Source: Promethearchaeota archaeon (lineage in GTDB: Archaea > Asgardarchaeota > Hermodarchaeia > Hermodarchaeales > Hermodarchaeaceae). Taken from it: a DNA stretch of 32,000 bases. The position numbers were made by a program, and so were the translations under genes. Below the pieces are notes generated by a model that saw nothing but the letters and a program-made list of their open reading frames with translations, was not told the origin of the DNA and did no database searches. The DNA is taken from positions 107,541-139,540 of the forward strand of contig JBHLMI010000002.1 of assembly GCA_048938295.1 (NCBI GenBank), given 5' to 3'. Shown here in pieces: positions 1-32,000 of this stretch (positions are counted from its first letter, which is position 1; each line of letters begins with the position of its first letter).

Positions 1-255
1 TTGAAGAATTCCATCCCGTCCTTCGATTTCAATTGCACAGAGACCACAGCCCTCATACACTACATTCTCTCCAATGTTTTTAATTTCTTGACTCCCACGA
101 AAGACATTACCAGTGGTTTTGGTTCCCACTCCAGATGGCAAATCGGGATGGTAACACAAGCGAGGAATGTACACATCCACAGACTCAGCTGCAATTAGTA
201 AGTTCGAGCCCGCATCTACTTCAGCTTCTATACCATTTATTGTCAATTTTACCAT
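1..255 (-). CDS. bzdV: BzdV-like Fe-S/flavin NAD(P)H:ferredoxin oxidoreductase, N-terminal 2Fe-2S-type domain (runs off window; absent from ORF track)
   Basis: Manual translation from ATG at 255: MVKLTINGIEAEVDAGSNLLIAAESVDVYIPRLCYHPDLPSG...YEGCGLCAIEIEG, open to base 1. This is the NuoG/HoxU-like LCYHP...GCxLC motif with an insertion, lying directly downstream of bzdM as in Azoarcus bzd operons. Confidence 0.7.
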   Translation of the reverse strand, partial: MVKLTINGIEAEVDAGSNLLIAAESVDVYIPRLCYHPDLPSGVGTKTTGNVFRGSQEIKNIGENVVYEGCGLCAIEIEGRDGILQ

Positions 256-320
256 TGGCGTCCACCTTCTCAGAGGATCTTCAGAGCATAAAGTTGGAAT
301 AGGTGCCGATTGTATTGTGA

Positions 321-632
321 TTAGAGCATTTGTCCTTTTGCAGTACTAAGGAAATGAGTAATAGCATGTGTAGGGCACACTGATACGCAAGGGGGCTCAT
401 CGTCCCCACTTGTTGTCTTACATGGAGCACAACTGTACTTGAGTTTGTGTCGATGTTCCTCTCGGACACCCAAGATGTCACCATCATCAATATCGAAATC
501 ATTTGGAACAACTTCTAACACTGATGCAGGACAGACTTCAACACATTTTCCACACCCATCACATTTGTCTGTATCCAAAGTGATGAAATATTCCCCCGAT
601 CCATCCTTGTACCCGTAATTTGCAATCAACAT
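321..632 (-). CDS. bzdM: Benzoyl-CoA reductase-associated 2x[4Fe-4S] ferredoxin
   Basis: MLIANYGYKDGSGEYFITLDTDKCDGCGKCVEVCP...KLKYSCAPCK...PCVSVCP. ATG at 632 is preceded by AGGTGA; the gene follows bzdQ. Confidence 0.88.
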   Translation of the reverse strand: MLIANYGYKDGSGEYFITLDTDKCDGCGKCVEVCPASVLEVVPNDFDIDDGDILGVREEHRHKLKYSCAPCKTTSGDDEPPCVSVCPTHAITHFLSTAKGQML

Positions 633-647
633 TATCACCTGGATAAA

Positions 648-1547
648 TTAACCTTGAGAGCGTTCGTAGAGCACCTTAGCAAACAGCGCGGCTCCTGCAG
701 CCCCTGCCAGCATCGGATCAAATCGTGGGTCATCACGCCATTGGTCTGGTTTGAGGGCTTGAATTCCCAACTCCTTTTCAACACGTTTGACTATTCCAAT
801 GTTTTTAGCAATCCCACCTGTGATAACAAATTCTTTCTCGACGCCCACTCGATTTAACAAGTCAACGACACGATGGGCCATAGCCTGGCAATACGCGGCC
901 AAAACCTCTTCTTTTGACCAACCACTGCGAAGAAGGCCCACAGCTTCAGACTTAGCAAAAACTACACAGGTACTACTCACGGATTGGGGTTCCTCTTTTA
1001 CTGCGAAGGATCGGTCTCCGACTTCTTGGATTGGAACAGAAAGCAAATCGGCAAACACTTCCATGCCTCGACCAGTTCCCGCTGCACACTTATCATTCAT
1101 TAGGAAATTCTGGACCTTTCCTTTTTCATCAACGCGAATGGCTTTGCAATCCTGACCACCCATATCAAGAACCGTTCGAACAGAAGGCCCCCACATAAAA
1201 TTAGCCCCACGACCGTGACAGGCAATTTCAGTAATTGCCTTTTGTGCGAAGGGGATATTTACTCGCCCATACCCAGTTCCTACAACATAATTCATATCTT
1301 TGAGTGTCAGTCCTGTGTCCTCCAGAGCCCAGTTCATTGTCCGCTCAGCACTATCCGGACTGCTTGAGCCTGTTCGCATGACACTCTGTGCAAATACTTC
1401 TCCGTCAATCATGATTACAGTCTTTGAGCTGACTGAACCAATATCGACCCCTGCACTGATAACTTTTCCATTCTTGGGATCAATGCCTTCGACTGTGTGT
1501 CGGTATTCTGGCCATCTCCAGAATTCTTCTTTAGTCATTTTCATCAC
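648..1547 (-). CDS. bzdQ: Benzoyl-CoA reductase class I (bzd-type), ATP-binding activase subunit Q (BcrA-like)
   Basis: ASKHA motifs GVDIGSVSSK, GTGYGR, LDMGGQDCK, MNDKCAAGTGR, SSTCVVFAKSE; N-terminal EFWRWPE extension; 299 aa. Confidence 0.92.
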   Translation of the reverse strand: MMKMTKEEFWRWPEYRHTVEGIDPKNGKVISAGVDIGSVSSKTVIMIDGEVFAQSVMRTGSSSPDSAERTMNWALEDTGLTLKDMNYVVGTGYGRVNIPFAQKAITEIACHGRGANFMWGPSVRTVLDMGGQDCKAIRVDEKGKVQNFLMNDKCAAGTGRGMEVFADLLSVPIQEVGDRSFAVKEEPQSVSSTCVVFAKSEAVGLLRSGWSKEEVLAAYCQAMAHRVVDLLNRVGVEKEFVITGGIAKNIGIVKRVEKELGIQALKPDQWRDDPRFDPMLAGAAGAALFAKVLYERSQG

Positions 1548-2320
1548 TCCTTTGTTCTTTCCTGGGCTACCAGAGCAGCCCCATAAGCACTCACGTATTC
1601 AGGAAACTCAGGCACATGAACTTCTACTCCTAATCCCCGCTTCATTGAGTCCACAAAGCCCACATCATAAGCGAGTCCCCCAACCAAAAGGACGTCCTCA
1701 GTTATTCCCAACCTTCGAACCATTGAAATCACTCGTTCTGCAATCGCATCATGTATCGCACGAGCAATGTTTGCTTTTGGGGTCTGATTATGAATAAGTG
1801 AGACGACTTCAGATTCCGCAAAGACCGTACATTGTGCATTCATCGGAACGGCTTCTGTGGCTTTCAATGACATTTGACCTATCTCACTTAATTCAACTTC
1901 CAGTGCTCGGGACATGGCTTCAACAAATGCCCCTGCTCCCGCTGCACACCTTTCATTCACCACAAAGTCTTCCATACCCCCGGATTCATTACATTTGACA
2001 GCCCGTGCTTCCTCAGCCCCGACATCAATAATGGTCCGAGCTGACAATAACAACTTGACCCCTGCTTTGGCATTTGCCCCGACTTCGCTAATACTATCTG
2101 CTGCAAATTCTACTGACCCTTGGCCAATTCCGGTCTCTGTGATGTGGGCAATGTCTTCGAGCTTCAACCCTGCAGCCTTTAAAGCCATCTCTGAGGCTTC
2201 TTTAGCAGCAATATTGAGATCAAAGCCTGTTGATGCTTTTCCCTTTCCAACTATCTTTCCATCATCGAGGATGACGACTTTTACGTTCTTTGCCCCAAAG
2301 TCAATTCCGGCAGTAATCAT
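1544..2320 (-). CDS. bzdP: Benzoyl-CoA reductase class I, ATP-binding activase subunit P (BcrD-like)
   Basis: GIDFGAKNVK, IIDVGAEEARA, NERCAAGAGAF, NAQCTVFAESE; 4-nt overlap with bzdQ. Confidence 0.92.
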   Translation of the reverse strand: MITAGIDFGAKNVKVVILDDGKIVGKGKASTGFDLNIAAKEASEMALKAAGLKLEDIAHITETGIGQGSVEFAADSISEVGANAKAGVKLLLSARTIIDVGAEEARAVKCNESGGMEDFVVNERCAAGAGAFVEAMSRALEVELSEIGQMSLKATEAVPMNAQCTVFAESEVVSLIHNQTPKANIARAIHDAIAERVISMVRRLGITEDVLLVGGLAYDVGFVDSMKRGLGVEVHVPEFPEYVSAYGAALVAQERTKE

Positions 2321-2333
2321 TTTTGACTTCCTC

Positions 2334-3632
2334 TTATTTGACTCCTAATAATTCCAAGAAAGAATCCACGGCTTTCTTCGTGCGTTCCAAATCGAATTCT
2401 CTTTCATCACCCATATTTCCTTCAAAAGGAAGTACTGGGATGCCCGCTTCCTTGAAAGCGAGACGGTTCTCTGCGATGTTCAACGATAAACCTTCACATC
2501 CGCGATTATAATGCAACATAACGCCATCAACGTTCCATTCTCGAACAATGCGGAGCATCATGTCACTTTTCTTTTGAGCGGAATAGAAGTGCTGCCATTC
2601 AGGTCGAGAATGGGTCCAATCAGCTAAAATCTCGAGTGCCTGTTTTCGGGTAGTAATATCAATTCCTTGCTCTTGTGGTGTCGTTCTGGGACCCCAAGTG
2701 CCATCTTCTTTCACTTCCCATGCTCCAATCAAACTAAAAGTGTAAAGCGATCCAACGGACACTACACCATATGATTCGAGATATCGGAAAATTTTAAGAA
2801 AAGCCCATGGAGGTTGGGTGTCTGTAATAACCCGGCGTTGTTCATTACCCACTGCGGCGATTTTGTTATTGACGCGATCTTGGACTTCGTCCCGAAGTTT
2901 TCGATAGAAGGCTACAATCTCAGGTCGATGTTTCATGATAGTTCCAAATACATAGAGTGAATACATCGTCTTTTCATCGAGTGGTGCCGGGATTGTTTTA
3001 TTCAGAGCACAAATCTCTGCCCACAGGGAAGTGGCTTCACATTCGTTGTAAACCGCTTGGATTAGTTTTTGATCATCATAATCCCGGCCAGTGGTTTTTT
3101 CGAGCCAATCTATGCCATCTAGCAATTGATTCACAACGTATTCTCGACGGCGCTCATTGAAATCCTCAGTAAGTCCTGTGCTCACATCAATACAAAAGAA
3201 AGGCACGCCGCCTTCTAGGTCGCTAGCGATTTGATACCATTTTGCGTGACTACAGCAAATGTGAGTGGTCCACATGAAATCTGGTTTGGGAAATTTGCCA
3301 CCAAATACGTATTCGTCTAACACGACTGAACCAAGATAGTTTCGTAAATATGCACACAGATCTCGAGCAAATCCTTTTGCTTCAATAGCTTCATGGCATC
3401 GTGCTGCAAATTCTTTGTTGAATGCAACTGAAGCCCCATATGGTTCTCCAGTGAGACTCCACACATCGTCACCTAGACCAGCAGGAACCGCACTATAAGC
3501 CCAGGCTCCACCTGCCCATCGGATTCCACCTTTCTCATGAGCTTTTGCATAATTATCATAGTATTGTTGTCGTAACGCTTTCCCTTCATTCCAGATATCC
3601 AAAGGTTTAGTCTTGTATTTCATCTCAGTCAT
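2334..3632 (-). CDS. bzdO: Benzoyl-CoA reductase class I, subunit O (BcrB/HgdA-like)
   Basis: 2-hydroxyacyl-CoA dehydratase-family motifs [46 protein letters not shown]; 432 aa. Confidence 0.92.
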
Positions 3633-3641
3633 TTACTTCAC

Positions 3642-4766
3642 CTAAAACAGGTCGGGTAGTGCGAACGTTTCCAGAAACGCTTCAACACGAGTCTTAAACT
3701 GTCCAATTGGTACCGTTACATCAAATTCTAAGAAATAAGTTGGAATACCATTCTCTTCGAGCATTGAACGCAAAGCCGGCATATCTAATTCATGGGGATC
3801 ACAGAACTTCTGTTGAATAACAAGGGCGCCTTCAACGTTGTAGTCTTTAGCCAGTTGCAAAATGTGTGGGAATCGTTTTCGAATAGGCCAGTCTTTACTA
3901 GGACAAGGAGGTCGATCAATGTACCTGGCAGAGATAGCAGCCAACCGGTCTTCTTGAGGTTCAACCGCGTTCCAGAAATATCGAGTGCCCGTACAATGTT
4001 CATCAACCACGAGTGTAGAATCTAATGACTCAACCATTTCCACAAATTCTGTGTCGTCATCTTCACTTCCGATAATCATAAGACGAGTTCCAGTATTTCT
4101 GTCAAGTTTCCGAGTCGGTAATTCTTTTAGCACTTCTTCCAAAGCTTGATTGTGTTCTTCCTTATCGACCATTTGACTAGAAACAACCATGTACATTGCT
4201 TCGAGCCCAGTCAGAGGGGGATTTTCCTGTTTCCGAAACTCATAGACTTGTTTCATTAGTTGGCGATTCTTGTTCAAAACCTCGATACCTCGATCTATGT
4301 CATTATCCGAGATCGAGCGTCCAATCCATTTCTCCAAGGCTTTTTTGAAAACCTCCAGTTCTCCCCGTAAATATGGGTAAGCGTGTGGCGTTTGGACCCC
4401 ATGGGGCATGTACATGTAATAACTGAAGTCTAGGGGAATGTGCTTGACCCAGCTATTGAACGCTTGGCGGATATGCAGACACGATTGAGCAATCATGATA
4501 CCATTGACGTAATCGAATCGACCTTTCAAACCTTGAGCCAAGCAGTCACGGCAAAAGGGACAAAACATCCCAAAGATATGAGGTTCGGTTACATCCTGTG
4601 CCTCGTGACTGCCCAAGATGCGAACGGGAAGGATATCAGCAGCAAGAAGAAGTTCTTCGGGGACATAAGTACAGAAATAGCCGAGAACTTTTCCACCTGT
4701 TCGTTTTTTCCAAGCTTGTGCGTAGTCGTGTCGGTTAGTGTACCATTCTTTGAATTTTTCAAACAT
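3642..4766 (-). CDS. bzdN: Benzoyl-CoA reductase class I, subunit N (BcrC/HgdB-like)
   Basis: GYFCTYVPEE, MFCPFCRDCLAQG, DEHCTGTRYFWN, QQKFCDPHE. ATG at 4766 is preferred over the GTG at 4790. Confidence 0.92.
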   Translation of the reverse strand: MFEKFKEWYTNRHDYAQAWKKRTGGKVLGYFCTYVPEELLLAADILPVRILGSHEAQDVTEPHIFGMFCPFCRDCLAQGLKGRFDYVNGIMIAQSCLHIRQAFNSWVKHIPLDFSYYMYMPHGVQTPHAYPYLRGELEVFKKALEKWIGRSISDNDIDRGIEVLNKNRQLMKQVYEFRKQENPPLTGLEAMYMVVSSQMVDKEEHNQALEEVLKELPTRKLDRNTGTRLMIIGSEDDDTEFVEMVESLDSTLVVDEHCTGTRYFWNAVEPQEDRLAAISARYIDRPPCPSKDWPIRKRFPHILQLAKDYNVEGALVIQQKFCDPHELDMPALRSMLEENGIPTYFLEFDVTVPIGQFKTRVEAFLETFALPDLF

Positions 4767-4869
4767 CGGGATCTTCCTACCCTGAAACACACTTGGAGAA
4801 GGACGTGTTGTTCACGGCGTACCTGTGTGATACTCCTTAAGAATTTTTGCAAAAACTTTTTATAATGAT

Positions 4870-4885
4870 TGTTAATTATTCAACA
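4870..4885. promoter_or_regulatory. Candidate operator TGTT-N8-AACA in the divergent bzdN/regulator intergenic region
   Basis: TGTTAATTATTCAACA; the same arm/spacer pattern occurs at 15361-15376 upstream of oah. Confidence 0.3.
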
Positions 4886-4937
4886 TTAATAAAAAGAATT
4901 AGCATGAAGATGAACAAAACATCAAGGAGCTAATCAC

Positions 4938-5273
4938 TTGACCAATTGGTATACTCAAAAGACTCGAGACTTGCTTTCTGCAATCACTCACCCCTCACGC
5001 GTGGCGATTCTGGAATTCTTGTCTGACCGTGATTTTGGAACGAATAAATCATTTAGACAACATCTCAAAACTTTACAACCTAAGGCTGGTGGTGATTCAC
5101 CGGCAGTTGTTACCCATCATGTTGCTTTACTTGAAAAATCTGGTTTAGTTAAGCATTCAGTGGATGATGCTAGGGTTATAATTGCTACAGCGATGGGGCG
5201 TAGAATGATTCGATTGCTAAGACAAATGATATCAAATTCGGACTTAGAGCAGTCGTGGGATCGGTCCCTTTAG
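4938..5273 (+). CDS. ArsR-like winged-helix transcriptional regulator, divergent from bzdNOPQ
   Basis: LLSAITHPSRVAILEFL and AVVTHHVALLEKSGLVK helix pattern; TTG start with AAGGAG RBS at 4924-4929. Confidence 0.75.
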   Translation: MTNWYTQKTRDLLSAITHPSRVAILEFLSDRDFGTNKSFRQHLKTLQPKAGGDSPAVVTHHVALLEKSGLVKHSVDDARVIIATAMGRRMIRLLRQMISNSDLEQSWDRSL

Positions 5274-5914
5274 AGATTGAATCCTTGTTCGCGGAGCACT
5301 TGAGTTAGGTTCTTTCCTTGGTCTCGGGCTCGTTGTAGGAAAAATCGAAGGTAGCGATCGAAGAAAGGATTACTACCTTTTGCTGCGAGGGGTATTCCGA
5401 GGATCATGTCACCTTTTATTAGTCCTAATCGTTGGGCTGCCATTCCCACCGACCACATCATTCGGTTATCGATGAAGTGTTGGGCGGCTACAGTTATTGC
5501 AGATGAGAGGGCAATCCCTAAATCCAGGATTTTAAAGGCACAAAGAGCCGTGGTTTTCTTTTGGCCAACCGCCTTTTCATAATCAGCACAGGTTTCGAAT
5601 CCACAGGCTTTACAATCAAGGGTAAGGGGCGGGCGTTGGGCATGGATACCTATAAGGAAAATGGCAGCACTTTCTTTTACAGCTTCAGCATCAGGTTCTA
5701 AAAACCAAAAGGTTTGACCAGTGAGGTCTTCTTGGCGCATCCTTTCGATTTCTTTGGCGGTTTGGTGAATTGTGGGTCCAGATACGATTTCAATTGTTAG
5801 ATCATCGAAGCCTTTAGATTTGGGAGCAGTGGTTGCAGCTGCTGCCATTAGATTTGCTACAGATTTAACTGCCTCGTTAGTGAGCGTCTCTCTTTTTGTT
5901 GGTATTTGATTCAC
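5270..5914 (-). CDS. DUF2148-family ferredoxin-domain protein
   Basis: AAATTAPKSKG, DCKACGFETC, CAFKILDLGIALSSA, IDNRMMWSVG, NPFFDR motifs. Confidence 0.75.
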   Translation of the reverse strand: MNQIPTKRETLTNEAVKSVANLMAAAATTAPKSKGFDDLTIEIVSGPTIHQTAKEIERMRQEDLTGQTFWFLEPDAEAVKESAAIFLIGIHAQRPPLTLDCKACGFETCADYEKAVGQKKTTALCAFKILDLGIALSSAITVAAQHFIDNRMMWSVGMAAQRLGLIKGDMILGIPLAAKGSNPFFDRYLRFFLQRARDQGKNLTQVLREQGFNL

Positions 5915-5957
5915 TCTTCTGAAGATTATTTTAAATGGTCGATAGTCTTGTGCGTGT

Positions 5958-7247
5958 TCAGTTCTTTGGTGCTTTCCCAGTAATGGCTTTTACAATAGCC
6001 CAGAACTCCTCTTCTTTCAAACCAAGGCGGGTTTCTCGGAGGAGCTCAGCGGCTTTATGTAATTGGCGAAGCATTTCAACCTTATCTCTGAGTTTATGCG
6101 TCTCTTTCACCTGCGATACAATTTGCTGAATTTCTTCATCAGTGGCTTCGATGTTTTCTTGCTCCAGCTTAGTTTTTACAATATGACTCCCAGTATGTTT
6201 TCCCATGTAGAATTCAGTTTTCCGTCCAACCGTTTCAGCGGGAATTGGTTCATAGGTTAGCTGGTGAGAGAGGATGCCATGAACGTGGATACCTGCTTCG
6301 TGTGAAAAGGCGTTTTCACCAGTAATGGCTTTATGGACCGGAAGGAGGATGGCAAACGCTTCACTCACCAAATCAGCCAGTTCTTGGATTCTTTCGGTTT
6401 TGATGCCCGTTCGAACGTCATAAAGGAATTCGAGTGCCATGACTACTTCTTCGAATGGAGCGTTCCCAGCACGTTCACCAAAACCAGCGACACATACATG
6501 CGGAACAGTAACGCCTTCCTCTACTGCCGCCAAAGTGTTAGCAGTGGCTAGACCAAAGTCATTATGGTTATGAATGGAAAGCTGAACTTTACCTTTGACT
6601 TCTTGGTTAAGGCGGTCACGGACGTGAGAAACCATATATCGCATCGATTCTGGTCTTAAGAAACCTACAGTATCGGTGATTACACACCGATCTGCACCAG
6701 CTTCCAATGCAGTTTTGAAGATCTTCACCGTGTTATCAATGCTCGTGCGTGAAGTATCTTCGGAAACAAAATCAACAATAACTCCGTATTTCTTTGCATA
6801 TTCAACGCAATCGGTTACAATGCTTAGTGCTTCTTCCTGGGTTTTCTTTAGCTTGTATTTCAGGTGAAGATTACTGAATGCAATAAATATAGGTACTTCT
6901 TCGGCTCCTGCCTGGATGGCAACATCAATGTCAGATCTAATTGCACGAGCTGGCGCACATAATTTGGCTTGTTTGAAACCTTCGGCGGCTATTCGACGAA
7001 CAACCTCTTCTTCATCTTTAGAAACAGCAGGAAAACCCACGTTAATTATTGCAAATCCCATCTCATCCATGAGTTTTGCTATTTCGATCTTTTCATCAAT
7101 TAAAAGACTAGTGCCTGGTGTCTGTTCACCATCACGAAGGGTTTCATCCCAAATAAGAACTTCTTTGGGTAGATATTTTGGCTTTGTTGCAGGAACTTTG
7201 TTAAAGTTAACGATTAAGCCATCTGCCTCTAATTCGTCTAACAACAT
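5958..7247 (-). CDS. Homocitrate/isopropylmalate synthase family acyltransferase (AksA-like, no LeuA regulatory domain)
   Basis: DETLRDGEQTPG, HNHNDFGLA, GFGERAGNA, SHEAGIHVHG, YEP...GKHTG; 429 aa, too short for the C-terminal allosteric domain. Confidence 0.8.
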   Translation of the reverse strand: MLLDELEADGLIVNFNKVPATKPKYLPKEVLIWDETLRDGEQTPGTSLLIDEKIEIAKLMDEMGFAIINVGFPAVSKDEEEVVRRIAAEGFKQAKLCAPARAIRSDIDVAIQAGAEEVPIFIAFSNLHLKYKLKKTQEEALSIVTDCVEYAKKYGVIVDFVSEDTSRTSIDNTVKIFKTALEAGADRCVITDTVGFLRPESMRYMVSHVRDRLNQEVKGKVQLSIHNHNDFGLATANTLAAVEEGVTVPHVCVAGFGERAGNAPFEEVVMALEFLYDVRTGIKTERIQELADLVSEAFAILLPVHKAITGENAFSHEAGIHVHGILSHQLTYEPIPAETVGRKTEFYMGKHTGSHIVKTKLEQENIEATDEEIQQIVSQVKETHKLRDKVEMLRQLHKAAELLRETRLGLKEEEFWAIVKAITGKAPKN

Positions 7248-7352
7248 TTGCTTCTGCCATCCTGTTCAATCAATATGGATAGTATAGACTTAAGTTTCTT
7301 TCTTGTCTATAATGTAAAAACATTTGAACTCACATCAGGCAGGAGAAAATCC

Positions 7353-8129
7353 ATGGGTTCTGGATATACTAATGTAAGAGTTGACGTCTCAGATGGTGTA
7401 GGGCAGATTTTAGTGAATCGCCCACCCTTGAATATCCTTGATCAACAAACACTGACAGAACTTTATATGGCATTATTGGATATGAAGACAAATTCGGGAG
7501 TGAATATCGTTCTTCTTAGAACGGCAGGTGAGCGATTCTTTTCCGTTGGGGTGGATGTCGAACAGCATCTTCCTGAACATGCCCCAAAAACTTTAGAGGC
7601 ATTCAATAAAGTCTTTGAAGCCCTCATTGATGTTGATAAACCTGTCATTGCTGTTGTTCAAGGGTCAGCCTTAGGCGGCGGGTGTGAGCTGGCCTTTGCT
7701 TGTGATATTGTGATTGCCGTGGATTCAGCTAAGTTTGGTCAGCCAGAAATTCAAGTAGGTGCTGTGCCTACGGTTGCTGCCGCAGCCATGCATCATTTTA
7801 TTGGTCAAAAACGAACCTTCGAATTGCTTTATACTGGAGATAGCATTTCTGCTGAAAAAGCTGTACAGATTGGACTCATTAACCATGCTGTACCAGCTGA
7901 TCAGTTGGAGAAGATAGTCGATGAATTTATTACTAAACTTAAGGAGCATAGTCCAATTATGCTTCGGTATGTTCGGCGAGCCCTGTACAAAAGTAGGCAT
8001 CTCGACTTTTTGCAGGCTGTAGAAAAATCGACTGAAATTTACCTCGACTCGTTGAAAAATACCGAGGATGCGTCTGAGGGACTCAAGGCATTCTTAGAGA
8101 AGCGCAAACCAGAATGGAAAGGGAAATAG
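7353..8129 (+). CDS. dch: Cyclohexa-1,5-diene-1-carbonyl-CoA hydratase (crotonase family)
   Basis: FSVGVDVEQHLPE, ALGGGCELA, FGQPEIQVG; ATG at 7353 with AGGAGA RBS; benzoyl-CoA context. Confidence 0.78.
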   Translation: MGSGYTNVRVDVSDGVGQILVNRPPLNILDQQTLTELYMALLDMKTNSGVNIVLLRTAGERFFSVGVDVEQHLPEHAPKTLEAFNKVFEALIDVDKPVIAVVQGSALGGGCELAFACDIVIAVDSAKFGQPEIQVGAVPTVAAAAMHHFIGQKRTFELLYTGDSISAEKAVQIGLINHAVPADQLEKIVDEFITKLKEHSPIMLRYVRRALYKSRHLDFLQAVEKSTEIYLDSLKNTEDASEGLKAFLEKRKPEWKGK

Positions 8130-8144
8130 AGGTACAAGTGAAGA

Positions 8145-9176
8145 TTAGGGAATAACGATATTCCGACCAAGAACCTTGCCTTCTTCGAGGAGCTTGAAGG
8201 CTTCATTAATTTCTTCAAGTGGACGTTTGCTATCGATTATCGGTTTGATTTGAATGACCCCTTGTTCTACCATCCTCAAGAGGGGAGGATAATCGACTGC
8301 ACGACAGCCCAGCGATCCCCGTATTTCGATTTCTCGGTACATGACTCGCGATGCTGAGACAGTCCAATCGGATTCGGCATAGCCTACAACAACCATCCGT
8401 CCGCCCCATTTTACTACGGCTAATGCTTGACTCATGACATCAGGAATGCCAATGGCCTCAAAGGAGATATCTACACCTCGCTTTTGGGTTAAGTCTCGAA
8501 TCTGTTTGACGGGGTTCTCATCCTTGGAGTTTATCATCACAGTAGCTCCGAGTTTTTCAGCGAGTTTCAACTTCTTGTCATCAATATCGACGGCATATAC
8601 AATGCCACCTGTGGCAGCAGCGATTTGCACCACATTGATACCCACCCCCCCACAACCAAAAACAGCGACCAAATCACCTGGGCGAACTTCGCCACGATTC
8701 TTTACAGCATGGTAGGGTGTAGATATTGCATCAGCAACGATACTTGTTTCTTCTAGAGGTAATGAGTCGGGAATTCGAAAGATCTCCTTCGCTGGGACAC
8801 GAATGTATTCAGCATATGCGCCATCAATGTTGTTTCCCACCATTTCTTGGCGTTGGCAGACGTTTCCACGCCCTAATCGACAATTATCACAAAATCCACA
8901 GCTAAGAACGGCAGGAATTAATACGCGATCTCCTTTAGCCCAATTATCCACAGCAGATCCAAGTTCGGCAATAGTTCCTGATGCTTCATGGCCAAGTACC
9001 ATGGGAGGTTTTTTGAAAGTGGGGGTACCATGCAAATAGTGAAGGTCAGTTCTGCATACTCCACAGGCTGCCACTTTAATCAACACATCACCCGGTCCGA
9101 GTTCAGGTGTAGGTATGTCTTCGATTTGAAGCGGTTTTCCGGCGCCATAGAATACTGCAGCTTTCACTGAGAACAC
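8145..9176 (-). CDS. had: 6-hydroxycyclohex-1-ene-1-carbonyl-CoA dehydrogenase (Zn-dependent MDR family)
   Basis: CGVCRTDLHY, LGHEASG, CGFCDNCRLGRGNVC, ADAISTPYHA, FGCGGVG, GSLGCRAVDYP. The start may be the GTG at 9167. Confidence 0.8.
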   Translation of the reverse strand: MFSVKAAVFYGAGKPLQIEDIPTPELGPGDVLIKVAACGVCRTDLHYLHGTPTFKKPPMVLGHEASGTIAELGSAVDNWAKGDRVLIPAVLSCGFCDNCRLGRGNVCQRQEMVGNNIDGAYAEYIRVPAKEIFRIPDSLPLEETSIVADAISTPYHAVKNRGEVRPGDLVAVFGCGGVGINVVQIAAATGGIVYAVDIDDKKLKLAEKLGATVMINSKDENPVKQIRDLTQKRGVDISFEAIGIPDVMSQALAVVKWGGRMVVVGYAESDWTVSASRVMYREIEIRGSLGCRAVDYPPLLRMVEQGVIQIKPIIDSKRPLEEINEAFKLLEEGKVLGRNIVIP

Positions 9177-9407
9177 CTGGGCAAGTATCTGACTTAGAAC
9201 CTTATATTCTTTAGCAAGATTACATTCAATAAAAAAGTGCTTTCTCTTAGCTCAAAAGAATTAATAGATTGATTACGTGTAGTATGAAAAAAAACATCGA
9301 AGTTCAGACAAAGAACTGAAACACCTGAGGGTGCCAAGGTTGGGATCCAAAGTTAAGATAATTAAAAGTGTATGTCGTAGTTGCTATGGTGGTTGGGGAG
9401 AGAACCA

Positions 9408-9704
9408 ATGGAAAGCGCAGATTTGGGTGTCAAAATCCGTTTGATAGGTGTGTTGAAGATTACAACAGGAATCGAAGATGTAAAGCTGGATTTAGAGGAT
9501 AATGACACAATTGATTCTATTCTCAATAGGCTAGTAGAAAGGTACCCTGCTCTTCGTCAAGAATTGTACACTGAGACTGGTGAGATTCATAAGTATCTCA
9601 ACATTTTTGTTGACAACAAACCTGTTCTTCAGCAAAATCTTAATGATATCCCGATTCAGAAGCCAACGACATTAACACTGGTTATGGCAGTTGGTGGTGG
9701 ATGA
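9408..9704 (+). CDS. moaD: MoaD/ThiS ubiquitin-like sulfur carrier
   Basis: Beta-grasp pattern (LNIFVDNK) with C-terminal AVGGG; lies immediately upstream of the AOR gene. Confidence 0.8.
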   Translation: MESADLGVKIRLIGVLKITTGIEDVKLDLEDNDTIDSILNRLVERYPALRQELYTETGEIHKYLNIFVDNKPVLQQNLNDIPIQKPTTLTLVMAVGGG

Positions 9705-9727
9705 CAAACCCTCTGGAATGATCTGAA

Positions 9728-11560
9728 ATGACAACAAACCAATATGCGCTTGTCAATCTAAGTAAAGATTCAGTGAAAATCACAGAAATACCAGCAAATG
9801 TCATAAGAAGCTATTTAGGCGGTCGAGGAACGAACGTCTATCATCTTAACAAGTTGCTCAGGAAGAATGTAGATCCCCTTTCTCCAGAAAACGTGCTGAT
9901 ATTTGGTGCTGGTTTACTTACGGGGTACCTCATCCCAAATGCGTCGCGATTCAATGTGACAGCGAAATCCCCCGAATCCGGCTTTTTAGGTGACACTAAC
10001 TGTGGAGGTTATTTTGGTCCTGAGATGCGTTATGCTGGTTTTAATCAGATTATCATACTGGGCAAAGCGAAGAATCCAAGTTACATTTACCTTCAAGATG
10101 GTTCCGTTGAAATTCGAGACGCTTCGGATTATTGGGGTCTTGATACATATGACGTTCAAACCGAGTTACGGAAAGATCTAGGTGATGTACAGGCTGCTGT
10201 CACAGGAGAAGCTGGTGAAAAACTCGTCCGGTTTGCTAACATTCGAAACGGTGTGAAAAACTCTGGAGGGCGGGGTGGTCTTGGTGCGGTAATGGGATCG
10301 AAGAACTTGAAAGCCTTAGTCGCCTATGGAACTCAAGGTCTTGATGTTGCTCATCGTGAACAGCTTCTGGAGGTCACCAAAAGTATCAACGATTATGTCC
10401 TAAACTCTAAGGTCATCTCAGTCATGGGTAAACTAGGTTCTCCATATCTGTATGATGTTAGTAATGCGCTGGGGGCCATTCGCACAAAGAACAGTCAGCT
10501 GAATGCCTGGTCCGATTCACTAAACGCGGAATATTTCGAAGAGTATGCTGAGAAAATGGTTTCTTGCGCCTCTTGCATTGTCCATTGCCGGCACAGGAAT
10601 ACCATGGATGGAGAAGGCCCTGAATATACAACGATTGGATTACTGGGAGCAAACATTGGCTTAACTGATCCAAAACAGGTTATCGAGTTGAATAACCTCT
10701 GTAACCGCCTAGGGTTAGATACAGCATCTGCAGGGACCATACTTGCATGGACCTTTGAACTCTATGAAAAAGGAATTGTTGACAAATCAAAGTTCCTCGG
10801 GGAGAAACTTGAATTCGAGAATTTCGAACTTGCTAAATCTCTATTAGAAAAAATTGCCCGACGTGAGGGGCTTGGAGATGTTCTAGCGGAAAGCACTCAA
10901 GCTGTACACCATTTTGGACCAAAATCAGCAGATTATCTTATTGCTGTAAAGAATTTACCGCAAAGTGATCCCCACGATGTTCGATACATCAAGGCGTTCG
11001 CACTAGGTATAGCAACCGCTTCGAGAGGAGCGGATCACCTCCGGAGTCGACCTACCCTTGAAATCTTTCTCCGCTTACCGCAAGAAGTAAAAGAAAGCAT
11101 CTATGGCCCGGGTATCTCACCTGACCCTACGTCATATGAGGGAAAGGAGAAAGCCGTTTTTTGGTCTGATAACATGTACGCAGTAATTGATGCGGTAGGA
11201 ATCTGCAAATTCATCTGCCATGGTTTCAACAGCCCGCATCTCATTGGATATGAACAGGTAAAGGAATTTCTACACGCTGCAGTTGACCTCAAATTCGACG
11301 AACAAGAATTGCAGGAGGTTGGAAAACGAATTATTGACACGGAACGAATCCTCAATCTTCGATTTGGACTCACTCGGGCAGATGATTCATTACCCAAACG
11401 TTACTTTGATGACCCCGCTCCCCTGAAGACTGCAGAAGGTCATCATGTTGATCGTAAGCAGTTTCAAATCATGTTGAATCGATATTATGCCCTTCGCGGA
11501 TGGAACGATGAGGGATCAGTACCTGAAGAACGTGTTAATGAATTGGAGGCGATTGAATGA
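9728..11560 (+). CDS. aor: Tungsten-dependent aldehyde:ferredoxin oxidoreductase family protein (atypical active site)
   Basis: YLGGRG, AKSPESG, GRGGLGAVMGSKNLKA, SCASCIVHC, GLDT, RGADH, DAVGICKF, YYALRGW; EGPEYTT instead of EGPEYE. Confidence 0.88.
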   Translation: MTTNQYALVNLSKDSVKITEIPANVIRSYLGGRGTNVYHLNKLLRKNVDPLSPENVLIFGAGLLTGYLIPNASRFNVTAKSPESGFLGDTNCGGYFGPEMRYAGFNQIIILGKAKNPSYIYLQDGSVEIRDASDYWGLDTYDVQTELRKDLGDVQAAVTGEAGEKLVRFANIRNGVKNSGGRGGLGAVMGSKNLKALVAYGTQGLDVAHREQLLEVTKSINDYVLNSKVISVMGKLGSPYLYDVSNALGAIRTKNSQLNAWSDSLNAEYFEEYAEKMVSCASCIVHCRHRNTMDGEGPEYTTIGLLGANIGLTDPKQVIELNNLCNRLGLDTASAGTILAWTFELYEKGIVDKSKFLGEKLEFENFELAKSLLEKIARREGLGDVLAESTQAVHHFGPKSADYLIAVKNLPQSDPHDVRYIKAFALGIATASRGADHLRSRPTLEIFLRLPQEVKESIYGPGISPDPTSYEGKEKAVFWSDNMYAVIDAVGICKFICHGFNSPHLIGYEQVKEFLHAAVDLKFDEQELQEVGKRIIDTERILNLRFGLTRADDSLPKRYFDDPAPLKTAEGHHVDRKQFQIMLNRYYALRGWNDEGSVPEERVNELEAIE

Positions 11561-12012
11561 GATACATTTTCGTTTATCCTGAACGGTGCACGGGTTGCCG
11601 ATTATGTTCACTTGCTTGTTCATTAACCAAATTTGGGGAATGCAACCCAAGAAAGGCAGCAATTAGTGTTGTTCGAGATGAGTTTGAACGGTTTGAGTTT
11701 CCAGTGGTATGTTTTCAATGCCAGGACGCGCCTTGTATCGCCGCATGCCCACAAAACGCTATCACAGAGGTGGAAGGAATAACATCACGCGACGAGAACC
11801 GCTGCATTGGTTGTCGACTGTGTGCAGTTGTGTGCCCATTCTCTGCGATAACAACCCACGGTAAGGACCTAATTCGTTGTGATCTTTGTGGCGGTGATCC
11901 ACAGTGCGTAAAATATTGTTCCACAAAGGCCATTGTATATGAGGAAGAAACACAGGAAGCAATGCAACGACGAAAGGTGCAATTAGCCCGGGTTCTAATT
12001 CCGGAGAAATAA
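11557..12012 (+). CDS. Multi-[4Fe-4S] electron-transfer subunit (DmsB/AorA-like)
   Basis: CTGCRLCSLAC, CFQCQDAPCIAACP, CIGCRLCAVVCP, CDLCGGDPQCVKYC; 4-nt overlap with aor. Confidence 0.9.
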   Translation: MRYIFVYPERCTGCRLCSLACSLTKFGECNPRKAAISVVRDEFERFEFPVVCFQCQDAPCIAACPQNAITEVEGITSRDENRCIGCRLCAVVCPFSAITTHGKDLIRCDLCGGDPQCVKYCSTKAIVYEEETQEAMQRRKVQLARVLIPEK

Positions 12013-12031
12013 TTTCTGAGTGTCGTTTTAG

Positions 12032-13267
12032 TTAAGTTTGTTTTTCTCGAGATTGCCAATAACGTTGACCAATGAGTGTATCTTTTTTCAGAGAATCAAG
12101 GACATCTGAAATGTTGGCTCCAGTTCGATGAGCTTGCAGGATAAACCCTGAATTTCGAAGATCTCCAATTGCTTGGTAACCTAAAACCTTGCCATCGCAA
12201 ATTATGAGTTTCCGGAAAGCTTTGTTTCGGTGTATCCTGATAATGTCACATTTACCTATTTCAGTTGAAGGCTGGCCAATGCTAAGCACTGGTATCTCAA
12301 AGATGTTAATCAAATTGATGGCATCAGATCCCTGATATGAAACCTTTAGACCAAGCATATTTTGTGCTGCGGTTCGTCCTTGATAAATGGCATTTGGCCA
12401 TATTGCATTAATCCTTAATTTATTCGTAGCGCGTTCTATGGCTTCTGCGACATCGCCCGCCGCGTATACGTTTGCAACGTTGGTTTGCATATATTCGTTT
12501 ACAAGAATTCCTTGATTTGTTTTAATTCGGGTTCCTTGGATAATGTCAATATTTGGACGAACACCCACAGCTACGACGACAAGGTCACATTGTAGTTGTT
12601 TCTTACCAATTTGTACCCCTTTGACGGCTTTTTCACCAAGAACTTTGCTAACACTTGTTGAAGTATGAACTTCTATGCCTTGTTCTTGTAAAAGCTGGCG
12701 CACGATTTCGGCCGTATCTTCATCTAACATTCGAGGTAGAAGATGATTTTCTCTTTCAATGATTGTCACTTGGGCACCAAGGCGATGGAGAGCAGTGGCA
12801 CTTTCGATGCCGACAAATCCCCCACCAATTACAACTACATGTTTTATCTTCTGTTTCGCTCTTGCTAGGATGCTTTTGCTATCTCGCAAATTCATTAGAG
12901 TGACGACACCATCTTTATCAAGCCCTTCTATTCGAGGTTTGATTGCAGATGCACCAGTGGCGATGAGAAGCTGATCATAGGTGAGTTCGTCCCCCGTTTC
13001 AAGGAAAACGGAGTTGGACTGCGGATTTACCGCTGTGACAGTTGTGGCTAGTTTCATTTCAATTCCCTCGTCTTCAAAATACTGGGGATCAAACCGATCG
13101 AGATATTGTTCATCAATTTCTCCAGCAACAAAAGAGGGAAGAGAGAACAACGCGTAGAATCGTGTATCCTTTGTGATTAACACGACATCAAAGGTATGTT
13201 TATGTTCAATTAGTGTTTGTACTGCACTCAGCCCAGCTGCTCCGCTTCCGATTATCACAAGGCGCAT
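12032..13267 (-). CDS. FAD-dependent NAD(P)H oxidoreductase (NirB/rubredoxin-reductase/AorC-like)
   Basis: IIGSGAAG, LLIATGAS, VIGGGFVGIE, TNVANVYAAGDVAE, WPNAIYQG. Confidence 0.85.
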   Translation of the reverse strand: MRLVIIGSGAAGLSAVQTLIEHKHTFDVVLITKDTRFYALFSLPSFVAGEIDEQYLDRFDPQYFEDEGIEMKLATTVTAVNPQSNSVFLETGDELTYDQLLIATGASAIKPRIEGLDKDGVVTLMNLRDSKSILARAKQKIKHVVVIGGGFVGIESATALHRLGAQVTIIERENHLLPRMLDEDTAEIVRQLLQEQGIEVHTSTSVSKVLGEKAVKGVQIGKKQLQCDLVVVAVGVRPNIDIIQGTRIKTNQGILVNEYMQTNVANVYAAGDVAEAIERATNKLRINAIWPNAIYQGRTAAQNMLGLKVSYQGSDAINLINIFEIPVLSIGQPSTEIGKCDIIRIHRNKAFRKLIICDGKVLGYQAIGDLRNSGFILQAHRTGANISDVLDSLKKDTLIGQRYWQSREKQT

Positions 13268-13391
13268 GTGAATCCACTCAACCCCAAAAATAGTCCCTTT
13301 CGCCTAAAAATACGCTTGGTAGCAGCACACAATTTTGGCGAATAACAGGTTTTTTATTAACATCCTGCATAGCCTCTTCGAGGTGACGCTT

Positions 13392-14255
13392 TTGGAAATC
13401 AAAAAAGTCGCAGTCGTTGGCGCTGGACTCATGGGTCACGGTGTGACACAAGTTCTGGCTCAGATTGCTGGTTATGAGGTATATCTGAAAGACATCAAGC
13501 AAGAATTCATTGACACGGGTATGGGTCGTATCAAATGGAGTCTTGACAAACTTGTTGAGAAAGAGAAACTCGCTCAAGCTGATGCGGATGCAACACTTAA
13601 CCGTATTCACCCTACCCTTGAAATGAAGGAAGCGATGAGTGACACAGATTTCATCATTGAGGCAGTGCCCGAAAATTTAGATCTTAAGAAGAAGATCTTT
13701 GCTGAAATGGATGAACTAGCACCTTCACATGCAATACTCGCATCGAACACTTCATCAATCAGTATTAGCCAGATAGCCGCAGCCACTAAACGTCCCGATA
13801 AGGTAGTGGGTATGCACTTCTTTAATCCTGTGCAAATCATGAAGCTTGTTGAAATTATCCGGGGAGAAAATACGTCAGATAACACCATTTCAGTGGTTGA
13901 GCAAGTATCACAGAAAATGGGTAAGGAAACCGTGCTTTGTAAGAAAGATTCACCTGGTTTCATTGTCAACCGTATCCTAGTTCCTGCGCTTAATGAAGCC
14001 ATCTGGTTACTCCAAGAGGATGTTGCGGAACCTGAGGATATTGATAAGGCAATTAAATTGGGATTAAACTGGCCAATGGGACCAATCACACTCTTGGATT
14101 ATGTAGGATTAGACACTACTCTTTCCATCACTAAAGTATTTCAAAAAGAGATGGATGAACACAAATACGCTGCAGCTCCACTACTTGGAAAGATGGTTAA
14201 AGAAGGCAAGTTAGGTAGAAAGACAAAGCAAGGATTTTATGATTGGAACAAGTAA
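13392..14255 (+). CDS. hbd: 3-hydroxyacyl-CoA dehydrogenase
   Basis: VGAGLMGHG, IEAVPENLDLK, ASNTSSI, GMHFFNP, PGFIVNR, PMGP; TTG start at 13392 after GAGGTG. Confidence 0.9.
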   Translation: MEIKKVAVVGAGLMGHGVTQVLAQIAGYEVYLKDIKQEFIDTGMGRIKWSLDKLVEKEKLAQADADATLNRIHPTLEMKEAMSDTDFIIEAVPENLDLKKKIFAEMDELAPSHAILASNTSSISISQIAAATKRPDKVVGMHFFNPVQIMKLVEIIRGENTSDNTISVVEQVSQKMGKETVLCKKDSPGFIVNRILVPALNEAIWLLQEDVAEPEDIDKAIKLGLNWPMGPITLLDYVGLDTTLSITKVFQKEMDEHKYAAAPLLGKMVKEGKLGRKTKQGFYDWNK

Positions 14256-14339
14256 ATCACAAATCGATTTTGAACCTGCCACTGGCTCAAAAGCTCGCAT
14301 TAAGGCGGAATTCCGAGCTAAGTGAGAATACATCCCGAT

Positions 14340-15275
14340 TTACTTGTCTAACTTTGCGCCACATTTTCCGCAGTGAGTGAACTCGCTGGGGAGGTAGGTT
14401 GTGCCACAGCTTGGGCAGGTTTTTTCCCATGGCCCCCATTTGAATTCAGGTGATTTACCATCTGCGGCTTCTTGTCGCAATCGCATATATGCTGGAGGTC
14501 GTTTTTCAACGAAGGCCCACATTCCTTCATGAGGTTCTTGAGAACTGAAGTGGACACTAAGCCAATCTCGTACACTTGGCCAAGTTAAGGACCAAACAAG
14601 GTCTTTCCAGAAGTTCACTTGGGCTTTAGTAAAGCGTAGACATTCGGGGAATTTTTCTAGGATTTTCTTTGACCATTCTGCAATTGTTTCATCGAGTTTA
14701 TCATAGGGAACAACTTCGTTAACGAGTCCCCAATCCTTGGCTTTTTCAGCACTGATTCGATCGCATGTGAAGAGCATTTCTCGGGCTCGCCGGTCACCAA
14801 TGATGATTGGCAACCACTGGGTAGCACCTCCCGCGGCAACACTCCCAACACGTGTTCCTACTTGTAAAATTTCAACGTGGTCTGCAGCGATTGCTAGGTC
14901 GCATGCCATTTGGACTTCATTTCCGCCACCAGCAACGATACCGTTTAATCGAGCTATCACTGGTTTTCCACAATGTCGTAGCAGATGTAGGGCACGTTCA
15001 AAAATTTCGCACCATTTCCAAAAGTCTCGGGGTTTTTTGGTGTATTTGGTCGCATATTCTTTAACGTCGCCTCCAGTACAGAAAGCTTTCTTGCCGGCAC
15101 CAGTAACAACGATGACTCCGACTTCATCATCCCAAGAGGCTGTATGAAGGGCATCAGACATTTCGTTGAGAGTCAGAAGGGTATAAGCATTGTATTTTTC
15201 TTCTCGGTTAATTGTGATGGTAGCGACCCAGTCTTTTTTCTCATAAAGAATTTCTTTGTATTTGGGTTTAGCCAT
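14340..15275 (-). CDS. oah: 6-oxocyclohex-1-ene-1-carbonyl-CoA hydrolase (ring-opening; BzdY/BamA-like)
   Basis: AFCTGGDVKEYA, AGGGNE, QVGTRVGSVAAGGATQWLP, VNFWKD, C-terminal CPSC...CGKCG; ATG at 15275. Confidence 0.85.
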   Translation of the reverse strand: MAKPKYKEILYEKKDWVATITINREEKYNAYTLLTLNEMSDALHTASWDDEVGVIVVTGAGKKAFCTGGDVKEYATKYTKKPRDFWKWCEIFERALHLLRHCGKPVIARLNGIVAGGGNEVQMACDLAIAADHVEILQVGTRVGSVAAGGATQWLPIIIGDRRAREMLFTCDRISAEKAKDWGLVNEVVPYDKLDETIAEWSKKILEKFPECLRFTKAQVNFWKDLVWSLTWPSVRDWLSVHFSSQEPHEGMWAFVEKRPPAYMRLRQEAADGKSPEFKWGPWEKTCPSCGTTYLPSEFTHCGKCGAKLDK

Positions 15276-15360
15276 CTTAACCACCAATGTTGGTGAGTAA
15301 GTACCAGATTCTCTTATTTGAAGTTTCCACTTAATACTACAAATTTCGATGAGCGTAGAA

Positions 15361-15376
15361 TGTTCTGTTACGAACA
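15361..15376. promoter_or_regulatory. Candidate operator TGTT-N8-AACA upstream of oah
   Basis: ATGTTCTGTTACGAACAT (6-bp arms ATGTTC/GAACAT at 15360-15377). Confidence 0.3.
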
Positions 15377-15432
15377 TAGTTAAATTAGAACATCATTTCG
15401 AAGAGTCGATCTCAAATGTACTTAGGACCAAA

Positions 15433-15843
15433 CTAAGCAGGAACGAATACGTAGGAATCCAGTCCAAACGATTTCTTTATCTTAATTCGTATTGGTGTCC
15501 CAATTTCGAGATCCTCAAATTTCGCATTTTCCACCCGAGCCATGACTCGTATCCCTTCATCGAGTTTCCCGATGGCAATGATGTACGGTAACATCTCCTT
15601 GAATGCAGGAGGGGATGCCCCAACGTAGGTTTTTGCGTAGATTTCGCCAGTTCCTTTCAGTTCAATCCATTCTATGGCCTTGCCTCCACATTGGGGGCAA
15701 GTAGTTTTGGGGGGCCATAAAACGCCACACTTAGGACATTTTGTTGTAGTGAATTTATTTTGCGCGAGATTATCCCAAAACGGTTTGATTTGAGTTCCAG
15801 GATAGACAAGACAGTAGGGGAGGGTCATGGATTGGTCGGTCAA
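15433..15843 (-). CDS. DUF35 Zn-ribbon/OB-fold thiolase partner protein
   Basis: CPKC...PP...CPQC Zn ribbon plus OB-fold; 1 nt downstream of a thiolase. Confidence 0.88.
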   Translation of the reverse strand: MTDQSMTLPYCLVYPGTQIKPFWDNLAQNKFTTTKCPKCGVLWPPKTTCPQCGGKAIEWIELKGTGEIYAKTYVGASPPAFKEMLPYIIAIGKLDEGIRVMARVENAKFEDLEIGTPIRIKIKKSFGLDSYVFVPA

Positions 15844-15844
15844 C

Positions 15845-17014
15845 TTAGTTCTGCCTCCTTAGAATGTGAACAACATGATGCGTCGCGAAACCACTCAGGT
15901 TTTGAGTGATCCCTATGGTTGCACCATCGACTTGCCGTGGACCACATTCACCGCGTAACTGTTCTGTTACTTCAGCAATTTGTGCAACACCCGTCGCACC
16001 CACAGGATGCCCTTTCGATTTAAGACCTCCAGAGGGATTGACAGGGATGCGTCCTCCAATTTCTGAATCACCACTATCAATCAGCTGAGGTCCTTCTCCC
16101 TTCTTACATAATCCGAGGTCTTCGCATTCAATGAGTTCTGCAATGGTGAAGCAGTCATGGGTTTCTGCCAGATCCATATCTTCGGGTTTGAGTTTCGCCA
16201 TAGAATAGGCGTTATTTGCAGCATTTACTAGTGCTCGCCATGTTGTCATGCTCTGCATATTCGAGCAGGTGAAGGAAGATTCCATGAATTGTCCTGAACC
16301 AATGACATCAACAGGAGTATCATTGTACTTGCGGGCTTCTTTCGCAGGGACAAGAATCGCTGCGGCAGAGCCATCTGAAATTGGACTACAGTCATAAAGA
16401 TTCAACGGGTATGCAATCATGGGTGATTCAAGGACGGTTTCGATTGTGATTTCCTTTCGAAACTGCGCGATGGGGTTTTTTGCGCCGTTCTTATGATTCT
16501 TTACGGCAATCTTTGCCAGTTGCTCCTGGGTAACGCCATACTCATGCATGTAGCGTGAGGCTATAAGGGCAAATCCTGCAGGAGGAATCAAACCATGAAA
16601 ACTTTCCCAGGTCAAGTCTTCTACAAGGCAAAGATTACGCATGGCTTCAGAAGAAGGCACATTACACATTTTTTCAACGCCAGAAATAAGTGCAGAGTCT
16701 GCTTGTCCTGATGCAATAGCGAAAAAGGCATTGCGAAAAGCGGAGCCTCCACTTGCACAGGCCATTTCAACTCTAGAGGTAACCTTTGGGGACATACCAA
16801 GAAATTCAGCAGCAAGATTTGCAGGATGAGCTTGCTCAGTAAATCGTTCTGATTGTGCATTTGCGACATATAGCGCTTCAATATCCTTGGGTGCTAGCCC
16901 CTTAGTATCTTCGAAGGCATGTTCTGCGGATTCAACAATGAGTTCACCCAATGACACATCATTACGCTTACCCCATTGGGTGAGTCCGACACCAACAATA
17001 GCTACAGGTCTCAT
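15845..17014 (-). CDS. Archaeal/SCP2-type thiolase
   Basis: VEMACASGG, KNHKNG, DCSPISDG, ETHDCF, GHPVGATG; C-terminal QNLSG. Confidence 0.88.
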   Translation of the reverse strand: MRPVAIVGVGLTQWGKRNDVSLGELIVESAEHAFEDTKGLAPKDIEALYVANAQSERFTEQAHPANLAAEFLGMSPKVTSRVEMACASGGSAFRNAFFAIASGQADSALISGVEKMCNVPSSEAMRNLCLVEDLTWESFHGLIPPAGFALIASRYMHEYGVTQEQLAKIAVKNHKNGAKNPIAQFRKEITIETVLESPMIAYPLNLYDCSPISDGSAAAILVPAKEARKYNDTPVDVIGSGQFMESSFTCSNMQSMTTWRALVNAANNAYSMAKLKPEDMDLAETHDCFTIAELIECEDLGLCKKGEGPQLIDSGDSEIGGRIPVNPSGGLKSKGHPVGATGVAQIAEVTEQLRGECGPRQVDGATIGITQNLSGFATHHVVHILRRQN

Positions 17015-17105
17015 TCTACTTCACCATTCAAAGTGATGGGAGCAACTCACCATCTTTTCTCTGTGCACTCTTTTAAGTGCATTCAACAAGCGATTTAAAA
17101 TAAAT

Positions 17106-19040
17106 CTATTTTGAATCACGAATTGAATCAAAGGCTTCAGGATTTTCCACTGAAGACAGATCATCAACAGCTTGCCCAAGATAAACTCGTTTGATTAATC
17201 GTCGGACAATTTTACCGGATCGGGTTTTCGGTAATGCGGAGACAAACCGGACTTCTTCCGGGATGAAGGGTTTGCCCATGGTTTTACCAACATATTGTCT
17301 CAATGCTTCACGAAGATCCTCGCTGATTTCAAACCCAGATTTGAGAACAACATATGTAATGATTCCAGTCCCCTTAATTTCATGAGGAACTCCAATCGCC
17401 GCGACTTCAGAGACCGCTTTATGGCTTATAAGGGCGGTTTCGATTTCTGAGGGGCCAACTCGTTGACTTGATACCTTTATGACATCATCAGCCCGCCCTA
17501 AAAGAAACCAGAAACCATCTTCATCCACTAGAGCAAGATCTCCATGCCACCAGACACTTGGAAAAGTCGACCAATAGGTTTCAATATATCGTTCTGGGGC
17601 ATTCCAGAATCCTCTTGTCATCGAAGGAGCTGGTTTCCGACAAATGAGGGTACCAATGTCACCTCGAATGCTTTTTCCTGTATCATCAACACAATCGATA
17701 TCCATGCCTAAACCAGGACCACGGAGTGTACGGGGCTTGAGGTCATTGATTGGTAATGGACTTAAAAAACAACCAAAAATCTCGGTACCCCCTGACAAGT
17801 TAATAATGGGAAGTTTTCCTTTCCCCACCGTGTTGAAATACCAAAGCCAACTGGTGTCATCCCATGGTTCACCAGTGGACCCTAAAATTCGTAATGTATT
17901 CATCTCATGTTTGTTGACCCATTCATCGCCCAGCCTCATGAGATACCGAATGGCAGTTGGTGAAATTCCGAATGCGGTGACTTTATGCTTATCTATGATC
18001 TTCCATAACTGATCAGGCCTAGGATAATCGATTGCACCTTCGTAGATGAGATAAGCTGCACCTTGATGTTGAGCTCCAACGATTTGCCAAGGTCCCATCA
18101 TCCAACCGAGGTCACTCAACCAGAACAGGGTATCATTTTCTTTGATATCACAATAGTATGCGACTTCTTTTGCGGCCTGAGCTAAAGCCCCTGCGTGAGA
18201 ATGAACTGTGCCCTTTGGTTTGCCAGTTGTACCCGAGCTGTATAGTACCATTGCGGGATCTTCTGAATCCATTTGAACTGTTGGTGCTGAATCGTCCATT
18301 CCTTCAATGGCATCGTGCCACCATAAATCCACACTCGAATTCCATGGGATGTTGAGACCCAATCGTTCAAACACAATCATTTGCTTGATTGATTTCACGC
18401 CATCAATACTCGCGTCAGCATTTTTCTTGAGCGGGACTTGCTTTCCGCGTCGTGCAGACCCATCTGCCGTGAAGAGAACCTTTGCTCCAACATCTTGGAT
18501 CCGCATTTTCACTGCATCTGGACTAAATCCTGAAAAGATGGGAACACCGATAGCTCCAATTTTATAGCTCGCTAGCAAGGCCATGACAGTTTCAGGGACC
18601 ATGGGCATATAGATTGCACAGGGATCACCTTTTCCAACACCTAAAGCCTGTAAGGCATTTGCAACTTTACATACGCCTTCATTGAGCTGTGAGTAGGTAA
18701 GAATTCGGTTTTCACCTGTTTCACTTACCCAAATGAGCGCTGTTTTCTTTGCTCGAGGTGATTGAACATGACGATCGAGAATGTTGTGAACGATGTTGAG
18801 TTTGCCTCCAACAAACCATTTGGTCCATTCAATTCCTTTTGAGTCATCTAATACTTGTGAATAGGGGTGATACCATTCAACGCCAATATCTTTGAGTGCC
18901 GCGTCCCAAAACCACTCAATATCCTCAGTGCTTCGTCGAATGAGTTCATCATATGTTTTGATATTGTGTTGATTCATGAATCGACGAATGTTACTGTTGG
19001 TTTGATAATCACCCGAAGAACGCCATACAATTTCACTCAT
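17106..19040 (-). CDS. AMP-forming acyl-CoA synthetase (Acs-related, SGGTE subgroup)
   Basis: YSSGTTGKPKG, GSTGEPW, INLSGGTE, WWHGD, LGRADD, KTRSGKIVRR; ATG at 19040 is preferred. Confidence 0.88.
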   Translation of the reverse strand: MSEIVWRSSGDYQTNSNIRRFMNQHNIKTYDELIRRSTEDIEWFWDAALKDIGVEWYHPYSQVLDDSKGIEWTKWFVGGKLNIVHNILDRHVQSPRAKKTALIWVSETGENRILTYSQLNEGVCKVANALQALGVGKGDPCAIYMPMVPETVMALLASYKIGAIGVPIFSGFSPDAVKMRIQDVGAKVLFTADGSARRGKQVPLKKNADASIDGVKSIKQMIVFERLGLNIPWNSSVDLWWHDAIEGMDDSAPTVQMDSEDPAMVLYSSGTTGKPKGTVHSHAGALAQAAKEVAYYCDIKENDTLFWLSDLGWMMGPWQIVGAQHQGAAYLIYEGAIDYPRPDQLWKIIDKHKVTAFGISPTAIRYLMRLGDEWVNKHEMNTLRILGSTGEPWDDTSWLWYFNTVGKGKLPIINLSGGTEIFGCFLSPLPINDLKPRTLRGPGLGMDIDCVDDTGKSIRGDIGTLICRKPAPSMTRGFWNAPERYIETYWSTFPSVWWHGDLALVDEDGFWFLLGRADDVIKVSSQRVGPSEIETALISHKAVSEVAAIGVPHEIKGTGIITYVVLKSGFEISEDLREALRQYVGKTMGKPFIPEEVRFVSALPKTRSGKIVRRLIKRVYLGQAVDDLSSVENPEAFDSIRDSK

Positions 19041-19172
19041 AGTGTGACACTCCAAAAATTCTATACACTCATATCATTCTGTCTTTGTTCATATTCTTTT
19101 GTACTTTGATCTCTATAACAATGAAACACTTTTTACATTTGATAGCAGTATCTGTAGAAATGGTGGTCGATT

Positions 19173-20333
19173 ATGACAAATCGTGTTGCTATTATTGGTG
19201 TCGGTCAAAGTAATTTTGGAAAACGGCCGGACTCGTCGATCCATGATTTGACGTTTGAAGCATTTCACGAAGCCCTTGATGATACCAGGAATCTTGAGCG
19301 AGTTGAGATTGATGCCTCCATAGTTGCAGCATCATCTGGTTATGATAAGCAGAGATCCCCTGCAGCTGTGATTGCTGGGTATTTAGAATTGAATCCTCAA
19401 CCAACTTTTCTCACTGAGGCCGCTTGCGCATCCAGTACTGTCGGACTTCGAACTGCATGGTCGTTTGTAAAATCGGGTCTTCATGATGTAGTTGCTGTGA
19501 TTGGTTATCAGAAAATGACGGATATGACATCAGAAGCAATTCAAGAGGTCATGGGTCGTGCTGGTGATGTTATGTTTGAATCACCCTTTGGCACCAGTAT
19601 GCCAGCTTATTATGCCATGTTCGCCCAGGCCCACATGGATGCGTACGGTACAACTGAAGAAGACCTTGCCATGGTTGCGGTGAAGAATCATTATTACAGC
19701 CAGCATAATCCAAAGGCAATGTTTCAGAAAGAATTCACCCTAGAGAAAGTGCTGTCCACTCGCGTAATCGCAAGCCCCTTGAAAAGTCTCGACTGCTGTG
19801 CTAACGCGGATGGTGCGTCATGCGTAATAGTGGCAAATGAAGCAAAAGCTAAGAAGTTTGCTGAACAGCCTATCTGGATTAAGGGATTGGGTCTAGGTTC
19901 GACGGCCATGTCTCTTGCTAATCGTAACCCACCTTTCACCGGCTTTGAGAGCGCAACAGAAGCAGCTCGACAAGCCTATGCTATGGCAAATGTCAAACCC
20001 ACAGATATTGATGTTGCAGAAGTTCATGATTGCTTCACCATTGCAGAACTCATTGCTTATGGAGATCTTGGATTCTGTAAACGTGAAGACAGCCCTAAAA
20101 TGATTCGGGATGAAGAGACGCATCTTGGTGGACGCATACCAGTGAATATTGATGGAGGACTCTTATCAAAAGGCCATCCAGTCGGAGCAACCGGGGGCTC
20201 ACAGATTCGAACCTTGGTGCATCAACTTCGTGGCGAGGGGGGGAAAGTGCAAGTTGATGGCGCGAAAATTGCTCTTGGTCACAATGTTGGTGGCATCGGT
20301 ATGTATACGAATGTGACAATTCTGGAGAATTAA
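19173..20333 (+). CDS. Archaeal/SCP2-type thiolase (second copy)
   Basis: TEAACASS, KNHYYS, DCCANADG, EVHDCF, GHPVGATG, HNVGG. Confidence 0.88.
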   Translation: MTNRVAIIGVGQSNFGKRPDSSIHDLTFEAFHEALDDTRNLERVEIDASIVAASSGYDKQRSPAAVIAGYLELNPQPTFLTEAACASSTVGLRTAWSFVKSGLHDVVAVIGYQKMTDMTSEAIQEVMGRAGDVMFESPFGTSMPAYYAMFAQAHMDAYGTTEEDLAMVAVKNHYYSQHNPKAMFQKEFTLEKVLSTRVIASPLKSLDCCANADGASCVIVANEAKAKKFAEQPIWIKGLGLGSTAMSLANRNPPFTGFESATEAARQAYAMANVKPTDIDVAEVHDCFTIAELIAYGDLGFCKREDSPKMIRDEETHLGGRIPVNIDGGLLSKGHPVGATGGSQIRTLVHQLRGEGGKVQVDGAKIALGHNVGGIGMYTNVTILEN

Positions 20334-20340
20334 TTTTGAG

Positions 20341-20763
20341 GTGAGCAGAATGGGATTTGAGCAGTTTGGTTTTGTCAGTTATGTTTCGCAGACAAAAATC
20401 GGTGAGTTTATTGAGCATCTGAAAAACAATCGACTAATGGGAACAAAATGCAAAAAATGTGGGAAAGTCTATTTCCCACCCCGTGCTGATTGCACGTCAT
20501 GCCTTGGAGAAGAAATTGAGTGGGTAGAAGTCAAGGGCGAAGGCAAACTTGTAACCTACACACAAGTCAACTTCGCACCAACGGGATTTCAAGACGACGT
20601 TCCTTATATTCTAGCCCTTGGACAATTGAACAGTGGACAATACGTTTTTGCCCGATTTGCTAAGGATGTGCCCGTGGAGCAGGTGACGACTGGAATGGAC
20701 ATACAACTAGTGCCATTCAAAATCGATGAGGAACGAGTGACATACGAGTTTCGGATATCCTGA
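20341..20763 (+). CDS. DUF35 Zn-ribbon/OB-fold thiolase partner protein (second copy)
   Basis: CKKCGKVYFPPRADCTSC plus OB-fold; 7 nt after the thiolase. Confidence 0.88.
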   Translation: MSRMGFEQFGFVSYVSQTKIGEFIEHLKNNRLMGTKCKKCGKVYFPPRADCTSCLGEEIEWVEVKGEGKLVTYTQVNFAPTGFQDDVPYILALGQLNSGQYVFARFAKDVPVEQVTTGMDIQLVPFKIDEERVTYEFRIS

Positions 20764-20768
20764 CCTGA

Positions 20769-21824
20769 CTATCGGAATTCAGGTATAACTTCAGTGGCAA
20801 AGAGTTTCAGAGTGTCCTTGAGCATTTGCGGGGGAACAAAGAAGTTGACCACCATATGCCTGACTCCAGCCTTTTGATAGGCTTTAATGCCATTGATGAC
20901 ATCATCGGGTGTCCCAAAGAAGACTGGAGCTTTGTCAAGAACTTCATCTGGAATCTCTTTAGCCATTGCAAGTAATTTTTCAGTAACATCTGAGTTCATT
21001 ACAAGATGCCAAGTCATGTCAAATTCATCGGTAATATCTTCATACCCTAACCGATGAAGAATTCGGGGTCGTGTTAGAAAATAGATTTTTGCCCCTAATC
21101 CCACGTTTTTTCGTGCGGTCTCATATTCATCAGCAACGACTGTAAAGACAAATGCGGCAGGTTCAATTACATCAGGATCACGCCCTGCCTGCTTTGCTTG
21201 ATGCCGCACAATCTGTAGTTTTTCTGCATATTCGTCAGGAAACATACTTGCTGGCACCCAGCCATCACCTAATTCTCCTGCCATCTTCATGGTTTTTGGC
21301 GAATTGGCAGCTATCCAAACTGGAGGGTTCGGTTCTTGGATTGGTCGTGGTTGGAGGAACGCATTATCTAATTTGTAGTACTTACCCTCATAATTGGAAA
21401 CCTCCTGTGTCCACAACATTTTCATGACTTTCACTGCTTCATATGTGCGACCGAGGGGTTGCTTGAGATCAATTCCAAAGGGAAATAGATTCATAGCTTC
21501 ACCCAGCCCGACACCAACAATTGCTCGTCCATTTGAGATGTGATCACAAGTCGTAACCATCTGTGCTAAAGCTGCTGGATGATGACGATATGTATCACCT
21601 ACACATGTGCCTAATTTTACGTTCTTCGTTTGAGTAGCTACAGCTGAGAGAGCCGACCATGCTTCCAGAGCATCCCATCGTCGAATTCCAAATCCAACTG
21701 TGTGATCCGGCATCCAAAAGGAATCAAATCCCATTTTTTCGATGTAGGTTGCGGTATCAAGGATTCGGTCCCATGCGGATGGGGTGCTCACAACTCCAAA
21801 TTTTAGTTTGTCTGACAAATTCAA
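20769..21824 (-). CDS. LLM-class (luciferase-like, probably F420-dependent) oxidoreductase
   Basis: FDSFWMPDH, LGTCVGD, CDHISNGRAIVGVGLG, PVWIAANSPKT, GELGDGW; TTG start with AGGAG. Confidence 0.85.
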   Translation of the reverse strand: MNLSDKLKFGVVSTPSAWDRILDTATYIEKMGFDSFWMPDHTVGFGIRRWDALEAWSALSAVATQTKNVKLGTCVGDTYRHHPAALAQMVTTCDHISNGRAIVGVGLGEAMNLFPFGIDLKQPLGRTYEAVKVMKMLWTQEVSNYEGKYYKLDNAFLQPRPIQEPNPPVWIAANSPKTMKMAGELGDGWVPASMFPDEYAEKLQIVRHQAKQAGRDPDVIEPAAFVFTVVADEYETARKNVGLGAKIYFLTRPRILHRLGYEDITDEFDMTWHLVMNSDVTEKLLAMAKEIPDEVLDKAPVFFGTPDDVINGIKAYQKAGVRHMVVNFFVPPQMLKDTLKLFATEVIPEFR

Positions 21825-21830
21825 TGTCTC

Positions 21831-22595
21831 CTATTTGTCTACTACCTTGGGCTCACGCTTCTCTAGGAAGGCTCTGACACCCTCTTTTGCATCTGCAGTT
21901 TCAAGAAGTTTTTTCATATATTGAGCTTCTATGAACAATCCCTCTTCAAGAGTACGTTGAGTTGCCTCCTTTAGAGCCCGTTTAGCATATTTCAATGCAA
22001 CGAGGCCATGACGAGCGATGCGTTCGGCTAGAGCCCTTGCTGTGGGTATTAGCTGATCAGGAGGAACGATTTTGTAGACGAACTCCCCCATTTTCGAAGC
22101 AGGAAATATTTCACCAGTGAGAATTAATTCCCGAGCAAGTTGGGGATTCATCCAACGCTGTATCCGTTGAGTACCACCCCAGCCTGGGATAACTCCTAAT
22201 TTAATCTCAGGTTGTCCAAATTTCGCTGTTTCTGAGGCAATAATAAAATCGCAGGCCATTGTAATTTCCATACCTCCCCCAAGGCAAAATCCATTGACAG
22301 CGACTATAATTGGTTTCGAAATCCTTTCTAAAAATAAGGTAAAAATCTGACCTACTCTTGTCAATTTCTCAGCCTTGTCAGCATCACTTCCCTCGAATTG
22401 CTTGATGTCTGCCCCACCAATAAAAAACTTGTCTCCTGCTCCGGTGAGGATAACTACTTTGGTATTGTCCTGATCAAGTTTTGAGAATATTTCTTCTAGT
22501 TTTTTAAAGACTTCGGGGTTCAGGGTGTTTGCAGGGGGATTGTTTATTGTGACTAGCGCTATCTGATTTTCTTTTTGAAGTTCAACTAATGGCAA
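21831..22595 (-). CDS. Enoyl-CoA hydratase (crotonase)
   Basis: FIGGADIK, CLGGGMEI, FGQPEIKLGVIPGWGGTQR with both catalytic Glu residues. Confidence 0.88.
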   Translation of the reverse strand: MPLVELQKENQIALVTINNPPANTLNPEVFKKLEEIFSKLDQDNTKVVILTGAGDKFFIGGADIKQFEGSDADKAEKLTRVGQIFTLFLERISKPIIVAVNGFCLGGGMEITMACDFIIASETAKFGQPEIKLGVIPGWGGTQRIQRWMNPQLARELILTGEIFPASKMGEFVYKIVPPDQLIPTARALAERIARHGLVALKYAKRALKEATQRTLEEGLFIEAQYMKKLLETADAKEGVRAFLEKREPKVVDK

Positions 22596-22895
22596 AACGT
22601 TCTTGCTCCTATGAACTTTTAGAGTGTCACAAAATGACTTGGACCTTTTAGCAGTTTTTCGTATTTAAGATTTCATTTGAAAACCAGCGAAGCAGTGTTC
22701 TACTTCATTTTGTTGGAAAATAGTGGAGAAGTGTCGGAGTTTTTCTACAATCGAGCGGTCAGCACATGGACAATTGTATCAAAATCTACTCCAACTAGTT
22801 AACTCATTAATTTCGGAATAGATATAGCTTACTGATTATTATTATAATATAGTTCTATGTAGATAGGACTGAGGCTACAGATTGCGGGTGCAACT

Positions 22896-23360
22896 ATGAG
22901 TAAATCCACTCAACAGAGTAGACAGAAGAAGAAAACCCCATCACGGCGTAAAGTAGAGGTGGAAACACCAGAGGATTTACCCGAGGCCATCAGCTGGCTT
23001 CACAAAGTGTTAGCAACTTCCTATTCGATGAATGAAGAAGGAATAATTCGGTTAAAAAAGCAATTCGATCAATTGTATGATGATCATATCGAGGAATTTG
23101 ATCGGAAACTTACAAATTCTGACCTGAAAAATAAAGATATTTTTCATGAGTGCTTAGCAGCAAAAGAGATTTTGGGACATCTTCTGGCAGTATGTAAATA
23201 TCTTGAGCGGATTTTGGACACAAAACAGCTTCCAGCAGATTCCAAAACAGAGCAGCGAGGATCTGGAGACCTCACAAGTATCTTGCAAAGGGATTTAACA
23301 GCGGAATTACGGACCTTTTCACAGCGATTAGAGCAGTCACAGTCTTTGCTAACTAACTGA
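22896..23360 (+). CDS. Hypothetical alpha-helical protein with basic disordered N-terminus
   Basis: 154-aa ATG ORF with no competing long ORF; amphipathic helices; N-terminus RQKKKTPSRRK. Confidence 0.55.
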   Translation: MSKSTQQSRQKKKTPSRRKVEVETPEDLPEAISWLHKVLATSYSMNEEGIIRLKKQFDQLYDDHIEEFDRKLTNSDLKNKDIFHECLAAKEILGHLLAVCKYLERILDTKQLPADSKTEQRGSGDLTSILQRDLTAELRTFSQRLEQSQSLLTN

Positions 23361-23514
23361 ATTTATGCACCCAAAACCCTTCGACTTCTCAACCTACTCA
23401 GTATTCCAGGAAACAAAGCAAAACCCTTTTGGGAATTCAGAACTAATGGAAATTCGGTACTACATTAACATGTGATCTTAAGCTCTTAAATCAAATAAAT
23501 GAGGGTTATTTCTG

Positions 23515-24261
23515 ATGACAGGAATTTCTTCAATTATGGATTCGTTGAAAAAGAACCAAGCCGTCGTCGAAGAATTGGCGACGACGACAAAACGAGAAAT
23601 CACGGAAATTCAAACCCAAATCGACCAACTCCTGAAGCTAGTTACACTTCTCCAAGACGAGTGGGATGAACGGGAAGCCATTGAGGAAGAGTTAACCCGG
23701 GAGGCAGCCGCGTTAGAAGGCGAATTGTCTGCGGAAAGTCAAGAACAAGGAAAATTAGAGTCGACAAGTGCATCACAAAAACAGGCTATCATGGATGCGA
23801 AGACGGAAAGAGAACAGCTTCAGAGAGAGCTTGCTGATATCGAAAGAAAACTTGAGGAGGGTGAAGATGATATTCGCAGTGCTGACCGGGCGTTACGTGA
23901 TGCAGAGAAGAATATGAACAAAGTCGATGAGAAGCTTTCGTCTGTCGATGACAAATTCGCTGAACAACTTCAAAGTATTGATACACAGGTAACCGAAGCG
24001 CGCAATGAGGCGGAATTACAGGAGGCGCGATATAAAGCATTGCGGTACCTCTTGCGGGAAGGCATTGTGACTATGCCCGAAGCAAAGGTAGCAGCGGAGC
24101 TTAAAGACAAAGACACCACTACGCTTGACCACTTACAAAAAACTACATTCATTGGGCGATTTAAAGTGCGAGAAATCATCCTGCAAATGGCTGAACACAA
24201 GATTGTACGGTTCGAGAAAGAGACAGAACAGGTGAAAGTACTCAAACAGATTGACCTGTAA
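23515..24261 (+). CDS. Long coiled-coil protein with predicted C-terminal winged-helix domain (paralogue A)
   Basis: About 170 aa of E/Q/K-rich heptads, then YLLREG..MPEAKVAAEL...LDHLQKTT..GRFKVREIILQMAEHKIVRFE. Confidence 0.7.
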   Translation: MTGISSIMDSLKKNQAVVEELATTTKREITEIQTQIDQLLKLVTLLQDEWDEREAIEEELTREAAALEGELSAESQEQGKLESTSASQKQAIMDAKTEREQLQRELADIERKLEEGEDDIRSADRALRDAEKNMNKVDEKLSSVDDKFAEQLQSIDTQVTEARNEAELQEARYKALRYLLREGIVTMPEAKVAAELKDKDTTTLDHLQKTTFIGRFKVREIILQMAEHKIVRFEKETEQVKVLKQIDL

Positions 24262-24283
24262 CCACGAAATGGAAGTGAAAGAA

Positions 24284-25018
24284 ATGGCAGATATTAAGCA
24301 AATCCAACAGATCCTTGAACAGAATCAAGCACGGATGAAAGCCGTACGAGAAGCCTTCCGCAGCCAAATGTCAGCACTCATCGATGAGGTAACCAATGCC
24401 CAGCAAACTTTGATTCGTATCGAGCGTGAAATTCAACTATCCGAATCTCAGATCGAAGAACAAAAGACCACAATCAGTCATAACCAAGAACAATTAGCCC
24501 AGCTCCGAGAATCAGGATCAGCAATGGAAGTAAAAATCGCTGGATTATACTCTGAACTAAGCGAACAACAGCGACAGATTGCGGTACTGAATGCGTCTAT
24601 AATGGAGAAATCAGGTCGCCTAGAATCTATTGAAGCTGAAGCAAGACAACGGACAGCAGTCCTTAAGTCAAGACAGACCCACCTTGAAGAAAAACAAAAA
24701 GAACTCGGACGCCTCCAAGCGAATAAGGATCAAGAAATTGCAAAACAGAAAGAGGAACTAAAGAAGGCAATCAAACAAGTTAATGACGTGAAGAAAGAAA
24801 ATCCAGTAGCGGATTATCTGTTAACAGAGGCTCACGAGCCCCCCGAACTTGATATTCTTGCCGTTCTCATTCACCAAAAAGAGGCTCAGGTTACTGAACT
24901 CAAACGGCTAGCAAAATCACCCCCAGCCATCACATCTCGCATCCTCAAGGAGATGGAAAACAAAGGAATCATTGAACTCACAAGTTCAGATACAGCCCGG
25001 TTAGTAATTTCAGTTTAA
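24284..25018 (+). CDS. Long coiled-coil protein with predicted C-terminal winged-helix domain (paralogue B)
   Basis: Heptad-rich N-terminus, then YLLTEA..PPELDILAVL...VTELKRLAKSPPAITSRILKEMENKGIIEL; ATG at 24284 after GGAAGTGA. Confidence 0.7.
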   Translation: MADIKQIQQILEQNQARMKAVREAFRSQMSALIDEVTNAQQTLIRIEREIQLSESQIEEQKTTISHNQEQLAQLRESGSAMEVKIAGLYSELSEQQRQIAVLNASIMEKSGRLESIEAEARQRTAVLKSRQTHLEEKQKELGRLQANKDQEIAKQKEELKKAIKQVNDVKKENPVADYLLTEAHEPPELDILAVLIHQKEAQVTELKRLAKSPPAITSRILKEMENKGIIELTSSDTARLVISV

Positions 25019-25076
25019 CCCAATTTTCCATTTAGACGGCAAAGCCTTTTTGAGTCTGAAAGGCGGTTAGAGGGGG

Positions 25077-26057
25077 ATGGATGGTCGGACTTTGCATTCA
25101 GAATTAGACAAACAAGAAACGAAATCAGATAAGAAAGCAGAGCCCAAATCCTATCCAGAGCGTCAATTGGCCAAAATGCTAAAGGACCGACCTTTCACTC
25201 TTCCAGAAACCAACCACCATCTCATTGTTGGCGACAGCCGATGCATGACAGAACTTGCTGATGATTCAGTTCACTTGATTGTGACTTCGCCCCCATACCC
25301 AATGATTGAGATATGGGATGACTTGTTCGCAGAAATGGGATGTAATGACTATACTGCGATGCACACATATCTAGCTCAGGTTTGGAGTGAATGCTTCCGG
25401 ATCCTTGTTGATGGCGGCATCGCTTGCATTAACATCGGAGACGCGCTCAGGAAAATCGACGATAATTTTCAATTGTACCCGAATCATGTGAAGGTTATAG
25501 AACACTGTGAAGCGTTAGGATTTACCAGCCTTCCTTATATTCTGTGGAAAAAACCGACCACACGAGCAAATGCTTTTCTCGGCTCTGGTTTCATCCCACC
25601 CAATGCCTATGTAACCCAGGATTGTGAATTTATCCTTGTATTTCGTAAAGGACAGCCACGACCATTTCCGCCTAAAGATTTAATCCGTTATGCAAGTCAT
25701 TACACAATTCATGAACGAAACACTTGGTTCACGCAGATATGGAAGCTCCCAGGCACTCGACAGCACATCCCGCAGATAGCCCGGCGGGTGGCAGCATTCC
25801 CTGAAGAAATTGCGTACCGCCTGATTCGGATGTTTTCAATTATCGGAGACACTGTTGTTGACCCTTTTCTGGGAACAGGAACCACCATGAAAATTGCACG
25901 AGACAATCACCGCAATAGCATCGGATATGAAATCGATAAAAAACTAATTCCAGTCATCGAGGACAGATTAAGTGGTGATGATGTCCTCAAGCCACGTCAC
26001 CGCCGAAAGAAAATTCAAGGGTATCATATTACCCATCAAAAGACTAACCGAGAATAA
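25077..26057 (+). CDS. Beta-class N4-cytosine DNA methyltransferase, resembling the M.MthZI CTAG family; orphan
   Basis: Motif IV TSPPYPMIEIWD precedes motif I DPFLGTGTT; also INIGDA.RK...FQLYPNH and GSGFIPPNAYV. Confidence 0.85.
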   Translation: MDGRTLHSELDKQETKSDKKAEPKSYPERQLAKMLKDRPFTLPETNHHLIVGDSRCMTELADDSVHLIVTSPPYPMIEIWDDLFAEMGCNDYTAMHTYLAQVWSECFRILVDGGIACINIGDALRKIDDNFQLYPNHVKVIEHCEALGFTSLPYILWKKPTTRANAFLGSGFIPPNAYVTQDCEFILVFRKGQPRPFPPKDLIRYASHYTIHERNTWFTQIWKLPGTRQHIPQIARRVAAFPEEIAYRLIRMFSIIGDTVVDPFLGTGTTMKIARDNHRNSIGYEIDKKLIPVIEDRLSGDDVLKPRHRRKKIQGYHITHQKTNRE

Positions 26058-26113
26058 GGTTTGTCAAAAAAGATATTACTCGTACTGCGTATCATTAGAG
26101 TCAAGGGTCTTTC

Positions 26114-27031
26114 ATGATTTGTGCAGTTGGGAACATCAACATCGATTGGATTTGCACGCTATCACACCTCCCAACCCCCGATGAGAAACTGAACATACAC
26201 TCCCTATCAATCTTCCCTGGTGGAGCAGCAGCAAACTTCGCTGTCAGTCTAGCCCGTTTGGGATCGAAAGTACGCCTGTTTGGTCATGTGGGAGAAGACT
26301 CAGGGGGTCGTGAAGCCCTCAAATCCCTTCGCGACGAAAAGGTGGACACGTCATTAGTCATTCACGAAAAGGATCTTGCTACGGGGCTAGTTATCATCTT
26401 AGTTGATAACACTGGACAAACCATGAAGCTTCGGTTTCGTGGCGCTAACAGCCGACTCTCCCCCAATGATATCACCCCCGCGTTATTAGCTGATGTGGAT
26501 ATCGCGTATGCTGCAAGCATTTCTATTCCCCTCGCAACAAAGATTGCGGCAGTAAGCAATCAAATGGGTATTTGTTCAGCAATTGATGTGGGGGAAGAAA
26601 TAACTAAACAATCCCTCGACAAAGTACGAGACATGATTTGTAGTTTCTCAATTGTTTTTATGAATCAATTAGTCTTTAAGCGAATTTTCAAACAGCAGCC
26701 AATTTTGAAAAACATTCAAGCTGAAGTGGGTGGTGCACTCGAATTATTGACCGTCACATTAGGACGCAAGGGATCCATAACCGCAACCAAAGACCTAGTT
26801 TTTAAGACACCCACCTTCCAAGTAGAAACCGTGGATACCACGGGAGCAGGTGATGCTTTTGCAGCTGGATTCATCCATTATTATAATCAAAGATTACCAC
26901 TCGTAGAAACCGCTAAACGTGCAGCCGTATGTGCTTCCTTACAAGTAACCCAGCCCGGGGGACGCGAAGGACTACCTACAGCCCAACAGGTGGAAGATTT
27001 TCTCAAGACGGCTGAGGAAGAAGGTTCCTAA
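26114..27031 (+). CDS. PfkB/ribokinase-family kinase
   Basis: FPGGAAANFA, GHVGEDSGG, TLGRKGS, VDTTGAGDAFAAG. Confidence 0.9.
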   Translation: MICAVGNINIDWICTLSHLPTPDEKLNIHSLSIFPGGAAANFAVSLARLGSKVRLFGHVGEDSGGREALKSLRDEKVDTSLVIHEKDLATGLVIILVDNTGQTMKLRFRGANSRLSPNDITPALLADVDIAYAASISIPLATKIAAVSNQMGICSAIDVGEEITKQSLDKVRDMICSFSIVFMNQLVFKRIFKQQPILKNIQAEVGGALELLTVTLGRKGSITATKDLVFKTPTFQVETVDTTGAGDAFAAGFIHYYNQRLPLVETAKRAAVCASLQVTQPGGREGLPTAQQVEDFLKTAEEEGS

Positions 27032-27055
27032 ATTCCTCGCTTCCTTCACATTGGT

Positions 27056-27940
27056 TTAAGAAACAAAGGGGATGACAACAGGTTTAGATGATTTGGTGGC
27101 TATCACCTGAGAGACAGAACCAAGAAAACCACCAATACGGCCAGGCTTTCGATGGGCCCCTAAAATGATGAGGTCAACCTTTTCTTTTTCGGCGAACTCT
27201 AACACCTCCTCACCAACATTCTGCGCACCCAAATGCTGAGGTGTCAAAGCGACTTTTGTTTGCTCGGAAAAAATCGACACATCATCTGTGAAGAGTTCAC
27301 GTTGAACCTCCAGCTCCGGTGTTCCTAGTGGAGCAGAATTCTTCACCTGAGGAATGCGAGTGACATTCAAAGCAATCAGTTCCGCACTGGCTGCCGCTGA
27401 ACTACTCTTCAAGGAGGCCGCTAGTCGGAGTGCAACTTGATCTTTTCGTGTATTGCGAATTGGAACTAAGATCTTTTTTAGATCAGCACGGTAATTCGCT
27501 TCAAAGTCATCAATCCAGGATGTTACAATAAGCAATGGGATCTTACTTTTCCGAGCCACACGCCGTGCAGTCGAACCTAATAGCCGTTTATCCACCTGCG
27601 TTTGAGCGATAGACATGATAATCATATCACAATTCTTCTCCCGACTTGAAGACAAAATTGCATCTGATGCCCGCACACGTGTAACGCGTTCCTCATCAAA
27701 GGGAACTTTCATTGATTTTGACAAACCTTTAGCATAATTGAAGAGTCGATTAACCATGGCTGTCTTTGATCGGCGAATTCTCTCACGACAATGTAGCAAA
27801 AAGACCTTCGCCTTTGATTTCTCAGCAAGGTTAAAGGCCAGTTGGATGTGATCCACTTCAGCAGGAAAACCTTGGAGTGGAGCAAGAATTCGTGTCAGTT
27901 TTGGTTCAGTCCATTCTTTGGTACACAAGTAACTCATCAT
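27056..27940 (-). CDS. Universal stress protein with two USP domains
   Basis: Two repeats: RILAPL...DMIIMS...LLGSTARRVAR and KILVPI...DLIILGAH...FLGSVSQVIA. Confidence 0.88.
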   Translation of the reverse strand: MMSYLCTKEWTEPKLTRILAPLQGFPAEVDHIQLAFNLAEKSKAKVFLLHCRERIRRSKTAMVNRLFNYAKGLSKSMKVPFDEERVTRVRASDAILSSSREKNCDMIIMSIAQTQVDKRLLGSTARRVARKSKIPLLIVTSWIDDFEANYRADLKKILVPIRNTRKDQVALRLAASLKSSSAAASAELIALNVTRIPQVKNSAPLGTPELEVQRELFTDDVSIFSEQTKVALTPQHLGAQNVGEEVLEFAEKEKVDLIILGAHRKPGRIGGFLGSVSQVIATKSSKPVVIPFVS

Positions 27941-28032
27941 CGAACAACTCCGTATTAGTTCGGTGAACCCATATTTGCAGATATAAAAAGCCTATGGAAC
28001 ATATTAATGTTAGAATGACACTAAAACCTGCC

Positions 28033-28443
28033 CTAGGAGATGAGATGAGTCGCATTCTTGATGGCTGAAACCAACTCCGTAAACGTCAGCTCATCGGGGA
28101 ACACCGGAACCGCATCCATGTCCTCCAAGCTAATAAACAACAAATACCAAATAGCCTTCACCAAAGACTCCTGAAGCTGAGAACTCGGTACTTCAAAGAC
28201 ATCTTGGCACAGCTTGTCTAGCGTACGGCTCGCATGTGTTGTCTTTTTCTGTCCATGTACCGACAAGAACACTGGAGTCCAACGTTCGTAAAAGAACTTC
28301 AACGCCTGATAGATGTTATCGACGAACAATTCCCGAAGTTGTTCCTCATCCACCCCATTCGACGCCGCATTCACTACCTCCTTAATCCGAGGAATCAGAA
28401 CATCAGCAACGAATCCTTCAAGTTGTGCTTTCGGGGCGGCCAT
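28033..28443 (-). CDS. Hypothetical all-helical protein
   Basis: 136-aa ATG ORF with plausible composition; no recognised motif. Confidence 0.55.
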   Translation of the reverse strand: MAAPKAQLEGFVADVLIPRIKEVVNAASNGVDEEQLRELFVDNIYQALKFFYERWTPVFLSVHGQKKTTHASRTLDKLCQDVFEVPSSQLQESLVKAIWYLLFISLEDMDAVPVFPDELTFTELVSAIKNATHLIS

Positions 28444-28570
28444 GACAATTCATCACAGACCATCAATTAGGAGAAGAGTTATCAATTCGCGGCATAAAAA
28501 TCCATATGTCATAAGCACAACAATTAGATGAACGATTGGTTAAAATATTTGTGTATCAAAACTCCAGTGA

Positions 28571-28810
28571 ATTTTTTTGTTTAAAACCTATACTTTATTA
28601 TTATTTTTTTATCTAAAATTATTATATTAGTTTTTATAACATCAGATAAGTCCTCTAAATCATTGTTTAAGTTAATTATAAAATATTATTTTATAGACCA
28701 AATCTGTATTATTTATCGTATTGTAAAAACTAATTATTTTATTTATAGAAATAATTATAATTAAACATAAAAATAATATTATATTTTAGACAGATATTGT
28801 AATAAAGTTT
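28571..28810. other. Extremely AT-rich intergenic tract (candidate DNA-unwinding element)
   Basis: Hand count of 32 G+C in 240 nt (about 87% AT), against about 48-53% GC in the flanking genes counted. Contains palindromes at 28677-28695 and 28752-28763. Confidence 0.6.
28592..28808. repeat. Imperfect ~45-bp inverted repeat bracketing the AT-rich tract (arms 28592-28637 and 28767-28808)
   Basis: Blocks ACTTTATTA, TCTAAAAT, ATATTA and TTTTTAT on the left match the reverse complements TAATAAAGT, ATTTTAGA, TAATAT and ATAAAAA on the right, in colinear order. Confidence 0.4.
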
Positions 28811-28876
28811 TAGCCCCAAGATTCTTCTTGTGTTAGGCGTTTATGCTTTTTATCCAAGGTCTTTTGCGCATTAATG

Positions 28877-29482
28877 CTATTCGAGGGCTGCAAGAAATTC
28901 TTTAGTTTCTTCACCATCTTCTACCAGGATGATGTCCTGAGCACCAGCTCTTTCGTAGTCATAGCGTCGTGCGATGAGCATGGCATGGAATTTTTCGCGT
29001 CCGGAGGAAGTGCTGCCACGCCAGATGTAGATCTGGTCGAAGGTGTCGAGGATGTAGACATCATCGGATTTGAGGCTTTCTTTGGAACGAGGGACCTCGA
29101 TGAAGAGGTGGACGCCACCGACGATGTTGAGCCGGAAGAGTTTGAATTCGTGTTTTTCTAAGACGACTTTTTTAAGGATGCCTTCGGTGTCTTGATCCGT
29201 GATGTTGATTTTTCCGTCGAAGAGCTCGAGGAACTCGGGTGGTTCTCTACGAGCTTCGACGGTGACAAGGCGTGCGGCGCCTTTTCGGTCTTGGTCGCGC
29301 CAGACCGAGGTGACAGCGCCGATAAAGCGTTCATCAACAGATGCAGTGCTACCACACCAGAGATAGATAACGGGACCAGTATCTATGAGGTAGCAGTCAC
29401 CATCGCCGAAGTCGTTGATCATATTTTCTGGCACCTTCAGCAGGTGCCCTCGCTGGATGTGGTATTTTATAAAATCAGTCAT
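28877..29482 (-). CDS. Two-domain gelsolin (Asgard 2DGel, actin regulator; eukaryotic signature protein)
   Basis: Two gelsolin repeats: GDCYLID..IYLWCG..ASVDE..EPPEFLELF and SDDVYILD..IYIWRG..SSGREK..VEDGEE..EFL; linker DTEGILKKV is WH2-like. Confidence 0.88.
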   Translation of the reverse strand: MTDFIKYHIQRGHLLKVPENMINDFGDGDCYLIDTGPVIYLWCGSTASVDERFIGAVTSVWRDQDRKGAARLVTVEARREPPEFLELFDGKINITDQDTEGILKKVVLEKHEFKLFRLNIVGGVHLFIEVPRSKESLKSDDVYILDTFDQIYIWRGSTSSGREKFHAMLIARRYDYERAGAQDIILVEDGEETKEFLAALE

Positions 29483-29622
29483 ATTTCATTCCACCATACG
29501 AACCTGGCTTGGACAAAGAAAAGTTGTCCGCAGCTTCTTACCTAGAATGAATTCAGATATTGGGTTTTTAATCTTCCTTCGAATCTGTTTGAATTTCCTT
29601 TTAGCGTGGGAATTCTTCAGTA

Positions 29623-30819
29623 TTAGATAATGTTGAGTTCCTTGCCAACTTTTTCGAAAGCTGTTATTGCACCATTCAAATCGTCCTTTGTTAATGCTGA
29701 GTTCATTATAACACGGATTCGGGCTTGGCCACGGGCGACCATAGGATAAACAATTGGTAGGGCGAAGACACCTTCTTCAAAAAGACGGACACTAAACTTT
29801 TGTGCATCATCGCTTTCACCGATCATTACTGGAATGATTGGGGTTTCGCTCATTCCGGTGTTAAACCCGAAATCGTGCATCGATTTGATGAAGTATTCGC
29901 GATTCTTCCAGAGGTTTTCGACATGTTTAGATTCGGTTTCAAGAACGTCAATGGCAGCGATACAAGCAGCAGCGACAGGTGGGGGGTGGGAGCCACTGAG
30001 GAGCCAGGTGCGGGATTTGTTGTACGCAAACTTGCGAAGGTATTCGCTGCCTGACACATGGCCTCCAACGACACCGAAGGCTTTACTAAAGGTGCCCATT
30101 TCTACATGGACGTCTTTGTGGGTGAGATTGAAGTGGGAGACAATACCTCGTCCGCCTTTACCAAGAACAGCTTCGCCGTGGGCATCATCAACGTATATCA
30201 TGGCACCATGGGATTCGCTGATTTTCACGATTTGATTAAGGGGTGCGATGTCACCATCCATGCTGAATACGCCATCGGTGATGACTAGGATGCGATTGTA
30301 CGCGGGTTTGTGTTTTTCTGCTTCATCAAGAACTCGTCCGAGGTCCGGAACATTGGTGTGCTTGTAGATTGCTCTTTCAGCACGGGTAAGGCGGACACCG
30401 TCGATGATGGAACCGTGGTTGAGCTCATCGCTGATGATGATGTCACCTTTACCAGCAAGTTGGGGAATGAGTCCGGCGTTAGCGGCAAAGCCGGTCTGGT
30501 AGACAAGGCTGGCTTCAGCACCTTTGAATTTAGCGAGACGCCGTTCGAGCTCTTCGTGAAGGTCCATGTTACCGGCGATTGGGCGAACGCTGCCACTGCC
30601 AACGCCATGGGTTTTGATGGCATCGATGGCGGCTTGTTTGAGTTTGGGGTGATTGCTTAATCCGAGGTAATTGTTACTGCAGAGCATGATGACTTCTTTA
30701 CCATCCACCATGGCTCTTGGGGAGCTGGGGCCTTGGAGTTCACGGAGCCTCCAGTCAAGGGCTTGTTTGACCAGCTCGTCATATTCTTCTTTCAGAAAAG
30801 CGGTTGGGTCGCGAGTCAT
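29623..30819 (-). CDS. kbl: Glycine C-acetyltransferase (2-amino-3-ketobutyrate CoA ligase; AOS/BioF family, PLP)
   Basis: CSNNYLGL, GSGSVR, SDELNHGSIIDG, TDGVFSMDGD, VDDAHG, GTFSKAFG, ARIR; ATG at 30819. Confidence 0.82.
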   Translation of the reverse strand: MTRDPTAFLKEEYDELVKQALDWRLRELQGPSSPRAMVDGKEVIMLCSNNYLGLSNHPKLKQAAIDAIKTHGVGSGSVRPIAGNMDLHEELERRLAKFKGAEASLVYQTGFAANAGLIPQLAGKGDIIISDELNHGSIIDGVRLTRAERAIYKHTNVPDLGRVLDEAEKHKPAYNRILVITDGVFSMDGDIAPLNQIVKISESHGAMIYVDDAHGEAVLGKGGRGIVSHFNLTHKDVHVEMGTFSKAFGVVGGHVSGSEYLRKFAYNKSRTWLLSGSHPPPVAAACIAAIDVLETESKHVENLWKNREYFIKSMHDFGFNTGMSETPIIPVMIGESDDAQKFSVRLFEEGVFALPIVYPMVARGQARIRVIMNSALTKDDLNGAITAFEKVGKELNII

Positions 30820-31017
30820 TTTATTACACACCTTGGGTTCAAATCTACCTTGGGACTTTTAAAGTATTTCAGAATTCCATGAATCGCTTAGAGGCAAGAA
30901 TTTGCTTTCTACAGTTAAGAAAAAATATGTGGTGAAGACGAAATAGGGAAAAATCGAACTTGCCGGCTACCATATATCTATATTGGGTGCTTTCGGGAGT
31001 TCGACAAGGTAGTTTCT

Positions 31018-31377
31018 ATGACTCTTAATAACATCAACATTGTGTTGTATGTTCGATCTTTTTCCGCTACATCACGACCTATGATCGATCGAGAGACAAC
31101 TTCATTTTCTTGTACTTGCACGCGGTCATATTGGGATTCTCTAAAATCCGACATTGCTGGATCAGCTGGCAGGTTCTTATCAACAGAAGACCAACGGGCT
31201 TTACTCATCCTGGATGATCTTACCAAGAATCATGACGTAAGTGCAAAGATTATTGATGTAGGTGCAAGCATTCTAAAACGTTTGAAATTTGTGTTGAAGG
31301 GTATTTCACGAACGCCCAAATTCGTGGTAAACGGAAAAGAGATTACGGGGGTTACACACGCCCAGCAGCTAGTTTGA
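31018..31377 (+). CDS. Hypothetical protein with probable thioredoxin/glutaredoxin-like fold
   Basis: IVLYVR N-terminal strand, IIDV, RTPKFVVNGKEITG (cis-Pro-like TP..vNG); CTC motif rather than CxxC. Confidence 0.5.
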   Translation: MTLNNINIVLYVRSFSATSRPMIDRETTSFSCTCTRSYWDSLKSDIAGSAGRFLSTEDQRALLILDDLTKNHDVSAKIIDVGASILKRLKFVLKGISRTPKFVVNGKEITGVTHAQQLV

Positions 31378-31498
31378 AGTATTTGATATTTATCAACTCT
31401 GTAATCCACTCCTATAGAAAAAAACAAGATTTCAGTACATCTAAGACTTTAGAGCATAAGGCTTTAGACTCCCAAATTCAGTTCTTACTTTGACGAAT

Positions 31499-32000
31499 AT
31501 GCGTGAGCCAGCGGGAACCCCCTCATCTCGTGTCGATTTTGGCCATGTTGCGGGGGACTATGAAGCCACACGGGGTATCCCTGATGCCTTTATGGAAGCA
31601 CTGATAACAGATGTTATCAACACTTGCGAGCTAACTTCGACTGACCTTGTGTTAGAATTGGGGTGTGGTGCTGGTCGGTTTCTGCGAGCATTAGCTAGTC
31701 GTAAAATTCCTGTTCTGGGTGTTGATGTTTCTCGAGGAATGCTTGAAATGGCCTGCAACAGCCAGCATTCCTCGAAATTTCTTCGTTCTAATCTTGCCTT
31801 CGGGGATGCGGCTGCGATCCCACTGAATCATGGGCTTTTCAGAGCCATTTTAGCGATTCATCTCTTCCATCTGATGGCCGATTGGAAGGAAGCCTTATCT
31901 GAAACAGTTCATGTGCTACGGGCTGGAGGCACCATCATCACAGGGTATGTCGGGGCACTCACATATCAGTCGAAGCTGAATCTACTTTACCGAAAACGCC
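31499..32000 (+). CDS. Class I SAM-dependent methyltransferase (runs off window; absent from ORF track)
   Basis: Manual translation MREPAG...VLELGCGAGRF...GVDVSRGML...GDAAAIP...LFHLMADW...VLRAGG. Confidence 0.85.
   Translation, partial: MREPAGTPSSRVDFGHVAGDYEATRGIPDAFMEALITDVINTCELTSTDLVLELGCGAGRFLRALASRKIPVLGVDVSRGMLEMACNSQHSSKFLRSNLAFGDAAAIPLNHGLFRAILAIHLFHLMADWKEALSETVHVLRAGGTIITGYVGALTYQSKLNLLYRKR

Follow-up and report, generated by a model that had tools for sequence, protein, structure and literature searches.

The question raised by this locus is whether an Asgard archaeon encodes the degradation of benzoyl-CoA, and through which enzymes. Judging from the sequence of the window (the whole stretch of 32,000 nucleotides analysed here), we consider it quite probable that the locus is native to a Hermodarchaeota (Asgard) genome and serves to degrade benzoyl-CoA by the steps proposed below. 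The first-pass annotation remarked on earlier reports of the capability in Hermodarchaeota; indeed this very cluster has been published (Zhang et al. 2021, ISME J 15:1826, PMC8163825, Fig. 5, Suppl. Table 9), on contig h02s_80_k137_3686449, with an inferred conversion of benzoyl-CoA into 3-hydroxypimeloyl-CoA followed by beta-oxidation. The published cluster belongs to the same genus-level lineage (the BzdO of the window is 93-95% identical to that of its MAGs) and has a matching gene order (iorB, iorA, ..., BzdQ, BzdO, BzdN, ..., dch, had); the paper gives no family-membership test of Dch, Had or Oah (PMC8163825).

Six minus-strand genes read from the sequence make up the reductase operon, in which bzdN, bzdO, bzdP and bzdQ overlap by 4 nt or are spaced by 10-14 nt:

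3642-4790, minus strand: BzdN, catalytic-module subunit (TIGR03190, 517.3 bits, cut-off 453.8)
2334-3632, minus strand: BzdO, catalytic-module subunit (TIGR03191, 622 bits, cut-off 448.6)
1544-2320, minus strand: BzdP, second ATPase subunit (TIGR00241 acyl-CoA dehydratase activase domain, 192.6 bits, cut-off 125.4)
648-1547, minus strand: BzdQ, ATPase subunit (TIGR03192, 406.7 bits, cut-off 380.2)
321-638, minus strand: BzdM-like ferredoxin of 105 aa, 2x[4Fe-4S] type (ferredoxin family matches, Cys motifs)
1-255, minus strand: BzdV-like Fe-S flavoprotein, first 85 codons (Pfam Fer2_4 in this part)

Family membership was judged by the NCBIfam equivalog cut-offs, and the bzd-type models that the first-pass annotation had named as a check on its bzdNOPQ call score BzdN, BzdO and BzdQ above theirs. 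The NCBIfam profile search matched no BzdP-specific model, and BzdP is called from its place in the operon and from counterparts of 46-63% identity elsewhere among bzd loci. BCRs and 2-hydroxyacyl-CoA dehydratases are homologous, and the HadB/HadC, double-cubane reductase and activator models all match here, which is what would be expected if the four proteins were a dehydratase with its activator, or another double-cubane/ketyl-radical enzyme. The dehydratase models, however, reach 133-175 bits against cut-offs of 700-750, and among solved structures BzdO matches 8s02_A BzdO at 594 bits and HadB at 98 bits, while BzdN matches 8s02_B BzdN at 499.5 bits and HadC at 159 bits, a difference of 3-6 fold. 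Two distinct ATPase subunits, as in BCRs, and a dedicated ferredoxin after the ATPase genes likewise speak against a dehydratase, a reading that we regard as having almost no chance of being correct; the grouping of BzdN/O with dehydratases, which the annotation had named as a possible refutation, is not borne out. The sequence identifies a genuine class I, ATP-dependent benzoyl-CoA reductase of the bzd (Azoarcus) type and not a dehydratase. The top structural match of BzdQ is MbdQ (209 bits).

The ferredoxin, already recognised as bzdM in the first-pass annotation, carries CxxCxxCxxxC and CxxCx10CxxxCP motifs, and its homologs (43-63% identity) adjoin bzdQ in most loci outside Hermodarchaeota. 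The flavoprotein gene is cut by the left edge of the window; the whole gene (G000:C8:105285-107795) encodes an NAD(P)H-type protein of 836 aa with a 2Fe-2S/NuoG-HoxU-like N-terminus and a GltD/NfnB-like NAD(P)H-binding part, matching Pfam Fer4_20, Pyr_redox_2 and NADH-G_4Fe-4S_3 outside the window and NCBIfam PRK12771 'NAD(P)-binding protein' at 463 bits. Its homologs adjoin bzdM in most of 80 bzd loci, and it is a putative NAD(P)H:ferredoxin oxidoreductase of the operon.

The first-pass annotation also argued from physical linkage that the pathway is archaeal, the marker being an Asgard gelsolin about 13.6 kb away, a distance that holds when counted from 15275:

28877-29482, minus strand: gelsolin of two domains (2DGel), a signature protein of Asgard archaea (two Pfam Gelsolin repeats, 95.5 bits)

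The best structural match of this protein is 7c2g 2DGel3 (210.5 bits), and orthologs of 84-96% identity occur in five Hermodarchaeota MAGs. Were the contig chimeric or mis-binned, the catabolic block would come from a bacterium or another archaeon and not from the gelsolin-bearing Asgard. The patchy spread of bzd genes across phyla would suit such an origin, as would the nearest BzdO outside Hermodarchaeota, from Bathyarchaeia and Anaerolineae at 70-75% identity, some loose contig ends near 22.6 and 28.6-28.8 kb, and a weak contig joint in run X2 from 22588 to 28725, with 21 letters only on one side. Against this, the window contains no N and no gap. Speaking against a break between the catabolic block and the gelsolin, a Logan contig of 6931 nt, from a second assembler (run X1), bridges 21709-28639, and none of the four runs shows a change in read depth from one side to the other. 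The tetranucleotide composition of the block, at the 29th-85th percentile among the genome's 10-kb chunks, is typical of the genome; three other Hermodarchaeota MAGs from other assemblies (G001, G012 and G014) have bzdO and a gelsolin ortholog on a single contig, separated by 25-28 kb; and the gene order from iorAB to had is that of the published h02s_80 contig. A chimera is therefore very improbable, and the locus is the archaeon's own, not a binning artefact. An Arf-like GTPase lies 20 kb leftward within a continuous gap-free stretch, and in the BzdO tree the window falls within a fully supported Hermodarchaeota clade of 12 rows, its BzdO being 93-95% identical to those of MAGs with matching gene order. 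The patchy spread and the 70-75% identities point to lateral transfer at some time. The gelsolin linkage and the read-level check are new here and serve as corroboration only.

The three steps after the reductase are assigned to the following genes:

7353-8129, plus strand: Dch-like enoyl-CoA hydratase (TIGR03189, 143 bits, cut-off 292.5)
8145-9176, minus strand: Had-like Zn-dependent alcohol dehydrogenase, variant subfamily (TIGR03201, 265.7 bits, cut-off 338.65)
14340-15275, minus strand: OahZ, Oah-related crotonase with a C-terminal zinc ribbon (TIGR03200, 172 bits, cut-off 464)

The first-pass annotation took these as a complete Dch-Had-Oah set by established biochemistry. That claim fails, because curated models place all three outside the characterised families, each below its cut-off and Oah most of all; by the same profile scores, the 91.6%-complete genome contains no canonical Oah, Dch or Had. 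The Dch-like reading frame opens at 7248, with a likely start at the Met at 7353; generic ECH models outscore TIGR03189, but the protein keeps both crotonase catalytic Glu residues (GGGCE, GQPE), is the top Dch candidate in the whole genome, and is encoded beside the Had-like gene. TIGR03201 is the top family match of the Had-like protein, which is 49-56% identical to Zn-ADHs adjoining BCR genes in other phyla and 36-37% identical to canonical Had.

The reference for such a locus is the Azoarcus/Aromatoleum bzd pathway, comprising BzdNOPQ, BzdM, BzdV, BzdW, BzdX and BzdY (PMC5658619). Both have a four-subunit ATP-dependent bzd-type reductase, a dedicated ferredoxin, a putative NADPH:ferredoxin oxidoreductase, and hydratase, dehydrogenase and hydrolase steps after the reductase. 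In the window, by contrast, TIGR03200 places the hydrolase outside the BzdY/Oah family, Had and Dch have diverged, neither a bzdA-type benzoate-CoA ligase nor BzdR is seen, and AOR, HMGL-like and DUF2148 genes stand between the pathway genes, whose host is an archaeon. Ferroglobus placidus, which belongs to the Archaeoglobi and not to the Asgards, is a hyperthermophile that reduces Fe(III) and also degrades aromatic amino acids. Like the genome studied here, it is an archaeon reportedly combining an ATP-dependent bzd-type BCR with downstream Dch, Had and Oah enzymes; a treatment of its benzoyl-CoA pathway, by Schmid, Rene and Boll (2015, Environ Microbiol 17:3289), is cited in PMC10581246.

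Interleaved with and following these genes are:

4938-5273, plus strand: small winged-helix protein, divergent from bzdN (weak ArsR/SmtB-like match, NF033788 23 bits, below cut-off)
5270-5914, minus strand: DUF2148 ferredoxin-domain protein (Pfam DUF2148, 91.8 bits)
5958-7247, minus strand: HMGL-like/homocitrate-isopropylmalate-synthase-like protein, 429 aa (HMGL-like 263 bits, HCS_D2)
9381-9704, plus strand: MoaD/SAMP-like small protein, upstream of the AOR gene (SAMP1 47.6 and MoaD 33.9 bits, both below cut-off)
9728-11560, plus strand: tungsten-type aldehyde:ferredoxin oxidoreductase family protein, AOR (AFOR_N 239, AFOR_C 337 bits)
11557-12012, plus strand: poly-[4Fe-4S] subunit (PadI-N-terminal and HydN-like matches)
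12032-13267, minus strand: FAD/NAD(P)H oxidoreductase, AorC/PadH-like (PadH 251.5 bits, below cut-off)
13335-14255, plus strand: 3-hydroxyacyl-CoA dehydrogenase, HBD (3HCDH_N 226, 3HCDH 124.5 bits)
15845-17014 and 15433-15843, minus strand: thiolase and DUF35 zinc-ribbon/OB partner (PRK06064, 484 bits, cut-off 420)
17106-19055, minus strand: AMP-forming acyl-CoA synthetase, acetate-CoA-ligase-like (PRK00174, 657.7 bits, cut-off 657)
19173-20333 and 20341-20763, plus strand: second thiolase and DUF35 partner
20769-21824, minus strand: F420-type luciferase-like oxidoreductase
21831-22595, minus strand: enoyl-CoA hydratase (ECH), the end of the catabolic block

The winged-helix gene (no Pfam match; 74-87% identity) and the DUF2148 gene are kept at these positions in Hermodarchaeota loci only. 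The HMGL-like protein lacks the LeuA regulatory domain and scores 448 in the IPMS subfamily (cut-off 517). The AOR-family enzyme, which matches 1aor at 385, AorB 8c0z_A at 240 and BamB 4z3w at 219 bits, is not a BCR component; its gene is translationally coupled to that of the poly-[4Fe-4S] subunit by a 4-nt overlap. The oxidoreductase at 12032-13267 matches the FAD subunit of the A. aromaticum AOR (8c0z_E) at 164 bits, and in Hermodarchaeota loci its gene lies together with those of the AOR. It is probably the gene that the first-pass annotation meant by 'bzdV-like', and as BzdV it is rejected in favour of a FAD partner of AOR; the label stands for the 836-aa flavoprotein adjoining bzdM. The beta-oxidation genes that the annotation listed are present as HBD (PRK05808 377, cut-off 408), the two thiolase/DUF35 pairs and ECH. 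The first DUF35 partner comprises zf-ChsH2 and OB_ChsH2_C, and several bacterial and archaeal loci have homologs of the second pair (52-61% identity) next to their bzd genes. The acyl-CoA synthetase reaches 638.5 in the AcsA equivalog (cut-off 725) and 189 in the benzoate-CoA ligase model (cut-off 375). ETF, glutaryl-CoA dehydrogenase and a canonical benzoate-CoA ligase are absent from the window, as had been stated; the rest of the genome encodes ETF alpha and beta and at least six acyl-CoA dehydrogenases. The genome's best benzoate-CoA ligase candidate scores 262 bits (cut-off 375), so that no canonical ligase is present, and no specific glutaryl-CoA dehydrogenase was identified.

We propose that reduced ferredoxin would give two electrons to BzdNO while BzdPQ hydrolyse ATP, yielding cyclohexa-1,5-diene-1-carbonyl-CoA, to which the Dch-like hydratase would add water; the variant Zn-ADH would then oxidise the 6-hydroxy group, and OahZ may hydrate the product and open the ring hydrolytically to 3-hydroxypimeloyl-CoA. 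Chain shortening would follow by HBD, the two thiolase/DUF35 pairs and ECH2, with the ETF and acyl-CoA dehydrogenases encoded elsewhere. Aromatic amino acids or aldehydes are suggested as suppliers of both aryl-CoA and reduced ferredoxin, based on the AOR/FeS/FAD unit in the block and on the iorAB, peptidase and aminotransferase genes leftward. The same amino-acid catabolic setting (three peptidases, Lrp/AsnC, iorAB, AOR and two aminotransferases in the left flank), together with the lack of a canonical benzoate-CoA ligase and of an identified glutaryl-CoA dehydrogenase, would also suit a reductase that is chiefly an electron sink or takes another aryl-CoA as its substrate, outside a complete oxidative benzoate pathway; examples would be the use of substituted benzoyl-CoA, or the reduction of benzoyl-CoA from amino-acid fermentation towards cyclohexane carboxylate. 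We think this unlikely: BzdN and BzdO share about 60% identity with the solved benzoyl-CoA enzyme (8s02) and match 3-methylbenzoyl-CoA reductase subunits weakly (38 and 108 bits), and the co-location of hydratase, dehydrogenase, hydrolase candidate, HBD and thiolases is in keeping with ring opening and beta-oxidation. A third aminotransferase, of class I/II, lies at 29623-30831.

The ring-opening step is the most divergent from the textbook. The OahZ reading frame opens at 15377, homologs favour the Met at 15275, and the resulting protein of about 311 aa ends in CPSCG-x13-CGKCG, a CxxC-x13-CxxC zinc ribbon. Canonical Oah resembles OahZ in its crotonase fold, in the motifs TGG(D/N)xKEYAxxY...P, GG(N/Q)E and R(D/H)WL, in a C-terminal xLRxxxAxG extension, and in an equivalent genomic place beside Had/Dch and BCR genes. 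It differs in identity (29-31% over the full length, up to 42% in shorter partial alignments), in length (360-380 aa against about 311-330 aa for the OahZ type) and in lacking the four-Cys ribbon, while OahZ lacks the GSAPDGG Asp of most canonical Oah. In the crotonase tree, placement of OahZ as sister to Oah was not resolved. Its best-scoring characterised families are MenB (DHNA-CoA synthase; 207 bits, cut-off 380) and BadI (2-ketocyclohexanecarboxyl-CoA hydrolase; 198 bits, cut-off 468), ahead of the Oah model and about 150-270 bits short of the curated cut-offs; the top solved structure is 2iex (180 bits), and canonical MenB is absent from the searched bzd genomes. These scores would favour a BadI-type hydrolase acting in the conversion of cyclohex-1-ene-1-carboxyl-CoA to pimeloyl-CoA, or an enzyme cleaving another cyclic or beta-keto CoA ester, as would the SDR and ECH genes that follow OahZ in two family members (a BadH/BadK-like pattern), the one sampled member with only beta-oxidation neighbours (thiolase, HBD-ECH), and the 13 of 45 OahZ-positive Asgard genomes that have no BzdO match (32 are BzdO-positive). 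The active site argues otherwise. Ser148 aligns with MenB S161 and the oxyanion glycines are conserved, but MenB D163 and Y258 are replaced by Ala150 and Phe246, whereas BadI-like sequences retain both; KEYA..Y...P, R(D/H)WL, the hydratase-type Glu after the oxyanion glycines and the C-terminal extension are common to OahZ and Oah and absent from MenB and BadI-like sequences.

Distribution and neighbourhood also bear on the role of OahZ. Besides the window's own genome, 44 Asgard genomes are BzdO-positive, of which 11 have canonical Oah, 30 have OahZ only and none has both, counts that overstate independence given related genomes within one family. Canonical Oah is absent from the genome studied and five other archaeal bzd genomes, whereas five bzd genomes from elsewhere (four bacterial, one Heimdallarchaeota) carry it at 554-595 bits. 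OahZ adjoins BCR genes in many lineages, and operons joining OahZ, Zn-ADH, ECH and BCR-type genes occur in 5 of 7 sampled family members; in G002 it adjoins the Had-like and Dch-like genes. In the window and in most operons, OahZ adjoins a Had-type Zn-ADH, not an SDR. We hold the BadI-type or other-ester role to be possible, if clearly the less probable; were it true, the textbook Dch-Had-Oah route would not be operating here. The published 'oah' of h02s_80 is listed as contig gene 9 (PMC8163825) and appears to lie elsewhere than the zinc-ribbon crotonase, for which that paper's numbering would give about gene 35. From its gene neighbourhood, its exclusive distribution relative to canonical Oah and the shared motifs, we infer that OahZ is a candidate ring-opening hydrolase; the point new here is that, in these archaea, the ring of benzoyl-CoA may be opened by a zinc-ribbon-tailed relative of the textbook enzyme.

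Genes of the window, from the ORF listing and NCBIfam and Pfam scans
left edge of the window to 255, minus strand: BzdV-like gene crossing the edge, 836 aa in the genome
321-638, minus strand: ferredoxin of 105 aa, member of the bzd operon
648-1547, minus strand: bzdQ, operon member
1544-2320, minus strand: bzdP, operon member
2334-3632, minus strand: bzdO, operon member
3642-4790, minus strand: bzdN, in the same operon as bzdO, bzdP and bzdQ
4938-7247, between bzdN and dch: small HTH gene, DUF2148 ferredoxin-domain gene and 429-aa HMGL/homocitrate-synthase-like gene
7353-8129: Dch-like crotonase
8145-9176: Had-like Zn-ADH
between the Had-like gene and the next entry: MoaD-like gene
9728-11560: aldehyde oxidoreductase family gene (AOR)
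11557-12012: poly-ferredoxin subunit of AOR
12032-13267, divergent orientation: FAD oxidoreductase
13335-14255: 3-hydroxyacyl-CoA dehydrogenase
14340-15275: second crotonase, with a zinc-ribbon tail (OahZ)
onwards to 22595, the end of the catabolic block: two thiolase/DUF35 pairs, AMP-forming acyl-CoA synthetase, F420-type LLM oxidoreductase and a further crotonase
28877-29482: two-repeat gelsolin

BzdNOPQ is assigned, from curated family models and matches to solved structures, as a genuine bzd-type class I benzoyl-CoA reductase (BCR), as the first-pass annotation had proposed. BzdN (TIGR03190, 517.3 bits against a cut-off of 453.8), BzdO (TIGR03191, 622 against 448.6) and BzdQ (TIGR03192, 406.7 against 380.2) all exceed their equivalog cut-offs; BzdP matches a generic activase-domain model only (192.6 against 125.4) and takes its identity from its position in the operon, in which two distinct BcrAD/BadFG-type ATPase subunits are encoded together with bzdN and bzdO. 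The alternative that BzdN and BzdO group with 2-hydroxyacyl-CoA dehydratases is not what we find: the 2-hydroxyisocaproyl-CoA dehydratase models give 133-175 bits against cut-offs of 700-750, and the dehydratase chains of 3o3m score 98 and 159 bits with BzdO and BzdN, whereas the chains of PDB 8s02 named BzdO and BzdN score 594 and 500 bits, at about 60% identity in the printed alignment. Chains of 3-methylbenzoyl-CoA reductase reach 38 and 108 bits for BzdO and BzdN, respectively.

The bzd genes are at home in this lineage. BzdO is 93-95% identical to proteins from Hermodarchaeota MAGs, including Ca. Hermodarchaeum yapensis and H03M_Hermod_104, followed by Bathyarchaeia (73-75%) and Anaerolineae (70-71%). 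An 83-row BzdO tree, rooted on a very long outgroup branch and with a root that is not used for the direction of transfer, places the window copy within a fully supported Hermodarchaeota clade of 12 rows; the next starred set widens this clade to Bathyarchaeia and two Anaerolineae, and other Asgard sequences (Heimdall-, Hod- and one labelled Promethearchaeota) form a separate supported clade among bacteria. Of 301 genomes sampled from the phylum, 45 have a BzdO above its cut-off, comprising 10 of the 19 in the window's family (the source genome included) and members of four further families (f9, f21, f13 and f17), so that BCR is not rare in Asgard archaea. Two records titled Odinarchaeota archaeon H3S.115 and Promethearchaeota archaeon H2M.135 (loci L006 and L008) have a BzdO of 94-95% identity that falls within the Hermodarchaeota clade of the tree, and their loci keep the Hermodarchaeota gene order; their titles probably reflect naming and not another lineage. 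The segment from MoaD to DUF35 is absent from H2M.135 between had and the LLM gene. The HTH, DUF2148 and HMGL-like genes recur at the same position in Hermodarchaeota loci at 74-92% identity, and among the other 72 loci no full-length match to them was found near bzdO, save one weak IPMS-like match of 29%.

The linkage of the catabolic block to an Asgard gelsolin, put forward as a sign that the pathway belongs to the archaeon, also stands. The source genome (2.52 Mb in 66 contigs, 91.6% complete, 4.3% contaminated), whose contig C8 contains the window at 107541-139540, has GC and tetranucleotide composition of which the block is typical, and the window itself contains no N; the first scaffold gap of the contig (100 N) begins one base past its end (32000/32001), and two more follow within the next 12 kb, so anything further right is linked by scaffolding only. 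Right of the block there is a 300-nt gap, followed by unrelated genes up to the gelsolin. The latter, a protein of about 200 aa, carries two Pfam Gelsolin stretches and belongs to the two-domain gelsolins (2DGel), its best solved relative being an Asgard 2DGel3 (7c2g, 210.5 bits over residues 1-198). The stretch is present in four sediment runs of one study; for 18000-27000, no RNA run was among those listed. The questioned junction at 22.6-22.9 kb is bridged by a Logan contig of 6931 nt from one of them (X1), covering 21709-28639, and read depth is even on either side in all four runs; because X1 may be the source sample, this contig represents a second assembler and not a second sample. In three other Hermodarchaeota MAGs (G001, G012 and G014) bzdO and an ortholog of the gelsolin (84-96% identity) share a contig, 25-28 kb apart; in G011 and G013 the two are on separate contigs. 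An Arf-like GTPase 20 kb left of the operon lies on the same gap-free sequence. A contig from another run, X2, joins 22588 to 28725 and skips 6136 nt, with weak support (21 letters on one side), and loose ends occur at 22568 and 28612-28777. The skipped segment, 22589-28724, encodes two hypothetical proteins, a MarR-like protein, an N6/N4 DNA methylase, a PfkB kinase, tandem Usp and another hypothetical protein, and the joint may represent a strain variant that lacks it; with 21 letters on one side we do not accept it as a sign of chimerism. A chimera, in which the catabolic block and the gelsolin region are not truly linked, is in our estimate very improbable given the bridging contig, the even depth and the same-contig pairs.

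The cluster as such is already known for the genus as a genomic prediction, and the first-pass annotation was right that the capability is not new. Zhang et al. 2021 (PMC8163825) described Hermodarchaeota genomes with Bcr, Dch, Had and Oah, and the bcr contig of their h02s_80 also has BzdV, ferredoxin, Dch, Had and an NADP-dependent oxidoreductase. Supplementary Table 9 of that work places iorB (gene 16), iorA (17), BzdQ (21), BzdO (23), BzdN (24), dch (28) and had (29) on one contig (PMC8163825), which is exactly the order in the window. With respect to the main claim, the window thus adds corroboration rather than discovery: the reductase passes strict family tests, and the linkage to Asgard signature genes survives checks at the level of reads and across assemblies. 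What Zhang et al. list as 'oah' of h02s_80 is number 9 on the bzd contig and lies beyond iorAB (PMC8163825); OahZ would be expected at about gene 35 in that numbering, and no crotonase was found in the corresponding 20 kb of the source genome. It may therefore be that another protein was meant by their Oah.

Those 20 kb left of the operon (L004, G000:C8:87541-107540) encode clostripain-like, M3 and M32 peptidases, class I/II and class IV aminotransferases, an Lrp/AsnC regulator, a DUF362 protein, iorAB, an amidohydrolase and, at 7869-8717 of L004, the Arf-like small GTPase, another Asgard signature gene. This is an amino-acid catabolic setting. Together with the AOR inside the block, the peptidases, aminotransferases and iorAB suggest that aromatic amino acids or aldehydes would supply aryl-CoA and reduced ferredoxin, which points to aromatic amino acids, and not hydrocarbons, as the putative source of substrate. 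No canonical benzoate-CoA ligase was found in the source genome (best match 262 against 375 bits). ETF alpha and beta are encoded on another of its contigs (C3), and it has at least six acyl-CoA dehydrogenases; the one scanned for glutaryl-CoA dehydrogenase identity, 17 kb to the right and past scaffold gaps, is generic (268 against 470 bits) and was rejected as that enzyme.

BzdV is a putative NADPH:ferredoxin oxidoreductase (PMC5658619). The FAD oxidoreductase at 12032-13267 is probably the gene that had been called bzdV-like, an assignment that we do not retain: the gene is not beside bzdM or bzdQ, its product is similar to PadH and, at 164 bits, to 8c0z_E, which is the FAD subunit in the AOR complex of Aromatoleum, and in Hermodarchaeota loci it lies together with AOR, the AOR Fe-S subunit and the MoaD-like gene. 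We take it to be a partner of AOR. By its domains and conserved position, the BzdV-like protein is instead taken to be the 836-aa flavoprotein at the left edge, which has a 2Fe-2S/NuoG-HoxU-like N-terminus, homologs of which adjoin bzdM in most of 80 loci, and a GltD/NfnB-like NAD(P)H flavoprotein body. The best match of AOR is its counterpart in P. furiosus, at 385 bits, and BamB reaches only 219, which rules it out as a BamB-type class II reductase. Its residues 295-301 read EGPEYTT and residues 432-436 RGADH.

The annotation of Dch, Had and Oah fared less well. The three window genes are the best candidates in the whole source genome, and all three fall below the curated cut-offs. For the Dch-like crotonase TIGR03189 gives 143.3 bits against 292.5; this model appears narrow, since in two bacterial genomes (G008 and G009) the ECHs encoded immediately next to canonical Had and Oah score 227-231 bits and likewise fall below it. 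Both hydratase glutamates are kept (GGGCE and GQPE), a generic crotonase feature that is not specific to Dch. The Had-like protein reaches 265.7 bits with TIGR03201, below the cut-off of 338.65 though its top family match. Zn-ADHs encoded next to BCR genes in two metagenomic operons and in genomes of KSB1, Methanomassiliicoccales, Promethearchaeota and Heimdallarchaeota share 49-56% identity with it, and Had proteins above the cut-off share only 36-37%; by this comparison it is classed as a member of a variant group.

The departure from the characterised enzyme is clearest in OahZ. Homologs are 310-330 aa long, on which basis we set its start at the Met at 15275. Its C-terminus, WGPWEKTCPSCG-x13-CGKCG, is a zinc ribbon with four cysteines. 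All close family members that were examined share this tail, and canonical Oah, BadI-like and MenB-like sequences lack it. OahZ scores 172.5 bits with the Oah/BamA/BzdY model TIGR03200, far below the cut-off of 464.45, and no canonical Oah was found in the source genome, the best six-frame match to that model being OahZ itself (148 bits). It falls equally short of MenB (TIGR01929 and PRK07396, 190-207 bits against 343 and 380) and of BadI (TIGR03210, 197.9 against 467.6). Aligned with E. coli MenB (4els), OahZ retains the oxyanion glycines and Ser161, and the catalytic Asp163 and Tyr258 (E. coli numbering) are replaced by Ala150 and Phe246, substitutions that argue against a MenB or BadI mechanism; where BadI-like sequences have GSFDGG, it reads GSVAAGG. 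Four motifs are common to OahZ and five canonical Oah sequences and absent from the MenB/BadI-like rows: TGG(D/N)xKEYAxxY...P, a Glu three residues past the oxyanion glycine (the hydratase position), R(D/H)WL and a C-terminal xLRxxxAxG extension. OahZ lacks the Asp of GSAPDGG. In a crotonase tree of 32 rows, anchored by BadI-like and MenB-like rows none of which exceeds its family cut-off, OahZ forms its own group outside both the Oah and the MenB/BadI-like clades, and its sister is not settled; a grouping of the Bathyarchaeia copy with Oah unites two long branches and is not relied on. Among 121 genomes from the order to which G008 belongs, no BadI exceeded its cut-off, and among 12 bzd genomes no MenB exceeded its own. 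Existing names are uninformative, as the Atlas cluster of OahZ (about 3000 members) is named only "enoyl-CoA hydratase/isomerase family" and the NCBI names of close homologs are equally generic; a full-text literature search for a zinc-ribbon Oah gave nothing relevant, which does not by itself prove it unpublished.

The genomic distribution and neighbourhood of OahZ bear on its role. Five archaeal bzd genomes (Hermod, Promethearchaeota, Methanomassiliicoccales, Methanobacteriota and Bathyarchaeia) have OahZ and lack canonical Oah, and OahZ adjoins bzd genes in four of the five; canonical Oah, at 554-595 bits, occurs in the bzd genomes of four bacteria and of one Heimdallarchaeota member. Of 44 additional Asgard genomes with BzdO, 11 carry canonical Oah and one a truncated copy, 30 have OahZ only, none has both types, and two lack a match at threshold, one of which (G334) holds OahZ fragments; the split between the two types runs by family. 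OahZ (E<=1e-100 or fragments) is present in 45 genomes of the 301-genome sample, 32 of them BzdO-positive, a co-occurrence for which we give no statistic because related genomes are not independent. In the window OahZ shares the catabolic block with the reductase operon and is separated by 5-7 kb from the genes for the Had-like and Dch-like proteins, and its ortholog is directly beside such genes in another compared genome (G002) and in loci L116, L118, L133 and L134. Seven family members from unrelated metagenomes were compared: five have paired HGD-D genes at a distance of up to 8-9 kb, accompanied in four cases by paired BcrAD genes and mostly in operons with Zn-ADH and crotonase; one contig ends past an SDR and a crotonase, and one member lies among thiolase and HBD-ECH genes only. 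Two seven-gene operons (L116:9001-16034 and L118:9001-16088) comprise OahZ, Zn-ADH, ECH, two HGD-D and two BcrAD genes, and as their reductase subunits are only 26-27% identical to BzdN and BzdO, OahZ and the variant dehydrogenase also accompany a second, different lineage of class I reductases. Five metagenomic loci that are unrelated to one another (L116:8209-8691, L118:8257-8730, L131:1701-2141, L133:15539-16069 and L134:7528-8004) have a small GNAT acetyltransferase gene, for 146-176 aa, immediately next to OahZ and the BCR-type genes, and none was found in the window.

Taking motifs, gene neighbourhood and distribution together, OahZ is most likely the ring-opening hydrolase, a reading we hold with fair confidence. 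The main rival is a BadI-like or other specificity; the loss of the catalytic Asp and Tyr, for BadI, and the four motifs shared with Oah speak against it. On the ring-opening reading we further propose, somewhat more cautiously, that OahZ probably replaces canonical Oah/BamA in this role in Hermodarchaeota, in most other sampled BCR-bearing Asgard genomes (30 of 44), in Bathyarchaeia and Thermoplasmatota and in many uncultured bacteria. The pathway had been described as complete; its reductase is real, and its hydrolase step leans on a non-canonical protein in place of the characterised enzyme. This new point is a negative one, and it is the sole open and testable novelty of the stretch. If OahZ is indeed the hydrolase, surveys and annotation pipelines that use bamA/oah as a marker would overlook such anaerobic aromatic degraders and undercount them, the zinc ribbon would be the hallmark of an enzyme form that differs in mechanism or structure, and a well-studied pathway would include an uncharacterised variant that lends itself readily to expression and assay.

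Follow-up and report, generated by a model that had tools for sequence, protein, structure and literature searches.

What reaction does a member of the tungsten aldehyde oxidoreductase (AOR) family carry out inside a benzoyl-CoA gene cluster, when the Glu that acts as general base in the aldehyde oxidisers has been replaced? The question is raised by worL, a gene for an AOR/WOR catalytic subunit located in the window (the whole stretch of DNA analysed, 32,000 nucleotides). A physiological role is known for only 5 of the 92 recognised WOR clades (PMC13328260). The host is an Asgard archaeon of the Hermodarchaeota, and on balance we favour the view that worL encodes the catalytic subunit of a three-part, AorABC-like pterin oxidoreductase.

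Gene neighbourhood of worL

The genes surrounding worL are arranged as follows.

321-4790, minus strand: bzdN-O-P-Q (class I benzoyl-CoA reductase), then a small 2x[4Fe-4S] ferredoxin (bzdM-like)
5270-9176: DUF2148 Fe-S protein (minus), HMGL/IPMS-like synthase (minus), dch-like enoyl-CoA hydratase (plus), had-like Zn-ADH (minus)
9408-9704, plus strand: MoaD/ThiS/SAMP1-like beta-grasp protein with a C-terminal GGG
9728-11560, plus strand: worL, AOR/WOR catalytic subunit (610 aa), AFOR_N and AFOR_C domains
11557-12012, plus strand: WorS, polyferredoxin (151 aa, Fer4 domains)
12032-13267, minus strand: WorN, FAD/NAD(P) subunit of the pyridine-nucleotide-disulfide-oxidoreductase fold, convergent with worS
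13335-14255, plus strand: 3-hydroxyacyl-CoA dehydrogenase
14340-15377, minus strand: crotonase-family oah/BadI/MenB-like hydrolase

Three Bzd subunits score above the cut-offs of their NCBIfam equivalog models (BzdN, 517 against 454; BzdO, 622 against 449; BzdQ, 407 against 380). The had-like Zn-ADH, whose gene diverges from moaD, scores 266 bits with TIGR03201, below the cut-off of 339. The genes for the 3-hydroxyacyl-CoA dehydrogenase and the oah-like hydrolase form a context block (13335-15377). Minus-strand ORFs at 13278-14089 were considered as genes and rejected: since they match no family and overlap the plus-strand dehydrogenase gene, they are probably not genes. Genes for IOR and for a BzdV-like NAD(P)H Fe-S flavoprotein share an island with the bzd cluster in the same genome. 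None of the BamC-I partners (three-cluster BamC, Hdr-like BamDE, BamFGHI) occurs among the window genes annotated with Pfam or NCBIfam, and family models match no xanthine-oxidase-family Mo enzyme (HcrA-type) in the host genome.

Family and fold of WorL

WorL is spanned over its full length by the Pfam domains AFOR_N (E 7e-71, 238.6 bits) and AFOR_C (E 2.5e-100, 336.8 bits). Its residues 5-607 align in HMMER with residues 7-600 of Pyrococcus furiosus AOR (1aor) at 37% identity (385 bits, E 6e-114). An alignment-based AF2 model, with a pLDDT of 95.8, superimposes on the 1aor structure with a Z of 53.7 and an rmsd of 1.6 Å over 583 residues. The bis-pterin metal is presumably tungsten; the family model for WtpA finds no match in the host genome, which is 91.6% complete. 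Nine AOR paralogues are encoded by this genome. A BamB-like identity was considered for those of 640-656 aa and rejected, paralogue L003 being closest to 9mqx and 1aor.

Partner subunits

The enzyme had been described in the earlier note as having its own MoaD and Fe-S subunit, and both genes do lie beside worL. The MoaD-like protein matches PF02597 (ThiS) with 26.4 bits (cut-off 22.5); with the NCBIfam models it stays under cut-off, scoring 48 bits for SAMP1 and 34 bits for moaD_arch. It is presumed to be a sulfur carrier for pterin cofactor synthesis, and the position of its gene directly upstream of worL is conserved in Hermodarchaeota and in some Thermoplasmata. WorS carries 16 invariant Cys, corresponding to four [4Fe-4S] clusters, and the PDB entries that it matches best are 9mqx_E (118 bits) and AorA, 8c0z_C (100 bits). 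The worL stop and the worS start overlap by 4 nt (ATGA, 11557-11560), and the two genes adjoin in 62 of 80 loci.

The FAD/NAD subunit gene at 12032-13267 had been overlooked earlier. WorN matches Pyr_redox_2 (223 bits), a PadH-like family (251 bits) and AorC, 8c0z_E (164 bits). Its gene lies within 5 kb of worL in 45 of the 80 loci; the order worN-worL-worS is co-directional in bacteria, and in archaea worN is convergent on the opposite strand. A model of the WorN-WorS complex scored 0.84 against 0.05 for the best control, with runs agreeing in at least 66% of contacts and a partner pLDDT of at least 87, a pass that may reflect likeness because a similar complex (8c0z) has been solved. Of 80 solved complexes 58 reach the mark applied, as do 2 of 110 mismatched pairs. 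WorN is predicted to associate with WorLS. With a four-cluster WorS beside WorL and an adjacent, conserved FAD/NAD gene, the architecture, as read from the genes, is that of an AorABC-like "Class III" WorL-WorS-WorN. It is the conserved FAD/NAD subunit that gives the module its likeness to AorABC, and it speaks for electrons passing to NAD(P) by an AOR-like route.

Active site

Four stretches of worL, all on the plus strand, define the active site.

10565-10588: CxxCxxxC (C280, C283, C287), three of the four [4Fe-4S] ligands, paired with P. furiosus C288/C291/C295
10628-10630: Thr301 (codon ACA), in the column that holds the general base Glu313 in P. furiosus AOR and the metal ligand Cys336 in E. 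coli YdhV
10958-10978: PQSDPHD loop, His416 matching P. furiosus Tyr427 and Asp417 matching Asp428 in the family alignment
11036-11038: His437, equivalent to P. furiosus His448 (second-shell base kept), invariant within RGADHLRSRP

Positions 10613-10633 read gaa ggc cct gaa tat aca acg, which gives EGPEYTT, and in the HMMER alignment to 1aor the P. furiosus EGPEYE313 pairs with EGPEYT301. The proposal that EGPEYTT stands in place of EGPEYE is borne out by both readings. The active-site His (RGADH) was rightly said to be kept, H437 pairing with P. furiosus H448 in the same alignment. The Fe-S cysteines and GLDT are also intact, as claimed: their residues align with P. furiosus ligands and are invariant or nearly so within the clade. 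C280, C283 and C287 are invariant in the 78-sequence alignment (A4), the fourth cluster ligand, C493, does not vary in the clade and is conserved at 90% or more across the family, and of the pterin aspartates D331 (GLDT) is invariant and D488 (DxxGxC) nearly so. The loop that follows CxxCxxxC, also described as short, has about 8 residues fewer than in canonical AOR representatives.

The change of PAYDPR to PQSDPHD was correct in its letters, but the loop had been misread, Tyr427 being replaced by His416 rather than lost. In a 164-sequence alignment P. furiosus Tyr427 falls on His416 and D417 falls on the near-invariant D428, so that PHD matches AYD, and the loop has a one-residue insertion relative to AOR sensu stricto; the pairwise HMMER alignment instead puts Tyr427 on Ser413. 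The same Tyr to His replacement occurs in the active enzymes AOR-Cf and ASOR (PMC12096430). Because this is a known conservative swap, only the Glu is truly lost.

The second-shell set of the aldehyde-oxidising AOR consists of Thr243, Glu313, Tyr427 and His448 (PMC12096430, PMC13328260), for which WorL has Ser238, Thr301, His416 and His437. In P. furiosus numbering, Glu311, Tyr312, His448 and, as Ser, Thr243 are retained. WorL departs from the set found in aldehyde-oxidising AOR sensu stricto, with the Glu absent across its whole clade. Two other residues were considered and discarded. Replacement of Tyr452 by Arg441 is no meaningful loss, the column being variable in AOR sensu stricto, and Asp436 (RGADH) is not a compensating carboxylate, as Asp is common whether Glu is present (46 sequences) or absent (61 sequences), and independent contrasts give no signal of Asp436/Glu compensation.

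YdhV Cys336 falls on the Thr301 column, and its 22-residue spacing from the cluster motif is the same as in a canonical AOR representative. BamB Cys322 is placed on this column indirectly, by way of YdhV and a review (PMC12096430); BamB was not among the matches of a sub-region PDB search.

A widespread Thr/Ser clade

GPEY[T/S] is present in all 120 of the 120 closest homologues. Of the 78 orthologues from species genomes that are readable at the Glu313 column, 65 have Thr and 13 have Ser. The superclade receives a support of 99 with FastTree (38 rows, none with Glu) and an SH-aLRT of 99/100 with IQ-TREE, and subclade support ranges from 95 to 100; references in these trees were cluster representatives resembling 9mqx and paralogues from the same genome. 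WorL branches outside the clade of characterised AORs (AOR sensu stricto). The distinct clade that had been suspected is recovered as a well-supported superclade apart from AOR sensu stricto and BamB. Loss of the Glu is frequent in uncharacterised relatives, with 80 of 164 sampled sequences lacking it and at least 15 changes on the tree. The absence of Glu is a clade trait and not peculiar to a single gene.

Members of the clade occur in at least 361 species-level genomes of Asgard archaea, Thermoplasmatota and many bacterial phyla, and from archaea to at least 10 bacterial phyla neither the cofactor ligands nor many residues of the pocket vary. Judged from these sequences, the clade is widespread and biochemically uncharacterised, with a conserved Thr/Ser hydroxyl in place of the general-base Glu313 and His in place of Tyr427. 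The literature searched contains no description of a Thr/Ser clade or of its link to bzdNOPQ. Clade 7 of the published 92-clade numbering was considered as a match and set aside, the Thermoplasmatales entries in the accessible part of that source being a different, 774-aa protein.

Linkage to benzoyl-CoA reductase genes

Genomes of the Hermodarchaeota family carry worL and bzdN together in nine cases, worL only in one, bzdN only in two and neither in seven. In one Thermoplasmata class (157 genomes) the orthologue is found in 11 genomes and bzdN in 8, all 8 of which are within those 11. Where a locus extends 6 kb or more to each side, Bzd subunits lie within 10 kb of worL in 3 of the 4 loci from Hermodarchaeota and 12 of the 19 from Thermoplasmatota. 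One Thermoplasmata locus (L024) carries, on one strand and with short gaps, bzdN-O-P-Q, ferredoxin, NAD(P)H flavoprotein, GNAT, MBL hydrolase, moaD, worL and worS, and its Bzd genes exceed the equivalog cut-offs. The earlier note had named the link to bzd genes beforehand as a way to refute the idea, and this link is borne out in two archaeal phyla; genomes that are related do not count as independent cases, and one physically linked island accounts for most of the co-occurrence.

No Bzd linkage (at least 50% identity) is seen in any of the 12 long bacterial loci, and bacterial operons join worL with ECH, Zn-ADH, IorAB or BCR-like genes. In one Hermodarchaeota relative, corrinoid methyltransferase genes stand beside the module and bzd is 19 kb away. 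The earlier interpretation, as a whole, survives in the distinct clade, the dedicated MoaD and Fe-S genes and the bzd link; its reading of the Tyr loop does not, nor is the trait peculiar to one gene.

Proposed role and alternatives

Substrate electrons would enter at the W-bis-pterin site, pass to the [4Fe-4S] cluster of WorL and reach NAD(P)+ by way of first the four WorS clusters and then the WorN FAD, or the flow would run in reverse. A His/His/Thr proton relay might support catalysis instead of the Glu. The archaeal module forms part of an anaerobic aromatic-catabolism island, comprising class I BzdNOPQ, the ferredoxin, the BzdV-like NAD(P)H Fe-S flavoprotein, IOR, dch/had/oah-like and beta-oxidation genes. 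We infer both the coupling to NAD(P) and the class of substrate, which is most likely an aromatic carbonyl intermediate of the pathway. Taken whole, an AorABC-like Thr/Ser-clade enzyme of an aromatic island is the explanation to which we lean, with somewhat better than even confidence. Every characterised aldehyde-oxidising clade keeps the Glu (PMC12096430), which makes ordinary aldehyde chemistry doubtful; it is solely from the missing Glu that non-aldehyde chemistry appears plausible.

WorL could still be an ordinary broad-spectrum AOR that detoxifies aldehydes leaked from IOR or other 2-oxoacid oxidoreductases, His437, His416, Asp417 or water replacing Glu313, in a neighbourhood of general amino-acid and aromatic fermentation only. 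P. furiosus AOR is its closest relative in sequence (385 bits) and structure (Z 53.7), most of the pocket is kept (Glu311, Tyr312, His448, Thr243 as Ser), Tyr is replaced by His in active enzymes too (PMC12096430), the subunit set is AorABC-like, IOR is encoded nearby and the genome holds nine AOR paralogues. However, no characterised aldehyde-oxidising WOR is without Glu (PMC12096430), Thr/Ser is strictly conserved and not drifting, Asp436 has no compensatory pattern, and across the genomes of two phyla worL and bzdN are nested more closely than expected of a housekeeping detoxifier. We regard this account as rather unlikely. It is extremely improbable that WorL is a catalytically dead or purely structural paralogue. 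The proposed general base is lost and P. furiosus WOR4 has no known activity (PMC12096430), but the cofactor ligands and many pocket residues are invariant from archaea to at least 10 bacterial phyla, and the enzyme comes with partner subunits of its own and a MoaD gene.

An unlikely proposal is that WorL carries out redox chemistry other than on aldehydes, its substrate being an aryl or arylacetyl thioester or acid of the pathway. It might, for example, use water to oxidise phenylacetyl-CoA at the alpha position to phenylglyoxylate, acting between IOR and BCR as a functional counterpart of PadBCD, or it might reductively dehydroxylate hydroxybenzoyl-CoA; the Thr/Ser hydroxyl would lie at the position of the BamB/YdhV Cys ligand. 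The second-shell Glu is missing in BamB, YdhV and CsWOR41, whose function is non-aldehyde or unknown (PMC12096430, PMC13328260), and YdhV Cys336 occupies the Thr301 column with the same spacing. WorS is similar to PadI, and WorN to PadH, of phenylglyoxylate dehydrogenase, IorAB, BCR and an MBL-fold glyoxalase-II-like hydrolase (possibly a thioesterase) share islands, and no HcrA-type xanthine-oxidase-family Mo enzyme was found in the genome. Against this, WorL is no longer than P. furiosus AOR and lacks insertions of the BamB kind, its model matches the BamB structure least well, and the remaining second-shell set is AOR-like. A bolder version, decidedly speculative, makes the clade a third mechanistic type beside the Glu-type aldehyde oxidisers and the Cys-ligated BamB/YdhV. 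Thr/Ser in the switch position, perhaps in contact with W or with the oxo/aqua ligand of W, would serve a non-aldehyde step otherwise missing in archaeal and Chloroflexota aromatic fermenters, the top candidate being an NAD(P)-linked alpha-oxidation of arylacetyl-CoA to arylglyoxylate, which IOR would convert to benzoyl-CoA for BzdNOPQ. Very unlikely, finally, is a role in supplying electrons to the ATP-dependent reductase, in which a low-potential oxidation at the W site would, with WorS, WorN and the BzdV-like flavoprotein, re-reduce the BzdM ferredoxin as KGOR does in Thauera. The Thermoplasmata worL-worS genes follow bzdNOPQ, ferredoxin and NAD(P)H flavoprotein on the same strand, and the module also lies beside genes for 2-hydroxyacyl-CoA dehydratase and its activator, which need like electrons. 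Yet a stoichiometric low-potential substrate would still be required, WorN points to NAD(P) and not ferredoxin as partner, and the role is already covered by IOR and the BzdV-like protein.

For the AorABC-like enzyme that we favour, the substrate is worth testing because Glu has been swapped for Thr/Ser on a branch that, in two archaeal phyla, accompanies the genes for benzoyl-CoA ring reduction. Its archaeal members are tied, physically and phyletically, to the ATP-dependent benzoyl-CoA reductase. They provide a testable candidate for a tungsten-dependent step, or an altered catalytic mechanism, in the anaerobic breakdown of aromatics and amino acids in marine sediments.

Comparison with known systems

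The AorABC enzyme of Aromatoleum aromaticum (AaAOR, 8c0z) shares with the WorLSN module a W-pterin subunit, a 4x[4Fe-4S] polyferredoxin, an FAD/NAD subunit, a MoaD-like gene and a context of aromatic catabolism. Its catalytic subunit is distant, however (240 bits; Z 44.3), and belongs to another clade; in WorL Glu313 is replaced by Thr/Ser, archaeal worN is convergent, and worL is linked to class I BCR operons. P. furiosus AOR, the best match in sequence and fold, has the same cofactor ligands and E311, Y312 and H448. Unlike it, WorL is without Glu313, has His for Tyr427 and a shorter loop after the cluster motif, and is accompanied by WorS and WorN, whereas P. furiosus AOR is a homodimer that uses free ferredoxin.

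BamB (class II benzoyl-CoA reductase, 4z3w) and YdhV, from the same family, are likewise without the catalytic Glu, BamB having a different chemistry and YdhV a reaction that is unknown (PMC12096430, PMC13328260). Apart from these two, loss of the Glu is not known for family members. BamB, too, acts in benzoyl-CoA metabolism. In contrast to the three clusters of BamC, WorS has four; BamD-I genes are absent, and the genome has a class I reductase instead. At 219 bits BamB is nearly the weakest match to WorL among the solved family members, only WOR83 and WOR5 scoring lower, and it superimposes least well on the model (Z 41.1, against 53.7 for 1aor). The earlier note was right to separate the enzyme from BamB, given this structural match, the separate clade and Thr301 at the column of the Cys ligand. 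This column, where BamB and YdhV have their metal-ligand Cys (PMC12096430) and the aldehyde oxidisers have Glu, holds Thr or Ser in the clade of WorL and distinguishes it from both.

Gene content of the interval and the adjoining flavoprotein gene

The interval 9408-12012 comprises three genes, all in the same direction, listed here with the two genes that follow.

9408-9704, plus strand: MoaD/ThiS/SAMP1-like protein, 98 aa, C-terminal GGG
9728-11560, plus strand: worL, AOR/WOR-family catalytic subunit, 610 aa (AFOR_N, 238.6 bits; AFOR_C, 336.8 bits)
11557-12012, plus strand: worS, polyferredoxin, 151 aa; its ATG overlaps the worL stop codon (ATGA)
12032-13267, minus strand (convergent): worN, FAD/NAD(P) flavoprotein, PadH-like (251 bits) and AorC-like (8c0z_E, 164 bits)
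13335-14255, plus strand: 3-hydroxyacyl-CoA dehydrogenase (3HCDH_N, 226 bits)

The 16 invariant Cys residues of WorS imply four clusters, and the protein most closely resembles the WorS chains of 9mqx and the Aromatoleum AorABC enzyme. In 45 of the best 80 loci a worN gene is no more than 5 kb away from worL; in the bacterial order worN-worL-worS it is directly upstream of worL on the same strand. Given these polyferredoxin matches and the conserved AorC-like flavoprotein gene, the module has the 'Class III' WorLSN architecture defined in PMC13328260. The earlier note had overlooked the flavoprotein at 12032-13267, and with it this architecture. A model of the WorS-WorN complex scored 0.84 (best control, 0.05). 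Its contacts agreed in 66% or more of the runs, and the partner pLDDT was 87 or higher; 58 of 80 solved complexes attain the mark applied, as do 2 of 110 mismatched pairs. With a like complex, 8c0z, already solved, this model represents a likeness and not proof of binding.

On the minus strand at 13278-14089, a pair of ORFs (110 and 160 aa) are probably not genes: they match no family and overlap the plus-strand 3-hydroxyacyl-CoA dehydrogenase gene, which is the real one.

Fold and active site of WorL

The best solved relative of WorL is Pyrococcus furiosus (Pf) AOR (1aor; 385 bits, query residues 5-607 against chain residues 7-600). The AF2 model of WorL, built from a 78-sequence alignment, has a pLDDT of 95.8. 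It was compared with known structures using VIA-align, giving Z scores of 53.7 for 1aor (rmsd 1.6 Å over 583 residues), 53.6 for 9mqx, 52.8 for 9g7j, 51.4 for FOR, 45.4 for WOR5, 44.3 for AorB and 41.1 for BamB. The predicted backbone is AOR-like, BamB-type additions being absent from the model.

Positions 10613-10633 have the codons gaa ggc cct gaa tat aca acg, identical to those given in the earlier note, and alignment to 1aor places EGPEYT301 opposite Pf EGPEYE313 and H437 opposite Pf H448. The replacement of the catalytic Glu described in the earlier note is therefore real. The second shell of aldehyde-oxidising members consists of Thr243, Glu313, Tyr427 and His448 together with Glu311, Tyr312 and Tyr452; among characterised clades only BamB and YdhV are without these residues, and both have instead a Cys ligand to the metal (PMC12096430, PMC13328260). 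The WorL counterparts are Ser238 (Thr243), Glu299 (Glu311), Tyr300 (Tyr312), Thr301 (Glu313) and His437 (His448). The Tyr452 column is variable even among canonical AORs. Tyr427 is matched by Ser413 in the pairwise alignment and by His416 in the family alignment, where near-invariant Asp417 is anchored on Pf Asp428. Since Tyr427 aligns with His416 and a Tyr to His change is known there in the active enzymes AOR-Cf and ASOR (PMC12096430), we regard the Glu as the only second-shell residue truly lost, as judged from the alignments. The Asp just before the His in RGADH was considered as a compensating change and rejected on comparison across the family tree.

The Mo ligand Cys336 of Escherichia coli YdhV (L094, the YdhV locus, 3729-5831) aligns exactly on the Thr301 column (window 10628-10630); it lies 22 residues past the third cluster Cys, a spacing shared by a canonical AOR representative. 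This single column would thus tell apart three mechanistic types, as a putative three-state switch: aldehyde oxidisers have Glu, BamB and YdhV have Cys, and the query clade has Thr or Ser.

Conservation, hosts and phylogenetic position

All of the 120 closest database homologues (62%-92% identity; Asgard archaea at 78-92%, mostly Thermoplasmata at 62-67%) have GPEY followed by T or S, together with RGADH and PQSDPH. A scan of one genome per species with two peptide patterns, GADHLR[SN]RP and LPQSDPHD, found a relative in 361 genomes. Conservation of these two patterns in the scanned loci is circular; the Thr/Ser column, free of such circularity, reads T in 65 and S in 13 of the best 80 loci, which are all the readable cases. 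By sequence, the substitution is a trait of the whole clade and no local oddity. Hosts are Hermodarchaeota (the source group, 78-92%), Thermoplasmatota, Planctomycetota/Brocadiia, Zixibacteria, Aminicenantia, Chloroflexota, Bacillota (including a Thermincola ferriacetica MAG), Latescibacterota and others. Orthologues in Planctomycetota/Brocadiia MAGs (L037, L048-L052, L063, L066), at 59-65% identity, match the query no less closely than those of Thermoplasmata do, a hint that the module has moved between domains or that contigs were mis-binned.

A tree was built from 164 sequences: the query, 8 paralogues from its own genome, 14 close hits and 141 cluster representatives (those of 520-720 aa among 150 listed 50%-cluster representatives). 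The query falls in a 38-row clade (support 99) where the 313 column holds A, G, S, T, V, Y, H or M and in no row Glu; its T/S subclade has support of 95-100. The separate clade proposed in the earlier note is thus recovered. In an IQ-TREE analysis of 59 sequences rooted on E. coli YdhV, superclade and subclade (SH-aLRT 99 and 100) stand apart from the canonical AOR-like group, which holds a representative with 9mqx motifs. Glu is absent from 80 of the 164 sequences, with at least 15 state changes on the tree, in a sample biased towards the query; it follows that uncharacterised lineages often have WORs lacking the Glu. Each of the eight other AOR-family paralogues in the 2.5-Mb source genome (contigs C4, C17, C33, C38 and C61; L001-L008) keeps Glu at the 313 column, and BamB-like members are absent from this set.

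Linkage to aryl-CoA reductase genes

In the source genome, moaD-worL-worS and convergent worN form the centre of an island. Upstream lie bzdQPON, a bzdM-like ferredoxin gene and, just past the bzd operon, in the 12 kb upstream of the window (L095:5930-11973), iorB-iorA and genes for an Amidohydro_2 protein and a 742-aa BzdV-like NAD(P)H Fe-S flavoprotein with a C-terminal DUF7508; a DUF2148 protein, an HMGL/IPMS-like protein, a dch-like ECH and a had-like Zn-ADH are also encoded upstream. Downstream are 3HCDH, an oah/BadI-like hydrolase, thiolase/DUF35 pairs, an ACS-type ligase and an F420-type LLM oxidoreductase. The layout is repeated in other Hermodarchaeota at 78-92% identity. In one relative (JBHLPH010000006.1, 91% identity) corrinoid methyltransferase genes adjoin the module and bzdN is 19 kb off on the same contig. 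Its differing left flank (L012/L014:486-9447) carries MtrH, RACo, B12-binding and URO-D genes and another AOR paralogue, the second, accompanied by separate Fe-S, MoaD and Zn-ADH genes; the corrinoid genes suggest O-demethylation of methoxylated aromatics. B12-binding genes also occur downstream of worL-worS in a Thermincola MAG (L070).

A Thermoplasmata MAG (L024, DAOVAY010000001.1) has an 11-kb same-strand run with short gaps (1338-12290): bzdN-O-P-Q, ferredoxin, an 865-aa GltD/NuoG-like NAD(P)H Fe-S flavoprotein, GNAT, an MBL-fold (glyoxalase II-like) hydrolase, moaD, worL and worS. Its BzdN, BzdO and BzdQ exceed the NCBIfam equivalog cut-offs. The run is met by a convergent 2-hydroxyacyl-CoA dehydratase/activator/ApbA/CoA-ligase set. 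In an Anaerolineales MAG (L081) a set of genes also present in the source-genome island is collinear and shares one strand: BCR-like, ECH, Zn-ADH, Amidohydro_2, IorAB, HMGL-like and worL. The Latescibacterota locus reads worN-worL-worS-ApbA-ECH-Zn-ADH-SDR-ECH-thiolase, and that of Aminicenantia is similar.

In the loci that extend 6 kb or more on both sides, Bzd subunits (at least 50% identity, within 10 kb of worL) were found at 3 of 4 in Hermodarchaeota, 12 of 19 in Thermoplasmatota and 0 of 12 in bacteria. Across 19 genomes of the Hermodarchaeota family, nine have both worL and bzdN, one worL only, two bzdN only and seven neither; in one Thermoplasmata class (157 genomes) the numbers are 8, 3, 0 and 146, all 8 bzdN genomes falling within the 11 with a worL orthologue, counts in which related genomes are not independent and much of the signal is one linked island. 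The co-occurrence with bzd genes raised in the earlier note is seen in archaea, where the clade is clearly tied to aromatic pathways. It is firmly supported that worL in archaea sits within islands of class I aryl-CoA reductase genes.

Possible chemistry and relation to known enzymes

WorL may use an altered proton relay to act on an aromatic aldehyde or an aromatic acid, which would fit its broadly AOR-like pocket, an electron exit of the NAD type and the setting of IOR and aromatic genes. Its chemistry may instead be different: aldehyde oxidisers keep the Glu as a family-wide rule, and in BamB and YdhV the metal ligand comes from the Thr301 column. More speculatively, WorL could alpha-oxidise arylacetyl-CoA to arylglyoxylate, from which IOR could yield benzoyl-CoA; this fits the neighbouring IOR, glyoxalase-II-like hydrolase, PadH/PadI-like partners and BCR, and the hydrolase might serve as a thioesterase.

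The bcr cluster is described in the Hermodarchaeota paper (PMC8163825), which refers to 'multiple aldehyde ferredoxin oxidoreductases' in general terms only; the literature searched contained nothing on the WorL clade, its Glu-less site or its tie to bzdNOPQ. Two conclusions are firmly supported: WorL belongs to a distinct, widespread and uncharacterised clade with Thr or Ser in place of the catalytic Glu, and it is the catalytic subunit of a three-subunit pterin oxidoreductase like AorABC.
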